Below are positions 1-64,000 of a stretch of DNA of 64,000 nt, one piece after another. The position numbers and the translations under genes were made by a program. The notes under the pieces were generated by a model. It was given only the letters and a program-made list of their open reading frames with translations, ran no database searches and was not told where the DNA came from. How positions within the stretch are numbered: position 1 is the first letter of the stretch; each line of letters begins with the position of its first letter. This stretch comes from a virus. The DNA is taken from IMG/VR virus record IMGVR_UViG_3300037311_000293. One strand, 5' to 3'.

Positions 1-1
1 C

Positions 2-145
2 CTGCTCGCCGGCCAGGCGCGGCGCATGGCCGTCATGACGACGCGGTACCCAGTGTTCGGCGCGTCCGACACCGTCGAGCAGTCCGACCTCATCGGGCGC
101 ACCCCGACGGCGACGCGAAGGGAGCGTGGCGCCTACGGCTGCTGA
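2..145 (+). CDS. 3' end of a truncated hypothetical protein
   Basis: Open frame from the window edge to TGA at 143-145, followed by a bidirectional terminator. Confidence 0.3.
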   Translation: MLAGQARRMAVMTTRYPVFGASDTVEQSDLIGRTPTATRRERGAYGC

Positions 146-162
146 TCAGCCAGGGCCAAATC

Positions 163-196
163 AAAAGAGCGGGGCAATGCCCCGCTCTTTCTTTGC
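163..196. terminator. Bidirectional intrinsic terminator
   Basis: AAAGAGCGGGGC-AAT-GCCCCGCTCTTT perfect 12-bp hairpin with A/T tails, between convergent genes. Confidence 0.85.
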
Positions 197-212
197 TTGT
201 GTCGCGCAGAGC

Positions 213-920
213 TCAGGTGATGAGCTCGATGGTGCGCGTCGCGATGGGTACGGCGAGCTCGAACTGCACAGCGACCGACTCCTGCACGATGACACCCTGT
301 GCATCCGTGGCGAACGTGTGGTTCGGGATGTAGCAGGACTCGAGGTAGAAGGCGCCGTAGGTGTCGAGGTTGCTGTCCTTGACGACCACCAGAAGACCGA
401 TGGGCTGCGAGAACAGGTCCGACGCCAGGTTGATGTAGAAGTTCTCGTAGCCCGGCGGGATGACGACGTCGTGGGGATTCGGCATCGCCCCGGCGCCGAC
501 GTTGGGGAACACCGACGGCACGATTGTCGACGGCACCAGGTCTTGGTAGTAGGCGTACAGCACCCGGAGGATGCTGGGGCCGTGGTAGAGCACGCGGCTG
601 AGCCCGAGCTGCCCGATGGTGCGGCCCGAGATGAAGTAGCTGCGCTCCGAGCCGAGCTCGAAGATGCGGCTGATCTGCCGGTTGTGGCTGATGTTCATGT
701 TCTGGGTGATACCGACCGGGTACACGATCTGACTCGCCGTTGCCGGAGAGCTCAGAGCGGCACCCAGACTCAACGCACCACCCACCGTCGCGAGGCGCGA
801 GGGCCCCGCGAAGATGCCCATGAAGGCGCCGGAGATGAACTGGCCGTCCACCATCCCGGGCCCTTCGCCTCCGCTCTGTACGTAGGACTCGTACGGCTTC
901 CAGTTGCTGTAGCTGGCCAT
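213..920 (-). CDS. Tail tube protein
   Basis: 235 aa; SHNRQISRIFELGSERSYFISGRTIGQLGLSRVLY resembles contractile-tail tube proteins; lies downstream of the sheath; RBS AGGAG. Confidence 0.7.
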   Translation of the reverse strand: MASYSNWKPYESYVQSGGEGPGMVDGQFISGAFMGIFAGPSRLATVGGALSLGAALSSPATASQIVYPVGITQNMNISHNRQISRIFELGSERSYFISGRTIGQLGLSRVLYHGPSILRVLYAYYQDLVPSTIVPSVFPNVGAGAMPNPHDVVIPPGYENFYINLASDLFSQPIGLLVVVKDSNLDTYGAFYLESCYIPNHTFATDAQGVIVQESVAVQFELAVPIATRTIELIT

Positions 921-921
921 T

Positions 922-1236
922 TCACTTTCTCCTGGTTGCGGTGTCGGCAGCCGTCAGGAAGTCGTCGATCACCGAGGCGTCTGGGGTCTTGAGCGCCGCC
1001 AGCTTCTGCCGTACCCGGTACTCCCTGAGATCTTCTTCGGCAGACTTGGTCTTGGTGCTCTCGATGATCGCCTTGACTTCGTCGAGGGGCGACTTCTCGC
1101 GAGCGATGCGAAGAACAGCGTTGCCCTTGTCGGGCTCGGCAGCTTTCTCTGCGGCTTTGAGCGTCTCGAGCTCGACGAGATCCTCGGTGAGGGCCTCATC
1201 GAACTCGTGCGCTGCCTTGAGGTATCGGTGCGTCAT
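922..1236 (-). CDS. Hypothetical tail-module protein
   Basis: 104 aa helical, tightly packed between sheath and tube genes. Confidence 0.65.
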   Translation of the reverse strand: MTHRYLKAAHEFDEALTEDLVELETLKAAEKAAEPDKGNAVLRIAREKSPLDEVKAIIESTKTKSAEEDLREYRVRQKLAALKTPDASVIDDFLTAADTATRRK

Positions 1237-1237
1237 C

Positions 1238-4200
1238 TCAGACCACCAGCGTGATGCGGATGTAGTTCAGGGGGTAGAGCACCCCGACCGTGATGTCGAT
1301 CTCGAGCGTGTCCGGAGCCGTCGCCGACTGCCGGATGGCGTTGATGCGGAGCTCGGAGAGCACGCCCTGACGCACGAGGAACGCCGCCAGGCCGTCGAGC
1401 GTGATGCTGATGGCGTCCTGGACGTTGGTCGAGATGTTGAAGCGGCCGATGAAGTTGCGAAGACCGACGCGAAGGAACTTCGCCGTGAAGTCGAGCGCCC
1501 GCGTGATGCTGGCCTCGCGCTTCTCGATCGTCGACATGTCCGTCGTGAGCTGGTGCCGCGTCTTGACCGGCTGGCCCACGGCCTCTTGGTACAGGACCCA
1601 GAGACCACCACCACTCATCATCTTGAGCTGGAGCTCGGAGTACCGGTCGGTGGCTCCGATGACACCGCTGAAGCCCGCGATCGATTCCTCGGTCAGGGGC
1701 TGCTGCGGCGGTACCGCGCTCATCTTGCCGGCGAGCGCGGCGGAGAGGTAGTAGCCCGGGACGGCGGTCTCGAGCCCGTCGATGGTGGCCTTGGCCGTAT
1801 CCGGGGCCGTGGTGATGACGCGACGATCGAGGTAGCCGCGCGCGATGTCGGCGTACGCCGTGGCCTCATCCGTCCGATTCGCCAGAGCGCCACCGCGAAT
1901 CTTGATGGACACCGGGCGGTCGACGACAGCGGAGGTGAACACCGGGCTTCCTCCGCCATCGAGGAAGAAGTCGTTGCTCGCGCTCAGCGGACCGTCATTG
2001 ACGGTGACGAGGGCGCCGCTGACGCTCTCGACGAGGTACTTGTTGGTGTCGCCCTCGAACTCAAGGAAGACGCCATCGCTCTCGGTGTACGTCGGGCCCG
2101 GAAGGCCCAGCGCAGCCAGAAGGCTCTGGACGTTGGCGATCCCCGTGGCCACGACATTCGTCGGGGCTCCGGAGACGTTGGCGGTCGGCGCCGACGCCAC
2201 GAGGGTGTCGGACTTCCGCGTCGGCCGGCGCGGATTCAGGATGGCGATGCGCTCGAGGCCGTTCTCGGGCTTCGAGAGCTCGTCGACGTGGATCTGAGCG
2301 GCCTGGCCGACGTCGTTGCTGTGCGTCAGCGGTGCGATGGCGTAGACGTCCTTGGACTCCAGATACTCCAGCGCCCGGATGTAGGCCGCCAAGGCGCCCT
2401 CGGGCTCGGTGTCGCTGGTGGTGTCGACGCCGCAGCCCGTGACCTCGATGCCCGGGGCGTTGAGCAGGGCGAAGTACATCCCGAGCCCCAAGGGGTTCTG
2501 GGTGTCGAGCGGCCCGAGCTCGGCCTCGAGGTCCGTGGTGTTGCCGTAGCGAGCGAGGTTGAAGTCCGTACCCAGGGGACTGACGTCACGACGAAGCGCG
2601 GTGTACGCCAGGTACGTGCTGAGCGGCCCAGCCAGGGTGGCGTCACCGTTGGTCTGTCGGAACAACTCGTACTTGATCAGAACCGTCCCGCTCTCTTCAT
2701 CGACACGGAGCTCCGAAGCCGGACGCGTTGCCGAGGCCGCGTTGTTGTCGAGGCCCTTGGCCACGATCGACCACGTCGAGCCCGTGTAGCTCAGGAGCTG
2801 CTCGGCGCTGAGACGGAGACGATTGGTCGGGGTCACTGGGATTTCGGTAATGGTTCCGATGCGGAGACCGTTGACCCAGACTTCGTCACCGACCTGCGGA
2901 GAGAACGCCTTGCCGTAGATCACAGCGGTGTTCTCGAAGGGCTCACCCGCCCCGGTCAGGCCGAGGTTCGTGAGTAGCGTGGCGTCGGACGCCGTGGTGT
3001 CGATGCGAATCGAGCTCTCACGGCCGCCGAACGTCGACGGGCTGCGGAGCACGAGCTCGTTTGCGGCGTTGAGGCTGGCAACGCCGGCCCAGAGCCCGTT
3101 GATTGCCGACACGATGTTCGCAGCAGACGCGATGGTGTTGGGCATCACGAGCTGCTGGAACTGGTCGCCGTCGATGCTCATGCGGAGCACACGGCCGTGG
3201 ACATCGGCCGCGAAGGTCAGCAGCGAGAGGTTGGCGCCGCCCTGGGCCCGCGCACGCGACGGCTTGCCATCGGCGAAGGCGCCCACGGCGAGGCCGAGGT
3301 TGCCCGAAGTCGCCGTACCGCCAGTGCGCTCGAAGGACGAGGACACGCCGGTCAGCGTCGACGTCAGAACCAGGACGTTTCCGGAGCCCAGGCTTGCCAC
3401 CGTGGCACCGAAGGCCGTGTTGATCGCCGTCACGACATCGGCAGCCGAAGCCAGGCCAGCGAAGTTGACGGTGACCGGAGCGGCGCCGTTCATCGAGAAC
3501 ACCGCCGACGTCGTGTTGAGGGCGCCGAAGGTTCCGCTGAGATCGATGTTGCCGACGAGTCGCGCGGCGGCATCGGCGAAGACGCCACCACTGAAGTTGA
3601 GGTACGGCGACAGGTTGTCGCCATCACCGTCGTCCTGCACCGAGACCGCAGAGGTCGCGCCGTCGAGGAAGGCCTCGGTGCGCAGGACTTCGCGGATGTT
3701 GCCGGCACCATCGTTCAGGAAGACCCGCACGGTGTCGTAGTCGATGACAAGATCGTCGATGTTGCCCCGGGGGTCGGGGTAATCACCACCGGCCAGCCGA
3801 AGCTGGGTGTAGTTGGTGTAGCCCGTTGCACCGGTGTTGCGGTATCCCGTGGTGACGCCGAACGCCGTGAGGACATCGGAGGCGGTACCGCTCCCGATTT
3901 CGAGGCTGGCGTTCTCGCCAGTGGCCGTGGTTTGGATCACGACACGTTGCTGCGTGCCGCTGGTCTCGACGACGGCCTCGAGGCCCGGGATGGCCTCGGT
4001 GTTGATGGCGTCGGCCACTTCCGTTGCCGTCAGGTCCGGTCCCGTGGGGAACGTCACGGTCCGCGCCGCGCCGTTGTTGACCGCGACCTCGAGGGCGTCG
4101 GTTCCGATGCCGGTGTACTCGAAGGGGCTGCTGACCCATGCGAAGGGGATGCGCGCCGGGAGGGAGACCCGGGCGTCGCTGTTCAGGCTGCCGTCGTCTT

Positions 4201-4327
4201 GTACGGCCTCGATCACTTGGTTCGCAGGACCCACGATACAAGCCGGAAGGGTCGGAACCAGAGTCGTCGGGCTGACGGTCTGGAACTCCTGAATGACCTG
4301 GACGCTGGGCCTCTCGATGGTAGCCAT
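1238..4327 (-). CDS. Tail sheath protein with inserted repeat domains
   Basis: 1029 aa; C-terminus LRNFIGRFNI...LEIDITVGVLYPLNYIRITLVV is the typical sheath end; N-terminus PSVQVIQEF; RBS GGAG. Confidence 0.9.
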   Translation of the reverse strand: MATIERPSVQVIQEFQTVSPTTLVPTLPACIVGPANQVIEAVQDDGSLNSDARVSLPARIPFAWVSSPFEYTGIGTDALEVAVNNGAARTVTFPTGPDLTATEVADAINTEAIPGLEAVVETSGTQQRVVIQTTATGENASLEIGSGTASDVLTAFGVTTGYRNTGATGYTNYTQLRLAGGDYPDPRGNIDDLVIDYDTVRVFLNDGAGNIREVLRTEAFLDGATSAVSVQDDGDGDNLSPYLNFSGGVFADAAARLVGNIDLSGTFGALNTTSAVFSMNGAAPVTVNFAGLASAADVVTAINTAFGATVASLGSGNVLVLTSTLTGVSSSFERTGGTATSGNLGLAVGAFADGKPSRARAQGGANLSLLTFAADVHGRVLRMSIDGDQFQQLVMPNTIASAANIVSAINGLWAGVASLNAANELVLRSPSTFGGRESSIRIDTTASDATLLTNLGLTGAGEPFENTAVIYGKAFSPQVGDEVWVNGLRIGTITEIPVTPTNRLRLSAEQLLSYTGSTWSIVAKGLDNNAASATRPASELRVDEESGTVLIKYELFRQTNGDATLAGPLSTYLAYTALRRDVSPLGTDFNLARYGNTTDLEAELGPLDTQNPLGLGMYFALLNAPGIEVTGCGVDTTSDTEPEGALAAYIRALEYLESKDVYAIAPLTHSNDVGQAAQIHVDELSKPENGLERIAILNPRRPTRKSDTLVASAPTANVSGAPTNVVATGIANVQSLLAALGLPGPTYTESDGVFLEFEGDTNKYLVESVSGALVTVNDGPLSASNDFFLDGGGSPVFTSAVVDRPVSIKIRGGALANRTDEATAYADIARGYLDRRVITTAPDTAKATIDGLETAVPGYYLSAALAGKMSAVPPQQPLTEESIAGFSGVIGATDRYSELQLKMMSGGGLWVLYQEAVGQPVKTRHQLTTDMSTIEKREASITRALDFTAKFLRVGLRNFIGRFNISTNVQDAISITLDGLAAFLVRQGVLSELRINAIRQSATAPDTLEIDITVGVLYPLNYIRITLVV

Positions 4328-4336
4328 GGTGTCTCC

Positions 4337-5158
4337 TTATCGCGTCTGAATCTTGACCGTCAGAGGCTCCGTAGATTGTGCCACGTCGGAGCCTTCCTGT
4401 GGAAGCTGGGCGGATCCATCGACGGCACCTTGCCGGTCGGCGTCGCTTTGCTCGGGCTGCATCACGGCAGTTCCCTGAAGAGGAACCAGGGGCTCCACCA
4501 CAGCAGGTTGCTCCTGAGTAGTGGCCGTGACCTCGATCGACTGAACGATCGGACGGTTGAGCGGTAGGGTGTGCATGCCGTGGTGGAGGAACGCGGGGAG
4601 CGACACCACAACCACACACCATTCGAAGTCAGTGCTGTCCCCCACCAACGATCCCGCAGGGGAAGGCGGTCCAATCATCGGACGAGCTCCGAGGTAGAGC
4701 AGGGAGGGCTCTTCCTTCACAATCTCTTCTCGGAACGCGAAGATCTGAGTTGCCGCAAACCACGCCAGATTCTCTGCCTCCACCGGAAGGCGGCTCAGCA
4801 CGTTGATCATGATGTTCGTCGGAATCATGTCCATCCGGGCCTTTGCTCCGGTAGACAGATCGACAAAAGCAAGATCTCCAATACCGACCCCAGAGAAGGC
4901 GGCCTGGCTGCGGGTGATGGTGATGGCGGGTCGCTTGCCGACAACGGAAGGGCGGATTGGTGTATCGGCAGACAGAAAGATCTCCGACTCCTTTTGCTCC
5001 GGTGAGCTCTCACTCTCCGCGGCCCAGCGGTACGTACCCTGGGGCAGAAGAGAGAACCGCCACTTCAGAAACGACAACACATGCCGCTGTACTTGGAACA
5101 GCGGGGAGTAGTTGCCGGTGAAGACGGATTCCGGAGTCGTAGGAGTCGAAGCGCTCAC
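4337..5158 (-). CDS. Putative tail completion/terminator protein
   Basis: 273 aa, immediately upstream of the sheath; KRPAITITRS-type motif; GTGA overlap with the upstream gene. Confidence 0.5.
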   Translation of the reverse strand: MSASTPTTPESVFTGNYSPLFQVQRHVLSFLKWRFSLLPQGTYRWAAESESSPEQKESEIFLSADTPIRPSVVGKRPAITITRSQAAFSGVGIGDLAFVDLSTGAKARMDMIPTNIMINVLSRLPVEAENLAWFAATQIFAFREEIVKEEPSLLYLGARPMIGPPSPAGSLVGDSTDFEWCVVVVSLPAFLHHGMHTLPLNRPIVQSIEVTATTQEQPAVVEPLVPLQGTAVMQPEQSDADRQGAVDGSAQLPQEGSDVAQSTEPLTVKIQTR

Positions 5159-5544
5159 GCCTTTTCTCTCCTGTTGGCCAGGGCCTCACGCGCCCGGCTC
5201 GAGGCATAGGCACCCACGGCACCGCCGACTGCGATACCGGCCGGAAGCGCCTTGAGCCAGCCCGGTCGCTCGCCAGTACGTGCGATGCGTTCACCGATGA
5301 TCTCGGCGAGCGTCTTTCCGATACCGTAGCCCAACCCACCGCCAAGCACGGCGATAGGAAGATCCTTGGCCGTTTGCTTCCACTTCGCCGACGACATCAC
5401 GGGGTACTCGGTGCCCTGCATCGCTGTCTTCGTCGAAATGCCAAAGGAGCCAGGACGCGGCACCGCCGGAACCGGCGGCTTCGGCGGCTTCATCAGTTTG
5501 GCTTGGGTGCGTTGAAGCAACCCGGGTTGAAGCATCGGCTTCAT
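5155..5544 (-). CDS. Small glycine-zipper membrane-like protein
   Basis: 129 aa; two small-residue hydrophobic segments (AVLGGGLGYGIG, AGIAVGGAVGAYA). Confidence 0.6.
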   Translation of the reverse strand: MKPMLQPGLLQRTQAKLMKPPKPPVPAVPRPGSFGISTKTAMQGTEYPVMSSAKWKQTAKDLPIAVLGGGLGYGIGKTLAEIIGERIARTGERPGWLKALPAGIAVGGAVGAYASSRAREALANRREKA

Positions 5545-5548
5545 GGCG

Positions 5549-5968
5549 TCACGTCAACGCCTTGTGCGCCGCCAGACCGGCGCCGCCGAGGGCAACACCA
5601 CCGGCGACCTGTCTCATGCGGGTGACGCCGGCTTTGCCGCCCCCGAGGGCTTTGGCGCCGGCAGAGAGGCCTTTGCGGTAGGTGTCGTTGACCCCGAGGG
5701 CCTTGGCGCCGCGGCCGACGCCGCCGAGCACGGCTTTGCCGACGGTACCGAAGAAGGCGTGCTTCTGGAGCTCGAGGGCGAACGCCTCTTGAGCCGCAGC
5801 GGCTTCATCAGCGCTGAGCTTCTTGAGCAACGAGGCCATCAGGCCAGGCTTCTTCGTAGTCATGCGAGTCACTCCTGGCGGGAGGGCGTCTCCCGCAGAA
5901 CGTACGCCCTTGGTCCAGGGATCTTTGCCCTTCATGTGGTCGGGCTGCGGTACTCGGTAGCTCATCAC
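5549..5968 (-). CDS. Small glycine-zipper virion protein with K-x-A/S motifs
   Basis: 139 aa; KKLSADE and QKHAFFG motifs; C-terminal GGVALGGAGLAAHK. Confidence 0.6.
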   Translation of the reverse strand: MMSYRVPQPDHMKGKDPWTKGVRSAGDALPPGVTRMTTKKPGLMASLLKKLSADEAAAAQEAFALELQKHAFFGTVGKAVLGGVGRGAKALGVNDTYRKGLSAGAKALGGGKAGVTRMRQVAGGVALGGAGLAAHKALT

Positions 5969-6867
5969 TCCTCCGGGGCGTTACGGGGGTAGGTGGGGTA
6001 GTTGGCGAAGATGTCGGGGGTCTTCTCGTCGATGGCGGTGTTCAGATCTGTGGGGTTCGTGAACATCCGCGGGGGACTGGGTTGGATGTCCTTGAGCGCT
6101 TCATCGAGTCGAAGCGGCAAACGATACTCGATATCGGTATCTGTGATCTGCCGCATCACGAGCTCTTGCTTGATGGGCGCACGAAGCCGCTCAGACTGCG
6201 TGACCTGCGTGATGCGCCAGCGCTTGTTCTCGGCCTCGACCAGCAGATCCCCTGGAACGATGTTGGGGTAGAACGATGTCCGCCCAGACGTCATGACAGT
6301 CTGTTCGATCTGCTGTGCGTGGTTCTGCTGAGCCTTGGCCGGCGGGTCGATCTGCACCCAGATCTCGATGGGGTTGTGGTAGCCGCGAAGGAAGCCGGTG
6401 TCGTAGCAGCTCAGGCAGTTCGCTCGAGTCCGCTTGTGCGAAGTGGTGTCCCAGCAAGACGGACAACGAGGCCCAAACGTCCGCGCCTTGAACAACCAGC
6501 ACAGACGCCCAGTCGCCTGGGTGAACAAGACGAGCTCGTGTCGCCGGATGTAGTTGGCGATCAGGTCGGGCTCGGCTTGCCGTGTGACAGGGCCGTAGTC
6601 GTGGATCTCAGACGAGGCCTTGTGTGTGACACGCAGCTTGTACCAGATCTGACGAAACTTGTCGCCAGCAGGCATCCTGGAATCCACGAAGATGTAGCGG
6701 TCCTCGAACGTGCCAGTGATGGGATCGAACGGTCCTTCAGGAGACTCCGAGCGCAAAACCTGGAAAGTGTAGTCCAACGCGTCATCCGAGGAGTCAGTCT
6801 CCCAGGTGACTTCGTTGCGATCTACATCCAGGCTTCGCACCCGGAGATTCTGAATCCCGAGGATCAT
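5965..6867 (-). CDS. Putative neck/head-closure protein
   Basis: 300 aa; FN3-like N-terminus, CPSC/CLSC zinc site, PNIVPGDLLVEAENKRWRITQV beta-barrel signature. Confidence 0.55.
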   Translation of the reverse strand: MILGIQNLRVRSLDVDRNEVTWETDSSDDALDYTFQVLRSESPEGPFDPITGTFEDRYIFVDSRMPAGDKFRQIWYKLRVTHKASSEIHDYGPVTRQAEPDLIANYIRRHELVLFTQATGRLCWLFKARTFGPRCPSCWDTTSHKRTRANCLSCYDTGFLRGYHNPIEIWVQIDPPAKAQQNHAQQIEQTVMTSGRTSFYPNIVPGDLLVEAENKRWRITQVTQSERLRAPIKQELVMRQITDTDIEYRLPLRLDEALKDIQPSPPRMFTNPTDLNTAIDEKTPDIFANYPTYPRNAPEE

Positions 6868-8210
6868 CGGCGGCTCGCCATCTTGTACTTCTTCAGGAAC
6901 TCGATGCTCTGCATGCTACCCGGAGGCAGCGGCGCCGCAGGAGCATGGCGCGTTGCGGTACCCGTACCATCGAACGGCGACTTCTTCGGAGCCGCAGAAC
7001 GGAAGACATCGGTGGGCGCCGGGGTCGCCTTCGACGCCTTTGCCGCGATGCCTTGGCGAACGGCACTGAGACCCGATGCCGTGGTCTCGCCCTTGATGGC
7101 AGAGATCGGAACCCGCTTGGCGCTGCTCGCGGCTGCGGCTCGGCGGGCAAGATCAGCAATGCTGGCCTTCTTGCTCCGCTCTTCCTTTTGCTTTGCTCGG
7201 ATACGGCGATCACGCGCCTTGATTGCTGCTCCGGTTGCGCCAAGGGCAATCGCCCCGCCGAGCACACTACCGGCGATGCCCCGTGCATCTAGACGCGGCG
7301 ACCGAACGCGGGACTCGCCCGCGTTCTTCTCCTCGATCTTGTCGAAAGCACCGGGACGCGGGACCGGAATACCGGGTAGCGCAGCCTTGGGCCAGGTTGG
7401 TGCCGCGGCCTCACCGTTGTTGACGTGCCCGGTGTACTCGACCTCGGCCTTCTTTTTCTTGCCGCGATCTCGGAGCTTCTTTGCTGCGACGGCGCCAAGG
7501 CCTGCGGCCGCACCGATACCGACACCAGCGAGGTAGGCACCAGATCTTCCCGGTTTGCTCTTGCCCTTGACCGAGGAGACCATCTTGTCGATGACCTCCT
7601 TGGACTTCCGGGTGCTCTCAGCGGGATCCTTGATGAGGTTGCGCGCGATGTGGCGCGTAGATGCGGCCGCCCCGGCTGCCATGCGCTTCTTCCTTTGCTC
7701 AGGAGTCAGCCCTTTCTTCATGGCGGCCACGAGATTCTTGTCGGCAAACCGACCAAGCCTCTCCTGACTGGCATTCGATCCGCCCACTACCCTACGGATC
7801 ATATCCTCGCTTATCGCGCGCTTCTCACCATCTTCGGGTTGCTGACTTCGGCTCTTGTGGAGCTCGAGCACCAGAAGGGACTTCTGAAGCCGGATCTGGT
7901 CCTGCTTGGTCCAGAGATCTTGATCCTTGGGCTCCGCAAGCCGGCGCTGGATACGTTCGGCTTCCACTGCGAGATCTTGTTCAGCCAGCGCAACGGCCTT
8001 GGCGTGCAGCGGGGTCCCCTCGAACTGGCGAAGCCACCCCACGGAGGGATCGCAGTACCCAGACGCCTCCATCACCATCGAGGCGATCTTGGTGGGGTCG
8101 TCTTCGCCAAGAAGGGCCTCGAGCTCGTCGAAGTTCAAGATACGAAGGTCGTCGGCGCTGAGCTTTTCCTGGCTCATCGCATCCATGAAGTCTTGAAGGC
8201 TCATGATCAC
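6864..8210 (-). CDS. Hypothetical virion protein (two glycine zippers, basic)
   Basis: 448 aa; KLSA, KIAS, KRAI and KKAS motifs; two GxxxG/A-rich helices; ATGA-type overlaps with both neighbours. Confidence 0.65.
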   Translation of the reverse strand: MIMSLQDFMDAMSQEKLSADDLRILNFDELEALLGEDDPTKIASMVMEASGYCDPSVGWLRQFEGTPLHAKAVALAEQDLAVEAERIQRRLAEPKDQDLWTKQDQIRLQKSLLVLELHKSRSQQPEDGEKRAISEDMIRRVVGGSNASQERLGRFADKNLVAAMKKGLTPEQRKKRMAAGAAASTRHIARNLIKDPAESTRKSKEVIDKMVSSVKGKSKPGRSGAYLAGVGIGAAAGLGAVAAKKLRDRGKKKKAEVEYTGHVNNGEAAAPTWPKAALPGIPVPRPGAFDKIEEKNAGESRVRSPRLDARGIAGSVLGGAIALGATGAAIKARDRRIRAKQKEERSKKASIADLARRAAAASSAKRVPISAIKGETTASGLSAVRQGIAAKASKATPAPTDVFRSAAPKKSPFDGTGTATRHAPAAPLPPGSMQSIEFLKKYKMASRR

Positions 8211-9877
8211 TCCTTCTTGGCGATGCGCTCGAGCGCATCCGCGATTCGCTTCTGGTTCTTGTCACGCTTGTGCTGCTGGTAGGCCTTGGCCCCACCAATA
8301 GCCGCGGCCCCGACGATTGCGGCACGGCCTTTGTTGCTGCGGATCGCCGCTCGCATCTTCTCCGAGGCACCTTCGACGAGCCGGCCGCCGGCTTCGGCAC
8401 CGTATTCCGCGATACCGCGACCCATTCCGCGGCCAACTTCTGGGGCGTGTTCTGCGAGCGCCTTGCCGGCGGCGCCCCCAGCAGGCCCGGCCTGTGAGGC
8501 AGCACCACGTGCCGTAGCAGCACCAGCGGCCTCAAGGACTTGCGTGGCCTTGTCCTTGGCGCGGTCGAGGACGCTGGCCGACTTCGCCTGCTCGGCTTGC
8601 TGGGTCTGCTGTGCGGCTTCCTGTTGGGCGCGTTGGGCCTGCTCGGTTTCCTTCTTGGCCTTGGGACCGCCGGTCTGCGCTGCGGCGTTCTGTTCCTCGA
8701 CCGCAGCGGCCTCTTGTTCCTGGGCCTGTTGTTCCGGGGTCATGAGCGGCGTGGTGTCGACACCTTCTTCGGCGACTGGATCGGAGCTCACGGTGTCGGC
8801 AAGCATCTGCCGCATCTGATTGATCCTCATGCTCAGGCGCATCTTGGCGTCGGCCTCCGAAGCTGCTTGCGCCGTTGCCGAAGCCGCTTCCTGGGACGCC
8901 TGCTGGGCCTGCTGACCGAGAACCTGCGCTTGCTCCGCAGTTGCAGCGGCCTGCTGCTGCACGGCTTGGTTCTCGGCACCAAGACTTTCGATCTGCTGAC
9001 CCTGCTGCACCATCTGCTGTTGGGTCTGCTCGAGGTTCTGCTTCAGCGCTTGGTTCTCAGCAGTGGCCTGGGCGTGGCTGAGCATCAGATCTCGGGTGAG
9101 ATACTGCTCCACGGGTTCCGTACCGGCTTCGGGCACGACGACATCACCGGGTTGCTGTGTCGGGGCCTTGGGCGCCGCGAGCTTCCGCCGCGCCGCAGCG
9201 AGCTTGTCGGCCGACGACTTCTTGGTCGTCTTCTCCGGCATGTACTGCCACAGCTTGTCGAGGTGCTCCTGAGCATCGCTTTGGAACTGCTCGAGTGTGA
9301 ACTTCATCGGGTTGTCGCCCAGCATCGAATGCAGGGTCTTGAACAACACGATGGCCTGTTGCTCGCCGGCAATGAGGAAGTTCAAGGCGGCGATGGGATC
9401 TGCCGTGGGCTCTGGTGTCGGCGCAACGGGGATCGGAACACCACCGGGAATGAGAACGCCAAGGCGACGAAGGAAGTACTTCATCTCCTTGATCTCATCG
9501 CGGCCCTGGGCATCGAACAGCTCGGAGAGCTCGCCGCGCCCGAGACCGCGCATTACCTCGCCGTAGTAGGCGTAGGCACCGTGCTGGCGCATGGAGTTGC
9601 TGACGATCTGAGCAAGTTGCATCGCGACGTCTTCCGGAGACACTGCGAACTCGCCTTCGAGGTGACCCGTGGTATCGGGCTTCCCGGCTTGCGTGTGCGC
9701 CGCGGCTTCGTCGGGCGTCGGTTCCTGACCCGTGGCGACGCCTTCGGCGTGCTCGACCAGGTCGGGATCTGCCGCGAGCTTTCGAAGCGCGGTGAAGAAG
9801 AACGAGGCATCCGCGAGCTCGGGCTTGGCACCGAACTCGCTGCGCAGGCTGTCATCCAGCTCTTCGTAGTGGTTCAT
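8207..9877 (-). CDS. Virion protein with ferritin-like domain, coiled coil and C-terminal glycine zipper
   Basis: Start reassigned to ATG 9877, 1 nt after the upstream TGA; four-helix ferritin/Dps-like segment MQLAQIVSN...QEHLDKLWQY; Q/A-rich coiled coil. Confidence 0.65.
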   Translation of the reverse strand: MNHYEELDDSLRSEFGAKPELADASFFFTALRKLAADPDLVEHAEGVATGQEPTPDEAAAHTQAGKPDTTGHLEGEFAVSPEDVAMQLAQIVSNSMRQHGAYAYYGEVMRGLGRGELSELFDAQGRDEIKEMKYFLRRLGVLIPGGVPIPVAPTPEPTADPIAALNFLIAGEQQAIVLFKTLHSMLGDNPMKFTLEQFQSDAQEHLDKLWQYMPEKTTKKSSADKLAAARRKLAAPKAPTQQPGDVVVPEAGTEPVEQYLTRDLMLSHAQATAENQALKQNLEQTQQQMVQQGQQIESLGAENQAVQQQAAATAEQAQVLGQQAQQASQEAASATAQAASEADAKMRLSMRINQMRQMLADTVSSDPVAEEGVDTTPLMTPEQQAQEQEAAAVEEQNAAAQTGGPKAKKETEQAQRAQQEAAQQTQQAEQAKSASVLDRAKDKATQVLEAAGAATARGAASQAGPAGGAAGKALAEHAPEVGRGMGRGIAEYGAEAGGRLVEGASEKMRAAIRSNKGRAAIVGAAAIGGAKAYQQHKRDKNQKRIADALERIAKKE

Positions 9878-9878
9878 G

Positions 9879-10334
9879 TCACACATCCAGGATGATGGCG
9901 TAGGTGTTGGTGTTCGATGCAGTGAAGCCGATGAGCTGCGCCGCTGTGACCGCTCCCGCAGAGGTGAACGCCCCAGAGATGAGAGCGTCGGCGCCCCCGG
10001 AACCGGAGATCGCAAAGCCAGCGCCACGCTCGAGGATGAGATGAACCATCACGATGGGACCGCCTCCATCCGGTTGCGCCGAATAGTCTGTTCCCCTGGA
10101 CTTGCGCAGAGAAGCCATCCCCGCGATGATCGCGTTGATCTCTGCGACGATCTGCCGCATCGGCAGAACAGCACCGGCGGCCCCAGAGAAGGTCACTGGC
10201 GTCGCCGGGGTCGTGAAGTCCAGCGTCAGACCGCCTACCGGCAAGCCCGTGCTGGGAAACGGGCCGAAGACACCGCGACCGTTCAGGCGATCCTCGATCT
10301 CTTCGATGTTCCCGGTGTAGATGCGGTGGGTCAT
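9879..10334 (-). CDS. Hypothetical structural protein
   Basis: 151 aa, RBS AGGAGG, inside the head/neck operon. Confidence 0.7.
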   Translation of the reverse strand: MTHRIYTGNIEEIEDRLNGRGVFGPFPSTGLPVGGLTLDFTTPATPVTFSGAAGAVLPMRQIVAEINAIIAGMASLRKSRGTDYSAQPDGGGPIVMVHLILERGAGFAISGSGGADALISGAFTSAGAVTAAQLIGFTASNTNTYAIILDV

Positions 10335-10342
10335 TGTGCCTC

Positions 10343-10849
10343 CTAGTAGAACCCGAGGGCCGTCAGCGCGGCGTAGTCCGAATGCACCCCAGAGGGTCCG
10401 GAATCCATGATTCCGTTGATGTTGATGGCTGTCTTGATCTGCCTCTTCTCTTGCTCGTACGCGGCTTGGAAGAGGCTGAGGATCGACTGGTACAGCGGGG
10501 CCTTGTCGTTGAGGTTGACGCTCAAGCCGCCGTCGGAGAACGGGAGATGGTTGCGGGCGTACAGCAACATGACGCTTTGCAGCAGGCCGATGACGGTCCC
10601 GCGCACCGCGAAGTACTGGAGGTTGTAGGACACCATGTCGTCGAGGGTGAACGACGTGAACGGCGGTGTGCCGTTGAAGTTGCTCAAGAAGTCCATGGTC
10701 GCCCAGGCAATCATGCGATCACTGCTTTCCTCGCCGCGGATCAGCAAGTTGAGCGGCGTGAAGTCACGCATGAAGAGCCGCACACTCTGGATGTGGGCGT
10801 CGAAGGTAATCTGCGACGGCGGCTGACCAAGACCTTGTAGCTGGGACAT
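10343..10849 (-). CDS. Putative head-tail adaptor protein
   Basis: 168 aa helical; LPFSDGGLSV motif; position downstream of the capsid gene. Confidence 0.5.
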   Translation of the reverse strand: MSQLQGLGQPPSQITFDAHIQSVRLFMRDFTPLNLLIRGEESSDRMIAWATMDFLSNFNGTPPFTSFTLDDMVSYNLQYFAVRGTVIGLLQSVMLLYARNHLPFSDGGLSVNLNDKAPLYQSILSLFQAAYEQEKRQIKTAININGIMDSGPSGVHSDYAALTALGFY

Positions 10850-10866
10850 CGTTCACCCCCGACGCA

Positions 10867-11601
10867 TCAGAGCGCAGACAACAGCTCGATGATGCGGGCG
10901 TTCGACATCTTGTCGTTGGCCTCGACACCGAACTCGGCACAGAGCTGGAGGAGCTCCTTCTTCGTGCGCTTCTCCCAACCCTCGGGGAGCCGCTTCGCTT
11001 CGACAGGGGCCTCGGCGACTTCCGTCTCCGCTTCCACTGCCTCCGAGGACTCCACCGGCGTCTCTGCGGCTTCCACGGGCGCCACATCGGTGTCGGGGAC
11101 CCCCTCGGTCTCAGGCGGGCCCGCAGGAGGCTCTGCCGGCGGGGCCGGGGGTTCGGTGCGTAGACCCTCAAGCCAGGCGCCCGGCACGAAGCCGAGGCCC
11201 TCGGCGTCGACGACCAGAACACCGGCGGCGTGGGCGGTCTGTACCTCTTCCGTGGTGAGCTCGCCGGTCGACACCGGGTTCTCCGGAAGTACGATGGCCT
11301 CGACTTCGTCCGCCACCTGAAGCTCCTCTTCGGGTGCAGTGCGCCCGAGAAGACTGCGGAGCTCGTCGATGCTGACATCGGTGTCGGCGTTGTACTGGAC
11401 CAGAAGGGTACCGTTGGCGATGTGCGCCTCGATCTCCTTCTGATGCTTGGCGCAGAACGCCAGCGTGACCGGTACCCGAAGATTCGGACGAATCGTCAGC
11501 TCTCCGATCCGAAATGCGCGCCGCGAGAAACGATGCGCCCGCCGCATCATGCGGGTGTGGACGTTTCGGCCCCCGCCGACGAGATACAACTTGTCGCTCA
11601 T
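10867..11601 (-). CDS. Protein with acidic/proline linker and C-terminal HeH/Rho-N-like domain
   Basis: 244 aa; C-terminal WEKRTKKELLQLCAEFGVEANDKMSNARIIELL; immediately follows the major capsid gene. Confidence 0.65.
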   Translation of the reverse strand: MSDKLYLVGGGRNVHTRMMRRAHRFSRRAFRIGELTIRPNLRVPVTLAFCAKHQKEIEAHIANGTLLVQYNADTDVSIDELRSLLGRTAPEEELQVADEVEAIVLPENPVSTGELTTEEVQTAHAAGVLVVDAEGLGFVPGAWLEGLRTEPPAPPAEPPAGPPETEGVPDTDVAPVEAAETPVESSEAVEAETEVAEAPVEAKRLPEGWEKRTKKELLQLCAEFGVEANDKMSNARIIELLSAL

Positions 11602-11615
11602 GACTGTCTCCTAGC

Positions 11616-11648
11616 AAAGAAGGGGCACCGGCAGTGCCGATGCCCCTC
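11616..11648 (-). terminator. Hairpin/attenuating terminator after the major capsid gene
   Basis: GGGGCATCGGC-ACT-GCCGGTGCCCC followed by TTCTTT on the minus strand. Confidence 0.55.
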
Positions 11649-11674
11649 CGGTCGCATCAGGGTTGGGGGCGTGA

Positions 11675-12778
11675 TCAGAAGCTCACGACCTGGGGGAAGA
11701 ACTGGCGATTGCCGGCGCGGTTGTTCTCGGCTCCGAGACTCTCCTCGCTGACGGGCGTGACGCGCGACAGGATCGCGTCGGCGTCGTTCGTGGTCGCATC
11801 GCCCGAGTAGAGCTCGAGCTTGCGGACGCTCGCGATGTTCACGATCGACATCCCGACGTCCTTCCAGGCCACGAACTTGATCATGTTGATGACCTTGTCG
11901 ATGTAGAACTTCACGTTGTTGAGAACGTAGAAGCGGCCGAGGAAGTCCGGGGAGGTGAAGCAGTAGACGTTGCCGGGACGGAGGATGTCCGTCTTGATCG
12001 TCTTCACGTACCGCTTGCCCACGAGCATGTTGTACTTGAAGCCGCTCACGGCGGTCTCGGACTGGAGCTTGTCGCCCTGGTCTTCGACGGTCCACTGAAG
12101 GATGTCGTCCCAGTCGACCGACGTGATCAGGATCATGTCGCTCTCGAGGCGGTTGCCGTCGAGGAGCTTGATGAGCCGGACGATGTCGGGGCGCTGGAGC
12201 GGGCGGACGATGGCGTCGTCGGTGCCGGCGACGCGGGCGAGCTCGCCCTTGACGACGCTGAACTCGACCGTGGTACCGACGCTCGACGCGTTCAGCGTGG
12301 TGACCGAGCCACCGTTGGCCTCGGCCTGGAGAGCCTGCACCGCGGCCTCGATGTGGATCATGAACTCACGATCCTGGACCTCGCCCAGATCCTTCACGGC
12401 GTTCTGCTCGATCACCTTCCCGATGGGGAAGTTGTAGGCGAGGAACTCCTGTTCCGGCTTCTGGAACATGTCCGACATCACGGTGATGAAGGGAACCTCC
12501 ACCTTCGTGCCGCGGATGAAGTTCGCGCGCGGCTCGCCACGGAACGTGACGACCATGGCGCGGCTCTTCGGCTCGAGGAACTCGATCTTCACGAGGCTGT
12601 CGTGGTTGGTCGAGACCTGGCACTGGCTGCGATCCACGTTCTCCGGAGGGAGAACCTGTTCCGCGAAGCTCGCCTCGCGGAGGCGGTCGCGGATGTAGCC
12701 GCCGAACCGAGCGGCGATCTTGGTCTTCGCCCCCGGGTCGGAGAGCTGGTTGAGAAGCATCTCCTTGCTGTTCGACAT
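11675..12778 (-). CDS. Major capsid protein (HK97-fold presumed)
   Basis: Start reassigned to ATG 12778 (RBS AGGAG), 367 aa; IRDRLREASFAEQVLPP N-arm; very strong GC3 codon bias; followed by a hairpin; downstream of protease and scaffold-like genes. Confidence 0.8.
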   Translation of the reverse strand: MSNSKEMLLNQLSDPGAKTKIAARFGGYIRDRLREASFAEQVLPPENVDRSQCQVSTNHDSLVKIEFLEPKSRAMVVTFRGEPRANFIRGTKVEVPFITVMSDMFQKPEQEFLAYNFPIGKVIEQNAVKDLGEVQDREFMIHIEAAVQALQAEANGGSVTTLNASSVGTTVEFSVVKGELARVAGTDDAIVRPLQRPDIVRLIKLLDGNRLESDMILITSVDWDDILQWTVEDQGDKLQSETAVSGFKYNMLVGKRYVKTIKTDILRPGNVYCFTSPDFLGRFYVLNNVKFYIDKVINMIKFVAWKDVGMSIVNIASVRKLELYSGDATTNDADAILSRVTPVSEESLGAENNRAGNRQFFPQVVSF

Positions 12779-12825
12779 CTTGACTCTCCTGGTTGCCTGT
12801 TGGTGATGGGGTCCGGCTTGGGGGC

Positions 12826-13302
12826 TCAGACCAGCGTCTGAAGGATGCGGAGACGCCCGCCGTTGTTCGCCGCCACCTTGGTGACGTAGCCGATGATGAG
12901 GCCACCCGCCGAGGCGACGAGGCCACTGCGGTTGACGCTGCCGCTGGCGGCGGTGTTGACGGTGCCCTGCTGGACTGCCGCACCGAGGGTCGTCAGACCC
13001 GTGGCGAAGACGATGGTGTCGGCCTCGAAGGCTCCGCCGCCCATGATGGCGGAGAGCTTGCGGCTGGCCTGCACGTTGGTGTCGCCGCGGTCCTCGATGG
13101 CGAAGAACGAGGGGTGCGCGGGGTTGGAGGCACGCGCCCACTTGTACGTGCTGTCCATGAAGACGAGCTCGCCATCGATCAGCGGCACCACCGCCGTGTT
13201 CGTGGGGTCGAGGAGACGGACATCCGCCACCTCCAGGGGCTTGCGCACGAGTCGGTCCAGGGTGGGCTGGACGACCTCGAACTTGCGATCGTAGCTGGCC
13301 AT
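12826..13302 (-). CDS. Putative capsid decoration/cement protein
   Basis: 158 aa beta-rich, highly biased codons, directly upstream of the capsid gene, RBS GGAGG. Confidence 0.55.
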   Translation of the reverse strand: MASYDRKFEVVQPTLDRLVRKPLEVADVRLLDPTNTAVVPLIDGELVFMDSTYKWARASNPAHPSFFAIEDRGDTNVQASRKLSAIMGGGAFEADTIVFATGLTTLGAAVQQGTVNTAASGSVNRSGLVASAGGLIIGYVTKVAANNGGRLRILQTLV

Positions 13303-13348
13303 TGATTCATTCCTCCGGTTGGATCCTCAAAACCAGGTCGTCCGGCCT

Positions 13349-13741
13349 TCAGTTGAAGGCCCCCTGGGTCGTCACGAAGTCTTCCAGCTCGTCGCTGGAC
13401 TGGCGCTCACCATGAGACGCACGCTTGGTGTTGGTGTTGTCGGCGTTGTCGAGGCTGCCGAGACGAGCACCGCCAGCAGCCATCTCGATGGCCTGGGCGA
13501 AGCTCGCGAGCTTCTCTTCGTCGAACTCACGAAGAGCAGCGACCTTCTCCTCGAAGTCCATCTCGGGCTCGAGTCCGCGCTGCTCCATGCGACGGGCGAG
13601 CTTCATCAGACGGAGCTCGTGCTCCGCCGCCGATGCGCGCTTCATCAAGCTCTGATTGCTGCTGGCGAGCTTGCGCATGTGCTGAGCCGCGGTCTGCATG
13701 ATCGCGGGAACCTCACTCGCCACCTTCTTCATGTTGGTCAT
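13349..13741 (-). CDS. Scaffold-like/internal head protein
   Basis: 130 aa coiled coil with about 7 K-x-A motifs (KVAS, KLAS, KRAS, KLAR, KVAA). Confidence 0.65.
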   Translation of the reverse strand: MTNMKKVASEVPAIMQTAAQHMRKLASSNQSLMKRASAAEHELRLMKLARRMEQRGLEPEMDFEEKVAALREFDEEKLASFAQAIEMAAGGARLGSLDNADNTNTKRASHGERQSSDELEDFVTTQGAFN

Positions 13742-13767
13742 GGGCTGTCTCCTCGTGAAATACCGAC

Positions 13768-14907
13768 TCAGCCGAGCAGCGTGGCGGGGTCGACCCCGAG
13801 CTTGGACTTGATCGACGTCAGAATCGACGCCGCCTTCTGGCGCTCTTCGACAGGCGCATCTTCGTCGTTGTAGACGTCGAAGGCGCGCTTGATGTAGGCG
13901 CGTGCGGCAGCGGACGTCTTCTCCTCGTCCTTGTCGTCCTTCTTGTCCTTCTTGGCCTCTGCCTTCTCGGTCTTCTCAGGCTTCGACTCCTCGTGCGAGG
14001 AAGCGCGCTTGCGAATCGCCGAGCTGAGCTTCTGGCCTTCGGTCGTGAGCGTGTGGGCGCCGACCGCCGGGTCCTTCTTCGGGGGCTCCGAGAAGTGCTT
14101 GGTGGTCTCTCGCGTCGTGGCGTCGCGGGCCTGAGAGCGCGTCATCGAGATCAGGCCGGCGTTGTCCGGGATGTGCGAGCTGGGCCCAGGCTCGGTGTCG
14201 AGCTTGAAGCTGTCGCTGTGCCCCGGCATCGAGGGCGGCGGGCTCGACGGATCCTGAGCCGCCTTGACCTGCTGCATGATGGCTTCGGCTTGATCGATCA
14301 GCCCGAGGCTCATCAGCGTCTCGGCCTGCGCCATCTTCGCCCGAAGAAGACGATTGGCCGCCGTCTTGTCCTTCGTCCAGCCCGCCGTCTTGCCGGGCTC
14401 GTTCTTCGGGGCACCGCTGTCGTCGCCGGGGGACGTGAACTCTTCCTTGTTCGTGTCCTGGCCGGCGGGATGGAGCTTGCCGCCGCTGAAGCGGTCCGTG
14501 ACCTTCGACGTCGCCTTGGGCGAGGCCGTGGCCGTGGTGATGAAGCCGGATTCCGACACCGCAGGACCCGGGGCATCGTGGACGGTGCCCTCGGCGATCT
14601 TGGTGACGATGCTGCTGCCGGCCTCGAGCGCTTCGGCGAGCTTGAAGGCGAAGTCGACGTCCGCCAGCGCGGATTCCTTCGTCTCTTCCTTCTCTTCCTT
14701 CTTCTCCTTGCGCTTCTCGCGGCTCTTCTCGTCGTCACCCTCGAACGGGGTGTCTTCGGAGGCGCGCTTGGTGATGGGCAGAAGGTCGCTGAGGAAGTCG
14801 CCGGGATCCCCGGCGGGCTCCGCGTCGCGGGCCGACGCCAACTTCAGGCCGCTCTCCGCCTTGGAGAGGGCGCTGCTGACGATATCGCTGAGGGTCAAAC
14901 CGGGCAT
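13768..14907 (-). CDS. Internal head/scaffold protein, low complexity
   Basis: 379 aa, charged and disordered, more than 10 K-x-A/S motifs, strong GC3 bias. Confidence 0.7.
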   Translation of the reverse strand: MPGLTLSDIVSSALSKAESGLKLASARDAEPAGDPGDFLSDLLPITKRASEDTPFEGDDEKSREKRKEKKEEKEETKESALADVDFAFKLAEALEAGSSIVTKIAEGTVHDAPGPAVSESGFITTATASPKATSKVTDRFSGGKLHPAGQDTNKEEFTSPGDDSGAPKNEPGKTAGWTKDKTAANRLLRAKMAQAETLMSLGLIDQAEAIMQQVKAAQDPSSPPPSMPGHSDSFKLDTEPGPSSHIPDNAGLISMTRSQARDATTRETTKHFSEPPKKDPAVGAHTLTTEGQKLSSAIRKRASSHEESKPEKTEKAEAKKDKKDDKDEEKTSAAARAYIKRAFDVYNDEDAPVEERQKAASILTSIKSKLGVDPATLLG

Positions 14908-14914
14908 GGGTTCC

Positions 14915-15133
14915 TCACGTAACTGGGGGTGGGGGAAGTGCTTTCTGGGAGGAGATCAGGTCGGGCCGGGTCTCAGCGGTCGGCGCAGCGGGCTGCGCGT
15001 ACTCCTGGCGGTCCTTGCCGACGTCACGCTGCTTCATCCGGCGACGTGCGTCGCCCATCCCAGCGGGACCCATGACCGTTTGGGCTTCCTTGAGGAAGCG
15101 CTCGATCAGGAGACTGGGATGGGCAGCACGCAT
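14915..15133 (-). CDS. Small hypothetical head-module protein
   Basis: 72 aa filling the gap between co-oriented genes; contains LKEAQ. Confidence 0.5.
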   Translation of the reverse strand: MRAAHPSLLIERFLKEAQTVMGPAGMGDARRRMKQRDVGKDRQEYAQPAAPTAETRPDLISSQKALPPPPVT

Positions 15134-15136
15134 CGA

Positions 15137-16204
15137 TCAACCCTCCAGGTAGCCGTTCTCCTGAAGGAGCTCCTCGGCGCGGGCGTACACCGCGGCGTAG
15201 TAGTCGTCGCCCGCGAACTCAGAGAACTCCGAGAACTCGGTCTGTTCGGCTGCGAGCTTGGTGGGCTCGACGATCCCGTTCTCGACGAGGATGTGGTTCG
15301 CGAACGCGACGGCATCTTGCTCGAAGGCCTCGTCGAACGACTGCTTCTTCCGCATCGCTGCCGCTCCGGCGCCCGCACCAGCGGTGGCCAGGGCCGCGCC
15401 ACCCAGCGCCGCGCGCCCCGTGCGCCGCGACTTCGCCGCATCCTCGAGGGCGTTACCCCCAGCAGCCATGCGCTTCTTGGCGCCTTCGGCTCCCCCACGC
15501 AGCTTGTAGCCGACGCGGGTGCTCACGGCGTGCTCCTTCTCCCGCACGGCACCCGCTGCGCCGCTTGCCGCGCTGCGTGCCTTGCTGGCGGCACCGCGGA
15601 CCTTGTCGGCCGCGCCGCTTGCCGCCCCACGGACCTTGCCGATCGCGCCACGAACGGCGTCCGTGGCGGCCGCCATGCGGGACGCTTCCTTCGTCGCTTC
15701 GTCCTCGCCGTCGCCGCCCTCGAGCTCGGCGAGCTTCTCGACGAAGCCCTCCGCCATCGCGCGACCGATCTCTCGGGCATCCGCGATCTTCTCCTCGGCG
15801 GCGATCTTCTGCTCGAAGTACGAGGGGTCGCTCATGTTCTGGGCGAGCTCCGCGAAGAGCTGGTGGTAGTCCTCACGGCTGAGCTCGTTGAGGTCGATGC
15901 CCTCGGCCTGGGCGATCTTGCCCAGCTCGACGGCCACATCGGCGTTGGTGATCTCGTTCGGGATCTGCGTCTCGTCGCTCATGGTCTGTTCCTTCTGGGG
16001 CTCCTGATGGGCGCTTGCGGTCTTCTCCGGAGGGAGCAACTCCGAAAGTAGACTCGCCACGTCTTCGTCGCTGAGGTCGTCGAGCTCGATGCCCTCTTGT
16101 TCAGCGATCTTCTGAAGGACGTGGCTCGCGTTCGCAAGATCGATGTCCAGGTCCTCGGAAGAGTCTTCCGTGTCCTGCTCGAAGATGTCGGTGACGCGTT
16201 CCAT
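15137..16204 (-). CDS. Internal head protein (acidic, K-x-A motifs, glycine zipper)
   Basis: 355 aa; KIAE, KTAS, KIAQ, KIAA, KIAD, KLAE, KEAS, KLAA; AALGGAALATAGAGAGAAA. Confidence 0.7.
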   Translation of the reverse strand: MERVTDIFEQDTEDSSEDLDIDLANASHVLQKIAEQEGIELDDLSDEDVASLLSELLPPEKTASAHQEPQKEQTMSDETQIPNEITNADVAVELGKIAQAEGIDLNELSREDYHQLFAELAQNMSDPSYFEQKIAAEEKIADAREIGRAMAEGFVEKLAELEGGDGEDEATKEASRMAAATDAVRGAIGKVRGAASGAADKVRGAASKARSAASGAAGAVREKEHAVSTRVGYKLRGGAEGAKKRMAAGGNALEDAAKSRRTGRAALGGAALATAGAGAGAAAMRKKQSFDEAFEQDAVAFANHILVENGIVEPTKLAAEQTEFSEFSEFAGDDYYAAVYARAEELLQENGYLEG

Positions 16205-16252
16205 GTTCTGTCCTTTGTGGGCGAACCTTCGTCGTTGGCTGCTCGGAGCTGC

Positions 16253-17965
16253 CTAGAAGGACTTCAGTGCACCCCGCGCCGCCGAAACGAGAGAGGTCGC
16301 AGCCTGACGAAGACCGCCGGCATTGTCCACAGCCATCGCTGCACGAAGAACCGCTCCGATCGTTGCCATCGAAGTGAAAGTCGGATTCTCGGCGACGAAC
16401 TGTGCCATGGCCCCTAGCTGCTCACCCTCTTCGTTCCTTCGACGAAGGTGCGATGAAACCAAATGTATCACGGGCGCTAGACCGAGGAGAAGCGCACTCA
16501 GGCCGATCCCTTTCAGGTCACGCGGAACCGAGAGCAGCGAAGCCGCCTTGGGCATCAGATTTTCAGCGTTCTCGAGTACGCTGATCCTATAGCCATTGTA
16601 CGCCGCCGCGATCTTCTCCAAACGGATGTAGTTGGGTTCCGAAGATCCGAGTTTGGGCTCGTCGGACGACAGCCGGGCATTCAGATACGGCGCATACGCC
16701 GAACGCTCCGGCACCAGCGGTACAAGGGCGCTTGCCAACTTGGCGTCGAACAACACGGGGTCGACGGCATAGCTGTCGTCGATGCCGCCTGTGGTATCGA
16801 ACACCGCATTCATCGAAGCCAGTGCTTGCTTCTCGGCAGCAGGAAGAACGATGGCCTGGAACTCCCGTGGAGTCGGGATGATGCCCAGCCCAGCAAGTAC
16901 GGTCAGCAGCGTGCGGGGCTCGGTACCTGCATCGACGATCGCGGACAGCGTCTCAGAAGCATCCGGAGCTGACTTCGCGTCGACCTCAACGGCCTGCGCG
17001 ATGCCATCTGGGATCTCCTTTTCCATCGACGACAGCTTCATCGACGACATCAAGGTATCGAGGATCTTGTCGATTCGACGTGTACCAGGAGCCGGTGCGG
17101 GGAGCTCGCTACCCGCCATGAACCACATGACGCGGGCGGTACGGTCGGCGCCGACCCAGACGAAGCTGATGTCAAAGAACCGCGGGAAGTCGTTGTAGAC
17201 GAACACCTTGCGGCCGTCGGGATAGATCTTCCCCGGCTCATTCCTCATGTGCTCGCAGTAGTCGACGCGCGTTACTGCGAGACCGCGGATCTTGGTGTGA
17301 AACCGATGGTAGGCCAGGATGGCAACACCGGGAGTGCGGTGTTTCTTGAGGTCGAAGAGCTTCCAAGCCTTCCGAATCGCATCCCAATCGGTGCAGATCG
17401 AGCACAAGTCGAAGGGCACTCGGCAACCCATCGAGACGTCGACGCGTTCACCCGCGGCGATTCGACTCAGGATGGATGTGTGGCCCTTCTTGGCGGCCTC
17501 TTCGTTGAACACGCGCTCGACGAGCTCGATGCGCTTCATCGTGGGGTTCAGCGCGACGTAGATGACGTCGCCGAAGCCGAGCTGCTGAGGATCAGTGTTC
17601 TTGTGATGGGCGTAGACCGTCGCGCCGTAGTACGTAGGGTAGCCGTAAGGCCAGTCCTTCCCCTGCATTTTGTCGGTCTCGTAATCCTGCCCAAAGGATT
17701 CTGGGGCGTTGAGGAGACCGTTGAAGTCGAGCGGCGCGTTGTACCCGTACCAGTCTCGGTTCGAGTTCGATCCGTAGAACTCGGAGTACCCCATCGCGTT
17801 TACGAGGGTGTAGGTGTACCGGGGATCAGGTTTCAACGAGTCGATGAAGCGCTGGACGGAGGGCACCAGGGGACTCGCCGTCTTCACCTGTTCACCAGGC
17901 GTGATGACGCGTACCAGGGGCTCTCCGTCAGGCTCACCTTGGAGATATGCGCGCTTGATCAGCAT
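16253..17965 (-). CDS. Prohead maturation protease (HK97/herpes-type serine protease)
   Basis: Start reassigned to ATG 17965 (overlaps upstream stop), 570 aa; VYAHH (His), DVSMGC (Ser), FFDISFVWVGADRTARV; CSIC zinc insertion. Confidence 0.75.
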   Translation of the reverse strand: MLIKRAYLQGEPDGEPLVRVITPGEQVKTASPLVPSVQRFIDSLKPDPRYTYTLVNAMGYSEFYGSNSNRDWYGYNAPLDFNGLLNAPESFGQDYETDKMQGKDWPYGYPTYYGATVYAHHKNTDPQQLGFGDVIYVALNPTMKRIELVERVFNEEAAKKGHTSILSRIAAGERVDVSMGCRVPFDLCSICTDWDAIRKAWKLFDLKKHRTPGVAILAYHRFHTKIRGLAVTRVDYCEHMRNEPGKIYPDGRKVFVYNDFPRFFDISFVWVGADRTARVMWFMAGSELPAPAPGTRRIDKILDTLMSSMKLSSMEKEIPDGIAQAVEVDAKSAPDASETLSAIVDAGTEPRTLLTVLAGLGIIPTPREFQAIVLPAAEKQALASMNAVFDTTGGIDDSYAVDPVLFDAKLASALVPLVPERSAYAPYLNARLSSDEPKLGSSEPNYIRLEKIAAAYNGYRISVLENAENLMPKAASLLSVPRDLKGIGLSALLLGLAPVIHLVSSHLRRRNEEGEQLGAMAQFVAENPTFTSMATIGAVLRAAMAVDNAGGLRQAATSLVSAARGALKSF

Positions 17966-18660
17966 CGCTTCCGGATCGCGGAGGACAGGCGCCGCGCCGC
18001 CGAGGTCTTGAAAGCACCCTGAGCCACGGCCTCGAGAAGTTGCTTCTGGTCCATCCCATACTGCTGGGCGGCGTGGCCGAGGTTCCGGGCCACCCGATCG
18101 GCGTACGCCGTGACCTTCTCCTGCGCCTGTCGCTCTTGTACGCCCTTGAGCTGGCCCTTCAGCGAGGCGATCTCGCCGTGCTCCTTGTCGACTTCGCGGT
18201 ACCGCGTGATGCCGCGGTCGACAAGACGCTCCACCGCGGCCCCAGGGCCGGGCCCGGCTTCGGAACGCGCGGCCGAGGCCATCTGGGAACGAATGCCGCT
18301 GAGATCCTTCACGGCGTCGAGGAGTGCGCGGCTCGATTGAACGGCGTCGAGCCCGCCGGACTCCACGATGGTGTCGACCCAAGCCCCAGCCACCATGGGG
18401 TCTTTCGCCATGGTGGGGTTGACGTTGTGGAGGCTGTTGTAGATCCGTCCCACCAGCACGGGATCACGGCCCTTGAGCTGTGGGTGGATGTTCAGCATCT
18501 CCTTGTACGCCACGGCCTTCCGCTTGGCTTCGCGCATGCGGCCGATCGCGCCGGCCGCAGCCGTCACACCGAGACCAGCACCCGCAGCGGCCATGGGGCC
18601 CCAGAATCCAGGATCTTTGATGAGGCTCTTGAAAACCCCGTGCTGAGAGTACTTCGGCAT
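17959..18660 (-). CDS. Hypothetical virion protein with N-terminal glycine zipper
   Basis: Start ATG 18660 (RBS GAGGAG); FWGPMAAAGAGLGVTAAAGAIG. Confidence 0.65.
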   Translation of the reverse strand: MPKYSQHGVFKSLIKDPGFWGPMAAAGAGLGVTAAAGAIGRMREAKRKAVAYKEMLNIHPQLKGRDPVLVGRIYNSLHNVNPTMAKDPMVAGAWVDTIVESGGLDAVQSSRALLDAVKDLSGIRSQMASAARSEAGPGPGAAVERLVDRGITRYREVDKEHGEIASLKGQLKGVQERQAQEKVTAYADRVARNLGHAAQQYGMDQKQLLEAVAQGAFKTSAARRLSSAIRKRC

Positions 18661-18667
18661 GAACTCC

Positions 18668-18931
18668 TCACGTGTAGAGAAGGCGGTACTTCGCCTCGTC
18701 GTACTTCTGCTTGGCCTTCCGGCCGCCCAAGTAGGTACCACCAGCCAGCGCGGCGTACCCCGCCACACGACCGGCCTTCTCGTTGGTCCCGAGGCCGCGG
18801 GCCAGCCCGGCACCGGCCTCGCCGCTGCCCTTGGCCACCCGACGAAGGAAGGCGCCCGCGGCTTCTGCCTTTTCGGCCGCGGACGCCGTCTTCAAGAGAC
18901 CGATCGAAAGCGCGAGGGTCTTCGTCTTCAT
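18668..18931 (-). CDS. Small glycine-zipper protein
   Basis: Start ATG 18931 in an ATGA overlap; LLKTASAA; VAGYAALAGGTYLGGRK. Confidence 0.6.
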   Translation of the reverse strand: MKTKTLALSIGLLKTASAAEKAEAAGAFLRRVAKGSGEAGAGLARGLGTNEKAGRVAGYAALAGGTYLGGRKAKQKYDEAKYRLLYT

Positions 18932-19740
18932 CGCTCTTCCTCCAGCCACGCCGTGACATCGGCGAGGTTCTTCTCCAGATCGCGGAGCGCGAGCTGGTGG
19001 GCCTGGTAGGTCTTGGCCTCCTTCACGAGTTCCGCGAAAGCAGACACGACCGGGGCGGCAGGATTGATGATCCGAGACGCCACCTTCTGATTGCTGGCCT
19101 TCATGAAAGGCGAGAACCGACGAAACGCGACCTTCGCGGATTCGGCGTCGACGAGACTCCAGGCCTCAAGAAGCTCGGAGGGCGAAGTACCCTGTGAAGT
19201 CGCAGAGACCACGGCCTCCGCCAGCTTCTCCACGGCCATCGACATCCGCTCCTTGGCAGCCTCAGAGCTCTGTACGAGCTCGTCGTGTCCCGCAGCCAGC
19301 TTGCTGCGGAGCGACATGACGTCGCCCAACACCCCGGCACGGGTACGCTCGGATTCAGTGAAGGACGCCGCAGAAGACTTCGAGAAGTCCGGCGGCATGG
19401 AGTATTCGAGGGCGTCGATGGTGACCTCCCGAGGCCGTGCCTCTTTGTGCAGAGCCTGTAGCACTTCCACGGGGTCTGCGGGTCCGCCGTCGATGTGGAC
19501 GTGGCGAAGATGCCCCGAGGTCGAGGCGTACTTGCGCTGGAACGCTTCGATGTTGGCGAACTCCACGACGCGACGAACCTGCTCGGAGTTCAGTTTCTCG
19601 TGACCCACCGTTTGGACGACGGCGTCGGTGAGGCTGATTCCTGCGGTGTCTGCGAGGTGCGCGGCCTGCTTTCCCAGGTGCTCGAAGAGCCCGGGGTCGA
19701 CTGACCGCCCGCGTACGTGGAGCGTGTCGTGGCGCGTCAT
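18928..19740 (-). CDS. Hypothetical head-module protein
   Basis: Start ATG 19740 (RBS GGAG); KQAA, KLAA, KLAE, KVAS and KEAK motifs. Confidence 0.65.
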   Translation of the reverse strand: MTRHDTLHVRGRSVDPGLFEHLGKQAAHLADTAGISLTDAVVQTVGHEKLNSEQVRRVVEFANIEAFQRKYASTSGHLRHVHIDGGPADPVEVLQALHKEARPREVTIDALEYSMPPDFSKSSAASFTESERTRAGVLGDVMSLRSKLAAGHDELVQSSEAAKERMSMAVEKLAEAVVSATSQGTSPSELLEAWSLVDAESAKVAFRRFSPFMKASNQKVASRIINPAAPVVSAFAELVKEAKTYQAHQLALRDLEKNLADVTAWLEEER

Positions 19741-19811
19741 GGTATGGATCTCCAGCCGATCTGCCTGTGAGTAGGGTACCTTACGTGGCACCAGTAGGGG
19801 AATACATCGCA

Positions 19812-20324
19812 ATGATTCGTACACTGGATCGCGCGTTGCTACAAGCAAGAGTCGAAGACCTCGAGCGCCAGGTCGACGCCCTGAATGCTCAGATCGTCGG
19901 GCGAACCTCCGGGCTTTTCCGGCCTGAACAGCTTGTCACGCTCTACATGGACGCGGCGAAGACCCCGGCTTACGACGAGATGTCGGCGCGTCATTGGGCC
20001 CGGCAAATCTTCTGCCTCGATGTCCGCCAGTTCCTGTTCATGGCCCGGCTGTGCCGTGACCCCTTCCCCTGGCAGCCCTTTCTCCGCCTACTCGACCTCT
20101 ACGTAGTCGAGGGCTTCGACTACCTCGTCGACGACGCCCACAGCCATGTGTTGTCCGTGGCTCAGGGCCTGTTGAACATCCAGGGTCTCCGTAAGATCGG
20201 CCCACGAGATGTCATGGGCAACCCGCTGCGCATAAAAGCTGCGATCTCTACTATCAGAGATCGAGGAGGCTCTAGTGCAGCTAACCGTAAAGATCTCGGA
20301 TCTGTGGACGGCAACCGTCGATAA
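19812..20324 (+). CDS. Hypothetical protein
   Basis: ATG 19812 with AGGGGA RBS; N-terminal coiled coil; divergent from the head operon. Confidence 0.55.
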   Translation: MIRTLDRALLQARVEDLERQVDALNAQIVGRTSGLFRPEQLVTLYMDAAKTPAYDEMSARHWARQIFCLDVRQFLFMARLCRDPFPWQPFLRLLDLYVVEGFDYLVDDAHSHVLSVAQGLLNIQGLRKIGPRDVMGNPLRIKAAISTIRDRGGSSAANRKDLGSVDGNRR

Positions 20325-20490
20325 CGTCAGCGTCATTCTGACGGCCGGAAAATCCGGACTACGGATCAAGATCACACCACAGGCCGTGACGCTGACCGCG
20401 ACGGGTGCGGACGACAGCGTCTTGGGCGAGCGTGTCTTCTCGATGGAAGAGGTTCTCAAGGCCGTCCCGGCCATCTTGGGGGTTCAATGA
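20275..20490 (+). CDS. Small hypothetical protein
   Basis: 71 aa; RBS GGAGG; ATGA overlap with gyrB. Confidence 0.6.
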   Translation: MQLTVKISDLWTATVDNVSVILTAGKSGLRIKITPQAVTLTATGADDSVLGERVFSMEEVLKAVPAILGVQ

Positions 20491-22409
20491 GTAAGGGCAA
20501 GGCATACAACGCCAGTGCGATTCGTCAGCTCAAGGGTCTCGAGGCCGTCCGAGAACGACCCGGCATGTATCTCGGCGACCCCACCAGCGGCGACGCCCTC
20601 CACCACCTCATCAAGGAGGTCGTCGACAACAGCGTCGACGAACATCTCGCCGGGTACTGCAATGAGATCGAGGTCGAGCTCTTCACCAACGGGTTGTGTT
20701 CCGTTCGAGACAATGGCCGTGGCATCCCCGTCGACATCCACCCCGAAGAAGGGGTCAGCGCCCTCCAGATGGTGATGTGCTCGTTGCACGCCGGAGGGAA
20801 GTTCGACCACGACAGCTACGAGAAGTCGGCCGGTCTTCACGGTGTCGGCGTCTCCGCCGTCAACGCCGTTAGCGAGGAATGCGCCGCCCACATCTGGCGC
20901 GACGGTACCTACTGGACGCAGACCTACACCCGCGGTGTACCTGACGGTCCGGTACAGAAGATGGGCCCGTGGCCCGGTCCCACCGGCACGATGATCGTAT
21001 GGAAGCGCGACCTCGAGATCTTCCGTGACGTCATCGAGTACGACAGGAAGATCGTCGCAGACCGCCTTCGTGAGCTCGCCTTCCTGAACCCCGGGCTCAA
21101 GATCACGCTCAAGGACCATCGGGAGAAGAAGCCGGTGGTGGAGGTCTACGACTATCGAAACGGGATCGTCGACTACCTCAAGGAGGTCGTGGGCAACAAA
21201 GGCGCGCTGTTCCCCGTTCTGTACTTCACGGACTCCGCAGCAGTCGAGATGGCGTTCACCTGGACCGGAAAGCACGACGAAGACATCCGCTGCTACGCCA
21301 ACAACACGCACAACAGAGACGGCGGAACCCACCTCACTGGGTTCAAGAACGGGCTCACACGCCTGATCACAAACTACGCCAAGGAGCACAACATGCTCCG
21401 AGATCTTCCCGGCGACGGCCTGACTGGTGGCGACATCCGAGAGGGCATCGTGGCCATCGTGAACACCCGGTTGAAGGAAGTGGCCTTCAGCTCGCAGACC
21501 AAAGACAAGTTGGTCACGCCCAGAGCAAAGACGGTGGTCGAGGAGCTCTTCGTCGACCAAGTCGCCCACTACTTCGAGAAGGAGCCTGGTCTGGCCAAGA
21601 AGATCGCCGAGAAAGCGATCATCAATGCGAAGGCCAGAGAGGCGGCGCGGAAGGCCCGAGATCAGGTCCAGCGCAAGGAATGGATGGACCCGTTGAGCCT
21701 TCCGGGCAAGCTGGCCGACTGCCAGAGCAAGCGCCCGGACGAATGTGAGCTCTTCATCGTCGAAGGCGATTCTGCCGGTGGCTCAGCCAAGGGCGGACGC
21801 GATCGCCGATTCCAAGCCATTCTCCCGCTGCGTGGCAAGGTGCTGAACGTCGAGCGCGCCGATGCCGAAAGCATCCTCGAGAACAAGGAGATCGGAACGC
21901 TCATCACCGCCATGGGTTGCGGTATCGAGCAGTCCAACACCTTCAACTCGAAGAAGCTGAGGTACGGCAAGATCATCATCATGACCGATGCAGATGTTGA
22001 TGGCGCCCACATCCGCACGCTGCTGCTGACCTTCTTCTACCGCTGCATGCCGCGGCTGCTCCACGACGGCCACATCTACATCGCGCAGCCCCCGCTTTAC
22101 GGGGTTCACATGGGGAAGACCACGAAGTACTTCACAGATCCCGAAAGTCTCGAGGCCTTCCGGGCCACCTTGGACGTAGGCTCGCGGAAGTCGTACCGCA
22201 TCACACGGTACAAGGGTCTAGGTGAGATGAACGCCGAGGATCTGTGGCACACCACACTGAACCCGGATAACCGCGTGCTGCGTCAGGTGACGGTTGCAGA
22301 TGCCGTCGAGGCCGAAGACTACTTCACGTTGCTCATGGGAGACGACGTCGACGATCGCAGGCGTTGGATCGACAACAACGCACAGTACGCCGGTGATCTG
22401 GATATCTGA
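20487..22409 (+). CDS. gyrB: DNA gyrase/type IIA topoisomerase subunit B
   Basis: 640 aa; LEAVRERPGMY, EVVDNS, DNGRG, GLHGVG (GHKL ATPase); EGDSA, PLRGK, MTDADVDG (TOPRIM); RYKGLGEM; ends in a gyrB-like DLDI. Confidence 0.95.
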   Translation: MSKGKAYNASAIRQLKGLEAVRERPGMYLGDPTSGDALHHLIKEVVDNSVDEHLAGYCNEIEVELFTNGLCSVRDNGRGIPVDIHPEEGVSALQMVMCSLHAGGKFDHDSYEKSAGLHGVGVSAVNAVSEECAAHIWRDGTYWTQTYTRGVPDGPVQKMGPWPGPTGTMIVWKRDLEIFRDVIEYDRKIVADRLRELAFLNPGLKITLKDHREKKPVVEVYDYRNGIVDYLKEVVGNKGALFPVLYFTDSAAVEMAFTWTGKHDEDIRCYANNTHNRDGGTHLTGFKNGLTRLITNYAKEHNMLRDLPGDGLTGGDIREGIVAIVNTRLKEVAFSSQTKDKLVTPRAKTVVEELFVDQVAHYFEKEPGLAKKIAEKAIINAKAREAARKARDQVQRKEWMDPLSLPGKLADCQSKRPDECELFIVEGDSAGGSAKGGRDRRFQAILPLRGKVLNVERADAESILENKEIGTLITAMGCGIEQSNTFNSKKLRYGKIIIMTDADVDGAHIRTLLLTFFYRCMPRLLHDGHIYIAQPPLYGVHMGKTTKYFTDPESLEAFRATLDVGSRKSYRITRYKGLGEMNAEDLWHTTLNPDNRVLRQVTVADAVEAEDYFTLLMGDDVDDRRRWIDNNAQYAGDLDI

Positions 22410-22432
22410 GTGCAAAAACCAGTCCGAAATCA

Positions 22433-22446
22433 CCTATTAGTAGATG
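22433..22446 (+). promoter_or_regulatory. Variant copy of the 14-bp phage motif (CCTATTAGTAGATG)
   Basis: 11/14 match to CCTATCAGTAAGTG found at 36033 and 46268; intergenic. Confidence 0.45.
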
Positions 22447-22475
22447 AAGAGGAACTATCCCTTCACAACACAAAC

Positions 22476-22504
22476 ACCCTGCATCAGTGATGCGGGTTTT
22501 TTTT
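22476..22504 (+). terminator. Intrinsic terminator-like hairpin upstream of an RBS
   Basis: ACCC(T)GCATC-AGT-GATGCGGGT followed by 8 T. Confidence 0.6.
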
Positions 22505-22519
22505 CTGGAGGAGAGAACC

Positions 22520-23140
22520 ATGACGCAGACCACCGCCGCGAAGAAGACCGAGAAGAACAACGAGCAGCTCGACGCCGTCGTCGAGGCCGTCGAGAGCCGC
22601 ATCGCCTCCTCGGAGGCGAAGGTGGCCGCCCACGTGGCGTCCGAGATGGAGGCCACGAAGAGTCAGATCAAGTTCCTGGCCCGCGGGCTCCAGCAGATCA
22701 TCGACGGTGGGCCCGCGCCCACCGCCGGCCTGGTCATCCCGGCCTCGTCGCCGCGGCCGATCGAGGAGGGCCTCCTGGGCCTGCGCAAGCGGCCCGCCCC
22801 GGTGAAGGTGACGCTCACCGAGATGGAGGCGCTCGCTCGCGTGCCCAGCATCGCGGCGCACATGATGACCGGGGCCAGCGAGGACCCGGCGACGCAGGAG
22901 GTGCTCGACACCGCTGCCGCCGGCCTGCTGTCCGCCGCCGTCAAGGCCGCGTACGACGGCGGCCTCATCGAGGCGCCGAAGAAGCCGATGAGCACGGCCA
23001 TGAAGGTCGGGCTCGCGGTCGGTGGGGTCGCGGTCGTCGGCGGCCTCGGCTACCTCGGCTACCGCGCCTACAAGGCGGCGGAGGCCACGGAAGCCGAGGA
23101 CGAGCTGGTGGAGGCGGTGGACGCCGAGATCATCGTCTGA
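22520..23140 (+). CDS. Highly expressed protein with C-terminal membrane anchor
   Basis: Start ATG 22520 (RBS GGAGGAG); near-100% GC3; C-terminal VGLAVGGVAVVGGLGYLGY. Confidence 0.75.
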   Translation: MTQTTAAKKTEKNNEQLDAVVEAVESRIASSEAKVAAHVASEMEATKSQIKFLARGLQQIIDGGPAPTAGLVIPASSPRPIEEGLLGLRKRPAPVKVTLTEMEALARVPSIAAHMMTGASEDPATQEVLDTAAAGLLSAAVKAAYDGGLIEAPKKPMSTAMKVGLAVGGVAVVGGLGYLGYRAYKAAEATEAEDELVEAVDAEIIV

Positions 23141-23158
23141 CCCCGACCAGGGGTAAAA

Positions 23159-23207
23159 CAAAAGAATGGGGGACGGGCCGTAGGGCCTAGTCTCCCGCTC
23201 TTTTGCT
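23159..23207. terminator. Bidirectional terminator between convergent genes
   Basis: CAAAAGA...GGGGAC GGGCC-GTAG-GGCCT AGTCTCCC...TCTTTTG imperfect hairpin. Confidence 0.6.
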
Positions 23208-25045
23208 TACATCGCGTAGTCCTGCGAAATCTTTGCTTCGATCTCTTCCATCGCGAAGTCTTCACTCCGACTTCGAGCCGCGTCATCCGTACTGTGCTCC
23301 TGAATCGGCGCGATGATGTCAGGCCGCCGGTGCTGCAAGAAGCTCGCGAGCATACAGTAGATGATCGAATGGAAGGTGTCGTCCGGAATACCCCGTGGTT
23401 TGTCGTATTTGATCATCTTCATCGAATCCGAGTACTCGGAATGGATCGACAAGATGTCATCGGCAAACGGGGTCTTGTAGACGTCCCAGTCGGGTAGGCG
23501 GATCTTCTTGGTCTTCAGTGCCATGAAGATGTCCGCCATGATGGGGGTGCGGAACACGATGTAGCGGTTGAGCGCGCTCTTGTACGTCACCTTCCGAGGG
23601 GATCGTGCCGCGTACTGGAACTGGTGGATACGCTTCGGGCCGAACACCGAGGTCAGCTTCTTGTTGGGGTGGAAGCCCATACCGTAGTCGACGCCAACGA
23701 ACTTCAAGCGGAACTTCCGGATGAGCCGCATGATCTCTTCCATCTGCGGATCAGGATCTACAAGCTGACCATCGAAGCGCTTGGAATACAAGATCTGAAA
23801 GCTCGAGTCGTTTCGTACGTAACCGCCGACCGTGAGCACGGTGTAGGCGTGCTCACCAGTACCCCAGTCGATGCCGCCAAAGAGCTCGTGGCTCTGCGCC
23901 AACGTAGCCACGGCATCTTCGTCCATGGTGTAGGTACTGGTCTCGTCGCAGGACATGACGAGTTCGGCGCGAGTGATCGGTTTGGTGCCGGCGTCGAAGC
24001 TCAGCGCCATGACCTCGTTCATGAACTGCGCCGTGGGGTAGTTCTCCATGGCGTGGATGATCGAGCGCCACTTCGAATACGGATCTGGAGAGTCCATGTC
24101 GGGCTTCCAGAACCACGGCACCATGAGGCGGCAGATCCTATACCCCTCGAACTCTGCCCCTGGATTCATCTCAACCCAACGCGCCGCCGGATGCTCGGGG
24201 TTGATGGGGTGACCACAGCGGTCGCAGATCGGTCCTTTCTTGCCGATGTTCTTCGGACCCAACACGTTCCAGTGCCAGGTACCCGGCTGGTTCGGCGTAC
24301 CGTGCCTGTCGCAGGGGATGCACCACTCGGCTTGGGTCGACTGCTTTGACCAAATGCTCTCGATCGTGTTGTCGAAGGTCTTCGGGGTCCCGCTGTACAT
24401 GTAGAGCGGGTTCTTGAAGTGCGACGCCGTCTCCGCGATGACGGGCATGACGTCCTGCAAAAGATCCTGAACCTCATCGGCGAACACTGCGTTGTTCGAC
24501 AAGCCGCGAATACGGTCAGCGCTCAAGAAGGCATAGCGAAGGTAGATCTTCGACCGATTCAGGAACTCCTTCTCCAACAGGTTGTAAGTGAGGCTCTTGT
24601 GCGTAAGGGCCTTCACCATCGGCGACAGATCAATGATGTCGTCGATACGCGCAGTCGAAAACACCTTCGTCTGCATAGCGGACGGCGTGACGAACAACGC
24701 CGTGTACATCGGATTCATGCCGACCAAGCTCAGCAGCCGGTTGCCGATCGTCGTCGACTTCTCGGTCTGACGACTCGTCATGAACAAGATCTTGCGCGCC
24801 TGTGTGTCGTAGACCCGGCGAAGATACTCGCGCTCCGAGAACTCGATGGGCTTGACTGCACCACGATCTCCGTCTTTGATACGGACGAAATGCTCAACCC
24901 ATTGCGAGCTCTTGAGCTTGATCTTGGTTGTACGACGCCGAACCTTCTTCTTCGTGAACGGATCGTCGACCCGAGTGTTCGGCTCTCGACTGGCGTAAGC
25001 AGAGGGATCGATGTCTGAATCCGAAAAGATGGGCCTGCTCGGCAT
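23207..25045 (-). CDS. terL: Terminase large subunit
   Basis: Walker A-like SRQTEKST, Walker B FADEVQD, SGTP coupling motif, nuclease GGIDWG and DDTFHS; start ATG 25045 (alternative GTG 25114). Confidence 0.9.
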   Translation of the reverse strand: MPSRPIFSDSDIDPSAYASREPNTRVDDPFTKKKVRRRTTKIKLKSSQWVEHFVRIKDGDRGAVKPIEFSEREYLRRVYDTQARKILFMTSRQTEKSTTIGNRLLSLVGMNPMYTALFVTPSAMQTKVFSTARIDDIIDLSPMVKALTHKSLTYNLLEKEFLNRSKIYLRYAFLSADRIRGLSNNAVFADEVQDLLQDVMPVIAETASHFKNPLYMYSGTPKTFDNTIESIWSKQSTQAEWCIPCDRHGTPNQPGTWHWNVLGPKNIGKKGPICDRCGHPINPEHPAARWVEMNPGAEFEGYRICRLMVPWFWKPDMDSPDPYSKWRSIIHAMENYPTAQFMNEVMALSFDAGTKPITRAELVMSCDETSTYTMDEDAVATLAQSHELFGGIDWGTGEHAYTVLTVGGYVRNDSSFQILYSKRFDGQLVDPDPQMEEIMRLIRKFRLKFVGVDYGMGFHPNKKLTSVFGPKRIHQFQYAARSPRKVTYKSALNRYIVFRTPIMADIFMALKTKKIRLPDWDVYKTPFADDILSIHSEYSDSMKMIKYDKPRGIPDDTFHSIIYCMLASFLQHRRPDIIAPIQEHSTDDAARSRSEDFAMEEIEAKISQDYAM

Positions 25046-25085
25046 GACTGGCTTCTTCCTCGGCCTTCTAGGTTCTGCGGTCTCG

Positions 25086-25159
25086 GAGTCCCGTAGCGGC
25101 AGCGACGGTGCCACATGGTTCCGTTTCGGGATGGAACCGCTACCGCAGCTACGGGACTC
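25086..25159. other. Long nested inverted repeat upstream of terL
   Basis: GAGTCCCGTAGC (25086-97) / GCTACGGGACTC (25148-59) perfect 12 bp, plus inner GGTTCC/GGAACC. Confidence 0.7.
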
Positions 25160-25316
25160 AGCGAAGAAGTTCTTGAAAGCCTACAACGCAGAGCACGGCA
25201 CGAAGTTCACCGTCTCCTTTGCGCCGTACCGCATGGTACTCAGAGAGGGGCGTCGATCACCGAAAAAAAGCGCTCGACGATCGGCCAAGGGTCAGGGGAC
25301 GCCCCGAGATTCTTGA
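25131..25316 (+). CDS. Possible small basic protein
   Basis: MEPLPQLRDSAKKFLKAYNAEHG... looks protein-like, but RBS is weak and it overlaps the convergent gene by about 77 nt. Confidence 0.25.
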   Translation: MEPLPQLRDSAKKFLKAYNAEHGTKFTVSFAPYRMVLREGRRSPKKSARRSAKGQGTPRDS

Positions 25317-25614
25317 CGATGATGCAGAAGCTGTTGAGCTCTTCGGTGAACACGGCCTTGAGATTCTCGAGGCGAAAGCACTGAGGCATCGCCTTCTCCA
25401 AGCGCTCGGGCATCTTGAACGAAGGGTCCCAGGAGCCGTTGCTGTCCTTCGTCCGGTCCGGTGGGAAGAACTGGAACACCATCGCGCCGTCGTCGTACCG
25501 GACGCCGTACTCGGCGACGTAGTACGTTGTGACGCGTGCCAGGCGATTCGGAAGGGCTTCGCGCAGAGAGCTGCCTTCGACGGGCGCTCCTGCGAACTCG
25601 TTGATGTCAGTCAT
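25240..25614 (-). CDS. Hypothetical protein
   Basis: 124 aa; ATGA overlap with the upstream gene. Confidence 0.65.
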   Translation of the reverse strand: MTDINEFAGAPVEGSSLREALPNRLARVTTYYVAEYGVRYDDGAMVFQFFPPDRTKDSNGSWDPSFKMPERLEKAMPQCFRLENLKAVFTEELNSFCIIVKNLGASPDPWPIVERFFSVIDAPL

Positions 25615-26582
25615 GCGATCTCCTCGTCAGGTTCCTTGTCAGCAGGAACTTCAGCGTAATCGGTTGCTGGAAGATCCACCACATTACCCGGCCTAAGTGC
25701 CGGGAGGTCTTTGACCGTGTCGATCTTTGTGGCGTCGTACGTCGTCTCGATACGACGGAACTCGTCGATCAGCTCAGACGTACTGCCACGATGGCGCGTG
25801 AGCTCCTCATCGGCGCCGCGAACCATCTGAAAAGCCATGAAGGCTGCTTGTGTCCTCTGCAAGGACGGTCGCGTACTAAGCAACGCGTGCCCCATGAACA
25901 TGTTGAAGCCTTGATCTCGAATGGCGGTGTACATCGCCACCGAGCTCAACGAGTCGGCACTACGGTCTGTAAGGGCAAGAACCAATGCCGCCCCAGCCGC
26001 AGAGCGCGGGGCATTGAGCGCCGCGAGGTAGTCAGAGTTGAGCTCAGCCGTTTCCTTGGGATCTTCGCCGTCGGCTCCGAGCCAGGACACCGCGATGCGT
26101 CGCCACTCCGGGATCGAGAGCGCCCCGGGATCCCAGTAGTAATGGGCAAAGGCGCGGACAACGCGGACGTTCATCGAGCGCTCTGGAAGACCGAAGCGTC
26201 CAGCGATTCGCGTCGCAATGGCCGCAGGGGTCAGCGGTCCCAACAGAAGGGCTTGAAGCACGCGACGAATCATGGGCTCGAACAGAAGGTCGGTCGCAGC
26301 CCCCACGAACGGGTCGTTGGTCCACATGCCGTGGATGCCCATGCGCTCCAGGAACATCGAAGTCGCCTTCTCCATCGGCTTCTTCAACGGATCGAACTCC
26401 GGAGGCAGGAGTAGCTTGCGACGATAGCGGATGAGTTCTTCCGTGAACTTGATGAGCTCCTTCTCTTTTCGAGGCAGAGGCAAAGACAGATCATCGAGAT
26501 GCTCGATGATCTGTGCAGTGCTGTAGGCCCTCTTCGTGAGGAGGTAGTTGATGTAATGCCTACTGGGGTGCCGAAGCATCAC
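25611..26582 (-). CDS. Hypothetical protein (terminase small subunit candidate)
   Basis: 323 aa helical, two genes upstream of terL; assignment is positional only. Confidence 0.45.
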   Translation of the reverse strand: MMLRHPSRHYINYLLTKRAYSTAQIIEHLDDLSLPLPRKEKELIKFTEELIRYRRKLLLPPEFDPLKKPMEKATSMFLERMGIHGMWTNDPFVGAATDLLFEPMIRRVLQALLLGPLTPAAIATRIAGRFGLPERSMNVRVVRAFAHYYWDPGALSIPEWRRIAVSWLGADGEDPKETAELNSDYLAALNAPRSAAGAALVLALTDRSADSLSSVAMYTAIRDQGFNMFMGHALLSTRPSLQRTQAAFMAFQMVRGADEELTRHRGSTSELIDEFRRIETTYDATKIDTVKDLPALRPGNVVDLPATDYAEVPADKEPDEEIA

Positions 26583-28603
26583 GTCCCCGAGAGATCGCGA
26601 AGCGAGAGCGCCTTGAGCCCCTGGATGACGTCGTCGAGTCCTCGAGCCGCGCGCGCCGCCGCGGCTTCCGGTACCTCACTGAGGCCCACACGAGAACCGA
26701 GAACGAGCTCGCACAGCATGGAAAGGCACTTCTCGAAGTACGGGATCCGGCTGATGTAGAGATGAACGTTCTCGGAGTTGATCAGCCCGAGGCTGAGGAC
26801 TGCGTCCACCGTCATCGACGACGGCATCGCCGCGGCTTCCTTCACGAGCTCTCGACGCAGACTCATGACCGCGGCGCTGTTCTCTGCTGCGATCTTCCGG
26901 GTACCGCTCGCGATGTCCCGGGCGAGCTTGACGTCGTTGAACCCCGTCACCGCTACGGGGTTGTCCATGGAAGCCGCGGCGATCTTGTTGGCGTGTGCTG
27001 CGTCGGCTCCGGCGAGGCAGAGGACGAACACCGCATCGTCGTAGCTCAGCGACTTCGACGTCACCGAGGCCAGCTTCGGAAGCCCGCGGAGCTCGAGCTG
27101 GAACGTTTCGCCATCCCATCCACCCAGGCGAATCGAGGCCCGACTCACCTCGGCCGCCGTCTTCGTAGCGGCTTCCGGTTCCTCGACCAAAGCAACGAGA
27201 CTTTCGTTCTCGAGCGGCAAGAACTTCGCCGATGCCGGGAGAAGGAACTCACCCTTCAGCACCTGCATGACCTTGAGGCCCGGAACCATGCGGACGCGGG
27301 TGTGCTCTCCGGTCAGCGAACGGCACAACCAGGAATCACCACCACCGAGCTCGGCCTCACCTCCCTGCACCAGAAGCGGCACAGTGGCTTCCACGCCGCC
27401 CTGGCCTGCCATGTAGAAGCACCCGGTGCCCTTGGGAGGCGCCGAAGGCAGGTCGACACCCTCGGCGACCCGGGCACCCGCAATCTGGCCCTGTACGACC
27501 GCTGCGGCGCCGTTGGTGAACACCGCCATGGGTACGCGGGAGCCATCGAGATCGACGAGGTTGGGAAGTACCCAGCCCGTCATCTCCTTGCCATGAACGG
27601 TCTTGACCTTGTAGATGCCTGGGGTATCGACGCGTACCCACTTCGAGCTGTCGGTGTCGATCTTCATCGCACCACCGGCAACGGTCACGGTACCTTCGGT
27701 GTCGACACGACGCGTCACGTCGTCACCAGCGAACTTGAGGAAGCGAGCTCGCGACATCAGAACAGGAGCCGTGTCGTGCAGCGCTGAGCGCGACGCCGCC
27801 TTGACCCAGTAGGATCCATCGGCGTAGCCGCACTGGACGACGTCTGCGGAGGCCGCAGACAGCGCGGTGTTGAAGACCTCATCGCTTCGGTGCGTCGCAG
27901 TCTTCTCGGCAGCGGAGAGCAGCAGCAACGCGTGAGTCATCACGGGATTGACGCCCTCGAGGATTGCCGGCTCCTTCTCCGCGATCTTGGCGAGGCCCGT
28001 GAGGTCGGGTCGCAGGAGCGTCGGAGCCACTGCCGAGAGCATGGGGTAGTCCGCAGCACTGAGCTTCATGCCGGGACCCTGGATCATCGTAACAGCGCCC
28101 TGGGTTCCACCGCCCATGCCCTGCGAGATGCCGGCACCGAAGTCATTGTCACTCCGCCCCGGCGGATAGAACATGTTGTAGAGGTTCGTGTCGCCCCAGT
28201 CGTCGGTGATCATCTCGAACGTCTCAGGGCGGAACAACGCCTCACGAAGACGCACGGCGTTAAGCGGGGCCATTTTGCCCGAGCGAGTCATCAGGATGTC
28301 GAGCGGGGACAACTCGTGGTTCTTGATGACGATGGGGATCACGACACGGCGGGCGTTGGCTCCAGGACGAGCCACCGACAAGGCGCTATCGGTCGAGTTC
28401 TCGACGATGATGACGCCGTAGCCGTACCCCTGTTCTTCGTCGACCTTCATCATCGCGACGCGGGGTGTGTAGTCCGATGCCTCCGGCAGCGTACGGAACA
28501 GCTCGACGAGAATCTGGCGCGGCCAGGCCTCGGGGTCCTCATCGAGGGTGACGGCTGCCGTCTTCTCGAACTTCAGGGAAGGCTTCTGGAGGAAAAGATC
28601 CAT
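26579..28603 (-). CDS. Large virion/internal head protein
   Basis: Start ATG 28603 (RBS AAAGGTG), 674 aa; about 10 K-x-A motifs (KTAA, KLSA, KIAE, KTAT, KLAS, KIAA, KEAA). Confidence 0.7.
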   Translation of the reverse strand: MDLFLQKPSLKFEKTAAVTLDEDPEAWPRQILVELFRTLPEASDYTPRVAMMKVDEEQGYGYGVIIVENSTDSALSVARPGANARRVVIPIVIKNHELSPLDILMTRSGKMAPLNAVRLREALFRPETFEMITDDWGDTNLYNMFYPPGRSDNDFGAGISQGMGGGTQGAVTMIQGPGMKLSAADYPMLSAVAPTLLRPDLTGLAKIAEKEPAILEGVNPVMTHALLLLSAAEKTATHRSDEVFNTALSAASADVVQCGYADGSYWVKAASRSALHDTAPVLMSRARFLKFAGDDVTRRVDTEGTVTVAGGAMKIDTDSSKWVRVDTPGIYKVKTVHGKEMTGWVLPNLVDLDGSRVPMAVFTNGAAAVVQGQIAGARVAEGVDLPSAPPKGTGCFYMAGQGGVEATVPLLVQGGEAELGGGDSWLCRSLTGEHTRVRMVPGLKVMQVLKGEFLLPASAKFLPLENESLVALVEEPEAATKTAAEVSRASIRLGGWDGETFQLELRGLPKLASVTSKSLSYDDAVFVLCLAGADAAHANKIAAASMDNPVAVTGFNDVKLARDIASGTRKIAAENSAAVMSLRRELVKEAAAMPSSMTVDAVLSLGLINSENVHLYISRIPYFEKCLSMLCELVLGSRVGLSEVPEAAAARAARGLDDVIQGLKALSLRDLSGT

Positions 28604-28614
28604 GTTGATCACCT

Positions 28615-29757
28615 TTACTCGAGTAGAACTTTCTGAGACAGGATTCGCTGTAGAGCCTGGATCCACGCCGGTGAGGGAGAGGCTACCATAGCACCCCCGA
28701 CTACGGTCACTGGCCATACGGCTGACGACAGCAGTTGCACGAGCTCGCGTCCCTTGACGGCTGGGTTCGACGCCGACTCGCTGGCCAGCTTGACCTGAGA
28801 GCCGCCGATTACGTGTACACGAGAGGCGATCTGTTTGATTCCACGATCAGATCGAAGCTCTACGTTACCTTTCACCCTTACGGTCTGATCCCCGTCGACA
28901 TCGAGCACGTCGTTACCGGTGACGGTAACGGTACGATCAGCGCCGATGACCTCGGTCTTTGTACCATCGGTAGTGATGATCAGAGAATAGACTTCGTTCT
29001 CGACCTCGCCGGTATCGCGGTCAATGCCCTTGGGGGCGATGTGTACTTGCCAAGCCGTCTTGGTACCTCCGGGCGCGGCAAGTGGGAAATGACTGACGCG
29101 GACAGAAGCCTTCGCGTCTTGAGCGAACTCGTTGACGTGGAACACGTAGGACGCCGGAGCGTCGCCGCTGGGATCGTCCTCCTGACGCGCCACGGTCCAG
29201 GAGACATCTCCGCCGAAAGTCGAGAGCTCGTAGTTCTCTGCGAAGTCCTTGATGTAGTTCAAGACCGGAATGTAGATCCGTTGCGACAACGGAGTGCTTC
29301 CGATCTGAAGAACACCACCGCGCTTGAGGATGAGGAAGTTCTCGTCTCGAGTCGTGATGGCGATGTCGCCCGGGTTCAACTGCGGGCGCCGAGAACGAAA
29401 GCTCACGTCCGTAGCAGAGCCCTCCGCGGCAGCCGTAGAGCGTTCCGGACCTTCTTCTTCGTTCAGCGTCTGCAACGTCGACGCAGCGCCGAGATACCCC
29501 ATGATGAACGGCGGAGTGTTGTCGCTGGGGAAAGCGATCAAACAGATCGCACCGACCTCGGGGAGATGGTGAATGCCCTCGCCGCTGGAGAAGTGATGGT
29601 AAGGCGACATCACTTGGATGTCTTCGACCGTCTTGCCGCTGTGTCTCGTATCCACGCGCACCGTGAAGGTCTTACGGTTCACGTCCGTGATCACGCCTTC
29701 TTCGCAGCGGAAGTAGGAGTAGCGGTTGTGCGACGGTGCGCCTTCTGTACGTGCCAT
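28615..29757 (-). CDS. Baseplate central spike (gp5/VgrG-like OB-fold plus beta-helix)
   Basis: N-terminal GVITDVNRKTFTVRV...HLPEVGAICLIAF...PFIMGYL OB fold; C-terminal RTVTVTGNDVLDVDGDQTVRVKGN repeats; ATG overlaps the RNAP stop (TAATG). Confidence 0.75.
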   Translation of the reverse strand: MARTEGAPSHNRYSYFRCEEGVITDVNRKTFTVRVDTRHSGKTVEDIQVMSPYHHFSSGEGIHHLPEVGAICLIAFPSDNTPPFIMGYLGAASTLQTLNEEEGPERSTAAAEGSATDVSFRSRRPQLNPGDIAITTRDENFLILKRGGVLQIGSTPLSQRIYIPVLNYIKDFAENYELSTFGGDVSWTVARQEDDPSGDAPASYVFHVNEFAQDAKASVRVSHFPLAAPGGTKTAWQVHIAPKGIDRDTGEVENEVYSLIITTDGTKTEVIGADRTVTVTGNDVLDVDGDQTVRVKGNVELRSDRGIKQIASRVHVIGGSQVKLASESASNPAVKGRELVQLLSSAVWPVTVVGGAMVASPSPAWIQALQRILSQKVLLE

Positions 29758-32700
29758 TACGACCTCTTCAGCGGAGCGGCCGTACCCCAAGGTTTGGCGT
29801 CCGGCCCGGCGCCGACTGTAACACCTACAGCCAGAGCTGGGATCGGGTGCGGACCGGCCACCGAGGAACGCTGACCCGTCTGTGCGGCAGTCATCAAGTT
29901 CTGGCCCAGGCGCTCGCCCTGAAGGCGCGCCATCCAGTCGGTCTGACGACGCAGTGGGTTCTCCTTGGTCGGCACCAGCATCGATTCGTAGCGGATGGGC
30001 TTCTTCCCGTGGAGCACCGTACGGTTGACCTCGTCGATGACGGACTTCTGTACGGTGTCGCCGCGGATGTAGCTACCGTGGTCACCGGGATCTGTGATGC
30101 GAACGATACCAGTGGCGCTGCGTACCGCGAGCTCGACGTGACGACGAAGCACGCCTTCGCGGCCGTAGATGGTTCCGACGCGATCGACCATGTGAGACTG
30201 GACTGCATCCAGACCCTTGGTCTTCAGAAGATCGTGGATGTTGGCCTCACCAGCCGTCAGCTTTTCGCCGCGCTCGACCATCACACCTGGGCGAATGTGA
30301 GGCATCGGCTTCTGCCGCGTCTTGATCGGCGTCGTCTTGCCCTCAAGCACGATGGCCCACCCGCCTTGCTGGAGCTCGCGGACTGAAACCACCTTTCCGG
30401 CCCGGGGCGCCAGAGCTGCGTCTTCGCGGCCGGGCTTTGCCGCGTCGAACAACCGCTGCACCTCTTCGAACTCAGATACCGACTGGCCTGCGGTGCTGAC
30501 GATGCCGCCGCCATGCGTTTGCTTCAGCATGATCTGAGCAGCGCGTTCACCAAGGGCTTGCGCCGCGATGAGACCGACATTCTCACCAGAGCGATACTCC
30601 GCACCGTTGGGGTGGATACCCATGCACTTCGAGCACACGCCCTGCGGCATGCGGCACTTCAATGGACTTCGGACCACGAAACGATCGATGCGGCTTTCCT
30701 TCGCCTTGGCCAGCATGTCGGGAGTCACGACGGCACCAGCGGGGTAGGTGTGCCCGCCGAGCGTGACAGGTTGAGCCAAGTGACGATCGACCACGTCCTT
30801 GTCGGCTACGGACAACGCCATCCCCTGCTGGGTGCCGCAATCGTCGCCAGAGATCGCCTGATCGATGTTGCTTTGCACCAGCAGCTTGGACATGTAGCCG
30901 GGCTTACGAACCGAATCCGTCTTCTGAATCACACCACGGCGAGCACCGGCGGCCTGTAGGAAGTAGCCGCCGAGATCGACACCCTCAGCAAAGCTCTTGG
31001 TCACCGGCACACGAGACGGCTTCCCCAGATGATCCTCTACCAGCATCGGAGCCATGATCAGGCCCTGGAACTGCTCACGCTTGGCCTTGATGCCAGAGCC
31101 CAAGGGAGCAGGGGCCATGTCGCTGACGTTCGTGGGCTTGGCCGCGAGCATCTTGTTGTAGACGTCGTGAATCCGACGCGTCGCCGCCAACCACTTGTCC
31201 GTCGCCTGATCGCTATTCAACGAGGCAACGTCCTTCTTCGTCTCCGAAATGATCTTGTCGCGCTCTCGACGAAGCGGCTCGATGTCCTGAAGCGACACCG
31301 TATGCCCAGACTCGTATGCCATCTGGAATCCCAGGCGGCTCATCCCATCGACTACCTCGACGAAGTGCTTGGGCTGCGTCTTGGCGACATCCTTGAGGAT
31401 CTTCTCCTGGTACTTACGGTCCAGCGGCTTGCTGAGATTCGTGAGGATGTCGGAGCGGTACTTCTCCGGAACGATGAAGGCCATGCGAAGCCGCCCGAGC
31501 GTCGTGTTGCCGACGTTCTTGACGTGGATCTCATCGTTCAGATTGATCCTGTTCTCTCGGAACGCCTTCTCGGCTTCGTCCTTGCTGGCGAAGGTCCCAC
31601 TGCGCTTCCCACGAGGAATCGACATCCGATACAGCGACAGCGCTGCTTCATTGGCCGGAGCGAAGATCACATCACCCGACGCTTCTGAGATGGTACGCGC
31701 GGACGGAAGAATCCGGTGTGCTTCGTCTACGGCCTCCCGAGTGAGAGGAACCATGAGGGCGACGGTGTCACCGTCGATGTCGCCGCCGATCGGAGGAAGA
31801 ATCAGGGGGCTCACCTTGATGGCGGGATCGTCGGTCAGTCGGATGCGCTGAGCCACCAAGCCGTATTGATGAAGCACGGGGTCACGCTTCATCAGCACCG
31901 GGCGCGTCTCCACTTCCTTCTCGAGGGCCTTGATGGCCATCGGGTGCTTCTCGGAGATCATACGTTGCGCCATGTCCGGTCGAACGCGCGCAGCGAGTAG
32001 ACGCTGAGCGACCATGGGGCGCATGAGCTCGAGGGCGATCTTCTTTGGTACACCCATCTCGTCAACACTGAGATTGGGGTCGACAACGATGGTGGCTCGA
32101 GCAGTGTAGTCCTGCTTCTTCGCGATCATCTTGTCTTGGAAGAAGCCATCCTTGGGCTTCTCACCAGAGATCATATGGATGATTCCGGGGAGCGTCTTGT
32201 CCGGATTCTCTTTGGTCCCACGCATGTCCAAGTCGAGAGCCTTCTTCCCCTTCGGCGTCGTACCAAGAAGGTTCTGGAGCTCCTGGTACAGGCCGGCACG
32301 CGTATCCAGCGTGTTGTTGTACGGGACCTTGCCCTCGCCCTTGGCCAGCGACTCATTCACCATCCCGAGACGCTTGTACAACGCGTTGAGCGGATTGTTC
32401 TTGATCGTACCGTCGGGCAGCGTGGTCTGCGGACGGAAGACCGGAGGAAGTACCGGCACGGCCTGGATTGTCCAGGCCTCTGCGGGGGTCTTCTTGGCCT
32501 CCTTCAGTGTGAGGAGCGTCTTGTACTTGAAGTTCAGCTTGTTGAGCGTCGCGCCCTTGGTCTTGGGGTCGTTGATCTCCGCAAGAGTAGCCTTCAGCGC
32601 CTTGTCGAGATCGACCTTGGCGAGTGCTGCCTTGATCCCCTTGCCGCCGTAGAGGCCACCCGGAAGGGTTTTCTTACCCTCGACGATCGCCGGAATGTCG

Positions 32701-35700
32701 GCCTCGGAGATACCGAGGGTGTGTGCGATGGCGCGCGAGAACACCGGGTTGGGCATCGGCTCTACGAGCTCGATGTGCCCCCAATGGGTACCCGTGGGTC
32801 CGCCGGTGACGTAGGGGTCGAAGATACCACCGGGTTCGGGCTTGTCGTCCTTGCCTCGGATCGAGCGCGTCGGGCGCTTGATGACGCCACGACTAAGACC
32901 TCGGGTCTCTGCGTCGCTTCGGGGCATCAGACGGATCTCAGCCCCGTTCTTCTGAACGTCCAGACCAAGTCCCGTCAGCATGGCCTCGAACTTCTTGAAC
33001 ACGAACGGGATACGGGGCGCCGGGATGCGCTCACCGTTTGTCAGCGCACCCCAGACCTCTCGGGCCTGCGGCTGGTCGGACTTCAGAGTCTGCATCTCAC
33101 GCAGATTGTCCTTGAGCCCGGCTGCGAGAGCGGCGTAGACGCCAAGAGAGCCGATGCTCTGCGCACCGGTGTGGTCTCCGCCCTTGGGGACTTTGGTGTC
33201 GGTGTCGTAATGAATCTTTGGAGCGCCGTACTGCGTAACGATGGAGTCGTAGCCGCCACCACGGACATGCGTCTTCTTGTCGATCTGATGCTCGAGCTGG
33301 AAGGCGTAGTGCGGACCGGTCATCACCTCACCGAGCTTCCGACCGGTCTTCGGGTCGTACAGCGTCTCGGTGTCCTTGATGCCGTGCTTCTTGAGCTCGT
33401 CTTGGACCTTCTTGAGGTAGTCGACTCCACCCTGGAAGTTCTTCACCAGGTACGTCTTACCCGTCTTGTCCGCGATCTTGCCTGCCGCGGTCTCGAGAAG
33501 CTGACCCGGATTCATACGACCCGGGACGGATACGGGGTTGATGAGCATCTCGACGGGCTTGCCCTTGCCGTCTACGGGCATCTCCTTGTCGTCCAAGATC
33601 GAGGTCACAATACCCTTCGCGCTGTGCCGCGTAGAGATCTTCGACCCGATCTGAGCAGGCTCTACCGTGCGGACATGTACGACGACGTTCTTGCCCACAC
33701 GTTCCGCACGGATGACCTCACCCTCGTACTCGCTGTCCCAAATCATCGTGGCGTTGTTGAATCGGTTGCGGAGGCGCTTTCCGATCTTGTACTTCGCCGT
33801 GATGTCGGACGATCCTGGAGTCTGTGATTCGTTGAGCGCAAGAACGAGAGGATCGCCAGGACGAACGCGCGTACCAGGACGCACGATACCGTCGTCTCCG
33901 ATGTGCTTGAGCTTGTCGTTTCCGTAGACCGCTGGCTTAGCGATCAGAAACTCCTTCTTTCCGATACGGTGTGTGTCCGTCACAAGCATCGAAGGCTTGT
34001 ACAGATGTTCGGATGCCAGACGCTGAGCCGCGCTGGCCGAGATCACAATACCGTCTTCGTGGTTCGACCCATTGGCCAGGTAAGCCGTGCGCAGATTGGT
34101 CCCGAGGGCCAGTGTGCCGTCCTTGGTGAAGTTGTTGTCGGCGACGAGCTGCCCAGCGCGCACCTTCTGTCCGGGCTTCACCGTGGGGTGGGAGTGGAGC
34201 TCGCCCTTGTCGTGGTTCGTTGGATAGTGGTGGTAGAGCGGGACGCTGTGCGCCTTGCCATCTGCGTCTTGGATCGTGATGGCGTCCTCCGTGACGGACT
34301 TCACTACGCCGTCGACAGGGGCTTTGTGCGCCAGGAAGCCACCACCAATGAGTCCTTCGAACGTCTTCCCCGCCCCGGCCTCCACCTGAACCTTCGGGGG
34401 TTCCCGGCCCACGACACTGATGGCCTGGGCCATGTGACGCGCCGACATCGTAGAACGACCAGCGGAGTCGTTCTGCATGAAGGGAACCAAGTTCGTTTCG
34501 ATGGCAAAAACCTGAGACGCATTCGGCATCACGTAGTCCGCCTTGGTCCACGGGATGTCGTCTCGCATGTGCCCGCTGCCGTCGGACATACGCACTGCCT
34601 TACCAAGGGGCTGGGGCTTTCCTGCCTTCCACTTCACCTGATCGGGGAGGATCACATTGCTCACCGCAGCCGTCGCGGCGTCGACATCTTCGAACTTCCC
34701 GGTCTTCAGATTGTAGAGACGGACGTGCGGTTTGCGATCGCGAATCTCAACACCGAACGCAAGATGAGTGTTGACGCCGGCATTGGACTCCGGAGTGAAC
34801 ACGGGATCCAAGAAGCCGAGATGACTGGGATCGAGGGCGGTGTTCGACTTCGACAACGCATGCTGGTTCTGGATACCGCCAGGACCAGCGATGGTGACCA
34901 TGCTGTGATCCGCCAGCATTGCCAGCGGATTGGTTTGCTTGCCGTTCGAAGCCAACGATGTCGTGAAGGCGTGAAACAACGGCTTCTGCAAGAGGTCGGG
35001 CATGACGACGTCACGAAGCACCGATGCATCGCCGGACATCAGACGCTGCTGCACCTTTGGGCGCCCGAGTACCTGTTGAATGCGGCGTTGAATCTCCGGG
35101 GAAGCCTTCTCCAAGCGATCTGCAAAGTGATCCTTGGCCGTCCACAGCTCCTTGTATCGAAGACTGTCGATGGGGTCGGGCTCCGCACGCTTCGCCGCGA
35201 CGTCGAGCAGCTTCGTAGCGGCACGGAACAGAACATCACCGTTCACTTGCTCGGACTTCACCCCGACGTTGGCGTGCGCCACTGCGGGGTCCATCTTGGT
35301 CCCTTCGAAGATGGCACGGGTCTCGAGCAGCAGATTCGTCTTTGGCCCCGGAGGCTCCTTGCGCCAGGTCTCGTAGAGCGATCGAAGATCTTTGTCCAAG
35401 TTGGACTTCGCCTTGGACGCCTTGAAGGCATCCTCGCCCCACGACGCCTTCATCTTCTCGTCAGGCACACCCAGAGCGTGGAGCACGGAGTACAGAGGGA
35501 TCTTTCGGTTACCCACCTTCATGTGGAGGTAACCGCTCATGTCCATCTGCATGTCGAAGCTGCGCCCCTTGGCGAGCTGAAACTGGGCCTCGAACTCTCC
35601 GGCACGCTCGGTGGCCTTGACGTAAACACCCGGGCGAAGACGCCACTGGTTCGAGATGAACTTCTCTTGACCGCCAACGATGTAGCTGTACTGCCGGGTC

Positions 35701-35990
35701 AACTTGGGGATCTTGGCTAGCTGGGCCTTACGGCTAGTCAGCACCTTTCCCGAGCCGGTGTCTACGACCTCGACGACGCCGGTCAGGGAAGCAGCCCACG
35801 ACCGCCCTTCCAGCTTCGCTTTGAACTGGTCGTGGATGTCGTCGACACCCAAACGATCGTCGACCTGTAGGTCGCGTACGCGCACCTCGAGGCGTCCAGT
35901 GCGGTCCTTCACGGGGAAGGTCGACTCGATCTGCCCGATGAGCTGCTGCTTGAGCTCGTCGAACTGGCGATGGGGGTCCGATGTCAGCAC
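29757..35990 (-). CDS. rpoBC: Fused beta-beta' multisubunit RNA polymerase (single polypeptide)
   Basis: 2077 aa. Beta motifs: GFLDPVFTPES, LVPFMQNDSAGR, NHEDGIVIS, GSKISTRHSAKG, NPVSVPGRMNPGQ, LREMQTLKSD. Beta' motifs: GHIEL, PVLPPVFRP, KKQDYTARATI, KRDPVLH, GGDIDGD, RSPLKC..VCSKC, IAAQALGE. Confidence 0.95.
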   Translation of the reverse strand: MLTSDPHRQFDELKQQLIGQIESTFPVKDRTGRLEVRVRDLQVDDRLGVDDIHDQFKAKLEGRSWAASLTGVVEVVDTGSGKVLTSRKAQLAKIPKLTRQYSYIVGGQEKFISNQWRLRPGVYVKATERAGEFEAQFQLAKGRSFDMQMDMSGYLHMKVGNRKIPLYSVLHALGVPDEKMKASWGEDAFKASKAKSNLDKDLRSLYETWRKEPPGPKTNLLLETRAIFEGTKMDPAVAHANVGVKSEQVNGDVLFRAATKLLDVAAKRAEPDPIDSLRYKELWTAKDHFADRLEKASPEIQRRIQQVLGRPKVQQRLMSGDASVLRDVVMPDLLQKPLFHAFTTSLASNGKQTNPLAMLADHSMVTIAGPGGIQNQHALSKSNTALDPSHLGFLDPVFTPESNAGVNTHLAFGVEIRDRKPHVRLYNLKTGKFEDVDAATAAVSNVILPDQVKWKAGKPQPLGKAVRMSDGSGHMRDDIPWTKADYVMPNASQVFAIETNLVPFMQNDSAGRSTMSARHMAQAISVVGREPPKVQVEAGAGKTFEGLIGGGFLAHKAPVDGVVKSVTEDAITIQDADGKAHSVPLYHHYPTNHDKGELHSHPTVKPGQKVRAGQLVADNNFTKDGTLALGTNLRTAYLANGSNHEDGIVISASAAQRLASEHLYKPSMLVTDTHRIGKKEFLIAKPAVYGNDKLKHIGDDGIVRPGTRVRPGDPLVLALNESQTPGSSDITAKYKIGKRLRNRFNNATMIWDSEYEGEVIRAERVGKNVVVHVRTVEPAQIGSKISTRHSAKGIVTSILDDKEMPVDGKGKPVEMLINPVSVPGRMNPGQLLETAAGKIADKTGKTYLVKNFQGGVDYLKKVQDELKKHGIKDTETLYDPKTGRKLGEVMTGPHYAFQLEHQIDKKTHVRGGGYDSIVTQYGAPKIHYDTDTKVPKGGDHTGAQSIGSLGVYAALAAGLKDNLREMQTLKSDQPQAREVWGALTNGERIPAPRIPFVFKKFEAMLTGLGLDVQKNGAEIRLMPRSDAETRGLSRGVIKRPTRSIRGKDDKPEPGGIFDPYVTGGPTGTHWGHIELVEPMPNPVFSRAIAHTLGISEADIPAIVEGKKTLPGGLYGGKGIKAALAKVDLDKALKATLAEINDPKTKGATLNKLNFKYKTLLTLKEAKKTPAEAWTIQAVPVLPPVFRPQTTLPDGTIKNNPLNALYKRLGMVNESLAKGEGKVPYNNTLDTRAGLYQELQNLLGTTPKGKKALDLDMRGTKENPDKTLPGIIHMISGEKPKDGFFQDKMIAKKQDYTARATIVVDPNLSVDEMGVPKKIALELMRPMVAQRLLAARVRPDMAQRMISEKHPMAIKALEKEVETRPVLMKRDPVLHQYGLVAQRIRLTDDPAIKVSPLILPPIGGDIDGDTVALMVPLTREAVDEAHRILPSARTISEASGDVIFAPANEAALSLYRMSIPRGKRSGTFASKDEAEKAFRENRINLNDEIHVKNVGNTTLGRLRMAFIVPEKYRSDILTNLSKPLDRKYQEKILKDVAKTQPKHFVEVVDGMSRLGFQMAYESGHTVSLQDIEPLRRERDKIISETKKDVASLNSDQATDKWLAATRRIHDVYNKMLAAKPTNVSDMAPAPLGSGIKAKREQFQGLIMAPMLVEDHLGKPSRVPVTKSFAEGVDLGGYFLQAAGARRGVIQKTDSVRKPGYMSKLLVQSNIDQAISGDDCGTQQGMALSVADKDVVDRHLAQPVTLGGHTYPAGAVVTPDMLAKAKESRIDRFVVRSPLKCRMPQGVCSKCMGIHPNGAEYRSGENVGLIAAQALGERAAQIMLKQTHGGGIVSTAGQSVSEFEEVQRLFDAAKPGREDAALAPRAGKVVSVRELQQGGWAIVLEGKTTPIKTRQKPMPHIRPGVMVERGEKLTAGEANIHDLLKTKGLDAVQSHMVDRVGTIYGREGVLRRHVELAVRSATGIVRITDPGDHGSYIRGDTVQKSVIDEVNRTVLHGKKPIRYESMLVPTKENPLRRQTDWMARLQGERLGQNLMTAAQTGQRSSVAGPHPIPALAVGVTVGAGPDAKPWGTAAPLKRS

Positions 35991-35996
35991 AGCGGC

Positions 35997-36026
35997 AGTC
36001 TACTTCCCCCTCAAGAAAAGGGTCAA
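35997..36026 (-). promoter_or_regulatory. Sigma70-like promoter TTGACC-N18-TAGACT, leaderless RNAP mRNA predicted
   Basis: The -10 hexamer ends exactly 6 nt before GTG 35990; same geometry at 46233-46262. Confidence 0.6.
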
Positions 36027-36032
36027 CGCGCG

Positions 36033-36046
36033 CCTATCAGTAAGTG
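36033..36046 (+). promoter_or_regulatory. 14-bp motif CCTATCAGTAAGTG
   Basis: Perfect repeat at 46268-46281; both copies sit at divergent operon junctions. Confidence 0.65.
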
Positions 36047-36208
36047 ATGGCCTCTATGCCCGATCCAAAGCAACCGAGAAGCGAAATACCCGATTCCATC
36101 ACGGACTTCGAACGCTCTCTATCCGAGGCGCTGTACGCAAACCTCGACGAACAAGACGAACAGGAAGAGGACGATACCGAATGCTCTCCATCTTCGGATG
36201 GTCAATGA
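36047..36208 (+). CDS. Small acidic protein (53 aa, below the ORF-track cutoff)
   Basis: ATG immediately after the motif; MASMPDPKQPRSEIPDSITDFERSLSEALYANLDEQDEQEEDD... Confidence 0.45.
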   Translation: MASMPDPKQPRSEIPDSITDFERSLSEALYANLDEQDEQEEDDTECSPSSDGQ

Positions 36209-36285
36209 TCTCCGGGTTCATCCTCGGCGTGATCGACGCAATCAACACTAGCCGCGCATGGCGCTGGCTCAGAGGATGGCAATGA
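36181..36285 (+). CDS. Small membrane peptide (34 aa)
   Basis: MLSIFGWSMISGFILGVIDAINTSRAWRWLRGWQ; AGGA RBS; TGA overlaps the next ATG. Confidence 0.45.
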   Translation: MLSIFGWSMISGFILGVIDAINTSRAWRWLRGWQ

Positions 36286-36647
36286 AAACCAAGGCACACG
36301 TGGATCTTCATCCACACGACGAAGACGAGACATCCTTCGACGACATGACGCCGAACTGTCATGCGTGCGACACCGAGCCCGTGGGCGTCGTCACCGAGGT
36401 CTATCTCGTCGTCAAAGGGATGCTGTTCCCCAGCTCGGAATACGACGTCCCGGTGTTCATTCCGGATCCCGACGTGAGAATGACGGTGCTCACGATGCCG
36501 AATGGGCAACTGGGGATCGTCACCGACCAAAGCATCACGAAGTACATGCACGCAGAGTGTTTGGATCAGCTCGTGAACGAAGCGGGTTCAACGTTCTGGG
36601 AAGACGCGGAAGAAGAGGAAGAGGAAGAGGAAGAGGACGACGAATGA
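36282..36647 (+). CDS. Zinc-finger-like protein with acidic tail
   Basis: CHAC...HAEC ligands; poly-E tail; ATGA overlaps at both ends. Confidence 0.65.
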   Translation: MKTKAHVDLHPHDEDETSFDDMTPNCHACDTEPVGVVTEVYLVVKGMLFPSSEYDVPVFIPDPDVRMTVLTMPNGQLGIVTDQSITKYMHAECLDQLVNEAGSTFWEDAEEEEEEEEEDDE

Positions 36648-37771
36648 GCTACGGGTATCTACAGGCGAAGATCCTAGTGGGCCGTGAACTGAAGGCGCAA
36701 CACTCTCTGGCGGGCAAGACGGCGTCTGCGCTGAACGTGCCCCTCCTTCTGGGGCCGGTAGGGGGCGGTAAGACCGCCCTGGCTCGTGGGATGGCCGAAG
36801 AGCACGCAATGTTCTACGCCCCCATCAACAGCGGGGAGAACAGCGACCCCACGGATGTCGCGGGCGTTCCCGTGCCCAGCATGATCCGCTCCCTTCTCCG
36901 TGACGGTACGAGCTCCGAGAAGGCAGACGCCCGCGGCCAATACATGGAGTGGGTCCTCAATCGCTACGCCACCATGGCGTGTTCGGAGCCCGTGTTTCTG
37001 TTCTTCGACGACCTCGACAAGGCGCCGCCGAAGGTCCAAGGCGCTCTCCTCGGGATCACGGGGAACAGGATGTTCCGCGATCGCCCGCTGCATCCCGGTA
37101 CGCTGCTGATGGGTGCTGGGAACCGTATCGATGATGACGCGTACGCCAACGAGATCAGCGAGTCGTTGCGTACGCGCATGACCATCATCGAGATGGTTCC
37201 TGATGTGCGTTCCTTCTCGCTGTATGGCACACAGACCGGTGAGATCAACCCGGCGTTCTTGGGCTACCTGCAATGGAAACCCGAACACCTCCACAAGTGG
37301 CAAGACGGCGTGAACCGCTTCCCCACACCGCGTGGGTGGTGGGAGGCGTCGAAGCAAACCGAGCTGTTCCCCGACCCGTTCGAGGATGTCTTCGGTAACG
37401 GCGTCGCCGAGAACTGGAAGGGGATCGTAGCCCGTAAACTCGGCGACCCCGTGGCCAATGACTTCTGGGCGTGGTTCGAGATCATCTCGAAGGTCGACGT
37501 CCAAGGAATCTTGATCAACGGAACGCTCCCAGTACTCGCCGATCCAAAGAAAACGCGCATGACTCAGTTCGCCTGTGTGTATGCCGTGTCTCAGGTTCTC
37601 AACAAGGACGGCGTATCGAAGAAGCACACGGGACTTGCTGTCCTTGTCGACAGCCTTGAGGCCGACATGCGCGTGGCCTTTCTGGTCCAGCTCTCCGGCA
37701 AGCTCAGGGCGGACATCGCGAAGCTCTTCCCACACGTCGCAAGCACAGTGATGAAGGATCTGGTTGGATGA
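36644..37771 (+). CDS. MoxR-type AAA+ ATPase
   Basis: Start ATG 36644; Walker A GPVGGGKT, Walker B FLFFDDLDKA, GAGN, SLRTR, PTPRGW. Confidence 0.85.
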   Translation: MSYGYLQAKILVGRELKAQHSLAGKTASALNVPLLLGPVGGGKTALARGMAEEHAMFYAPINSGENSDPTDVAGVPVPSMIRSLLRDGTSSEKADARGQYMEWVLNRYATMACSEPVFLFFDDLDKAPPKVQGALLGITGNRMFRDRPLHPGTLLMGAGNRIDDDAYANEISESLRTRMTIIEMVPDVRSFSLYGTQTGEINPAFLGYLQWKPEHLHKWQDGVNRFPTPRGWWEASKQTELFPDPFEDVFGNGVAENWKGIVARKLGDPVANDFWAWFEIISKVDVQGILINGTLPVLADPKKTRMTQFACVYAVSQVLNKDGVSKKHTGLAVLVDSLEADMRVAFLVQLSGKLRADIAKLFPHVASTVMKDLVG

Positions 37772-38949
37772 TCGACGAAGCATCAGTTACCGACAGAGAA
37801 GCCTTGGATCTGGTACGAGAAGCCCTCCGCGAGCTGATGCTTCGGTTCCCGCTGGCGGGTCTTTCCTACATGGGAGAGAACATCGTCGTACGCGAAGAGT
37901 CATCGATCAAGACGATGGACACCGATGGTCGCTTTGTCCGTTACTCACCTGAGTGGGTTCGCTCTTGTACAGACCGCGGGCGTGTGTTCGATCTTCTCCA
38001 CGAGTGGCTTCACGTCTTCGGGAATCATCCGGCGCGCCTTGGCGGGCGCGATCCTTTCTTGTGGAACGTAGCGGTTGATATCGTGGTGGTACGTCAGGCA
38101 TCCGAGATCCTGACCACCGCCACAGACAACTGGCCCCCACCAGATGACGGAATCATCCCGCCAGCATGGGCCAAGGACATGGACGCCGAGACGATTTACG
38201 ACGTCTTGGCCAGCAACGCGAACAAGGTCCCGGCACCAAAGAGCGCAGAAGGCGTTCGTGGCGCCAATGACCTCAGACGAAGAGACCCCCAGGAGGCCGA
38301 GGCTTTTCGTGGGTCGTTTGCGAGTGAGCTCGCGCAAATCTGTGCTGTCCAGCAACAAGCCACAGGGCTCACACCAAAGGAGCTCTACGGCAGCGAGCTC
38401 TACAGCCGGCTGGATCAGATCCTGAAGGGCAATGTCCCGTGGTCGAAACTACTACGGGGCCAGCTCGTCAGCGAACTCGGTGCTGAGGAACACGGCTACG
38501 ATCCGCCGAATCGACGCTACTACCCCGATATCATCCTGCCGCAGGCCTTCGACACCACACAGCGTAAGTTGCTGATCGCTGTAGATGTTTCTGCCAGCGT
38601 CGGTCAGGATCTACTGGACGAGTTCATCGGCAACGTCGTACCCGCGGCAGCTCGTGCAGCAGAAACCTGGGTAGTGACGTTCGACGCCGTGGTCCGCGAG
38701 ACAGTAAAAACCCGCCATCCACGCCGTGTCCTTCGTGAGGTCCGCTTTCTCGCAGGATCCCATAACCACACCAGTGTTCGAGAAGTGTTCGCCTTGGTCG
38801 ATCAGATCAAACCTACGTCGACTGTCGTCCTGACAGATGGGCACGTGCTTCTTCCCGACGAGCCGTACCCCAAAACTCTATGGATCATCCCCAGGGGCGG
38901 AAAGAAGCAACCCTGGGGACGCAACTACATCATGGAGGCTTCTTGGTGA
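37768..38949 (+). CDS. Metallopeptidase-vWA fusion (DUF2201-like)
   Basis: TMDTDG and LLHEWLH (HExxH) N-terminal; MIDAS DVSAS and LTDG C-terminal. Confidence 0.85.
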   Translation: MIDEASVTDREALDLVREALRELMLRFPLAGLSYMGENIVVREESSIKTMDTDGRFVRYSPEWVRSCTDRGRVFDLLHEWLHVFGNHPARLGGRDPFLWNVAVDIVVVRQASEILTTATDNWPPPDDGIIPPAWAKDMDAETIYDVLASNANKVPAPKSAEGVRGANDLRRRDPQEAEAFRGSFASELAQICAVQQQATGLTPKELYGSELYSRLDQILKGNVPWSKLLRGQLVSELGAEEHGYDPPNRRYYPDIILPQAFDTTQRKLLIAVDVSASVGQDLLDEFIGNVVPAAARAAETWVVTFDAVVRETVKTRHPRRVLREVRFLAGSHNHTSVREVFALVDQIKPTSTVVLTDGHVLLPDEPYPKTLWIIPRGGKKQPWGRNYIMEASW

Positions 38950-40253
38950 GTGATCTTCTACAAGCCGCGGCGCGTCAGATCCTGGACGAGCGCCTGAGTC
39001 ACAGCCTCAACGACCACGACAGACACTGCCTGTTGTTTCTCTACGGCTACGAAATCGTAGAGCGCCTCCGCGAGGTCAAGGGGTACGGGTCCTTGTCGGC
39101 ATCGGCATACGATCTCATCAGTCTCGGACTGCTCCCACACAAGGCCCGCGCGGCAGGCATCAACGTCCGGGTTCCGTACACGCCGGATTCAGGTTCCGCC
39201 GCTGAGCGCGCGAAGAACCACCCGCTGTTCTTGGCCGACGCGCTGTACAACGCCGGAGATGCCGAAGGCGTCGAAGACGTGTTGCTGTGGCGTGAAGAAC
39301 TAAACAAGCAATGGGCTACGCCAGCAAGAAACAACTGGTGGCCGCCCCACGAGTACATGGCGTACGTACTGACCAACCGCCCAAGTACGCTGGTGCACCG
39401 ATACACCTACGAGCCCCATACATACCTGCACTGGTACACCACAAAGGACATCGTAGATCTGATCCAACGCACCAGCGCGGGCCCCTTTGGGCTACGCACT
39501 CTTCAGGCCGTGGTCAACAACAACCCCAGCCTCGAGCCAGAAGTTCACACCGCGCTTAGGAAGCGTTGCCGCGACGCCGCCTACTCCCTTCTGACCGCCG
39601 GGCGCCCGGACTACAGCACTCTGATCGAGAGCTTACGTCTCGTGGACCCCGAAGACAGACCAGAGCTCCTGGAAGATGCAGGTCCACGGGTGGCGCTGTG
39701 GTTGACACTGGATTCCGCCACCACAGAGCAGTTCATCGCCGGACTCTCAGCGCTGGCCAAGAACAGCTCCCAGGACATCCGGCGGCAGGTGTTGTCCGAG
39801 CTCACGCGGGTACCTACCGTAGAAGAACTTCGTGCAGTGCGCTCCAACGGCCTGCTCAGGGTGATCTACGACATGCCATACACCTTCATCGAGCGCCTCG
39901 ATGAGAAGGCCGTCGACCACGTACACGCGTTGAGCTTCAAAATCGGTGCCTCCGATTTCGAGCTCATGCGGGGTGCTCTGCTGCGACGTGCAGATCGCGT
40001 CGAAGTAGCAAGCCCACCGGTTCGCCCAGGAGGCAACGACATCAACATCTTTGGCGGACGTTGGGTCGGTGACTCCATGATCGCCTCGCGTAGACGCGCA
40101 CCAGAGATGCGTCAGAAACTGATCGATACCTGCGGGTCGCGAGATATCGCATTCCTGGTACTGACCAAGAGAACACCAAACATCGACGCACTCCTCAAGA
40201 CGCACCCAACAGTGGATCGCATCGAAGGGGCAAGACTGCCTTTCGAGACCTAG
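38946..40253 (+). CDS. Hypothetical helical protein
   Basis: GTG start overlapping the upstream TGA; 435 aa; ends at a terminator. Confidence 0.65.
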   Translation: MSDLLQAAARQILDERLSHSLNDHDRHCLLFLYGYEIVERLREVKGYGSLSASAYDLISLGLLPHKARAAGINVRVPYTPDSGSAAERAKNHPLFLADALYNAGDAEGVEDVLLWREELNKQWATPARNNWWPPHEYMAYVLTNRPSTLVHRYTYEPHTYLHWYTTKDIVDLIQRTSAGPFGLRTLQAVVNNNPSLEPEVHTALRKRCRDAAYSLLTAGRPDYSTLIESLRLVDPEDRPELLEDAGPRVALWLTLDSATTEQFIAGLSALAKNSSQDIRRQVLSELTRVPTVEELRAVRSNGLLRVIYDMPYTFIERLDEKAVDHVHALSFKIGASDFELMRGALLRRADRVEVASPPVRPGGNDINIFGGRWVGDSMIASRRRAPEMRQKLIDTCGSRDIAFLVLTKRTPNIDALLKTHPTVDRIEGARLPFET

Positions 40254-40285
40254 AAGAAAGCCCCCGAAAGGGGGCTGCCTTCTTC
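40253..40285. terminator. Bidirectional terminator
   Basis: AGCCCCC-GAAA-GGGGGCT GNRA hairpin between convergent stops. Confidence 0.8.
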
Positions 40286-42185
40286 AGCTTTGCCCCGCCC
40301 GCCGGAGAGGTAGCTGCTCCGGCAGCGGTCGCATATCCACTGCACCTTGCTGGCCTTGTTGAGGCGGCGGCTGCGCTCCTGGCCCCGTTGCCTGTGGCAT
40401 CTCGGGAGGCACCATCTGTTGCTGCACCATGCCGGCCATTTCGGGGCTGGCGTCACGGAGCTGAGCAAAAGCGATCTCTTGTTCGTCAGGCGGAAGAGTT
40501 TTGATCTTCTGCGCATACGCCGCGGCAAGGGCGTCGAGAGGCACGCCGGCAGGCTGAGACAGCGATTGTTGCGATTCTGCAAAGGGATCGTTCTTCGGCT
40601 GCTGCTCCCGTACCTGCGCCGTAGCAATCGCTGCCTGGGCCTTGGCCTGGTACTTCGCCGCAACGAGTTGGGCCTCACCCATGATCTGCGCGTTCTGCAA
40701 CTGCTGCCCGCGAAGTGTCTCGGCCTTCAGCTTCGACTCCGCCGCCATGAGCTCAAGTTCGTCCTCGACCTTCAAGTCGGCGTAGCTCAGCAACGTGGCG
40801 TCAGAGATCTTGTTCATGCTGTTGAGCTGCGCCATGAACGCCTGGCGTTGTAGATCATCAGCCATCCGGAACGGCTTGAAGCGGCCCTCGGGTACCGGAA
40901 GGTTCAGGTAGGCGCCCAGACGCTTCATTACCCAGTCGAGCAGCCTGTGATGGGCGTGCACGTTGCTGAGGAAGAAGTTCTCAAGCATGCGCATCGAAAC
41001 CGACGAGCCCGCGTAGGTGCCGCGACCGAACACGAGGTCCACGGGGAAGCCCATACCAGCGACCATGACCTCGAGGGCCTGTTGGATCTCCGGCATCAGC
41101 AGAAGGCTGCGGCCGTTCTCACCGATGGTTTGGTGGCCCAGCGGGAACGGAAGGATGCCGTAGTACGCGGGATCTGCGCGTTGACGCGCGAGCTCTCGGC
41201 GGATGTGGTCGCGCCAGTTCGACAGATCAACAGTCGTGAAGGGGTCGGCGCCGGCAGTGGCGGGCTGCGGGAACAGGAAGATCTGAGGCACCAAGTGAGT
41301 CAGAAGGACTGCTTCTTGCGCCTTGCGCATGACCTGGACGTAGAACGCTTCCTTCAGCACAGGCATCAGAAGCGGGATGCCCCATCCGCGCGACATCGTA
41401 GACAGGCTCGGACGTCGAAGATGGAAGACCTCGGAACGATCGAAGACGAGACTGCGCTTCGTACGAACGGCCTCCAGGAAAATCTCGGGCGTCGTCGCTA
41501 CGAGATCTTTGCGCCCCATCATGACTTGCGAACGGAAGTCCGGAGACAGGTCGAGGCCGTAATCCATACGGCCAGTGGCTTCGTTGTAGAAGATGTGGAC
41601 GTTCTCCGGGTTCCATCGGATCAGATTGATCTCGGAGTACTTGGGGTAGTAGTCGTCTCGGCTTTCCGCCCAATGGGCCTGTCCGCACTTCGTGCATTCC
41701 AGCCAGAAACGGTGATTCGTGTAGCGCCACGACGGGCGGCTCTGCAACGCGTCGTGGACCTCGCCGCAGTTCGAGCACTTCAGCTTCTTCCGGAACGGGA
41801 AGCTGACAGACACGAAGGCGTTGCCGTACACGAAGTAGTCGAGATTGATCTCGAACTGTTGAACGCGATAGTTCAGCACCCCGTTCATCAGGGTGTCCCA
41901 CTTCTTGACGACCCCGTTGTCCTTGTGCTGGAGCACCAAGTCGGTGACCGGATACTCCGCAGCCCGAGTCACCACGCTGTTGATGATCCCATGCGTCAGG
42001 TAATAGAACCGACAGAACCCGAACAGCGCCTTGATCGAGGGCGGCGTGTACGTGCTGGCCTGGTCGAAGAACGGATTGGAGAAGGGCTGGTACTTGCGCC
42101 CCAAGATCTGCCCGCGGTCGGCATTGCCGCCCAGCGCAGAACCCCGAGCTCCACCGAAGGCACTACCGCCTCCAAAGAACGTCAT
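40284..42185 (-). CDS. Portal protein
   Basis: 633 aa; LDYFVYGNAFV, RWNPENVHI, VFHLRR...GWGIPLL portal signatures; Q-rich C-terminus. Confidence 0.85.
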   Translation of the reverse strand: MTFFGGGSAFGGARGSALGGNADRGQILGRKYQPFSNPFFDQASTYTPPSIKALFGFCRFYYLTHGIINSVVTRAAEYPVTDLVLQHKDNGVVKKWDTLMNGVLNYRVQQFEINLDYFVYGNAFVSVSFPFRKKLKCSNCGEVHDALQSRPSWRYTNHRFWLECTKCGQAHWAESRDDYYPKYSEINLIRWNPENVHIFYNEATGRMDYGLDLSPDFRSQVMMGRKDLVATTPEIFLEAVRTKRSLVFDRSEVFHLRRPSLSTMSRGWGIPLLMPVLKEAFYVQVMRKAQEAVLLTHLVPQIFLFPQPATAGADPFTTVDLSNWRDHIRRELARQRADPAYYGILPFPLGHQTIGENGRSLLLMPEIQQALEVMVAGMGFPVDLVFGRGTYAGSSVSMRMLENFFLSNVHAHHRLLDWVMKRLGAYLNLPVPEGRFKPFRMADDLQRQAFMAQLNSMNKISDATLLSYADLKVEDELELMAAESKLKAETLRGQQLQNAQIMGEAQLVAAKYQAKAQAAIATAQVREQQPKNDPFAESQQSLSQPAGVPLDALAAAYAQKIKTLPPDEQEIAFAQLRDASPEMAGMVQQQMVPPEMPQATGPGAQPPPQQGQQGAVDMRPLPEQLPLRRAGQS

Positions 42186-43084
42186 ACCGAACCTCCGGGA
42201 GCCTTCGGCTTCCGCCGAAGCGAGATGCCTGACGCGCTCTCCAGCGCACCACCGGCGAGTATCTGAGGGGCGAAGGGTAGACCAGCCGTGGCGACACCGC
42301 CTGCGATGTTTCCGCCGAGGCGACGCAGCTTCTGCCCCACCGTGCGACCGCCCTCGGCGCTTTCGTCGCCTCGAAGAACCTCCGGCGCCGCGAAGGCTAC
42401 AGGCACACCCACTGCCATCATAGCGTTTGCGTTGCTGCCGCCGACGACCTCGTCCTTGAGCGCCTTCGCCGTGGCGCCTGGTTTCTTGATCAAGCCCTTG
42501 ACCACACCAGGGATGCTGGTGATCCCCGCTGCATCCGCCGCATCACCGCGCTGCCCCCACTGTTGGAGCTCTTTCTTACTGTCGGCGAGTTCGCGCTTGA
42601 GACCCTCCGTCGACTTGCCCATCGACTTTGCGTGAGCTGCTTCGTCGGCAAAGCGCTTCTCCAGCAGATCGATGCGGCGACCGGCTTCTTCGCTGCTGCG
42701 CATGCCGATGGCCCCGGGCTTCCCGGTATGAGAACCCGTGAACCCGTGGAGCTGGCGTTGCCCGAAGCGCTTGATTCCCTGTCCGGCACGCCTGAGCGTA
42801 CCCACCACCGCGCCCCCAGCCGACGCCGTAGGGTCGAGTAGGCGGGTATCGCGGTATCCGCGGCCCACAGCAGCTACGCCGCCGGCAAGGGCGCCGCCTC
42901 GAAGGGCACCGCGTACGCCGGCCGACCAGCCAGACTCGCCTTCTTGGCGCGTCGCCACACCATGTGCAGCACCAGCGGCGGCGCCGAGAACCGCGGTGCG
43001 GCCCACGCGATCGGTGAGGTAACGCGCGAGGTGTGCTGGGCCGGCTTCTTTGACGATCTCAAGGAAGACGTCTGTAGGATTCAT
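42182..43084 (-). CDS. Glycine-zipper-rich virion protein
   Basis: 300 aa; VKEAG; four small-residue hydrophobic segments. Confidence 0.6.
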   Translation of the reverse strand: MNPTDVFLEIVKEAGPAHLARYLTDRVGRTAVLGAAAGAAHGVATRQEGESGWSAGVRGALRGGALAGGVAAVGRGYRDTRLLDPTASAGGAVVGTLRRAGQGIKRFGQRQLHGFTGSHTGKPGAIGMRSSEEAGRRIDLLEKRFADEAAHAKSMGKSTEGLKRELADSKKELQQWGQRGDAADAAGITSIPGVVKGLIKKPGATAKALKDEVVGGSNANAMMAVGVPVAFAAPEVLRGDESAEGGRTVGQKLRRLGGNIAGGVATAGLPFAPQILAGGALESASGISLRRKPKAPGGSV

Positions 43085-44019
43085 CGTTTACCGCCGATCA
43101 TCCTGAGCTGCTGGAGTAGCTGGGACTGCACGGTGTCGGCGTAGTCCCATTCGACCAGCAACCGGTATACCGCACTCCCTACCCCGCTGTCAGGAAGACC
43201 TTCGACGGCCTTTTCGAGAGGCAGAGCTCGTCGCTTCTCGAACAACTCGAGGCATTGCGTCTTGAGCTCCTCGAACTCGTACGGTTCTTTGATCAACTCA
43301 CGGCTGCTGCACGAAATGCAGCGTACATCGTTGTCGTCACGATGGATGGCACCGCAGTTCTTGCAGCGCAGCTTTCGTTCCTCGAGTTCACGCTGCGCGA
43401 AATCGAGAGGAGACGGCACCACGGGGATGCCCTCGTGCTTGAACGCCGCAGCGATGTACTTGTCGACTTCGATGCCTGTCGGCCGCTTCTTGTCGAGGGC
43501 CTTCATGATCTGATACCCGACCACGAGATGACCGAGCTCGGGCTCTTCGAGGAAGACGAAGTTCGGGGTCTCTCCTGCCAGACCGCGACAGACCCAGTGG
43601 AAGACCTCCCACTGCCGCCATGGTGACGGGGACTCCAGTACCACGCGTCCGGCGCAGATCTTGTTCCACACCCGATTCGACACGGCGAGACCATCGCGCT
43701 CCATGGTGAGCTTGAGAGTCTCTACCTCCCACTCTGTGAACTCGGTGCCGTAGCGCTCAAGCAGGAGAAGGAGAAGAGCAATGGGATGTGCATCGGCATG
43801 ACGCCAGATGTCCTTGAGCGTCGGCGCTGAGGTGTGTAGATCTTTCCGCAGCGCCGACGTCTTCTCCCCGCCAAAGGCCTCTAGTACGTCATCGACGATA
43901 CCGCCGAGAGTGGGAGGTGTGTATTCCGGGGGAGATTCTCCTCTCTCCTCCGGGAATGACGATCCGGCCCCACTAGGGGGCCAGACACGTACATGATTCG
44001 GATCGAAGAGGATGGACAT
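43081..44019 (-). CDS. Hypothetical protein with zinc ribbon
   Basis: 312 aa; CKNC...CISC; EKTSAL. Confidence 0.65.
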   Translation of the reverse strand: MSILFDPNHVRVWPPSGAGSSFPEERGESPPEYTPPTLGGIVDDVLEAFGGEKTSALRKDLHTSAPTLKDIWRHADAHPIALLLLLLERYGTEFTEWEVETLKLTMERDGLAVSNRVWNKICAGRVVLESPSPWRQWEVFHWVCRGLAGETPNFVFLEEPELGHLVVGYQIMKALDKKRPTGIEVDKYIAAAFKHEGIPVVPSPLDFAQRELEERKLRCKNCGAIHRDDNDVRCISCSSRELIKEPYEFEELKTQCLELFEKRRALPLEKAVEGLPDSGVGSAVYRLLVEWDYADTVQSQLLQQLRMIGGKR

Positions 44020-44022
44020 GGA

Positions 44023-44709
44023 TCAGCCGTTGGGATCGGCGATGTAGACGACGGCGAAGTCCCGGATTCCGTCCGGCGCGGCAGCCGACGTGTACTTGCG
44101 GCCAGAGAACGTGCCGGTCGTGACGACCGCGCCCACGGCGACCTCGCGAAGAGGAGTCGCCACACCCGCGAGAGCACGAATCGGACGGAACAGCACCATG
44201 AGGGCGCCGAAGCCGATGTCGAAGGTCCCGAGAGCGCTGACCTGGGGCGGAATGACGACTTCCGTGATCTCGTCGAGACCGAGATTCTCGGTGGATTGAA
44301 TCGTGTCGCCACCATCGGCGTCGGCCGGGGTGAACGTGAGGGTCACGTCCTCACCGTAGGCCTTGCCCTTGATGATGATGGGATCCGTCGTGTAGGCGCC
44401 GACCGACGCCGAACGCGTGACGGTGATGCTGCGCGCGCCCGTGGCGATCGCGGTCTGCAAGAAGTCCCCCGCCGACGCACGAAGGATCTGTTCCGACGTC
44501 GAACCGGCACGACCGTCGAGGAAGTAGTCGACGTCCGCGACCGGCGGGTTGGTCCAGGTGTCGACGCGCACGAGCCCGTTGTTCTCGAGAGTCTCGAACG
44601 CTTCGTCGACGTCGTTTCGGAGGTCTTCGACCTCACCCGCGGCGCCGCGCTTGCCCTGCACGAGATGGGGCCGACGCGGGCCCTTCGAACCGAAGTATTG
44701 ACTCGACAT
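44023..44709 (-). CDS. Hypothetical beta-rich structural protein
   Basis: 228 aa; RBS AGGAGG; strong codon bias. Confidence 0.65.
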   Translation of the reverse strand: MSSQYFGSKGPRRPHLVQGKRGAAGEVEDLRNDVDEAFETLENNGLVRVDTWTNPPVADVDYFLDGRAGSTSEQILRASAGDFLQTAIATGARSITVTRSASVGAYTTDPIIIKGKAYGEDVTLTFTPADADGGDTIQSTENLGLDEITEVVIPPQVSALGTFDIGFGALMVLFRPIRALAGVATPLREVAVGAVVTTGTFSGRKYTSAAAPDGIRDFAVVYIADPNG

Positions 44710-44726
44710 GTTCTCTTCCTCCTAGA

Positions 44727-46226
44727 TCAGGTTGCCGCAGCAAGGCGGGACAGTACCACCTTTTGCGGATCCGGCATCGACTTGAAGATTCCGACGGGGT
44801 CCTTTGCGAAGCTGCTGGCGAAGCCATCGCCGAACAACTCATCGAGTTTCGCGGTGCGCTCTGAGAGCGACTTGAGCTGCATGCCGCTGACGTAGTCGTT
44901 CCCCGCGGACCACGAGTAGGTCTCGCACTCGTCGGCCGCATGCTTCGTTCCGTAGACCGCGGCGTATGGGTCGAGGAACCCGACACCCGGCCGGTTGTAG
45001 CTACCGGACGCACCGGTCTCCACATCGGCTCCCATGATCATGTTGACCATGACCATGGGATCGATCTCCGCCTTCTTCTCGAGCAAGAGCTCGTACACCT
45101 CTTCGTGTCCGGTGCCCATGAAAGCCGTGATACGAGCGTGAAGCTGGGCTTCGACGTTCTCCCCGTACTCGGTGCCGGCGTAGTTCATGACGGCGCCAGA
45201 GAGCTTGACTCCGAGCTCATCGGCGCGCTGAGCCACGGACACCGCGTATGCGCGGCGTTCTTCGAGCGGGAACGAGTGCAGATGATCGTCGAAGTACGCC
45301 GCGGCCTGCTTGACCTGTGCGGTGGTGTCGATGGGATAGCGCTCGAGGTGGGGAAGTGCGTAGTGAACCGCGCTTGCTTGCTTCTTCTTGACGTGACCAT
45401 CGAACAGAGTGAGATCACCGCAGTGAGCCCACTCCGCAGACGCCAGGAGTGCAGAAGTCTTCTGGGGGAGGTCGAGGCTCTTACTGGGCGAAGAGCGGAC
45501 AGGATGATTGCGCAGAGTACCCTGCGGCATGATCTCGGTACCCGTGAGGTCTGCCTTCTTCGCCATCACGGGGTCGATCTGGTCCCTCTTCTCGAGCTGC
45601 TTGTCCAGCTTCTTGTGCGTCGAGTCGAGCTTGGAGAACAGATCGAACAACCCGAAAATGTGGCCGGACTCCGGACCATCCCCGCGTTGCATCGCGTTGT
45701 CTTGTTCCTTCGTGAGCTCGACTGTGCGACCAGAGGCCGTCTTGGTTCCTGAAGCCTGCGCGGCGCGGAACTCGTCCATGCGCTCATGGGCCTTCTCGCT
45801 TCCGCTTCTTGCGCGATGCGCCATGTCCATGGCACCGAAGCCGACGGTGAGAGCCTTTCCGATCATCGCCTTCTTGATCAGATCTGTCGGAGGCTGAAGG
45901 TCATACCACGAACACCCCACCACAAGGTTCGACGCAACCTTTGCCTGGACGTCATCGGGCAGTAGGTGCCCACACTCCAGGAAGTAGAGGATGGAGATCG
46001 TGGTGTGCTCGGGGTCGTGCATCGCGTACTTGCGAAGCACGTTCCCATGGTTCGTGGCCACCAGCCCGAACAGGCGGTCGGGAAGCTCCTCGAGCTCGTC
46101 GGTCGTCAACAAACGCGACGCCGCCAGCTTGGTCGGTAGCTTCTGCTTGAGGGCAGCCAGCTTGTTGCGGAGGACGAGACCACGAGGGTCGTCGTAGATG
46201 TCGAGCACGATCCCGGCGATTCGCAT
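44727..46226 (-). CDS. Virion protein with two DUF6582-like (F/Y-A-L-P...R-Y-P) modules
   Basis: Start ATG 46226; ELEELPDRLFGL...RKYAMHD and HYALPHLERYPIDTTAQVKQAAAYF; many K-x-A/S motifs. Confidence 0.6.
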   Translation of the reverse strand: MRIAGIVLDIYDDPRGLVLRNKLAALKQKLPTKLAASRLLTTDELEELPDRLFGLVATNHGNVLRKYAMHDPEHTTISILYFLECGHLLPDDVQAKVASNLVVGCSWYDLQPPTDLIKKAMIGKALTVGFGAMDMAHRARSGSEKAHERMDEFRAAQASGTKTASGRTVELTKEQDNAMQRGDGPESGHIFGLFDLFSKLDSTHKKLDKQLEKRDQIDPVMAKKADLTGTEIMPQGTLRNHPVRSSPSKSLDLPQKTSALLASAEWAHCGDLTLFDGHVKKKQASAVHYALPHLERYPIDTTAQVKQAAAYFDDHLHSFPLEERRAYAVSVAQRADELGVKLSGAVMNYAGTEYGENVEAQLHARITAFMGTGHEEVYELLLEKKAEIDPMVMVNMIMGADVETGASGSYNRPGVGFLDPYAAVYGTKHAADECETYSWSAGNDYVSGMQLKSLSERTAKLDELFGDGFASSFAKDPVGIFKSMPDPQKVVLSRLAAAT

Positions 46227-46232
46227 GCACGA

Positions 46233-46262
46233 ATCGTACTGCGTGCAAGGGAAGTGGGTCAA
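46233..46262 (-). promoter_or_regulatory. Sigma70-like promoter TTGACC-N18-TACGAT, leaderless mRNA predicted
   Basis: The -10 hexamer ends exactly 6 nt before ATG 46226. Confidence 0.6.
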
Positions 46263-46267
46263 ACCGT

Positions 46268-46281
46268 CCTATCAGTAAGTG
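46268..46281 (+). promoter_or_regulatory. 14-bp motif CCTATCAGTAAGTG
   Basis: Identical to 36033-36046; abuts the GGAGG RBS of the first gene of the replication operon. Confidence 0.65.
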
Positions 46282-46289
46282 GAGGTGCA

Positions 46290-46931
46290 ATGCATCGTCA
46301 GACGGGTCCTCAACAACCAAGCCCGATCCCGGGCAAGAAGAAGAACTGCAACGAATGGGCGGTATTCGAAGCCGCAGGATCTTCACCCACCGCGGCTTTG
46401 TGCAACGGCGGGTGGTACGACGGCAGCTTCTACCACGAATGTCCGGTACGGGCTGAGTGCGTAGTTGCCACCAGGCAGAAGGCCGGCAAGACCCATCTAC
46501 CCGTTACGCACCAGGCGAGGCCGCTCCTCGGGGCCCCGAGATCGTTCACAGTAGCGTCAACCCCAAACCTAGGAGCGCAACCGCCGGTCCAGAAATCGTG
46601 GGCCGATCAGTTCAGAGCGCGACCGCCGGTACCGACGACCGTGCCTCAAGTGCCCATGCGGGCTCCCGAAGGACTACCGACACCAGCAACCGTTCCGGCA
46701 CCGCTCCCCTATCCCGTAGCACCGCCGAAGGAATGGCCGGCCGCGATGACGACGCCGTACGCAGGGCCCGTGGCCCCGCCGAGCGTTGGTATCACGCCGA
46801 CGTTTCTTCCAGGTGAGGAGGAAGACGTGTTCTCACGTCTCCTCAAGAACATCGCACAAGGCGCTGTCGGCTCAACAGGCTGGCACATCTTCGACTACGC
46901 CCGTACCGTAGACCTGTTCGGGCGGCGCTGA
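46290..46931 (+). CDS. Hypothetical protein (Cys-rich N-terminus, Pro-rich linker)
   Basis: ATG 46290 with GGAGG; 4 Cys in the N-terminal domain. Confidence 0.65.
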   Translation: MHRQTGPQQPSPIPGKKKNCNEWAVFEAAGSSPTAALCNGGWYDGSFYHECPVRAECVVATRQKAGKTHLPVTHQARPLLGAPRSFTVASTPNLGAQPPVQKSWADQFRARPPVPTTVPQVPMRAPEGLPTPATVPAPLPYPVAPPKEWPAAMTTPYAGPVAPPSVGITPTFLPGEEEDVFSRLLKNIAQGAVGSTGWHIFDYARTVDLFGRR

Positions 46932-46934
46932 TCA

Positions 46935-46963
46935 GATGCGGGCGCACAACGCCCGCATCCTTT
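46935..46963 (+). terminator. Perfect 10-bp hairpin just before the helicase start
   Basis: GATGCGGGCG-CACAA-CGCCCGCATC followed by CTTT. Confidence 0.55.
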
Positions 46964-46966
46964 GCT

Positions 46967-48367
46967 ATGCAGTTCATCAAACGCCTACCGGGTGTGGGAT
47001 ACCTCGACAACTGGCTCTGGTTGCCGAAGACCCACGTGAGCCAAACGCAGATCGAGTCGGCCTTCACCTTTGAAGGCCCCAAGATCGTAGAGGCATGGCA
47101 TGCCGAGGAGCACCATTTCAGGGTGCCCAGGAACTACCTGGCACAAGAGACGCTTGAGAAGATGCCGTTCCAAGTATTCGATCTGCGATCTCGGCGGTTC
47201 CCTCGAGTACATCTGAAGAGCTCGGTCGTACTCGACTACAAGGAGCCGCACAAGGATTACCAGAGACGGGGCAGTGCTGCACTACTTGAGACGTTCGATG
47301 GGATTCTGTGCTTGCGCTGCGGGGCGGGCAAAACCGTCGTAGGTCTACATTCTGCGGCACAGCTCAACGTTCCTGTGATCATAACAGTCACAGACGAAGG
47401 CCTTGCAGAGCAGTGGGTGGAGGAGATCGTCGCCCATCTTGGGGTGCCTGAGTCCGACATCGGCATGATCGGTGGCAAGAGAGCAAAGGGAAAGATGAAC
47501 TGGGAGCACGCCATCGCGGTGGCCCACGTTCAAACACTCGCCCGGCGACAAGAAGAGGGCCTGCTGCCGCCAGAGATGCTGAACCACTTCGGTCTTCTGA
47601 TCTGCGACGAGGCTCACGTCATGGGTGCTCCGTACTTCAACACGGCGATACCGCCTTTCCGCGGCCGGAGGTGGGGGCTCTCCGCCACTCCAGTGCGTGA
47701 AGACGGATACGATCCTCTTCTTCGCTACACCCTCGGGCCTGTTGTCTACACCTACTTGACGCCTGACCTGATCCCGAAGGTGTACTTCCGCCAACTACCT
47801 ACCCGACTGGATCTCGACAACCCGAAGGTTGTAGCTGAAACGCACGACGCCACCGGCCAGTTCCACTACGGCATGACCTACGGATATCTGTCACGCGAAC
47901 GTAAAGATCGTACCGAGCGTATCGTGAAGGACATCCAAGACGGCCTAGACAGTGGACGCCAGATCCTCGTACTCACGCACAGCAAAGACATGACCGACGT
48001 CCTCGGTTCGTATTTCCCCGGAGCCGGAGTGGTGAACGGTGAGGTGAAAGGACAGGAGCGCAGACGGCGTATCAGAGAGTGCAACCCAGTCATCGCCATC
48101 ATGCAGCTCGGCAAGCAAGCGCTGAACAAGCCGAGTCTCGATACGCTCTACGTCCTCGAGCCCTTCTCCAAGGCCGGCATGCTCCAGCAAACCATGGGCC
48201 GCGTGCTCCGTCTGTTCGCCGGCAAGAAGAACCCACTCGTCATCTTCTTCGAAGACATCGGCATCCGACCGATGTCACGGCTCTGCGGCAAGCTACGGAT
48301 GAAGCTCAATCGATGGCCCGCAGCAAAGGGCGGGCAGATCCCACACACCACGGTAAAACCATCATGA
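46967..48367 (+). CDS. Superfamily 2 (DExH) helicase
   Basis: CGAGKT, ICDEAH, GLSATP, QTMGRVLR. Confidence 0.9.
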   Translation: MQFIKRLPGVGYLDNWLWLPKTHVSQTQIESAFTFEGPKIVEAWHAEEHHFRVPRNYLAQETLEKMPFQVFDLRSRRFPRVHLKSSVVLDYKEPHKDYQRRGSAALLETFDGILCLRCGAGKTVVGLHSAAQLNVPVIITVTDEGLAEQWVEEIVAHLGVPESDIGMIGGKRAKGKMNWEHAIAVAHVQTLARRQEEGLLPPEMLNHFGLLICDEAHVMGAPYFNTAIPPFRGRRWGLSATPVREDGYDPLLRYTLGPVVYTYLTPDLIPKVYFRQLPTRLDLDNPKVVAETHDATGQFHYGMTYGYLSRERKDRTERIVKDIQDGLDSGRQILVLTHSKDMTDVLGSYFPGAGVVNGEVKGQERRRRIRECNPVIAIMQLGKQALNKPSLDTLYVLEPFSKAGMLQQTMGRVLRLFAGKKNPLVIFFEDIGIRPMSRLCGKLRMKLNRWPAAKGGQIPHTTVKPS

Positions 48368-48792
48368 TCAAGATCGAAACACACCGAACGTTCTATACCC
48401 TCGACCAAGGAGCACCGGCGGAAGAACGCAGGATCTGGGAAGAACAACTCGCTCTGGTGCATTGCGGGACCAAAGAACCGCTCGTCGGCATCCTCGAGTA
48501 CTCCGAGACCGACGAATACGACTGGGCCCTCTACGGTGCCCTGACCTACCTCATCCATGTCGAGTTCGCCGTCGACCCCAACAACAACGCCCTTCGTCTT
48601 CACGTACCGCTTCGAACGCTGATCCCCTTTGGCGTCATGTCCCCGGCAAACATCAAGTTCCCAACACCCCCTACGGCGGTCATGTGGATCAAGGACCAGC
48701 CCGAGACCGTGAAGAAGTGGTTCTGCGACACCTACCTCGCAGTGTTCGATCCCCCGCGCATCATCACATCCGCCGTTCTTCCGCCCCGCTGA
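48364..48792 (+). CDS. Hypothetical protein
   Basis: ATG 48364 overlapping the helicase end; 142 aa. Confidence 0.6.
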   Translation: MIKIETHRTFYTLDQGAPAEERRIWEEQLALVHCGTKEPLVGILEYSETDEYDWALYGALTYLIHVEFAVDPNNNALRLHVPLRTLIPFGVMSPANIKFPTPPTAVMWIKDQPETVKKWFCDTYLAVFDPPRIITSAVLPPR

Positions 48793-48795
48793 ATC

Positions 48796-49476
48796 ATGGA
48801 CGCCGTACAACGACTCCGCGTACTCCGAGACAACTGGCGGGAGTGCAAGAAGTGCGAGCTCTCCAAGTTGCGCGGAGACAACCGCGTCGTGTTCGGCTCC
48901 GGTAACGCCGGGGCCGACATTCTTCTTGTCCTGCCGCCACCGACACAAGCCGATGTTCAGGAGAACATGGGCCTCAGCGACGCGGCCGGTCAGTTGATCG
49001 AAGACATGCTGATGGAGGCGGGCCTCGATCCCGTCAAGGATGTGTTCCGCACAAACGTCGTCGGCTGCCGGCCCTACGTCGTGCTTCCGGCAACTGAAGA
49101 ACAAGAAGAGCGCATCCAAGACCGAAAGGTCGTCAAGGCAGAAGTATCCGCCTGTTCCCCTAGGGTCGAAGAGATCATTTACCTCGTCGACCCCAAACTC
49201 ATCCTCGCCTTCGGTGAGGAAGCATGGGAAGCCCTCGTCATCCCAAAGGTCCGCGCCCCAGAAACCACGATCACAGCCGCCGCGGGGAAGCTGTACTACA
49301 CCTACGTTCCTGGCCGCTTCCGTCCGATCCGGTACCCGGTCATGGCACTCGAGGCTCCGCTGAAACTGGTGGCCAACCCGAGCGCGGCAGCGCACGGGCC
49401 GATCGCCACGACGCTGAAGTACATCATGCAGGCAAAGAAGTACGTCGATCTGATCAACAAGGACGAAGCAAGATGA
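48796..49476 (+). CDS. Uracil-DNA glycosylase family 4-like protein, degenerate active site
   Basis: CKKCELS, VVFGSGNAGADIL, FRTNVVGCRP, distal C (Fe-S ligands); GEAPG and HP motifs absent. Confidence 0.75.
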   Translation: MDAVQRLRVLRDNWRECKKCELSKLRGDNRVVFGSGNAGADILLVLPPPTQADVQENMGLSDAAGQLIEDMLMEAGLDPVKDVFRTNVVGCRPYVVLPATEEQEERIQDRKVVKAEVSACSPRVEEIIYLVDPKLILAFGEEAWEALVIPKVRAPETTITAAAGKLYYTYVPGRFRPIRYPVMALEAPLKLVANPSAAAHGPIATTLKYIMQAKKYVDLINKDEAR

Positions 49477-49883
49477 GCAAGCAAGTTCCTGTCGCCGTGA
49501 CCGCTGCGGTGTCGAAGTTCGAGACCGCCCGTGAGGCGCTCAACGGATTCCGCACCCAGCATGCGAAGATCCTCGAGACCTTCGAGAACCTCAAGGAGCA
49601 GTACAACCAGTCGCTGAACGAAGTGAAGGCGCTGTACAAGGAACACCACGAGGTCATCGGCGGAAAGCTCGGTGACTTCTCGGCGCGAAGCCGCGTGATG
49701 GTCGACGCAGAGCTCTTGCTGAAGCTCATGGGGCCCACGGTGGATCCGATCATCACCATCAAGTACGGTGTCGAACGGAAGTACTACGACGAGGCCGTCA
49801 GCCGAGGGATCATCCCGTCGGAGGTCGTTCGCCAAGTCGAGAAGCGAACCGAGCCCTCGATCTACGGACCCAAGGAACAGTGA
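49473..49883 (+). CDS. Coiled-coil protein (Gam/gp157-like?)
   Basis: ATG 49473 in an ATGA overlap; 136 aa. Confidence 0.6.
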   Translation: MSKQVPVAVTAAVSKFETAREALNGFRTQHAKILETFENLKEQYNQSLNEVKALYKEHHEVIGGKLGDFSARSRVMVDAELLLKLMGPTVDPIITIKYGVERKYYDEAVSRGIIPSEVVRQVEKRTEPSIYGPKEQ

Positions 49884-50260
49884 AGCCGAACATCGAGATC
49901 AAGATCCTCGCGGACTTCAAAGACAGAGACGGGGCGCCCTTGCTGGACAGTGAGGGCGCTTCTGTTTCCTACAAAAGGAGCGTTGTGCGTACCAAAGACG
50001 AGATCAAGATGCTCATTGGAGACGCGAATGCTCGCGTGTCCGTGAGCTTGTCGGAGACGGTGCCCGGACCTTACGGGTACAGCAACCTCAAGGTGTCGGT
50101 GACTGTCACACTGAACTGCGATCAGAACCAGAAGACGATCGAACAGGCAGAGAACGCGGCTCTCCAGGAGTGCATCGCATTTCTCGATACCAGCGTCGAC
50201 ACCGGCTACGCGTTGTTGACCTCTCACCTGAAGCGCCACCTGGGAGACCCCAATGGCTAA
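49880..50260 (+). CDS. Hypothetical protein
   Basis: 126 aa, GTGA overlap. Confidence 0.65.
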   Translation: MKPNIEIKILADFKDRDGAPLLDSEGASVSYKRSVVRTKDEIKMLIGDANARVSVSLSETVPGPYGYSNLKVSVTVTLNCDQNQKTIEQAENAALQECIAFLDTSVDTGYALLTSHLKRHLGDPNG

Positions 50261-50582
50261 CTCTGGCTTCAAGGGCCGCGTCCTCCAGTTGAGCAACCTG
50301 CTCATCCAAGGAGGAAGCACCGGCCCTTCGGTGTCCTTCAACGTCTTGTTCATGGATGGCGACGGCGTCGTCCACGCCCAGACCAAACACGTCGTGTCGC
50401 TGACGGACGATCCACAGATCAAGCAAGCATCCAAGGCTCTGCTCGATGCCTGCCTTGCGCACGCCGAGCGTCTTCACTTCGACGCGCCCAACGACCCCCT
50501 GAAGATGGAAGAGATCCGTCGTGGAATCGCAGAGACCTTTGTTCAAGACGATGCCGATAGCGACCCTGGCGAGCAGGGTTGA
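50253..50582 (+). CDS. Hypothetical protein
   Basis: 109 aa, RBS GGAG. Confidence 0.65.
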   Translation: MANSGFKGRVLQLSNLLIQGGSTGPSVSFNVLFMDGDGVVHAQTKHVVSLTDDPQIKQASKALLDACLAHAERLHFDAPNDPLKMEEIRRGIAETFVQDDADSDPGEQG

Positions 50583-51558
50583 CGCTTTTGCAGAGAGATG
50601 CCTGCCTGATCATGTGGTGGATGATGCGAACCCCGTGTCGTTCGCTGACATCGACGCAAAGAACTACTACGACGGCCTCGCGCGAAAGTTTGCCGTAGGG
50701 ATTCGTTGCCACGGCAGCGATGCTCCTCATGTGTTCACGAAGTGGAGCCGCTCTCAGCTCCTGGCGCATTTGGGTACACGCGAAAAGTGGTTCGATCACG
50801 TCAGCATCGACACACAAGCCGACGAGCTCAACACACGTCGGTCATCGCTGAACGGCTTCATGGTGCGAACCATGAAGTCTTTCGACCACGACGATCTACG
50901 AATCGTACGCGGCATCGTCTCCTCTTCGTACGCCGACATCCCAGACACCGACATCATGCGGGCCCTCCGTGAAGTTCTGCCGAACGGAGACGCGCTGTCG
51001 TACTCGGGGAAGACAGACCGTGCCTTTTACGCCTACGTGCTATCCGAGGACATGATCCGAATCCCAGGAACCAGCTTCGAGGGCTACCCCGGAATGCTGG
51101 TTCGGAACAGCGAAGTTGGTTTCACCTCGCTCTGGGTGATCCCTACGCTCACTGTAGTCGGTTGGTCGTATCCGATTATCCTGCAACGCGACCCGCTTCT
51201 CCGTAAGGTACACCGAGGCAGCTTCGACGAGCTCCGTACGTCGTTCGATGATGCGTTGGGCAAGGCGAGGATCTACTGGAGACCGATGGAGGAGAAGCTG
51301 AACAAGTTGTACTCCATCACCTACGCTACGGAAGACGAAGCGATCAATCAAGTCGTGACGCTTCTGTCGCGTGCTGGTGCGATGAAGGGGATGATTCAGC
51401 AGTGCTGCACGGCGTATCGTAACGCGCGGCATTCGTTCCACACCGCGTATTGCATCTTTGCCGCGGTGCTCGAGGTGGCATCCTCGCATGCCAACCAAGA
51501 CGCCTCCTACATCGGCGCTACCGTTGCTGGCGCCGTGCTCTACGGACTCATTGGGTAG
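50551..51558 (+). CDS. DUF932-like protein
   Basis: RIVRGIVSSSYADIPDTDIM and GMLVRNSEVG motifs; start uncertain. Confidence 0.6.
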   Translation: MPIATLASRVDAFAERCLPDHVVDDANPVSFADIDAKNYYDGLARKFAVGIRCHGSDAPHVFTKWSRSQLLAHLGTREKWFDHVSIDTQADELNTRRSSLNGFMVRTMKSFDHDDLRIVRGIVSSSYADIPDTDIMRALREVLPNGDALSYSGKTDRAFYAYVLSEDMIRIPGTSFEGYPGMLVRNSEVGFTSLWVIPTLTVVGWSYPIILQRDPLLRKVHRGSFDELRTSFDDALGKARIYWRPMEEKLNKLYSITYATEDEAINQVVTLLSRAGAMKGMIQQCCTAYRNARHSFHTAYCIFAAVLEVASSHANQDASYIGATVAGAVLYGLIG

Positions 51559-51635
51559 TGGTGGTCATCGGCGGCCCCCACTACCCCTAGTGGTAGCCGC
51601 CACGCCCCGTTGCGCCTACCAGGCGCGTGGGCGTA
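51553..51635. other. Tandem/alternative hairpins upstream of the helicase gene
   Basis: GGGTAGTGG/CCACTACCC; CCACTA-CCCC-TAGTGG inside GCGGC/GCCGC; ACGCCC...GCGCCT-ACC-AGGCGC...GGGCGT. Confidence 0.5.
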
Positions 51636-51656
51636 CAACAATCGACCCGAGGTACG

Positions 51657-53168
51657 ATGATCAACGTTGAACTTAGGCTCCTGACGAAGATGCTACACAG
51701 CGGGAACTTCGCCCCGATACAACAAGGGGAGATCACGAAGGAGCACTTCGTAACCGAGCAAGGATCGATCCTTTTCAACTTCATCACCAACTACCGAAGC
51801 GATAGCGACGGGCGTGCTCGCTTCCCTTCACTATCGATCGTCCGTTCTAGATTCGAGGGTCGATCGGCCATCGAGCTCCCTGACCCCGATCCCGGAGACA
51901 CTCTTGAGGCGCTGGTCTACGAGACCAATGTGCAGCGCATAAAAGCGCGCATGTCGACCATCGCAAAGCAGCTCGAGGAGTCAGCGCTGAATGCGTCGAA
52001 TCCAGCAGACGCGCTCTCAGCATCGATCGGCACGCTTCGAACGCTCAACGAGGGTCTTCACCGTGCCAGACACCTCAGTCTGTCACACGCGATCCAAGAC
52101 ATCGTTGCGGACTACGACATCGGCAACATCCTGCCCCTCGGTATCCCTTGGCGTTGGCCTTCCTATCAAGAGGTCACGCGAGGGATGCACAAGAAAGAGT
52201 TCTACGTGATCGCGGGGAGGCCGAAGTCTCGAAAGACGTTCGTAACCCTCGCTGCCGTAGTTCACGCCTTCATGATGTTCGGTAGCCGCATACTAGTGTT
52301 CTCGCCAGAGATGCCGGCGAAACAGATCATGCTTCGTTCGATCGCCATGATGGCGCATCTACGCTACATGGAGTTCAAACGAAGCGATCTAGATCAGGCC
52401 GAAACCATGCGCCTCATCGAGGCCGCACGGACCTACGGTCGTCTCGACGTCAACGAGAAAGACGATCAATACTACCAGCGCTTCCGTCAATATCGTTCGG
52501 ACATGGACCCCGAGGCCCAGCCTACCTTCGACGTCATCGAAAGCACCGGCAAGTCTATCGGGTGGATGGAAGCACAGATCGAAGCGTTTGCGCCTGACAT
52601 CGTCATGGCAGACTCGTTCTACCGCCAGCACTACGACGGCAAGAAGAACGACTCGGATTGGAAGGCGGTGACGTCGACCAGTCGAGGTATCAAGGATCTG
52701 GCCATGTCGACGAACACGTGCGTCATCGGTACACACCAGATGAACCGCGGTGCCGACAAGGACGTCGGTACGCTGAGCAATCTGTCGCTGGCCGATGCGA
52801 TTGGTCAGGACGCCGACATGATCGTGCGCGTCATCACGGGCGTTCTCGAAGGCGCCCAGGTCTCGGCCTTGGTGAACCTTGGCGGGCGCGAGGTACCGTT
52901 CGACGGTGTGCTGATCAACAACGTTCCGTGTTCGGATTTCAGCGAGATCGCCCCCATCACGAACAAGAAAACTCTGGAAACACTCATGGCAAAGGAAGGG
53001 GAAGCCGACGCCGAAGAGGAGAAGAGATCGATGAAGAAGAAGGCCCTTCGACGCCACACCGCTGATCACGCATCCTCGAAGGAGCTCCAAGAACGGACGC
53101 AGTTTGAGAGCATCCTCGACGCAGACGTCGAAGACGAACGTGAGCTCATCGAGGGCGAAGAGGAATGA
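51657..53168 (+). CDS. dnaB: DnaB-like replicative helicase
   Basis: Start ATG 51657; IAGRPKSRKT, FSPEM, IVMADSF, HQMNR, ADAIGQDAD. Confidence 0.85.
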   Translation: MINVELRLLTKMLHSGNFAPIQQGEITKEHFVTEQGSILFNFITNYRSDSDGRARFPSLSIVRSRFEGRSAIELPDPDPGDTLEALVYETNVQRIKARMSTIAKQLEESALNASNPADALSASIGTLRTLNEGLHRARHLSLSHAIQDIVADYDIGNILPLGIPWRWPSYQEVTRGMHKKEFYVIAGRPKSRKTFVTLAAVVHAFMMFGSRILVFSPEMPAKQIMLRSIAMMAHLRYMEFKRSDLDQAETMRLIEAARTYGRLDVNEKDDQYYQRFRQYRSDMDPEAQPTFDVIESTGKSIGWMEAQIEAFAPDIVMADSFYRQHYDGKKNDSDWKAVTSTSRGIKDLAMSTNTCVIGTHQMNRGADKDVGTLSNLSLADAIGQDADMIVRVITGVLEGAQVSALVNLGGREVPFDGVLINNVPCSDFSEIAPITNKKTLETLMAKEGEADAEEEKRSMKKKALRRHTADHASSKELQERTQFESILDADVEDERELIEGEEE

Positions 53169-54184
53169 ACGACATCGCGACGGCGCTGTTCAACTTGGAG
53201 CCAAGACTTCGTGAGCGCGCCAAGTTCGGAACAGACTACGTCCTGATCCAATGCCCGTTCCACGGCGACGGCCAGGAGAAGACACCGTCGTGCTCCGTAA
53301 GCCTTGAGAAGCCTGTGTTCCACTGCCACGCCTGTCAGACCTCTGGCCACGTGAGCCGGCTGTTCCGCTCTCTAGGCATGGATCCGCAATCCGTAGACGT
53401 CGTGCTGCGCATGACGGGGATGGATGCACGGAAGCAAGAAACCGCGATCTACGGAAAAGGCAAGCTCGCGGTACGAATGGTCAACGGGGGCTACAACCCC
53501 TACCGCGGAAAGTTCATCCTCGATGAAGATCTTCTGGACGCCTACCGCCACGCCCCCAAGGCGCTGCTACAGGCCGGGTTCAAGAAGAAGACACTCCACC
53601 ACTTCGAGGTGGGGTACGACTTCCAGAATCTTAGGATCACATTCCCCTTGCGCAACGTGTACGGCGACCTCGTCGGTATCTCTGGGCGAGCCGCCTACGA
53701 CGGCGATGAGCCGCGTTACAAGATCTACGACCAAGAGCTCCGTTTTCGTGAAGGATTCTCGGTACCTGAGAACTACACGATGGAGTCGGTCAAGGACGCC
53801 ATCTTGTGGCACGGGCACATTGTCAGACCCTTCCTGTACAAGGACGACAGTGAAGCCCTGGTCGTCACCGAGGGGTTCAAGGCTTGCATGTGGACCTGGC
53901 AAGCCGGCTATGAGAACACGGTAGCCCTTGTTGGCGCGTATCTGTCAGATCTACACGCCGAGATGATCGCCACCGTAGTGAAGTACGTAGTGCTGTTCTT
54001 GGACAACAACGAAGCCGGAATCCGCGGCACCTACCACGCTGGCTGGAGACTTGCCCAGCGCGGTGTACATGTACTCGTGGTCCCCTACCCCGATGAGCGC
54101 GAACAGCCCGACGCTCTGACACCCGAAGAAATCAAACTCGCTTTTCGATCCTTGAAGCCTTTTCACGTCTGGAGAACATCATGA
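53165..54184 (+). CDS. dnaG: DnaG-like DNA primase
   Basis: CPFH...CHAC zinc finger; ITFPL; TOPRIM VTEG and FLDNNEAG. Confidence 0.9.
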   Translation: MNDIATALFNLEPRLRERAKFGTDYVLIQCPFHGDGQEKTPSCSVSLEKPVFHCHACQTSGHVSRLFRSLGMDPQSVDVVLRMTGMDARKQETAIYGKGKLAVRMVNGGYNPYRGKFILDEDLLDAYRHAPKALLQAGFKKKTLHHFEVGYDFQNLRITFPLRNVYGDLVGISGRAAYDGDEPRYKIYDQELRFREGFSVPENYTMESVKDAILWHGHIVRPFLYKDDSEALVVTEGFKACMWTWQAGYENTVALVGAYLSDLHAEMIATVVKYVVLFLDNNEAGIRGTYHAGWRLAQRGVHVLVVPYPDEREQPDALTPEEIKLAFRSLKPFHVWRTS

Positions 54185-55410
54185 ACAAAGATCTAATGCG
54201 CCACCGCCAGACCCCCTCGTTCGCCGCCCAGGGTGCCGCCCGGAATCTCGGCCCCAGCGCGCGTGCCGGCGGCGGTCCTGGGGGAGGAAGCAAGATCGTG
54301 GAGGGCCGCTACGAGGCCTTCTACCCCCGAGATACCCCGATCTGGCTCCGCATCAGCCCGGCGTCGTCATACACCTACGAGGTCTACGACCGCGTCGAGA
54401 AGGAAGTCGTCGAAGTCACGACGACGTGGCTCGAGTACCGGAAGCACTACATCCCGGGCAACAAGAACCGGACGGGCCAGAACGGAAAGCGTCTGCAACA
54501 GGACTTCTTCTGCTCCTGCGGTCCTCGCCGCGAACAGCCGTGCTGGGGATGCGCGATTCGCACTGCGCACTACGAGAAGCTCGACGCCATCGAGGCCCGT
54601 ACCGGTATCCGACCGGACGACGAGCCGCCGGTGAGCGCTTCTACGCAGTTCGCTCTCGCCATCACGGTGGCGGAGTGGATCTACAACATCCCGGTTCGAG
54701 ACTCCAATGGTTCGATCCGGAAGACCCGTGGTGGTGAGCTGATCTACCGCCACATCCCCGCACCCTTCGCCGAGGAGAACTCGGAGGTCTCCGAGCTCGA
54801 AGGCTTCGACCGGACGTTCGGGCACCGCATGCACTGGTCCATGGGCAGCCAGCACCTCGGGCAGCTTCTTGCCGTCGACGAGCGCCTGCGCTCGCACTGC
54901 GGCAACTGCGCCGGGGAAATGGTGGCCGACACCATGGTCTGCCCGTCGTGCGAGACCTCCCACAAGCTGCCTGGTGCAGTGAAGGGCATCGACCTCGACA
55001 AGGCCCGGCAGAAGAAGCGGAAGTGCTCGGCTTGCGGAGAGACCAACACGTTCGTTCCGCTCTACCAGTGCCCGGACTGCGGAGACCCCAAGGAGGGCAG
55101 CCTGCTGTCCTTCGATCTTCGCGTGATGAAGGAAAACATCGGAGACAACAAGTCGATCATCCACGTCGTCGACATCCGGATGCCGGGCTCTCCGGACCCC
55201 AACATCCAGACCCGTCTGGACGAGATGAACAACAACCCCCTGAAGCTGGACGCCATCTTCGCCCCGACGGACCTGAAGTACCAGAAGTCGGCGCTGGGCG
55301 ACCGGCTCACCAAGGGACTCAGTCCCGTACTCGAACGCAAGGACGAGTCGGAGACCACGGAATCCTACTCCGAGGATGACGAGGACTCCGAAGACAAGAT
55401 CGCGTTCTGA
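54181..55410 (+). CDS. Putative single-stranded DNA-binding protein with zinc ribbons
   Basis: 409 aa between primase and polymerase; gp32-like FFCSC..CWGC; acidic tail ending EDKIAF. Confidence 0.55.
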   Translation: MNKDLMRHRQTPSFAAQGAARNLGPSARAGGGPGGGSKIVEGRYEAFYPRDTPIWLRISPASSYTYEVYDRVEKEVVEVTTTWLEYRKHYIPGNKNRTGQNGKRLQQDFFCSCGPRREQPCWGCAIRTAHYEKLDAIEARTGIRPDDEPPVSASTQFALAITVAEWIYNIPVRDSNGSIRKTRGGELIYRHIPAPFAEENSEVSELEGFDRTFGHRMHWSMGSQHLGQLLAVDERLRSHCGNCAGEMVADTMVCPSCETSHKLPGAVKGIDLDKARQKKRKCSACGETNTFVPLYQCPDCGDPKEGSLLSFDLRVMKENIGDNKSIIHVVDIRMPGSPDPNIQTRLDEMNNNPLKLDAIFAPTDLKYQKSALGDRLTKGLSPVLERKDESETTESYSEDDEDSEDKIAF

Positions 55411-55412
55411 TC

Positions 55413-57422
55413 ATGCCGCGTCTCCGTTTGCTCCCGCCCGTAGAATCGGCGGAAACACCGGAGGAGGCCGCCCCGATCTTCAACTACTTGATGAATCGGG
55501 GCGGCCACATCGCGATCGACACCGAGACGACTGGTATCCAGAAGCTCGAGTCTCGCGTTTTGTTTTGGTCTATGGCCACTGAAGATCGCCGGTTCTTCCT
55601 GACCGACAATCTTCTCGGGTACTTCCGCCCTCTTCTTGAGCGCAAAGACGTCACCTGGCGGCTGGCAAACGCCAAGTTCGATCGTCACATGCTCGCGAAC
55701 ATGGGCTACGAGTTCCAGGGCCCAACCTGGGACATCATCGACATGGACGCCATGATCGATGACACGCGGCCCCACGGTCTCAAAGACCAGGCTTGGTTGT
55801 CGTACCAGGCGAAGTGGGGCGAGTTCAAGGAGCTGTTCCTCGATCCCTGGACGGTCGCAGAGGAGCTGGGTTTCGACAAATCGTTCTACGCCCAGTTCAA
55901 GCAACTCGATGTTGGGCAAAAGCTGCTCGAGGTCTACAACCAGCGGCCAGACATCGTAGAGGACTACGCGAGCTGTGACGCCTTCTTCACGTACATGCGT
56001 GCCGAAGACCTAGCCACACAACTCGCGGCCACTACGCTGCCCACGGAAGTCGTGCCGGGCTTCAAGACGCTCTCCGACTACTACGAGACCATCGAAGTAC
56101 CGCTGACGCGCTCGCTCTGGCGCATGGAGCGCGCCGGCTTCGCTGTCGACCGCGATTGGGTGAAGCAGATCGACATTCCGATGCGGGACGGCATCGCGGC
56201 TCTGAACAAGGAACTCCGACAGATCATCGGATACGAGTTCAATCCGAAGTCGTCTGCGGACATCGCGTCGATCCTCTACGACAAGAGCCAGTTCGCCATG
56301 AAGCCGCTGAAGTACACCAGCGGTGGTGGCGGCGAACCAAAGCCCTCAACCGACGAAGCAACCCTCAAGACCCTCAAGCTACGATGCAGCGACATCCAGT
56401 CGCCGCAGTTCAAGTTCCTTGATGCGCTGCTGCGCTTCAAGAAGCTGACGAAGCTGCACGGCACCTACGTCAAGAACATCGACAAGGTGATCGCCAGCGA
56501 CGGACGCGTCCACTGCCGCCTGAACCAGAGCGGTGCCAGGACATCTCGTCTGTCGTCGTCAGACCCCAACATGCAGAACATCCCGATCCGAAATGATCCC
56601 TACAAGATTCGCGGCTGCTTTGTCGCAGATCCAGGAACACTTCTGATCGACTACGACTATCCCCAGATCGAGTTCCGAATCGCCGCCGCTCTTGCTGGTG
56701 AGAAGGACATGATCGAGGCCATCAAGCGTGGCTGGGATATCCACACCGCGAATGCGGCCAACATGTACAAGAGCGATTCGCGCGTTACCTACGACGCGAT
56801 CATGGAGGCTCGGCGTAAGAAAGACGCCAAGGAGCCGATGAGCGACATCGACAAGTACCTGCTGTCTCGCCGTGATGGAGCCAAGACCGTTGGTCTTGGA
56901 ACTCTGTACGGCGAGGGTACGGCGAAGATGGCTCAAGAGCTCAAGATCTCGAGACAAGAGGCCGAAGAGCTCCGAGATGCGTTCTTCACCACGTACCCGT
57001 CGATCGCCAATCAGATCGACTACATGCATGGGTACGCCCATACGTACGAGCACACTCACACGATGCTCGGGCGTATGCGGCGTCTGCACCGGATCAACAA
57101 CCTGTACAACAGCGGTCTGGTAGCCGCCGAAGAACGCCAGGCGTACAACTCCTTGATCCAGGGATCTGGTGCCGAGATGATGAAGCTCGCGCTTCTTCGT
57201 ATCGACAACAACCCCGACTTCATCGCACTTGGTGGCCGGCTGGTCCTGACGGTGCACGACGAGCTCATCGCGCGTGCTCCCAAGGACACTGCGCACGAGG
57301 TCGCCGGGATCATGAAGGAGATGATGTCCGACCCCTACAACTGGGGGCCGATTCGCCTGAACTACCCCGTACCTGTAGACCCCGATGGCTCCATTGGTGA
57401 GCGCTGGAGTGACGTGAAATGA
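55413..57422 (+). CDS. polA: Family A DNA polymerase with 3'-5' exonuclease
   Basis: DTET, NAKFD, YASCD (exonuclease); RLSSSDPNMQNIP, DYPQIEFR, KTVGLGTLYG, IQGSGA, VHDEL. Confidence 0.95.
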   Translation: MPRLRLLPPVESAETPEEAAPIFNYLMNRGGHIAIDTETTGIQKLESRVLFWSMATEDRRFFLTDNLLGYFRPLLERKDVTWRLANAKFDRHMLANMGYEFQGPTWDIIDMDAMIDDTRPHGLKDQAWLSYQAKWGEFKELFLDPWTVAEELGFDKSFYAQFKQLDVGQKLLEVYNQRPDIVEDYASCDAFFTYMRAEDLATQLAATTLPTEVVPGFKTLSDYYETIEVPLTRSLWRMERAGFAVDRDWVKQIDIPMRDGIAALNKELRQIIGYEFNPKSSADIASILYDKSQFAMKPLKYTSGGGGEPKPSTDEATLKTLKLRCSDIQSPQFKFLDALLRFKKLTKLHGTYVKNIDKVIASDGRVHCRLNQSGARTSRLSSSDPNMQNIPIRNDPYKIRGCFVADPGTLLIDYDYPQIEFRIAAALAGEKDMIEAIKRGWDIHTANAANMYKSDSRVTYDAIMEARRKKDAKEPMSDIDKYLLSRRDGAKTVGLGTLYGEGTAKMAQELKISRQEAEELRDAFFTTYPSIANQIDYMHGYAHTYEHTHTMLGRMRRLHRINNLYNSGLVAAEERQAYNSLIQGSGAEMMKLALLRIDNNPDFIALGGRLVLTVHDELIARAPKDTAHEVAGIMKEMMSDPYNWGPIRLNYPVPVDPDGSIGERWSDVK

Positions 57423-57850
57423 TGAACGTGAGTGTGATCCATCCTGTGCTACCGTGGTACGGGATCTTCTTCATCTCTTCGAAGAAACCCGCCCCTGGGG
57501 TGGCCTACTCGATGTTGTCTGCAACAGAGAACACCGAGAACCACTACATCGACGTGGTGTCACGGCCGCTTCTGTGCTGGACGCTCGCCTACGGCGGGGC
57601 ACCGGAAGCTCTGTACTACTGGAGCAAGCGCTCGCGCCCAGCAACTGCCCTTGAGATCTGCGCGTACCTCGGCGATGCCGAGGACATCCAACACCATCTC
57701 GGGGACTTGGAACACGGAGATGTGCAGCTCGGTGCCCAGCGTCTTGCTGTCTCCGAGAAGCTGGAAGTGTTGATCAAGCTCCATCAACAGGAGGCTGCGG
57801 TTTACCTGTCGAAGGACGCACGCGACGTGCTGACCCTGCTGGAGGATTGA
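57419..57850 (+). CDS. Hypothetical protein
   Basis: 143 aa in operon, overlap with the polA stop. Confidence 0.6.
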   Translation: MMNVSVIHPVLPWYGIFFISSKKPAPGVAYSMLSATENTENHYIDVVSRPLLCWTLAYGGAPEALYYWSKRSRPATALEICAYLGDAEDIQHHLGDLEHGDVQLGAQRLAVSEKLEVLIKLHQQEAAVYLSKDARDVLTLLED

Positions 57851-57852
57851 AC

Positions 57853-59124
57853 ATGGCGAGCAAGAAGACGGCGAAGAAGAAGGCACCTGCCAGCAAGAGC
57901 CAAACCACGAGGGCGGCAAGGGCCAGAGCAGAAGCCACGACCAAGAACAAAGCCCAACCCAAGGCTGACATCGACGATGTGATCGCAGCAGTCAACAAGG
58001 AGATGAAGGGCTCCGTGGTGCGTCGTGCGTCCGACATGGACACATTGTACCTGCTGCGGCGACCCACCGGGATTCCCACGCTCGACATCGCCATGGGTGG
58101 TGGCTTTCCGGCGTCTGCGACCTCAGTGCTCGTCGGGCCCGACGGCGCCGGCAAGGACTACTTGTTGTGGAGAACCTGTGCCGAGACCCAAAAGATCTAC
58201 GGTGACGAGTTCTGCATGGTGGCCTTCCTGACTGAGTTTCGCGCCGACAAGCCGTTCATGCGCAACATGTGCGGGTTGAAGGTCGCGTTCTCCGACGCCG
58301 AGATCGAGTCCTACAACGAGGCCCGTGAGAAGTCCGGCGTCGAGCCCCTCACCGAAGAGGAGATCGAGGAGCTCAAGACCGAGGTCGGCAAGATCTACAT
58401 CATCGACGGCGTGACGGCCGAACAAGGCTTCGACGCGTTGATCCGCATCATCGCATCGAACACCTGTCAGATTGCTGTGATCAACAGCATCGGTTTCCTG
58501 CAAACCGAAGCAAAGGAAGCGACGGAGAGCTTCACCGAGTTCCCGCAACAGCGGAACGAGGCGATGCTGCTGTCGAAGTTCATGCCGAAGCTGGCGATGA
58601 CCCTCAACAACGACGACAACGGCAGGAACGAAACCTCGCTGCTGATCGTCAACCAAGTCCGCTCCAAGGACAACGCCCAAGCCGTACGCGGACGTCCGAC
58701 CCAGGAACGCGACAAGTACGAGGCCGGCTCGAAGTCCTACGCCCTGAAGCACGGCAAGGCCATCGAGGTCTTCGTTCACAAGGGACCGAAGTACCGGGAC
58801 GCCGTGGACAACACGGTCATCGGACGCAAGACGCCGTGGGAGCTCACCAAGGGCAAACTCGGCACCCACGACGGCAAGGCAGGGTCGTTCGACTTCTTCT
58901 ACGACGGTGGCGCCGACATCCTTGGCGACCTTCACGCGGCGTGCTTGCTGTACGACGTCTTCGAGACCGCAGGTGCTTGGGTGACCTACGACGACGAAGA
59001 GTTCGGCTTCAAGGCACAGGGCAAGGAAGGTGTGCGTCGTCAGCTCATGGACAACCCAGAGCTCGTCGCCCACCTCAAAGAGCGTGTGCTCCAGGCTGCC
59101 AACGTGGTGTGTAGGTACCGCTGA
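57853..59124 (+). CDS. recA: RecA-like recombinase with variant Walker motifs
   Basis: PTGIPTLDIAMGGGFP, GPDGAGKD, FLTE, AVINSI, LLIVNQVR, ALKH; RBS GGAGG. Confidence 0.85.
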   Translation: MASKKTAKKKAPASKSQTTRAARARAEATTKNKAQPKADIDDVIAAVNKEMKGSVVRRASDMDTLYLLRRPTGIPTLDIAMGGGFPASATSVLVGPDGAGKDYLLWRTCAETQKIYGDEFCMVAFLTEFRADKPFMRNMCGLKVAFSDAEIESYNEAREKSGVEPLTEEEIEELKTEVGKIYIIDGVTAEQGFDALIRIIASNTCQIAVINSIGFLQTEAKEATESFTEFPQQRNEAMLLSKFMPKLAMTLNNDDNGRNETSLLIVNQVRSKDNAQAVRGRPTQERDKYEAGSKSYALKHGKAIEVFVHKGPKYRDAVDNTVIGRKTPWELTKGKLGTHDGKAGSFDFFYDGGADILGDLHAACLLYDVFETAGAWVTYDDEEFGFKAQGKEGVRRQLMDNPELVAHLKERVLQAANVVCRYR

Positions 59125-59125
59125 C

Positions 59126-59680
59126 GTGGCTACGCAGAAGCAGCGCAAGCGGCGGTCTGCTCGAGTGGAGAGGGCGGTGGCTGCCGATCTTGGTGGCCAC
59201 CGCACCTTCAACTCCGGTGCCGGCGATGAAAAGGGCGACGCCGTCGTCCCTCACCGCGTCACCCAAACCGGGGGCTCACTGAGAGAAGTCACCAAGCTCG
59301 CTCTCAGGATCGAAAGCAAGACAACCGAGGCAGCGTCGTACACGTTTCACGTGCTCGACTGGATCAAGCTCGTAGACGCCGCTCTTGCGAACGGCGAGCT
59401 ACCCGTCTTCCACATCCAAGTGCTTACGCGGAGCACTCCTGTGGACTTCGTAGTGATCCAGAGTTCGTTCTTTCGCGAGCTCTTTCCAGGGCACGTGCCT
59501 CCGCTTTCTCGTGCGCGTGTGCGGTCTGTAAAGATCGATTACGAAAAGATGAAGGAGTGGGATGACCTCGAACCCGCCATGGCTTTCGAGTTCGACCTAT
59601 CACCCTCACGAGGCTACGTCACAGCGGTGTCTTACGATGCCTTCCTGACGAAACTGAAGCACTACGAGACAACGCTATGA
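59126..59680 (+). CDS. PD-(D/E)xK nuclease, Hjc-like Holliday junction resolvase
   Basis: GTG 59126; ERAVA...NSGA..KGD...IESKTT. Confidence 0.65.
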   Translation: MATQKQRKRRSARVERAVAADLGGHRTFNSGAGDEKGDAVVPHRVTQTGGSLREVTKLALRIESKTTEAASYTFHVLDWIKLVDAALANGELPVFHIQVLTRSTPVDFVVIQSSFFRELFPGHVPPLSRARVRSVKIDYEKMKEWDDLEPAMAFEFDLSPSRGYVTAVSYDAFLTKLKHYETTL

Positions 59681-60489
59681 AGACAGCGGTAACACTGGCG
59701 GATGCCGTCGGGCTCACCAAGGACGACATCTTCGATCTCGAAGGCGCTTACGTCGGTATGTTGAAGACGACGGTGCGCGACCAAGATCGTCAGGGCTACT
59801 TTCATCCAAGTAGCGTTGGGAGCTGCGGACGAAAGAACGTCTACGAGTACATCCGTGCGCCTGCCATCCAAACCATCGAGCCCGAAAGTCTAGAGATCTT
59901 CGATCTCGGGCATGCGATCCATGAGCTCGTCGGGAACAAGTTGCTGAAGACAGGTACGTACCTGAAGGAAAGCAACGTCGGATACAACCTCCGCCTGGAG
60001 GTACCCTTTGATCCCGCCACAGATCAGTTGTTCGTCGACTTTGGTGTCGGCGGCACGACGGATGGTGTACTCGACATCTGGGCAGCCACCTGGCGTCAAC
60101 GGGCTGTAGTGGAGACGAAGTCGATCGGCCTCAAGTACTTCGAGACACTGACTGGGCCCAAAGAAGATCATCTCGAGCAAGCACACATCTACGCGTATCG
60201 ATTCGACGCACCGATCATCTACGTCTGGTACTACTGCAAGAACGACTCTCGACGTAAGGTGTATCGGGTGCCCTACGATCACTCGATCTTGATGCGGGCG
60301 CTCAAGAAGTTCGAAACCTGGCTCGAGCACGTCAGAAACAACACCCTGCCCGATCGCAGCGAGGACTGGTTCGCTTGTCCGCGCTGCGAGTACCGCCTGG
60401 TGTGCCAACCTTCGATCATTCGAAACCAGTCGTCGCGGACCCACGGCAAGAAGCTGAACGTGATCCGTAAGAACGGCCAGATGAGGTAG
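59677..60489 (+). CDS. Cas4/AddB-like PD-(D/E)xK exonuclease with Fe-S cysteines
   Basis: HPSSVGSC, GHAIH, GTTDG, VETKS, QAHIY, CPRCEYRLVC. Confidence 0.8.
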   Translation: MKTAVTLADAVGLTKDDIFDLEGAYVGMLKTTVRDQDRQGYFHPSSVGSCGRKNVYEYIRAPAIQTIEPESLEIFDLGHAIHELVGNKLLKTGTYLKESNVGYNLRLEVPFDPATDQLFVDFGVGGTTDGVLDIWAATWRQRAVVETKSIGLKYFETLTGPKEDHLEQAHIYAYRFDAPIIYVWYYCKNDSRRKVYRVPYDHSILMRALKKFETWLEHVRNNTLPDRSEDWFACPRCEYRLVCQPSIIRNQSSRTHGKKLNVIRKNGQMR

Positions 60490-60491
60490 CC

Positions 60492-61103
60492 GTGAGCGGT
60501 CTGAAACTGAAAGACAAAGCAATCGTGCCCCAGACCAAGGGGCAGGAGAGTCTCGTGGGCTTCACTGCCCAAGAGATCATGGACGAAGTGTCGGCGCGCA
60601 CCCACGAGCTCGGGCTGCCGGCGTACCCGCGCCCCACAAACACACCGGTGCCCCTCACCGATGTTGACGTCGAGACCTTGACCAATCACCAGCTCGGGGC
60701 GTTGTACACGCAGTACACCGCCTTTGCGCAGTTCGTGAACGGACAGCTCGCAGAGGCAGAGGCGGGTTACAAGATCGCGTCGTCTCGGTTGAAGATGCTG
60801 GACGCCCGACTACGCGCCGAGCTGTTCGCGCAGAACGTACCGAAGACCGAGGTGCCCGTGCGCGTCAAAGAGAACGGCGCGCTTCAGGATGCCGAGTTCG
60901 AGCTGGTCAAGTTGTTCGCGATGAAGACCATCCTCGAGGCCCACTACAAGGCATACGACAAACAGGCCTCGGCGCTGTCGCGCATCATCACCCTCCGCGA
61001 GCTCGAGTTCGAGAAGGAGATGCGGGACAACGGGATCCACGGCCGAAAGCCCCGGGCCCGAACGGCTCAGCGTCCTGGGAGGGACTTCGCGCGTGAGGAC
61101 TAG
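60492..61103 (+). CDS. Coiled-coil protein (UvsY-like recombination mediator candidate)
   Basis: 203 aa, long heptad helices; context only. Confidence 0.4.
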   Translation: MSGLKLKDKAIVPQTKGQESLVGFTAQEIMDEVSARTHELGLPAYPRPTNTPVPLTDVDVETLTNHQLGALYTQYTAFAQFVNGQLAEAEAGYKIASSRLKMLDARLRAELFAQNVPKTEVPVRVKENGALQDAEFELVKLFAMKTILEAHYKAYDKQASALSRIITLRELEFEKEMRDNGIHGRKPRARTAQRPGRDFARED

Positions 61104-61572
61104 TGAACGCTACGCCTTGCTCAAGCTCGAGGTCGAGTTACGTGAGAAGCCGATCAGCATCAACGCGGCGTACAGCACTTCGCGAGGACGCCGCTTCCTG
61201 ACCTCAGAGGGAAAGGCTTTCACGGCACGCCTTTCCTCTGTGATCGCGAAAGCTACGTTGACGGCTAACGCGTCATGGAAAGATGTCGTCGACACTGTCT
61301 ATAAGAATGGGGGAGGCATTCATCTGATGATCGACTTGTACCTCGACGACCTGCACAACCCGCATTGGGTCGTCGGCGGCAACAAAACGGCGTCAGGTGC
61401 GCCTCGTCCTCCGTACAAAGTCTTCGACGGCTCGAACTACATCAAGCTGATCGAGGATGCCGTCGTCAAGGGGACTGGTATCGACGATAGCTGCCATTTG
61501 TTCACAGGAATCGAAAAGCATCACGATCCGGATGACCCGCGCATCGGGATCGTGTATACGGTGCTCGAATGA
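61093..61572 (+). CDS. rusA: RusA-like Holliday junction resolvase
   Basis: PISIN...RRFLTSEGKAF; FDGSNYIKLIEDAV..GIDDS. Confidence 0.75.
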   Translation: MRTSERYALLKLEVELREKPISINAAYSTSRGRRFLTSEGKAFTARLSSVIAKATLTANASWKDVVDTVYKNGGGIHLMIDLYLDDLHNPHWVVGGNKTASGAPRPPYKVFDGSNYIKLIEDAVVKGTGIDDSCHLFTGIEKHHDPDDPRIGIVYTVLE

Positions 61573-61805
61573 GTAAAACCACTGAACTCGTAGCTCTAGC
61601 CAAGGACAAGTGCGAGGATCCTCGATTCGCCGTGTGCTATGCGCGAGGATCAGTGTTCAAGGCTGAGGGACACTTCCATCGTGTGGAGAAAGGCAAGCGC
61701 AGCCTCGTGAGTCGCGCGCTCTGTCTTTCCGAGCACTACGGAAAGCGTTGCCAGATCTGTCCCAATCGGGACTTTACTGTAACGTTGGTCGCACATGGGA
61801 CTTGA
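61569..61805 (+). CDS. Small Cys-rich protein
   Basis: 78 aa with five Cys (C..HYG..CQIC); ATGA overlap. Confidence 0.6.
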   Translation: MSKTTELVALAKDKCEDPRFAVCYARGSVFKAEGHFHRVEKGKRSLVSRALCLSEHYGKRCQICPNRDFTVTLVAHGT

Positions 61806-62121
61806 CGATCTCAACCTGAGCGAGCTAGTCCTGCTGGCCCAGGAAACGAACGACAAGGCTCATCGCGGCCTCGGGCGAGACGCGCTCATCAAGCTCGCTC
61901 TCGGAGAAGACTTCGTGATCCATGAACGGCAGGTGGACAAGACACGCCTGACCATCATGGAGTTTGTCGAGACCCACTGGGATCAGGTGAGGCCTCTGCT
62001 CTCCTGCCCAGCGAAAACCCGAGACTCACGAGCGTGCTTCCAGTGCACGGACATCCAGGTGCTGGAGTGCGCTACGTCGAACGACATCATCTTCGTCTGG
62101 AAACGCAACAAGGATCGATAG
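61795..62121 (+). CDS. HeH/Rho-N-like domain protein with Cys cluster
   Basis: LDDLNLSELVLLAQE...LGRDALIKL; C-terminal C-x9-C-x2-C-x7-C. Confidence 0.6.
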   Translation: MGLDDLNLSELVLLAQETNDKAHRGLGRDALIKLALGEDFVIHERQVDKTRLTIMEFVETHWDQVRPLLSCPAKTRDSRACFQCTDIQVLECATSNDIIFVWKRNKDR

Positions 62122-62129
62122 GAGATACA

Positions 62130-62585
62130 ATGGCACTTCCGAACGAGTTCGCCGAGTACGAGAGCTTCAGCAAGGAACAGTGGATGGAGGTCGCGTCAAG
62201 CACGGACCCCATCCGCCGCAAGGTCGTCGCGAACTGTCTCCGTGAGCTCGGCGTGGCTCCCGCGGACTACATGGGCTGGGACGCCGCGACCCGCGTCGAC
62301 TTCATCATGAGCAAGGCGGAGCCCAAGAAGGCCGACACCGGCTCGGGCAAGACCTCGGGCAAGGGCAAGGCGGCGGCGACTCCGTCGGCTTCGGCGGCGC
62401 CGGCTGCGGCCGTCGGCGGCATCGACCCCGCGGTCATCGCCGAGCTCCAGGAGAAGGTCGAGTACAACTCGAAGCTCCTCACGAAGGTCCACGACCTTCT
62501 CGTCGTTCTCATCTACTCGAACCCCGCGGCGAAGGCGAACGCCGAGGAGCTCGACGTCGACGTGAACCTCCTGGGAAACGGCTGA
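62130..62585 (+). CDS. Highly expressed two-domain protein (151 aa)
   Basis: ATG 62130 with AGGAG; extreme GC3; K/A/G/S/T linker; C-terminal coiled coil; ends CTG GGA AAC GGC TGA. Confidence 0.8.
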   Translation: MALPNEFAEYESFSKEQWMEVASSTDPIRRKVVANCLRELGVAPADYMGWDAATRVDFIMSKAEPKKADTGSGKTSGKGKAAATPSASAAPAAAVGGIDPAVIAELQEKVEYNSKLLTKVHDLLVVLIYSNPAAKANAEELDVDVNLLGNG

Positions 62586-62797
62586 GCTCCCCTGTAGGCC
62601 CGGCGACTCGGCTTCTCGGGGTTGAGTCGCTGCCTCGCGGCTCGGTCGTGGAATACTCGGCAGCACATCTCAGACAGATGTCGCTGTCCGAGCTCCTCGG
62701 TCTGGCAGCGAGCCTTGGGCTGGATATGTCTGGTCTCGAGGACAAGCGATCAGCGGTGTACACCAAGCTGATCCAAACGGCCTACAGCGTGGAGTGA
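62573..62797 (+). CDS. -1 frame extension reached by predicted programmed frameshift (HeH-like domain)
   Basis: In-frame slippery G GGA AAC at 62573-79; 74 open codons to TGA 62795-97; encodes HLRQMSLSELLGLAASLGLDMSGLEDKRSAVYTKLI; no RBS for an internal start. Confidence 0.6.
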   Translation, partial: GKRLSSPVGPATRLLGVESLPRGSVVEYSAAHLRQMSLSELLGLAASLGLDMSGLEDKRSAVYTKLIQTAYSVE

Positions 62798-62800
62798 GAG

Positions 62801-62827
62801 AAGGGGCCCTCTGGCCCCTTTTCTTTT
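62801..62827 (+). terminator. Intrinsic terminator ending the replication operon
   Basis: AAGGGGCC-CTCT-GGCCCCTT followed by TTCTTTT. Confidence 0.85.
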
Positions 62828-62834
62828 GCCCCGA

Positions 62835-62840
62835 TACCAT
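62835..62840 (+). promoter_or_regulatory. -10 element TACCAT, leaderless start predicted
   Basis: Exactly 6 nt before ATG 62847; no SD; -35 poor. Confidence 0.4.
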
Positions 62841-62846
62841 GGCGGC

Positions 62847-63371
62847 ATGAAACGCATCATCTACCGCATCCTGTCGTGTCTCAGCCTGATCCTGGGATAC
62901 GGCTTCCTCTTCCTCGCCACAGCACTGCTGTTCGCCCACAAGGTGAAGCTCCGGTCCGCGACCGCGCAATGGCGGCCGTGGTTTGCTGCCCGGCTCAAGT
63001 ACAGCACGACCATCGGCTCAGCCGTGATCTTCAACCCCAACCACCTCGGGGACGAGCAAGAACTCAGAATCCGAGCTCACGAGAAGGTACACGTCCGCCA
63101 GTTCGAGGATGACGCCGTCTTCTTCGTTCTGCTCGCTGCCTGGGAAGTCGTCGCCGTGCTGTCCCCGCTCTGGGTGCGCGTCGTCTTCACCGTGCCAGTC
63201 CTCTGGCTCATGCTTTACATCGCGAAGTGGCTCAACGCCTGGCTCCGAGGCGGCCACGTCTACCGCGACGCCGAACACGAACGCAGCGCCTACGCCCAGA
63301 CCGACACCCACCACACCGCCAGCGGAAAGAGCTGGCTCGACGACCACCTATCCCGGCCGCGGGACTGGTAA
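62847..63371 (+). CDS. Membrane-anchored zincin-like metallopeptidase (HExxH)
   Basis: N-terminal TM, RAHEKVHVRQ, second TM region, HERSAY. Confidence 0.65.
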   Translation: MKRIIYRILSCLSLILGYGFLFLATALLFAHKVKLRSATAQWRPWFAARLKYSTTIGSAVIFNPNHLGDEQELRIRAHEKVHVRQFEDDAVFFVLLAAWEVVAVLSPLWVRVVFTVPVLWLMLYIAKWLNAWLRGGHVYRDAEHERSAYAQTDTHHTASGKSWLDDHLSRPRDW

Positions 63372-63373
63372 GG

Positions 63374-63403
63374 AAAAAGGCGGGTCACCCCGCCTTTTCT
63401 TTT
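63374..63403. terminator. Bidirectional terminator
   Basis: AAAAGGCGGG-TCAC-CCCGCCTTTT. Confidence 0.85.
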
Positions 63404-63405
63404 GA

Positions 63406-63846
63406 TCAGTTCGCCACCCAAGCGACTAAACCAACGACAACACCCACCAACACGACACCTAGGACAAGACCGAAGCCAAAGGTGTCGTAGAACGGTCGGC
63501 GCCTCGAACGCTCGAACACCTGGGCTTGTTCACGGATGTCGCCGCGAAGACCTTCGATCTCCCGCCCCATGCTCTGCCTGACCACCTCGAGCTCGGCGTC
63601 ACAGCTCTGCCGCACCGCCAACATCGAAGCATCGAAGCGCTCGACCTGAAGCCGCAGTTCCTCGCGGTACCAGCGCAACCGGTTCGTCCAACGCAATGCT
63701 GTGTCGATGTCGAGCAGCATGCCCTGGTAGGGCGCCCGCTCATTGGGGTCCAGCGCTTCGATACGGTCTTCCCCCGGCGGGATGTCCGGGGGTTGCGCCA
63801 GCGCTGTGGAGCACAACACGCAGAGCAGTGCAGTGATCGTTTTCAT
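63406..63846 (-). CDS. Exported coiled-coil protein with C-terminal TM (spanin-like candidate)
   Basis: Signal peptide MKTITALLCVLCSTALA; coiled coil; C-terminal hydrophobic helix. Confidence 0.55.
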   Translation of the reverse strand: MKTITALLCVLCSTALAQPPDIPPGEDRIEALDPNERAPYQGMLLDIDTALRWTNRLRWYREELRLQVERFDASMLAVRQSCDAELEVVRQSMGREIEGLRGDIREQAQVFERSRRRPFYDTFGFGLVLGVVLVGVVVGLVAWVAN

Positions 63847-63998
63847 CGGCCTTGCCCGGTTTCCAGCATCAACTGTCGCAGTCGTTCGGGGTCCTTCCGG
63901 AGCGCCTCGACTTCTTCAGCCAAGCGCTCCTCGAACTTCTCCATGAGGGCACGGCTTGTGGCTTCGAGCTCTGTGAGACTGCGCTGGAGCCTTGCACG
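63843..63998 (-). CDS. 3' end of a coiled-coil protein (truncated by the window edge)
   Basis: RARLQRSLTELEATSRALMEKFEERLAEEVEALRKDPERL...; ATGA overlap with the next gene. Confidence 0.55.
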   Translation of the reverse strand, partial: RARLQRSLTELEATSRALMEKFEERLAEEVEALRKDPERLRQLMLETGQGR

Positions 63999-64000
63999 CT

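What the first reader, a model, noticed from the sequence alone, without database searches (positions are those of the whole stretch)
922..46226. K-x-A/S motif enriched in head-module proteins: candidate prohead-protease cleavage code
Seen: K-[LTIRVEQ]-[AS], usually followed by A/S/E, recurs many times in head-region proteins: about 7 in the 130-aa ORF at 13349, more than 10 in 13768, 8 in 15137, about 10 in 26579 and 7 in 44727. It also occurs in the capsid N-terminus (KTKIAARF) and in the protease itself (VKTASP, MKLSS, AKLAS, EKIAA). It appears sparse in tube, sheath, GyrB and replication proteins. Known: T4 gp21 cuts at I/L-x-E and phiKZ gp175 at S/A/G-x-E, and both process capsid and internal proteins at many sites. 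Inference: this phage uses a Lys-at-P3, small-residue-at-P1 specificity to shred scaffolds and release many internal peptides. The motif would then mark which hypothetical proteins enter the capsid, including distant genes at 26579 and 42182-46226.
Basis: partly seen in the sequence, partly recalled or inferred. Interest (0 to 1): 0.8.

Follow-up and report, generated by a model that had tools for sequence, protein, structure and literature searches.

The report
Lys-x-Ala head-protease cleavage code
The head-assembly proteins of this uncultured 177-kb phage and its many relatives carry far more copies of the short signal Lys-x-Ala-(Ser/Ala) than chance allows; these most likely mark where the phage's own T4/herpesvirus-type head protease cuts, a rule unlike the cut-after-Glu rule of studied phages, but no cut has been measured.

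Summary
The loose K-x-[AS] form is only weakly enriched.

Seven proteins carry 37 K-x-A-[SA] sites, against 5.7 expected from local shuffles and 7 for the reversed motif. They are 13349, 13768, 15137, the protease 16253, 18928, 26579 and 44727. The other 211 genome proteins sit at chance (56 vs 58.6). Codon use at the sites is diverse.

The enrichment recurs in syntenic orthologues across an uncultured clade (GC 45-68%). It also recurs in cultured Salmonella phage Arash and Vibrio phage D69, where unbiased scans again rank K.AS and EK.A first.

ORF 16253 has the T4 gp21/assemblin fold. Its relatives have no site in the catalytic domain. Conserved sites lie in the disordered N-tail and the interdomain linker. 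The capsid protein keeps one site about 20 residues from its N-terminus in all relatives checked.

A prohead-protease cleavage code is the best reading (about 0.7). The scissile bond is unknown. Genes 42182, 43081 and 44023 are not enriched.

This scan has already noted the same code on other phage genomes. I found no published report of it.

The parts
16253..17965 (-). Prohead protease of 570 aa. N-terminal catalytic domain (about residues 32-290, gp21/assemblin fold), a disordered linker, and a helical C-terminal domain (320-570).
   Evidence: VIA-align top hit of 48,161 chains is T4 gp21 5jbl (Z 8.3, rmsd 2.8, 131 aligned); VZV, HCMV and KSHV proteases give Z 7.0, 5.4 and 5.1. Foldseek against PDB lists the same class, weakly. 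BFVD gives 31 hits at E<=1e-3, many named prohead protease. The AF2 model has pLDDT 75. No Pfam or PHROG hit.
17426..17440 (-). DVSMG motif holding invariant Ser178, the candidate catalytic serine. Invariant His121 lies at 17603-17605.
   Evidence: Invariant in 31 homologues. In intein-bearing homologues the intein sits exactly after ...DVSMG. Coordinates checked.
17873..17884 (-). Protease N-terminal site K28-T-A-S, a predicted autoprocessing site.
   Evidence: A site at this column in 28 of 31 homologues and K28 conserved in 90% or more. Lies in the pLDDT<50 segment 18-31.
17027..17038 (-). Protease interdomain site K310-L-S-S, a predicted release site between the catalytic and C-terminal domains.
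   Evidence: A site at this column in 26 of 31 homologues. Lies in the disordered segment 291-320, just before the invariant MEKEIP.
15137..16204 (-). Acidic, Ala-rich scaffold or core-like protein (355 aa) with 6 K-x-A-[SAGE] sites.
   Evidence: K[LIVTRM]A[SAE] 5 vs 0.4 expected, z 7.8. The site at residue 32 is kept in 12 of 13 orthologues.
13768..14907 (-). Lys/Glu-rich scaffold or core-like protein (379 aa) with 8 sites plus 3 K-x-S variants.
   Evidence: 6 vs 0.4 expected, z 8.4. The site at residue 22 is kept in 9 of 9 orthologues.
13349..13741 (-). Small scaffold-like protein (130 aa) with 6 sites. If all were cut, the fragments would be 8-32 residues long.
   Evidence: 6 vs 0.1 expected, z 15.5. 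Alignment of 26 orthologues. Fragment sizes.
11675..12778 (-). Major capsid protein (367 aa) with a single site, K20-I-A-A at 12710-12721. Predicted removal of an N-terminal propeptide of about 22 residues.
   Evidence: phrog_2522 major head protein. The site is kept as K-I-A-A or E-K-[IMLV]-A-E in all 80 relatives and as K-E-A-G at the equivalent place in Arash and D69.
18928..19740 (-). Conserved 270-aa protein two genes upstream of the protease, with 5 sites. It is the family of Arash gp220 and D69 268. Predicted substrate.
   Evidence: z 5-6. Enriched in nearly every relative. The site at residue 24 is kept in 32 of 35. Arash gp220 z 8.1.
26579..28612 (-). 677-aa multidomain protein of unknown fold with 9 sites plus KLSA. 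Predicted substrate, possibly capsid-internal.
   Evidence: z 7-9. All 43 homologues carry 6-12 sites, each z>=3.9. At hot columns K and A are 0.8-1.0 conserved against flanks of 0.2-0.6. AF2 pLDDT 79. No fold match.
44727..46226 (-). 499-aa protein four genes upstream of the portal, with 8 sites. Predicted substrate.
   Evidence: z 7-8. Orthologues in three other complete genomes keep z 4.3-8.3.
8207..9877 (-). 556-aa protein with a weak ferritin-like domain and clustered KLAA sites in the linker after it. A weak, possible substrate.
   Evidence: PF00210 E 7e-4, below cut-off. 3 vs 0.5 expected. Sites lie in the variable linker and are only partly conserved.
40284..42185 (-). Portal protein. 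Context only: not motif-enriched.
   Evidence: BLASTP to phage G gp14 portal, E 8e-15. phrog_2833 weak. 0 sharp sites.

Best explanation
K-x-A-[S/A/E/G] is the recognition and cleavage signal of the phage's own prohead protease, ORF 16253-17965. The full footprint runs from about -2 to +4 and reads L-E-K-[L/I/V/T]-A-[S/A/E]-A. The enzyme is a serine protease of the T4 gp21 / herpesvirus assemblin fold.

Proposed steps inside the assembled procapsid (inferred):
1. The enzyme frees its catalytic domain by cutting its disordered N-tail (K28) and its interdomain linker (K310).
2. It removes about 22 residues from the capsid protein N-terminus.
3. It trims short N-terminal propeptides from 18928, 26579 and 44727.
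4. It chops the three scaffold/core proteins 15137, 13768 and 13349 into peptides of about 10-100 residues that can leave the shell before DNA is packaged.

Shown here: the motif's statistical reality, its conservation, the protease fold, and where the sites lie.

Inferred: that the sites are cut, by this enzyme, and where the bond lies. I favour Ala|Ser, as in assemblin (about 55%), over a cut after the fourth residue, as in gp21-type (L/I)-x-E| (about 30%).
For: 1. Enrichment well beyond composition: 37 vs 5.7 by local shuffles, reversed motif 7. Only these proteins stand out among 221 genes. K/A-rich proteins elsewhere, such as the 2077-aa protein, 5549 and 18668, are not enriched.
2. Selection acts at protein level: all four Ala codons and both Ser codon families are used at the sites. 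The enrichment persists over GC 45-68%.
3. Independent replication: in 73 dereplicated scaffold-region proteins from 38 distant loci an unbiased pattern scan ranks EK.A (148/24.9), K.AS (107/15.4) and KLA first. The same holds in cultured phages Arash and D69.
4. Site-level purifying selection: K and A are 0.8-1.0 conserved within flanks of 0.2-0.6, while x varies. New sites appear in lineage-specific insertions.
5. The enzyme: gp21/assemblin fold, invariant S178 and H121, and an intein at DVSMG.
6. Self-processing geometry: 0 of 195 sites lie in the catalytic domain of 31 homologues. The hot sites lie in the two disordered segments that flank it. In diverse representatives 26 of 201 sites fall in the core, against 83 expected.
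7. A conserved capsid N-terminal site is present in all 80 relatives and in Arash and D69.
8. Positive control: T4 gp22 and gp21 show the known [LI]-x-E enrichment (z 5.0 and 3.1), while the non-substrates gp19 and gp20 do not.
9. The Pro/Gly-depleted footprint of about 7 residues matches a protease subsite span.
10. The model fits known systems. SPN3US gp245 removes 20-254-residue N-propeptides, cuts propeptides at several sites and clips itself (PMC10052503). pUL26 has a protease-linker-scaffold layout with cuts after Ala (PMC4498786).
Against: - No proteomic or biochemical evidence of cleavage exists. The only virion MS on a cultured relative (Arash) reports no peptides and lists 116 'structural' proteins.
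- In the 26579 model six sites lie in helices and one in a strand of confidently folded domains, where a protease would not easily reach them.
- The L(-2)/L(+1) spacing suggests that the motif often sits in an amphipathic helix.
- The N-proximal position of the first site is not significant within this genome alone (p 0.12).
- Homologous sites are not independent counts.
- The protease is linked to gp21 by fold only. hhalign, Pfam and PHROGs find nothing.
Confidence: 0.7

Rival explanations
1. The motif is a docking or assembly motif that is not cut. On this view a short amphipathic helix (L-E-K-L-A-S-A) lets core and internal proteins bind one another, the inner capsid surface or the protease's C-terminal domain. 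It would act as a capsid-targeting or co-assembly code rather than a cut site.
For: Many sites lie in predicted helices of folded domains. Hydrophobic residues are preferred at -2 and +1 and Ala at +2 and +4. The invariant K268 site of 26579 lies in a beta-strand.
Against: - One copy would be enough for targeting, yet these proteins carry 6-12.
- The best-conserved protease sites lie in disordered linkers, not helices.
- Complete absence from the catalytic domain is what self-protection from cleavage predicts.
- A single site at the capsid N-arm fits a propeptide boundary.
- I know of no precedent for such a multi-copy docking motif. T4 as a control shows that cleavage codes give this pattern.
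Confidence: 0.15
2. The sites are cut, but by a different protease: a host enzyme or a second phage enzyme. ORF 16253 would then have another specificity.
For: The enzyme-substrate link is inferred only from co-occurrence. Staphylococcal phage 80alpha capsid and scaffold are trimmed by a host protease (my own knowledge, not checked here).
Against: - The motif travels with this protease family across hosts as different as Salmonella, Vibrio and uncultured environmental bacteria.
- Phage G's protease is itself enriched.
- The protease's own flanks carry the best-conserved sites.
- No second protease was seen in the head module.
Confidence: 0.07
3. The enrichment is a by-product of Lys/Ala-rich, helical, low-complexity composition, or of internal sequence duplication, and has no function.
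For: Scaffold-like proteins are rich in K, A and E. The loose K-x-[AS] motif is only about 1.1-fold enriched overall.
Against: - Global and local shuffles, and the reversed motif, all fail to reproduce it.
- Other K/A-rich proteins are flat.
- The logo returns to background beyond -2..+4, so no duplicated domains are involved.
- The pattern is conserved in non-alignable orthologues and over a wide GC range.
Confidence: 0.02

Closest known systems
Bacteriophage T4 prohead protease gp21 (PDB 5jbl; MEROPS S77) with its (L/I)-x-Glu| sites in gp22, gp67, gp68, gp23, gp24 and the internal proteins
   Same: - Best structural match of the catalytic domain (Z 8.3).
- The gene sits in the head module ahead of the scaffold and capsid genes.
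- Many sites in scaffold/core proteins, a propeptide on the capsid protein, and sites in the protease itself.
- The same statistical footprint in my T4 control.
   Different: - No detectable sequence similarity.
- The invariant residues are Lys and Ala, not Glu. Glu is only 11-19% at +3.
- The enzyme is 570 aa with a large C-terminal helical domain, against 212 aa for gp21.
- The capsid propeptide is about 22 residues rather than 65 (the T4 figure is from my own knowledge).
Giant-phage prohead proteases phiKZ gp175, 201phi2-1 and SPN3US gp245 (S/A/G-x-Glu| or A-x-E|)
   Same: The protease processes many head proteins encoded at scattered loci. N-terminal propeptides range from 20 to over 200 residues, long propeptides are cut at several sites, and the protease cuts itself (PMC10052503).
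   Different: Those enzymes keep Glu at P1, whereas here the signal is K-x-A-[S/A]. In those phages cleavage was measured by mass spectrometry. Here it is only predicted.
Herpesvirus assemblin and its protease-scaffold precursor (HSV/PrV pUL26, HCMV pUL80a; MEROPS S21)
   Same: - Same fold class (VZV Z 7.0, HCMV 5.4, KSHV 5.1).
- Cuts after Ala with Ser or Thr next (PrV YLQA|T and VQA|S; PMC4498786), matching the invariant Ala followed by Ser/Ala here.
- An N-terminal protease joined by a linker carrying a site to a C-terminal assembly domain.
- Invariant His residues (H121, H209, H220) leave a Ser-His-His triad possible.
   Different: - Assemblin prefers a hydrophobic residue, not Lys, two places before the Ala.
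- It has only 2-4 sites per precursor rather than dozens across many proteins.
- The scissile bond here is unknown.
- Triad geometry was not examined.

Membership tests
Capsid-maturation serine proteases of the assemblin/gp21 fold (MEROPS clan SH: S21, S77, S78, S80) | Characteristic protease fold | tested here: met
   VIA-align: 5jbl Z 8.3, rmsd 2.8, 131 of 165 residues; 1vzv Z 7.0. Foldseek against PDB tops out with HCMV, HSV and VZV proteases and gp21, at weak E-values. BFVD gives 31 hits at E<=1e-3, many named prohead protease or COG3740.
Capsid-maturation serine proteases of the assemblin/gp21 fold (MEROPS clan SH: S21, S77, S78, S80) | Catalytic Ser and His, with a third His, Asp or Glu, in the active site | tested here: inconclusive
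   S178, H121, H209 and H220 are invariant in 31 homologues, and an intein is inserted at DVSMG|C. Their spatial arrangement, and their equivalence to the gp21 or assemblin catalytic residues, could not be examined with these tools.
Capsid-maturation serine proteases of the assemblin/gp21 fold (MEROPS clan SH: S21, S77, S78, S80) | Gene in the head module, upstream of the scaffold and major capsid genes | tested here: met
   The order is protease, three scaffold-like ORFs, 12826, then the capsid gene. The same order holds in 28 relatives and in phage G: portal, gp19, decoration, capsid.
Capsid-maturation serine proteases of the assemblin/gp21 fold (MEROPS clan SH: S21, S77, S78, S80) | Sequence membership of a curated family model (Pfam Peptidase_S77/S78/S80/S21 or PHROG prohead protease) | tested here: not met
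   No Pfam hit at E<=0.01 and no PHROG hit at E<=0.001. hhalign against T4 gp21 finds nothing. It is a separate sequence family with 2,627 cluster representatives.
Capsid-maturation serine proteases of the assemblin/gp21 fold (MEROPS clan SH: S21, S77, S78, S80) | Proteolytic activity and autoprocessing | not testable with these tools
   Needs expression of wild type and the S178A mutant, or virion N-terminomics.
gp21-type cleavage rule (T4 L/I-x-E|, phiKZ S/A/G-x-E|, SPN3US A-x-E|) | Invariant Glu immediately before the scissile bond | tested here: not met
   The invariant residues are Lys and Ala. Glu is 11-19% at +3 and 17-30% at -1. Many conserved sites, such as VKTAS and RKLAS, have no adjacent Glu.
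gp21-type cleavage rule (T4 L/I-x-E|, phiKZ S/A/G-x-E|, SPN3US A-x-E|) | Many sites in scaffold/core proteins, plus propeptide sites in the capsid protein, internal proteins and the protease itself | tested here: met
   The site distribution fits, and the T4 control shows the analogous pattern. This is a test of sequence pattern only, not of cleavage.
Assemblin cleavage rule ((V/L/I)-x-Ala|Ser) | Ala before and Ser/Ala after the scissile bond | tested here: inconclusive
   Ala is obligatory and Ser is the most enriched next residue (z 6.5; 4.5-fold). Pro at +4 is tolerated, as in VKTAS-P. The actual bond is unknown.
Assemblin cleavage rule ((V/L/I)-x-Ala|Ser) | Hydrophobic residue two places before the Ala | tested here: not met
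   That position is the invariant Lys.

The most novel reading that the evidence does not exclude
A very large, unnamed family of prohead proteases (2,627 cluster representatives at 50% identity) has an assemblin-like specificity: it cuts after Ala in Lys-x-Ala|Ser/Ala, instead of the Glu-P1 rule of every characterised gp21-type phage enzyme. It also has an assemblin-like layout of protease, release site and assembly domain. That would make it a functional bridge between phage and herpesvirus capsid maturation. It would also mean that the processed head proteome of hundreds of uncultured large phages, and of cultured Arash and the Vibrio D69 group, can be read directly from sequence.
Probability: 0.45. 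Interest if true: 0.75.

Novelty: new variant of a known kind. Interest (0 to 1): 0.6.

Why it matters
If the code is real, it gives three things.

1. A sequence-only way to list the processed head and internal proteins of a large, almost wholly unannotated phage lineage. The candidates here are 18928, 26579, 44727 and the three scaffold-like ORFs.
2. A new specificity class for gp21/assemblin-fold proteases. Its Ala-Ser preference recalls herpesvirus assemblin and bears on how the two maturation systems are related.
3. A testable link to host immunity. CBASS sensors detect T4 through a bait loop carrying the gp21 I/L-x-E motif (PMC12991175). Phages with a Lys-x-Ala protease would escape such baits or need different ones.

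Cultured relatives (Salmonella phage Arash, Vibrio phage D69) carry the same signal, so the prediction can be tested at the bench now.

Tried and rejected
- Megablast of the head module against 50,697 phage records: no match.
- PHROGs and Pfam on the motif-rich proteins and the protease: nothing, apart from sub-threshold hits such as Talin, RecQ-HTH and Ferritin.
- HMM profile of the protease family against PDB sequences: only a chance FN3 hit.
- hhalign of the family against T4 gp21: nothing.
- Protein atlas for 26579: no usable hit, and its own model has pLDDT 0.39.
- VIA-align and BFVD for my 26579 model: best Z 6.6, which is noise, and one uncharacterised homologue. Its function stays unknown.
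- Arash virion MS paper and supplement: coverage table only, no peptides, so no cleavage information.
- Hua et al. 2017 on jumbo-phage capsids: no cleavage sequence for phage G.
- Four literature searches for a K-x-A rule: none found.
- The idea that first sites are significantly N-proximal within this genome: not significant (p 0.12). Only their evolutionary conservation is notable.
- A DNA-word explanation: rejected because codons at the sites are diverse.
- Glu at -1 as the P1 residue of a gp21-like E|K cut: rejected because most conserved sites lack it.
- My 'longest ORF' picker chose spurious frames for L082, L085, L087 and L089. Those rows were ignored.

Full report
**Setting.** The window is bases 17517-81516 (minus strand) of a single 177,453-bp virus contig of about 60% GC. 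Spurious ORFs abound at this GC, so I built a self-trained codon-usage gene model: 61 genes in the window and 221 in the genome, tightly packed.

Landmarks, all on the minus strand unless stated:
- tail sheath, 1238-4327
- major capsid protein, 11675-12778 (phrog_2522)
- terminase large subunit, 23207-25045
- GyrB-like topoisomerase, 20487-22409 (+ strand)
- portal, 40284-42185 (phage G gp14, E 8e-15)

Reading with transcription, the head module runs 18928, 18668, 17959, 16253 (protease), 15137, 14915, 13768, 13349, 12826, then the capsid gene.

Against 2000 within-protein shuffles the loose K-x-[AS] motif is barely enriched over the window (207 vs 182). A sharper form is strongly enriched in a discrete set of proteins. 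For K-[LIVTRM]-A-[SAE] the counts are:

| Protein | Observed | Expected | z |
|---|---|---|---|
| 13349 | 6 | 0.1 | 15.5 |
| 13768 | 6 | 0.4 | 8.4 |
| 15137 | 5 | 0.4 | 7.8 |
| 16253 | 3 | 0.2 | 5.8 |
| 18928 | 3 | 0.2 | 6.0 |
| 26579 | 6 | 0.4 | 9.3 |
| 44727 | 4 | 0.3 | 7.0 |

I chose that refined pattern after seeing the instances, so I ran unbiased controls.
- A profile of residues around every Lys in the seven proteins gives Ala at +2 (z 9.1), Ser at +3 (z 6.5), Leu at +1 and Glu at -1. The same profile for the other proteins gives nothing.
- K-x-A-[SA] occurs 37 times against 5.7 after shuffling within 12-residue blocks (maximum 14 in 1000).
- The reversed motif occurs 7 times.
- R-x-A-[SA] and E-x-A-[SA] are flat.

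Genome-wide, only these window proteins stand out, and the other 211 proteins have 56 sites against 58.6 expected. Other K/A-rich proteins (the 2077-aa protein, 5549, 18668, 6864) are not enriched. The sites use all four Ala codons (14/19/7/7) and both Ser codon families, so the signal is not a DNA word. The anchored logo is L(-2) E(-1) K [L/I/T/V] A [S/A/E] A(+4) and returns to background beyond that, which excludes duplicated domains. Pro and Gly are depleted from -2 to +4 (Pro ratio 0.06 at +1, 0.31 at +4), a footprint of about seven residues.

**Conservation.**
- *Loci.* The capsid protein retrieved 80 IMG/VR loci, 57-86% identical, from contigs of 160-194 kb.
- *Synteny.* In 28 loci of 16 kb or more, spanning GC 45-68%, the enrichment recurs at the same syntenic positions: the 18928 orthologue, the protease, and the ORFs between protease and capsid gene. 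This holds even where those ORFs no longer match by BLAST. Sheath, terminase, GyrB and the capsid body are empty.
- *Unbiased scan.* A scan of all gapped tripeptide patterns in 73 dereplicated scaffold-region proteins from 38 distant loci ranks EK.A (148 vs 24.9), K.AS (107 vs 15.4), KLA and KIA at the top.
- *Capsid protein.* It keeps one site about 20 residues from its N-terminus in all 80 relatives: K-I-A-A, or E-K-[IMLV]-A-E.
- *Distal genes.* Orthologues of 26579 and 44727 in other complete genomes keep z 4-12.
- *Site-level selection.* In 43 homologues of 26579 (28-81% identical) every member has 6-12 sites (z>=3.9). At the hot columns K and A are 0.8-1.0 conserved against flanks of 0.2-0.6, while the x position varies. 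This is the signature of a short linear motif under selection.
- *N-proximal sites.* These are especially conserved: 13768 residue 22 in 9/9, 15137 residue 32 in 12/13, 18928 residue 24 in 32/35. Within this one genome, however, the N-proximal placement is not significant (p 0.12).
- *Cultured phages.* Salmonella phage Arash and Vibrio phage D69 (capsid about 24% and protease about 30% identical) give K.AS and EK.A as the top patterns again, and carry K-E-A-G at the equivalent capsid position. In Bacillus phage G only the protease gp19 (z 5.2) and the portal N-terminus are enriched.

**The enzyme.** ORF 16253-17965 has no Pfam or PHROG match. It belongs to a family with more than 900 word-indexed homologues and 2,627 cluster representatives at 50% identity.

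An AlphaFold model built from 31 homologues (pLDDT 75) shows three parts:
- a folded domain at about residues 32-290
- disordered segments at 18-31 and 291-320
- a helical C-terminal domain

Against 48,161 PDB representatives the best match is T4 gp21 (5jbl: Z 8.3, rmsd 2.8 Å, 131 residues), followed by the VZV, HCMV and KSHV proteases (Z 7.0, 5.4, 5.1). Foldseek independently lists the same class at weak E-values. In the viral model library, 31 hits at E<=1e-3 include many annotated prohead proteases, phage G gp19, and proteins of phiRSL1 and PaBG.

S178 (in DVSMG), H121, H209 and H220 are invariant. In intein-bearing homologues the intein sits exactly after DVSMG, which is typical of catalytic motifs. 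I therefore accept 16253 as a prohead protease by fold and context. It is not a member of any curated sequence family.

**Link between enzyme and motif.** The two best-conserved sites of the protease family are K28 (28 of 31) and K310 (26 of 31). They lie in the two disordered segments that flank the catalytic domain. None of the 195 sites in the 31 homologues lies inside that domain, which makes up 45% of the length. In diverse representatives 26 of 201 sites fall in the core against 83 expected, and 35 of 44 have a site N-terminal of it. A self-releasing, self-protected protease should look like this. The arrangement also mirrors herpesvirus pUL26, which has a protease, a release site, then a scaffold domain, with cuts after Ala.

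As a positive control, the same statistics on T4 recover the experimentally known code. [LI]-x-E is enriched in gp22 (16 vs 5.8, z 5.0) and gp21 (z 3.1) but not in gp19 or gp20.

**Mechanism proposed, and limits.** The most likely reading (about 0.7) is a cleavage code of this protease. On that reading the enzyme releases itself, removes about 22 residues from the capsid protein, trims other head proteins, and fragments the three scaffold-like proteins into peptides of roughly 10-100 residues. None of this cleavage has been observed.

The bond is unknown. An invariant Ala followed by Ser, together with tolerated Pro at +4, favours Ala|Ser as in assemblin. A cut after the fourth residue would instead parallel (L/I)-x-E|.

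There are also points against cleavage at every site. Seven of the ten 26579 sites lie in helices or a strand of a confidently folded model, so not all sites need be cut. A non-cleaved docking motif remains a rival at about 0.15.

Neither 26579 nor 44727 could be assigned a fold or a place in the virion.

**Novelty.** Characterised gp21-type enzymes (T4, phiKZ, 201phi2-1, SPN3US) all cut after Glu. I found no paper describing a Lys-x-Ala rule. This scan has, however, already reported the same code on many other phage genomes, so within the scan it is a recurring finding. I rate it a new variant of a known kind of system, predicted and not demonstrated.

Noticed in passing
window 16253-17965; homologues P0007, P0010, P0023 and others; loci L008, L023, L041, L046, L061: Many homologues of the protease carry one to three inteins (Hint/LAGLIDADG domains; proteins of 900-1700 aa). 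One insertion point is exactly after DVSMG, two residues past the putative catalytic Ser. Other breaks lie near profile positions 104 and 229.
   Followed up: partly
window 8207-9877 (-): A 556-aa protein in the head-neck region has a sub-threshold ferritin-like domain (PF00210, E 7e-4, residues 87-209), followed by a variable linker with KLAA sites. The protease model also hit phage proteins annotated Dps or ferritin-domain in BFVD, and SynFtn in PDB. A ferritin-like helical bundle may therefore recur in head proteins of this lineage.
   Followed up: partly
window 29757-35990 (-): The C-terminal third of the 2077-aa ORF matches Arash gp216 and D69 264, annotated RNA polymerase beta/beta' (24% identity, E 2e-37). 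It has no motif enrichment (1 vs 2.9 expected). RNA polymerase subunits were the most abundant proteins in the Arash virion MS.
   Followed up: partly
window 20487-22409 (+) and 19812-20324 (+): A GyrB-type topoisomerase gene and a small ORF lie on the opposite strand between the terminase and the head module, in this phage and its closest relatives (L003, L005, L007, L008). In more distant relatives the terminase lies directly upstream of the 18928 orthologue.
   Followed up: no
window 10867-11601 (-): A gene with an endonuclease VII-like C-terminus (phrog_3281, E 8e-5) sits immediately downstream of the capsid gene. It is found in only 7 of 80 related loci, which suggests a mobile or accessory nuclease.
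   Followed up: no
window 922-1236 (-): The small K/A/E-rich protein next to the sheath gene carries KAAE-KAAE, KSAE and KLAA. This gives a modest K-x-A-[SAE] excess (4 vs 0.6) but only one strict site.
   Followed up: no
window 12826-13302 (-): The 158-aa ORF just upstream of the capsid gene occupies the position of the capsid decoration gene gp26 in phage G. It is conserved in 78 of 80 loci. Its two sites in this phage are absent from its orthologues, so it is probably not a substrate.
   Followed up: partly

Follow-up and report, generated by a model that had tools for sequence, protein, structure and literature searches.

Can the whole core of a bacterial-type RNA polymerase be carried by a phage as a single polypeptide, and at what point of infection would such an enzyme act? 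The question is raised by a 64,000-nucleotide stretch of viral DNA (the window), in which an earlier note made from the letters alone had recognised a phage-encoded fusion that joins subunits beta and beta'. The source record is a 177,453-bp genome of an uncultured myovirus, rated complete and probably that of a lytic phage. Genes for TerL, portal, capsid, sheath and spike are found around the polymerase gene, which supports its attribution to a phage.

The polymerase gene is open throughout, with zero internal stops upon translation, and the order of its Pfam domains agrees with the single uninterrupted chain of beta regions followed by beta' regions that the note had described (Table 1). The profile search recovered Rpb2_3 at residues 351-413, Rpb2_6 (PF00562) at residues 557-920 (E 3e-53), a weak Rpb1_1 match at residues 1148-1232, Rpb1_2 at residues 1291-1427 (E 9e-18), Rpb1_3 at residues 1434-1570 and Rpb1_5 at residues 1671-1972 (E 1e-17). 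Matches to PF00623, PF04983 and PF04998 exceed the Pfam cut-offs and, because of the size of the E-values, the domain matches cannot be attributed to chance, even for a GC-rich frame. The best PDB sequence matches of the protein are bacterial beta' and beta, with Thermus beta' matching the beta' module (E 8e-82) and a cyanobacterial beta matching residues 13-1013 (E 1e-68). The junction between the two modules, expected near 32900-32970, was found there and reads LGLDVQKNG / AEIRLMP; in the alignment with bacterial subunits a linker is absent and residues 1-16 of E. coli beta' have no equivalent. AlphaFold modelling, which the note had proposed as a check, was run for residues 540-1480 (pLDDT 82.8, pTM 0.71). 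The junction is modelled as two strands (block pLDDT 82-93), and the best fold matches of the model are bacterial beta chains (E ~1e-33).

Table 1. Position of the polymerase gene, its parts and its neighbours in the window
Feature	Position	Strand	Basis
Gene of the fused beta-beta' RNA polymerase, 2077 aa	29757..35990	-	GTG start, TAA stop; ORF list, Pfam order, full-length homologues
Beta module, residues 1-1015	32946..35990	-	alignment with bacterial beta; PDB match
Beta' module, residues 1016-2077	29760..32945	-	alignment with bacterial beta'; PDB match
Beta/beta' junction LGLDVQKNGAEIRLMP, residues 1008-1023	32922..32969	-	motif position and alignment
Catalytic Lys/Arg motif GSKISTRHSAKG (K784, R788, K792)	~33612-33647	-	alignment with bacterial beta
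Metal-binding loop GGDIDGD, residues 1402-1408	31767..31787	-	motif survey, 121 family proteins
Site lacking the four-cysteine zinc ribbon of the beta' N-terminus (E. coli 67-98)	32781..32804	-	alignment
Sigma70-like promoter TTGACC-N18-TAGACT	35997..36026	-	sequence; ends 6 nt before the polymerase GTG
Promoter-like element CCTATCAGTAAGTG, directed away from the polymerase gene, towards the AAA+ ATPase gene	36033..36046	+	two exact copies within the window
Tail-spike / baseplate-hub gene, 380 aa	28615..29757	-	Phage_base_V (E 7.6e-6) and weak Gp5_C match
Portal gene, upstream, same structural module	40284..42185	-	PHROG portal match; Arash gp204, 29% identity, E 5e-75

The fusion is no assembly artefact, since full-length homologues of 2050-2100 aa are present in over 110 clusters formed at 90% identity and the same fusion occurs in at least 263 IMG/VR contigs. 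All of the 150 best cluster representatives (50% identity clusters) have the fused form, and a search of the family for a split beta' returned mostly fragments, together with one pair of 1317 and 758 aa on a single 179,829-bp contig. Genomes of the family measure ~160-200 kb. A literature search of incomplete coverage returned no paper describing a full beta-beta' fusion in phages. In the whole 177-kb genome PF00562 has one match only, and the fused gene is, on profile searches, the only RNA polymerase of this myovirus; the profile of T7-like polymerases (PF00940) gave zero matches, but its control was silent likewise.

According to the note, the window lacks genes for alpha, omega and sigma. 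This is correct as far as the window goes, but at the level of the genome a sigma70-family gene is present. A 271-aa ORF at genome positions 167912-168727, outside the window, is by homology a conserved member of this family: it is 29% identical to sigma gp10 of Salmonella phage Arash (E 8e-24) and has homologues in five of five related complete genomes (26-66% identity) as well as in Arash. In the PDB its family profile finds RpoD, SigA, RpoS and FliA (best E 5e-13), with matches that span regions 2-4 in order (profile positions ~87-271); Pfam matches of the ORF to r2 and r3 lie below the curated cut-offs. The alpha and omega profiles PF01000, PF01193 and PF01192 had zero matches in the phage genome, with positive controls in 14 of 14 genomes. 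Because neither gene was found in the genome, it is plausible that the fused enzyme is alpha-independent, although use of the host alpha is possible. The fused polymerase probably works with the phage sigma factor, and the two genes mark, as a predicted two-gene transcription machine, a very large phage family.

The nearest cultured relative is Arash, which belongs with Vibrio phages D69, D148 and D181 to one polymerase lineage of ~180-kb myoviruses, whose enzymes are ~28-31% identical to the fused polymerase. Among cultured phages Arash provides the best terminase match and the only capsid match, and its portal and sigma also match; with polymerase, sigma, capsid, terminase, portal and gene order in common, the 177-kb genome belongs to the Arash lineage. 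A gp6-gp8-sigma block is likewise common to both. The polymerase of Arash and D69 is encoded by two genes (~1525 aa and 606 aa), in contrast with the one chain described here. The split falls near query residue 1490, with beta joined to the N-terminal part of beta', and in Arash the two genes, gp206 and gp216, are ~4.8 kb apart. Homologues of Arash gp205, a small gene before the polymerase, and of gp217, a helicase after gp216, were not found by tblastn in the 177-kb genome; the helicase and the AAA+ ATPase of the window show marginal local similarity to gp217.

The location of the gene bears on when its product is made. It heads a structural operon in which the ATG of the spike gene overlaps the stop codon of the polymerase (TAATG), a translational coupling, and the spike gene lies directly downstream of the polymerase gene in 73 related loci. 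In a far clade of the family (47 loci) and in Arash, the portal gene is directly upstream on the same strand, and the gene order portal, polymerase, spike is common to the family and Arash. The explanation that we consider best, at a probability of roughly 0.75, is a catalytically competent single-chain core that serves as the only RNA polymerase of the phage; it would be used with a phage sigma factor and, as a more tentative part of this reading, be made with the virion proteins and packaged for early transcription independent of the host. The beta and beta' halves would be joined covalently and not by an alpha dimer, and the phage sigma would dock on the retained clamp helices and steer the enzyme to promoters of the phage. 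The leading candidate for such a promoter is the -10-like element CCTATCAG, which lies ~20 nt before the starts of non-structural genes, the sigma gene included; position suggests this assignment. Co-produced with virion proteins, the polymerase would be packaged and delivered alongside the DNA and, because it would enter the cell with that DNA, early transcription could proceed without the host polymerase. Taken by itself, carriage of the polymerase in the virion is an even bet. The most specific version, an alpha- and omega-independent two-gene system that is loaded near the portal or spike, ejected, and runs the whole programme from -10-only CCTATCAG promoters without host polymerase, is put forward tentatively, with the odds against it.

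The alternative that survives best is an enzyme that is not part of the virion and is deployed in the manner of T7. The host polymerase would read the TTGACC-N18-TAGACT promoter early and produce the polymerase mRNA, after which the phage polymerase and sigma would take over. The position and near-consensus sigma70 sequence of this promoter argue for such a course, and its layout ahead of the gene is kept in 11 of 11 near-clade relatives examined. A Shine-Dalgarno sequence is absent before the GTG and, since the promoter ends so close to the start codon, a leaderless mRNA is predicted. Against this course stands the coupling to the spike gene at the head of a structural operon. For Arash and the far clade, moreover, comparison of the upstream regions revealed no promoter belonging to the polymerase gene, which there follows the portal gene, and an enzyme made with late proteins would come too late for early transcription unless packaged. 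The composition of the particles points both ways. In mass spectrometry of Arash virions gp206 had the most spectra, above the capsid; gp216 and the sigma gp10 were detected too, and all three were abundant (PMC10585845). The same preparation contained 116 of 272 proteins, ribonucleotide reductase and RNA ligases among them (PMC10585845), so that cytoplasmic carry-over is likely and the proteome is over-inclusive. A K-x-A/S motif is enriched in neighbouring proteins of the head module and absent as a signature from the polymerase (18 occurrences against 23.6 expected), which would suit a non-virion enzyme; as a packaging marker it was dropped as uninformative. On balance we regard deployment in the T7 manner as possible but unlikely, and retain the packaged single-chain enzyme as the preferred reading.

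That the fused protein is a functional RNA polymerase appears highly probable, and we predict a full, catalytically competent bacterial-type core. Across 35 family sequences, with identities to the query as low as 32%, residues K784, R788, K792, D1404, D1406, D1408, G1682 and R1684 are invariant, trigger-loop His1826 is nearly invariant, and the second-zinc cysteines C1718, C1779, C1786 and C1789 are invariant or nearly so. The beta' module thereby retains the bridge helix (G1682, R1684), the trigger-loop histidine and the second zinc site, as well as the clamp helices. The metal-binding loop reads GGDIDGD where the canonical NADFDGD is expected, and a sister tier of the fused family keeps the canonical form (motif survey of 121 proteins). 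Compactness and divergence, both noted earlier, are evident from ~26% identity to Salmonella beta and beta' and from a series of deletions of at least 12 residues. In E. coli numbering these are 1-39, 221-358 (SI1), 627-639, 935-1046 (SI2) and 1125-1178 in beta, and 1-16, 67-98 (zinc ribbon), 158-178, 554-569, 665-677, 706-719, 945-1131 (SI3) and 1372-1406 in beta'. The N-terminal zinc ribbon of beta' is absent from 10 of 10 fused phage sequences aligned with five bacterial enzymes. The description as a minimal two-barrel enzyme was nevertheless overstated: essentially all conserved regions of bacterial beta and beta' are kept, and the losses are limited to lineage-specific inserts and, in beta', the zinc ribbon. 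Since residues of the rifampicin pocket differ (D516 to K, H526 to D and S531 to T, E. coli numbering), the enzyme would be insensitive to rifampicin. The flap tip, which in bacteria is the docking site for sigma region 4, lacks sequence conservation, and AlphaFold models it with low confidence.

A decayed, non-catalytic relic with a structural or DNA-binding role in the virion might have been suspected from the deviating metal loop, the missing zinc ribbon and the diverged rifampicin region and flap tip. Conservation of the catalytic residues at such low identity argues against this reading, as does the canonical loop of the sister tier. So do the longer forms of the family, which contain intein or homing-endonuclease domains, and the interruption of the beta' alignment in relatives both at the metal-binding loop and close to the trigger loop; inteins usually insert at sites that must stay functional. 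Together these observations make a relic very improbable.

The fused enzyme is about 26-28% identical to bacterial enzymes, whereas beta' identity among bacterial phyla is 52-70%. In a tree with a small sampling of five bacteria from four phyla and no archaea, in which the bacterial outgroups came from MAGs and from mislabelled records of the phage collection, the phage enzymes are set apart from these bacteria by a branch that measures 1.27 substitutions per site and has an SH-aLRT of 100. Within this sampling the fused gene is thus not nested among bacterial rpoBC sequences, in line with the earlier reading. A collection of species-representative genomes contained only eight relatives (29-37% identity), all on MAG contigs, and those examined also carry the portal gene or the spike gene of the phage. 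A cellular rpoBC fusion captured recently, and so a gene of bacteria on a phage contig or a mis-binned one, would explain the resemblance to the Helicobacter and Wolbachia architecture and the bacterial enzymes among the best PDB matches, but in view of this divergence, the small tree, the phage genes beside the few relatives and the portal and spike genes that flank the locus, it can be set aside with near certainty.

Several known polymerases resemble the fused enzyme in part. The rpoBC fusions of Helicobacter and Wolbachia, and the engineered tethered beta-beta' of E. coli, likewise join the C-terminus of beta to the N-terminus of beta'. These cellular fusions are ordinary enzymes with alpha2, omega and canonical motifs, whereas the phage protein shows ~26% identity to bacterial enzymes, is without the zinc ribbon and has neither an alpha nor an omega gene beside it. 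The crAss-like gp66 and YonO also hold both barrels in one polypeptide, and the crAss polymerase is virion-associated. Both have been described as too diverged for the COG0085 and COG0086 profiles, unlike the fused polymerase, which has Pfam Rpb2 and Rpb1 matches with E-values down to 3e-53 and strong PDB matches. A functional analogy is possible with two virion enzymes, in that a polymerase travelling with the tail or ejection machinery would transcribe the first genes: the N4 polymerase is of T7 type and virion-delivered, and that of P23-45 is reported to be part of the tape measure protein (PMC10770324). The fused polymerase is linked to the tail only through the spike gene, to which its gene is adjacent and translationally coupled.

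The polymerases of phiKZ and AR9 are of the cellular two-barrel type without alpha or omega, and one set is packaged and injected (PMC7598289, PMC7824862). They serve as a precedent for assembly without alpha and for transcription that does not need the host polymerase. They differ in consisting of four or five polypeptides in two paralogous sets, without a sigma homologue, and are far more diverged; here we find a single chain, a single PF00562 locus and a sigma homologue. The 60 best PDB sequence matches of the fused protein include none of them.

The multisubunit-RNAP-encoding Caudovirales (mReC) are similar in being uncultured tailed phages whose beta and beta' can still be aligned with their cellular counterparts and form branches outside these. 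The earlier note had mentioned a metagenomic clade with sometimes fused polymerases, which the mReC paper does not bear out: it lists separate genes for beta (1011-1377 aa) and beta' (903-1009 aa), and Weinheimer and Aylward (2020) name a fusion for crAssphage only (PMC7481178). In mReC these genes are adjacent, where here there is one 2077-aa ORF; beta' has NADxDGD where here GGDIDGD is found; the capsid is of T4 gp23 type (PF07068), for which a profile search gave zero matches in the 177-kb genome; and the terminase is PF03237, where here it is of the GpA_ATPase type (PF05876). Six metagenome identifiers with contigs of the fused family are missing from the polymerase tables of that paper (PMC7481178). 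Rhizobium phage TM30 was considered as a stand-in for mReC and rejected: its capsid is of T4 type and it carries a beta' gene, yet a PF00562 match is lacking. Pattern scans of IMG/VR returned the fused family alone. As the mReC search demanded beta and beta' genes of at least 800 aa each and the NADxDGD motif (PMC7481178), it would miss the query's branch of the family.

So far, phage polymerases of the cellular type are known in dispersed parts (phiKZ, AR9) or as a pair of genes (mReC); in the present genome a single gene encodes the entire bacterial-type core, accompanied by one sigma gene, and alpha and omega genes were not found. If the pair is active alone, covalent tethering would be able to replace the alpha-dimer scaffold, and the pair would form a minimal transcription system of bacterial type that has promoters of its own and is probably insensitive to rifampicin. 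If its independence from the host is real, the family would represent a second, independent solution beside the nucleus-forming jumbo phages, as well as a compact orthogonal expression module. Cultured members are available in Arash and Vibrio phage D69.

A further promoter-like element, CCTATCAGTAAGTG, lies beside the polymerase promoter and is retained in relatives. CTATCAG followed by a Shine-Dalgarno sequence and a start codon occurs seven times, compared with a mean of 0.34 for permuted 7-mers.

The RNA polymerase (RNAP) gene of this virus is a real finding: it encodes a cellular-type phage enzyme, built as a single chain without the zinc ribbon, with its own sigma factor alongside. The earlier note, made from the sequence alone, had described one uninterrupted frame with RpoB regions followed by RpoC regions, and the reading frame and the order of Pfam domains along the chain, RpoB domains first and RpoC domains second, both bear this out; the junction motif it had pointed to is placed in the table below. 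A 177,453-bp IMG/VR virus record, which CheckV estimates to be 100% complete, contains the window as the reverse complement of its positions 17517-81516. The gene is clearly phage-borne: a long structural module occupies the minus strand of the window, and the RNAP stop codon overlaps the start codon of the spike gene (TAATG).

Features of the window and of the viral genome (window positions unless marked genome or residues)
Feature	Position	Strand	Remarks
Sheath	1238-4327	minus	structural module
Major head protein	11675-13141	minus	structural module
Large terminase	23207-25114	minus	structural module
Spike or baseplate-hub gene	28615-29757	minus	structural module; Phage_base_V
Fused beta-beta' RNAP gene	29757-35990	minus	one 2077-codon frame, GTG start
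Rpb2_3 (RpoB domain)	residues 351-413		Pfam
Rpb2_6 (RpoB domain)	residues 557-920		Pfam, E 3e-53
Beta/beta' junction motif	32922-32969		residues 1008-1023
Rpb1_1 (RpoC domain)	C-terminal to RpoB domains		Pfam, weak match
Rpb1_2 (RpoC domain)	residues 1291-1427		Pfam
Rpb1_3 (RpoC domain)	residues 1434-1570		Pfam
Rpb1_5 (RpoC domain)	residues 1671-1972		Pfam
TTGACC-N18-TAGACT	35988-36026	minus	heads RNAP gene (GTG start)
CCTATCAG, first promoter-like element	36033-36046; 46268-46281	plus	further sites at genome 111915, 121070, 128642, 139609, 167890 and others
MoxR-like AAA+ ATPase (AAA_5)	36365-37771	plus	
DUF2201 metallopeptidase/VWA protein	37768-38949	plus	PHROGs label 'HNH endonuclease'
Portal	40284-42185	minus	structural module
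TTGACC-N18-TACGAT-N6-ATG	46226-46262	minus	other leftward structural operon, 511-aa gene
Replication module	from about 46300	plus	helicases, primase, family A DNA polymerase, UvsX-like recombinase
Sigma70-family gene	genome 167912-168727		271 aa; weak Pfam region 2 and region 3 matches

The enzyme had also been called minimal, which is too strong: it is a full bacterial-type core minus optional inserts. Scored on an alignment with five bacterial enzymes (E. coli numbering), the missing parts are beta residues 1-39, the beta lineage-specific inserts SI1, SI2 and 1125-1178, beta' 1-16 at the junction, the four-cysteine zinc ribbon (beta' 67-98, absent from all 10 aligned fused sequences), SI3 in the trigger loop and the beta' C-terminal tail; the remaining longer deletions are five short gaps of 13-21 residues each. 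The beta' clamp helices are present in this alignment, the flap tip has diverged, and the rifampicin pocket differs at classical resistance positions (D516K, H526D and S531T). Across 35 family members, down to 32% identity with the query, the second zinc site, the bridge helix and residues D1404, D1406, D1408, K784, R788, K792 and H1826 (trigger loop) are invariant or nearly so. In the enzyme's own clade the metal loop has the form [G/N][G/A]D[I/V/L]DGD, and a sister tier with 36-39% identity has NADFDGD there. AlphaFold modelled residues 540-1480, which take in the beta and beta' barrels and the junction between them, with pLDDT 82.8 and pTM 0.71; the junction folds into two confident strands, and the closest folds to the model are those of bacterial and plastid beta chains (E about 1e-33).

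The fused family is widespread, and cluster, IMG/VR and HMMER counts establish fusion as the normal state of a very large RNAP family. Clustering at 90% identity gives over 110 groups of full-length homologues (2050-2100 aa, 52-92% identity), whose contigs reach about 200 kb; homologues of greater length contain homing-endonuclease or intein domains. A scan of IMG/VR returned at least 263 contigs with a family match; in most of the 80 kept, a single unbroken match runs for about 6.1-6.4 kb (34-76% identity), and in the others it is cut by the contig end or lengthened by an insert. An exhaustive HMMER search with the beta' half gave 1976 representatives (E <= 1e-30). Among the best 150 of these, nearly every full-length protein has a beta' region starting near residue 1000, or further along in insert-bearing forms, and the shorter entries resemble fragments. 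Split forms turn up now and then, one being a pair of 1317 + 758 aa encoded on a single contig. Relatives P0012, P0014, P0036, P0042 and P0058 and many HMMER matches (2400-4739 aa) have inserts with intein or homing-endonuclease domains; interruptions of their beta' alignment fall at the catalytic DxDGD loop (query residues about 1402-1404), close to the trigger loop (about 1827-1834) and in two other places. The query itself has no such inserts.

Whether the enzyme branches inside the bacteria was examined with a quick maximum-likelihood tree (25 rows, 2026 columns, LG+G4) whose sampling was thin: five bacteria from four phyla, without archaea and without sequences of the multisubunit-RNAP-encoding Caudovirales (mReC). 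In this tree it does not nest among the five bacteria: a branch of 1.27 substitutions per site (SH-aLRT 100) lies between them and every phage sequence, and the query's clade (support 100) is nested inside a wider fused radiation. Against Salmonella beta', the beta' of four other bacterial lineages shows 52-70% identity, the fused phage forms from the same MAGs only 31-38% in their best segments. No close relative turned up in species-representative bacterial genomes, the only matches being phage contigs binned into assorted MAGs. The cultured phages matching most of the RNAP are only Vibrio D69, D148 and D181 and Salmonella phage Arash, at about 28-31% identity; in these the enzyme is two genes (about 1525 aa + 606 aa), split at a point corresponding to near query residue 1490, whereas the query is a single chain. 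On the phage side of the tree, Arash and D69 pair with each other. Of the cultured phages, Arash alone matches the capsid protein and gives the best match to the terminase; it matches the portal too. The T4-like Rhizobium phage RHph_TM30 (NC_070966.1, 208 kb) encodes a 1127-aa beta' homologue and no beta (PF00562) detectable anywhere in its genome; it appears to have a beta'-only arrangement.

In the mReC, beta and beta' genes are separate and adjacent and capsids are of T4 type (PMC7481178), unlike the one fused gene described here. To be counted in the mReC screen, beta and beta' had to be separate proteins, each 800 aa or longer, with an NADxDGD motif (PMC7481178), and six metagenome identifiers with fused-family contigs are missing from its RNAP tables (PMC7481178). 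Reviews of jumbo-phage RNAPs describe only split enzymes and no sigma homologue (PMC7598289, PMC7824862), in contrast to a single chain with its own sigma. The literature searched yielded no description of a full beta-beta' fusion in phages.

That no sigma gene accompanies the polymerase, as first noted, holds for the window but not for the genome, which carries a 271-aa gene. Its product, with a helix-turn-helix at the C-terminus, is by sequence a conserved sigma70-family factor, since it shares 29% identity with Arash sigma gp10 (E 8e-24), is present in 5/5 related complete genomes, lies in a block syntenic with Arash gp6-gp8-gp10, and yields a profile (20 relatives) that matches RpoD, SigA, RpoS and FliA over regions 2-4 (best E 5e-13). 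Alpha and omega genes were not detected, with positive controls.

Two promoter-like elements were found. In seven places in the genome the first, CCTATCAG, has a Shine-Dalgarno sequence and start codon some 20 nt further on; for 200 permuted 7-mers in the same layout the mean was 0.34 and the highest count 3, an enrichment of about 20-fold. It stands ahead of the sigma gene, the AAA+ ATPase gene, the start of the replication module and further non-structural genes, at several sites directly 3' of a hairpin and T run, and is conserved at the same places in related phages. The second, TTGACC-N18-TA(G/C)(A/G)(C/A)T, heads both leftward structural operons, with a start codon 6 nt later and no Shine-Dalgarno, which predicts leaderless mRNAs for both. 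For the RNAP gene, the spacing to the GTG is exactly 6 nt, with no ribosome-binding site, and the layout recurs in 11/11 relatives of the query's own (near) clade; in the far clade, this gene starts with ATG and is preceded by a Shine-Dalgarno sequence. Outside the window, genome 119229 and 149382 share TTGACG...GTATTCT..GTATTCT, a promoter-like -35 element and then a tandem heptamer.

Packaging of the RNAP in the virion is roughly an even bet. The conserved order portal, RNAP, spike speaks for it (spike directly after RNAP in 73 loci, a portal homologue just upstream in 47), as do the translational coupling of RNAP and spike through TAATG and the Arash virion proteome, in which the RNAP piece gp206 has the most spectra and the other piece, gp216, and sigma gp10 are also detected (PMC10585845). 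Against it, that proteome lists 116 proteins, metabolic enzymes among them (PMC10585845), so carry-over is likely; the RNAP gene has a host-like promoter, and the protein is missing the K-x-A/S signature of neighbouring head-module proteins.

Far-clade genomes and Arash have the portal gene immediately before the RNAP gene, on the same strand, and in the far clade the two abut. In the window the AAA_5 ATPase and DUF2201 genes lie between portal and RNAP on the opposite strand; this pair was found adjoining the RNAP gene only in the near clade (16 loci). Both record ends share a poly-C tract and the bases after it, so the break in the assembly probably lies within a homopolymer of a circular or permuted genome, consistent with the completeness estimate; the runs are 25 nt at genome 16-40 (start) and 9 nt at genome 177439-177447 (end). 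At genome about 174000-175700, outside the window, where a crude gene caller placed no gene, many regularly spaced copies of ATCGATCGA and GCGTTTGGTAC probably mark either a repeat array or a fibre-like coding region that is repetitive and low in GC3.

Follow-up and report, generated by a model that had tools for sequence, protein, structure and literature searches.

Divergent junctions of structural and non-structural operons

The window analysed here, a stretch of 64,000 nucleotides from an uncultured phage with a 177-kb genome (IMG/VR record IMGVR_UViG_3300037311_000293), contains two junctions from which a leftward and a rightward operon diverge. The preliminary description had proposed a single architecture for both, with a perfect plus-strand 14-mer lying 5-6 nt from a minus-strand TTGACC, and the exact positions confirm it: CCTATCAGTAAGTG occurs on the plus strand at 36033-36046 and 46268-46281, and GGTCAA (TTGACC on the minus strand) at 36021-36026 and 46257-46262, leaving gaps to the box of 6 nt and 5 nt, respectively. 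The features at the two junctions are as follows.

29757..35990, minus strand: single-chain beta-beta' RNA polymerase (RNAP), 2077 aa, with Pfam matches Rpb2_6 and Rpb1_1/2/3/5
35988..36026, minus strand: predicted leftward promoter of the RNAP operon; TTGACC (36026-36021), 18 nt, TAGACT (36002-35997), 6 nt, GTG 35990, no Shine-Dalgarno (SD) sequence
36016..36019, plus strand: A-rich upstream element of box copy 1, at -17 to -14 from the box and within the spacer of the leftward promoter
36033..36046, plus strand: box copy 1, RNAP junction; core CCTATCAG at 36033-36040, TG at 36045-36046, predicted start near 36047
36047..40253, plus strand: operon behind copy 1; small acidic protein (conserved start 36056), 121-aa protein, AAA ATPase, DUF2201/VWA protein, 435-aa protein
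46224..46262, minus strand: predicted leftward promoter of the head-module operon; TTGACC (46262-46257), 18 nt, TACGAT (46238-46233), 6 nt, ATG 46226, no SD
46268..46281, plus strand: box copy 2, head/replication junction; core at 46268-46275, TG at 46280-46281, GGAGG at 46282-46286, ATG 46290
46290..63371, plus strand: operon behind copy 2; 213-aa protein, SF2 helicase, UDG, DnaB-like helicase, primase, family A DNA polymerase, RecA-like protein, nuclease

The RNAP gene is the first of a leftward operon that continues through baseplate-hub and terminase genes. A sigma70-like consensus scan of 35000-47500 returned only two matches, TTGACC-18-TAGACT and TTGACC-18-TACGAT, which are the two leftward promoters. 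In both, the -10 box has the TAnnnT form of the housekeeping hexamer and lies 6-7 nt before the start codon, and an SD is absent. At the RNAP operon, relatives retain the blocks GGGTCAACG, AGTCTA, and CAC but vary in the spacers; at the head-module operon, the whole arrangement TTGACC-N18-TAnnnT-N6/7-ATG is conserved in five relatives. This spacing to an SD-less start codon implies leaderless mRNA, so that the leftward promoters are predicted to yield leaderless messages for the RNAP/baseplate/terminase and head operons, probably through the host holoenzyme. Pfam searches with the large proteins behind these promoters gave almost no matches, and their late or structural status thus rests on the window's own modules. 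The T7-like single-subunit RNAP domain (PF00940) was absent from all 14 large ORFs scanned and from a six-frame search, whose control could give no signal.

The phage also encodes a sigma70-family protein of 271 aa. A profile built from six orthologues aligns to regions 2-4 of sigma factors with known structures (E 1e-13), and orthologues are present in all relatives tested. Among 50,697 phage records, homologues were found only in Arash (gp10) and in three Vibrio phages, the same phages that have this RNAP. Membership in the FliA group was not upheld: the best NCBIfam match, FliA/WhiG (E 2e-9), falls below the cut-off and the PDB profile prefers SigB/RpoD. A few phage isolates carry deep-branching bacterial-type RNAPs. 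Phages with such enzymes are also known from metagenomes (PMC7481178).

An oriented box at the heads of non-structural units

Taken apart from placement and family data, the repeat of the 14-mer is not significant: four matches with up to three mismatches were found where 1.66 were expected, and at least as many turned up in 8 of 100 shuffles. The significance of the box derives from its placement in intergenic DNA and its conservation across relatives. The exact 14-mer was rejected as a functional unit, since its inner TAAG is unconserved and the 64-kb window holds 62 exact direct 14-mer pairs; the unit is CCTAT[A/C]AG (CCTATmAG) plus TG at +12/+13.

CCTATmAG occurs 17 times in the genome. 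According to crude gene calls, 15-17 of these copies are intergenic, against 6.5% intergenic DNA (P ~2e-16 for 15/17), and the two copies scored as inside genes lie at mis-called gene starts. All 17 are co-oriented with the next gene, whose start codon follows 13-80 nt downstream. Among 1680 8-mers of the same composition, the core ranks first by intergenic count (10 versus a mean of 0.34), and a genome scan with the position weight matrix (PWM) gave 27 hits of at least 10 bits, compared to four with the reversed matrix. The full-genome scan that the preliminary description had called for thus reveals a strictly oriented box heading about 25 non-structural transcription units, including the replication module, the AAA/VWA operon, many small genes, an HTH gene, and the sigma gene, which sits behind its own box. 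The earlier view of the 14-mer as a promoter for non-structural genes is borne out in its placement, as a member of this box, though not in the exact 14-mer. Likewise, TATCAG does lie 6 nt before ATG 36047 as described, but relatives keep the next in-frame ATG, at 36056 (MPDP...), as the start.

A logo of 107 sites consists of an A-rich stretch at -18 to -15, (cg)CCTATmAG, N4, TG, and a purine-rich stretch. When the sites were examined for a -35 element at a fixed distance, A was found at -18 and -17 in 51% and 48% of them, a weak upstream element. Every copy ends the box in G, and intergenic DNA holds no T variants; as this G is never T, the box is not a housekeeping -10. Several placements call for a promoter at the box. 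Thirty-four of the 107 copies follow a hairpin with a T-run within 60 nt, and copies often stand directly behind a terminator or in a divergent junction too short for another promoter. In five copies, an open ATG without an SD lies exactly at +14, an indirect hint that transcription may start 5-9 nt downstream of the box. In most copies, the purine stretch after the box doubles as SD, so that part of its conservation could be translational.

Two further copies, together with a structured leader, flank gyrB.

20250..20263, plus strand: box copy 4, ACTATCAG variant; AAAA at 20234-20237; PWM 20.3
22433..22446, plus strand: box copy 3, CCTATTAG variant; AAAAA at 22414-22418; heads a 206-aa gene at 22520-23140; PWM 27.5
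22447..22519, plus strand: structured leader behind copy 3; 5' hairpin, terminator-like hairpin with T8 (22477-22504), SD

Copy 3 reads CCTATTAGTAGATG, an 11/14 match to the 14-mer. The site had been listed earlier as a third copy, and it is genuine: 9 of 11 relatives keep it behind the gyrB stop, with a clear upstream element (GAAAA) ~14 nt before it, and this conservation rules out a chance match between the gyrB stop and its terminator. Its leader folds with -21.9 kcal/mol (z -2.5), and the terminator-like hairpin between copy 3 and its gene counts against the promoter reading. Copy 4 heads a 71-aa ORF (20275-20490) that overlaps the gyrB start and has an SD. No Rfam family matched in the window.

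Relatives were found by a motif-based scan and by two-sequence alignment; a search with the RNAP N-terminus alone recovered none. Five relatives, whose RNAPs are 54-76% identical, contain 14-27 core copies each, versus 0-2 for the reversed control. The richest of them (G001, RNAP 64% identical), itself found through the motif, has 27 copies, 26 of them intergenic, and the other four (G006-G009) have 14-17 versus 0-2. A more distant phage (G010, RNAP 29% and sigma 26% identical) shows no motif excess (6 versus 7 in the control). At the RNAP junction, the head junction, and the site after gyrB, the box is kept in relatives while the flanks diverge, with a syntenic box at copy 1 in 16 relatives and at copy 2 in five. 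The 46.2-kb junction keeps the tight spacing between box and TTGACC across six genomes (3-6 nt), and the gap at the RNAP junction of relatives is ~4, 16 or ~30 nt. Scanning relatives, also suggested at the outset, therefore defines a clade-specific box that travels with the phage sigma and the single-chain RNAP.

Candidate readers of the box

Judged from sequence, the box is likely to be a phage-specific promoter that is read by the phage sigma70-family protein on the single-chain beta-beta' RNAP. TATmAG would act as a -10-like element, and transcription would start ~6-7 nt beyond it (near 36047 and 46282), with most messages beginning at or just before the SD and a few being leaderless. The virion probably carries the RNAP, as it does in phage Arash, and the boxes would then be early or middle promoters. 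At both junctions, the box promoter and the leftward promoter would interdigitate through their -35 regions, with predicted starts ~56 bp apart, and by this geometry occupancy by one polymerase should exclude the other. It is from promoter geometry that we infer a mutually exclusive early/late switch, as envisaged in the preliminary description. With low confidence, we put forward a fuller model in which a virion-delivered holoenzyme, composed of the single-chain RNAP and its own sigma, may read a -10-like box that ends in G, where T is nearly universal, and that interdigitates with a host-type leaderless promoter at two structural-operon junctions, and competition between phage and host polymerase for one 60-bp region may set the early-to-late switch.

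A sigma70-family protein could bind the host core equally well, which counts against assigning the box to the phage RNAP. Such sigma appropriation is exemplified by T4 gp55 and SPO1 gp28. Here, the phage sigma would direct host core RNAP to the box, and the phage RNAP would read other sites, e.g., the TTGACC-type leaderless promoters; regions 2-4 of the sigma are of the ordinary kind and the protein is similar to cellular sigma factors, and the RNAP gene itself lies behind a TTGACC-type promoter and not behind a box. We regard this arrangement as unlikely. Both RNAP and sigma are packed in the virion of Arash (PMC10585845), the only phage for which such packaging is known and whose RNAP is ~30% identical to the one studied here. 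No phage in the collection has the sigma without the RNAP, and TTGACC-N18-TAnnnT is the universal housekeeping consensus, explained most simply by the host enzyme. It is still less probable that the host holoenzyme alone reads the box as an unusual -10 element. TATAAG and TATCAG do share five and four of six positions, respectively, with TATAAT, but the final G is invariant with T variants unused, and T at -7 is one of two bases flipped out by housekeeping sigma factors (PMC7598289). Moreover, an excess of the motif is seen only in the clade holding sigma and RNAP, and normal TAnnnT boxes are used elsewhere in the same genome.

The fixed distance between the box and a GGAGG-like stretch, with the start codon mostly 13-20 nt after the box, would also suit an RNA-level or translational signal, either a processing site that frees the message just before the SD or a start-associated sequence (SAS) like that of cluster K mycobacteriophages. 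This explanation appears quite improbable, as in several copies the purine stretch and the true SD are distinct, the latter lying 20-60 nt farther downstream (genome' 93374, 94984, 176754), one copy precedes 80 nt without a start codon, many follow terminators, and the divergent junctions offer neither an upstream transcript on the same strand nor room for another promoter; in Arash, the SD lies well apart from the box. At both junctions, the box occupies a position typical of class I/II activators, immediately upstream of the leftward -35, and an HTH gene lies behind a box. A phage transcription regulator, e.g., the 243-aa double-HTH protein, might therefore act from it on the leftward promoters, at ~-47. 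The box is asymmetric, however, and always oriented with the downstream gene, and its distance from the leftward -35 at the RNAP junction of relatives ranges from 4 to ~30 nt. An activator/repressor site, the other option raised in the preliminary description, also does not fit the ~20 copies that have no leftward promoter beside them, and we give it hardly any credence.

A literature search for the motif words found no relevant paper, and we know of no publication on how a deep-branching phage RNAP finds its genes. Promoter function assumed, the clade-wide box with its partner sigma and an equivalent in Arash would provide a concrete, testable promoter for this RNAP class and a first transcription map, in which box-driven non-structural units are set against leaderless host-type structural operons. 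The G-ending -10-like element would also shed light on the recognition of its last base by sigma region 2.

Comparison with known promoter systems

A close counterpart is found in Salmonella phage Arash, in which GGTATAAG, by its distribution, is predicted to have the same role as CCTATmAG here. It occurs 31 times, 30 of them on one strand, also precedes gp9-gp10 (the sigma operon), and lies 28-41 nt before the start codon in the four copies inspected. In Vibrio phage D69, GTTATAAG was found 19 times versus 5 in the control, a comparison of counts only. Both motifs share with the box a TATAAG core, the Arash motif also its strand specificity, and both phages have the pair of RNAP and sigma. 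The motifs differ in having GG or GT instead of CC before TAT; the SD is separate from the box in Arash, and the RNAP is in two chains, ~30% identical to the single chain here.

A precedent comes from jumbo phages, where motifs that bioinformatics had placed around -10 ahead of early operons turned out to be promoters of the virion RNAP (PMC7598289). Like the proposed box promoter, these early promoters are short, phage-specific, highly conserved, comparatively AT-rich, located near -10, and served by a multisubunit-type RNAP that the phage brings along (PMC7598289). The jumbo-phage virion RNAPs are split into 4-5 polypeptides and are sigma-less (PMC7824862). The phage described here, by contrast, has one beta-beta' chain and a bona fide sigma70-family partner; its motif sequence is unrelated and its transcription starts are predicted.

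T4 late promoters (TATAAATA) resemble the proposed box promoter in that an 8-bp extended -10-type element is the main determinant, the reader is a phage sigma-family protein, and a -35 is weak or absent. T4 gp55, a minimal sigma, works on the host core together with gp33 and the sliding clamp, whereas the sigma here has regions 2-4, the phage has an RNAP of its own, and the box heads non-structural rather than late genes. Sigma28/FliA promoters, with the consensus TAAA-N15-GCCGATAA, are likewise bipartite, with an A-rich element ~15 nt before a long -10-like box that begins with GC/CC. The box sequence differs, the upstream element of the phage is weak, and the PDB profile places its sigma closer to groups 1 and 2 (SigB, RpoD) than to FliA. 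Finally, the two junctions recall lambda PR/PRM, where back-to-back divergent promoters share a short control region and the cI mRNA from PRM begins at the start codon, as predicted for the leaderless messages here. Unlike in lambda, the junctions of this phage would combine two promoter classes, presumably read by different holoenzymes, with no evident operator or repressor.

Box copies in the window and across the genome

The source of the window is an IMG/VR virus record of 177,453 bp, rated complete, whose bases 17517-81516 it covers on the reverse strand. The region has two short divergent junctions, each with one perfect copy of the 14-mer CCTATCAGTAAGTG, and the underlying motif with the core CCTAT[AC]AG, here called the box, is present in each of the three plus-strand gene islands. 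In the first island, a weakly scored ORF comes before the box (20250), which is about 440 nt from the island's beginning.

Box copies, junctions and leftward promoters in the window
20250, plus: weight-matrix site ACTATCAG, preceding a 71-aa ORF coupled to gyrB
22433-22446, plus: variant CCTATTAGTAGATG
29757-35990, minus: junction 1, left, single-chain beta-beta' RNAP (2077 aa), then baseplate-hub and terminase genes
Junction 1, minus: leftward promoter TTGACC-18-TAGACT-6-GTG, without Shine-Dalgarno sequence (SD)
36033-36046, plus: perfect 14-mer CCTATCAGTAAGTG, exact match
Junction 1, right, plus: small acidic protein, AAA ATPase, DUF2201/VWA protein
Junction 2, left, minus: 499-aa protein and portal-containing head module
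Junction 2, minus: leftward promoter TTGACC-18-TACGAT-6-ATG, without SD
46268-46281, plus: perfect 14-mer CCTATCAGTAAGTG, exact match
Junction 2, right, plus: replication module (SF2 helicase, UDG, DnaB, primase, family A polymerase, RecA-like protein)

The preliminary description had started from the repeated 14-mer. The copies are real at both junctions, but the repeat by itself is not beyond chance: the window holds 62 exact direct 14-mer pairs, and a mismatch search for the 14-mer gave a count inside the shuffle range. The statistical signal sits in the core and not in the 14-mer repeat. With the whole genome oriented like the window and rough gene calls of 223 genes (6.5% intergenic), the expectation of further copies was borne out, since the core occurs 17 times, 15 of them intergenic (P ~2e-16) and the other two at gene starts that the rough gene caller had placed too far upstream, and all 17 are oriented into the next gene. 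Of the 1680 8-mers with this composition, which average 0.34 intergenic copies, the core ranks highest with 10. A weight matrix found 27 sites of at least 10 bits in the genome, including those at 20250 and 22433, compared to 4 for the reversed matrix.

The box as a probable clade-wide promoter

When viral contigs were scanned for the box combined with GGAGG, one 160.7-kb contig stood out (G001, two matches); it has the same gene order and an RNAP 64% identical to that of our phage. In G001, 26 of the 27 core copies are intergenic and co-oriented, and the longer pattern CCTATVAG-N5-G gave 23 matches versus 0 for the reversed control. An alignment-based search for relatives yielded 19 loci. Four more complete genomes (RNAP 54-76% identical) contain 14-17 core copies each, compared to 0-2 for the control; a genome with a 29% identical RNAP showed no core excess. 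That the 22433 copy is a chance match is ruled out by the conservation of the box after gyrB in 9 of 11 relatives, with GAAAA about 14 nt upstream, and this third copy thus stands as a genuine box.

The divergent junctions must hold a rightward promoter because no plus-strand transcript arrives from upstream, and the box is the sole conserved rightward element in them. About one third of all copies lie at most 60 nt after a hairpin plus T-run, so transcription must restart there. The box is oriented into the next gene without exception, and coding DNA lacks the motif on both strands. The box is real, clade-wide and phage-specific, and is probably a promoter.

In a logo of 107 sites from six genomes, numbered from the first C, positions -18 and -17 are A in roughly half of the sites, -5 to -3 are A/T and -2 is C, and then comes the core CCTATmAG, whose final base is G, T variants not being used. 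After it stand T (+12), G (+13) and a purine (+14, 93%), and the sequence is A/G-rich up to +17. This purine stretch is linked to the box rather than to the start codon, since several copies carry a separate true SD further downstream; in the cultured Salmonella phage Arash the SD is well separated from the box. Five copies, that before 36047 among them, have an SD-less ATG exactly at +14, each open for at least 46 nt (the length examined). This 6-nt geometry is that of the leaderless leftward genes and points to a predicted transcription start near +14.

In G001, two back-to-back boxes flank the symmetric TTTTTAGCTAAAAA (G001:C1:34161-34228), which looks like a bidirectional pair with common A-rich upstream elements. 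One minus-strand copy of our phage, lying 15,043 bases ahead of the window's first base, is followed by 80 nt without a start codon, within which CCTCC occurs. The predicted transcript from the 22433 box begins with a 5' hairpin, then a terminator-like hairpin with eight T, then the SD of a 206-aa gene (22447-22519; z -2.5). The structure may represent the terminator of gyrB, located beyond the next promoter, or else an attenuator; at this position, more distant relatives carry another structured leader that is conserved.

Terminators throughout the genome have a tail of one uniform type, in which TCTTTTG(C) comes after a GC-rich hairpin, as at 23199, 62822 and 63398 (plus) and 23159 and 162 (minus). 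The tail word TCTTTTGC is intergenic in 13 of 14 cases, and among 8-mers only the poly-G ends are more enriched in intergenic DNA. G001 and the related genome G009 have this tail too, often directly before a box. At each end of the record, AGAAGAGG is followed by an extended run of G; at the low-coordinate end (genome oriented like the window) the sequence continues with CCCCTCTTCT. An assembly artefact or a terminal structure could account for these end sequences.

Leftward promoters and the proposed switch

The leftward sigma70-like promoters that had been described at both junctions hold up in relatives, where the TTGACC and TAnnnT blocks are conserved and the spacers drift. All relatives with RNAPs at least 53% identical keep the order GTG start, 6 variable bases, TAGACT-like element, 17-18 variable bases and cgTTGACCC at the RNAP junction, followed after about 4, 16 or 30 nt by the box (C/G)CTATCA(G/A) and, in most, TGGAGG. 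At the head junction, ATG-N6/7-TAnnnT-N18-TTGACC-N3-6-box is kept in six genomes. Genome-wide, TAnnnT precedes the start by 5-8 nt in 14 genes (by 6-7 nt in 13 of them), all without an SD; window examples are 29757-35990, 44727-46226 and 62847-63371. Because the TAnnnT of these SD-less genes lies so close to ATG or GTG, their sequences imply that leaderless translation, GUG starts included, would work in the host of this phage. Host holoenzyme is the simplest reader of the leftward promoters, as they follow the universal housekeeping design; phage N4 would offer a parallel in its late phase.

The predicted leftward and rightward starts are 56-57 bp apart in this phage; the rightward spacer contains the leftward -35, and the leftward spacer contains the rightward A-patch. 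A polymerase footprint covers about -55 to +20. Given this spacing and interdigitation, two polymerases could not occupy one junction together, and a mutually exclusive switch between the two promoters appears possible from the sequence. Relatives keep this close spacing at the head junction and not at the RNAP junction. Behind the RNAP-junction box, the first gene (36056-36208) encodes a very acidic 50-aa protein (MPDP...) that is conserved in relatives and had no family match; as the first protein made from a box-driven operon, it could act against the host as an inhibitor or mimic DNA.

Candidate readers of the box

We infer that the box is read by the phage's own sigma factor together with its single-chain RNAP. 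The genome encodes a 271-aa sigma70-family protein (L007:1327-2142), which matches FliA/WhiG in NCBIfam (E 2e-9, below cut-off); a six-member profile matches solved SigB, RpoD and SigA structures across regions 2-4 (E 1e-13 to 1e-12). Its gene lies behind a box in this phage and in the relatives G001 and G006, and about 300 nt downstream of one in G007 and G008, leaving room for a small gene. Orthologues occur in every relative tested. Among 50,697 phage records, homologues were found only in Arash (gp10) and, one gene each, in Vibrio phages D69, D148 and D181, the same phages that have the nearest RNAPs. A single-subunit RNAP gene was found neither by a six-frame search nor among the 14 large ORFs scanned. 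Alternatively, the phage sigma could read the box with host core. A 243-aa protein with two helix-turn-helix domains (G000:C1:161914-161183; L008:1444-2175, minus strand), encoded behind its own box and matching HTH_32, HTH_38 and, weakly, sigma region 4, is by its domains a candidate second transcription factor.

Our literature search found no paper mentioning the motif or promoters of this clade. In Arash, GGTATAAG occurs 31 times, 30 of them on one strand; four inspected copies lie 28-41 nt before starts and another just before gp9-gp10. D69 contains GTTATAAG 19 times versus 5 for the control. The reader of the box can be tested directly in Arash, whose virions contain the RNAP subunits and gp10 in abundance (PMC10585845). 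For jumbo phages that bring RNAPs of their own, motifs discovered in the same way turned out to be early promoters of the virion RNAP (PMC7598289).
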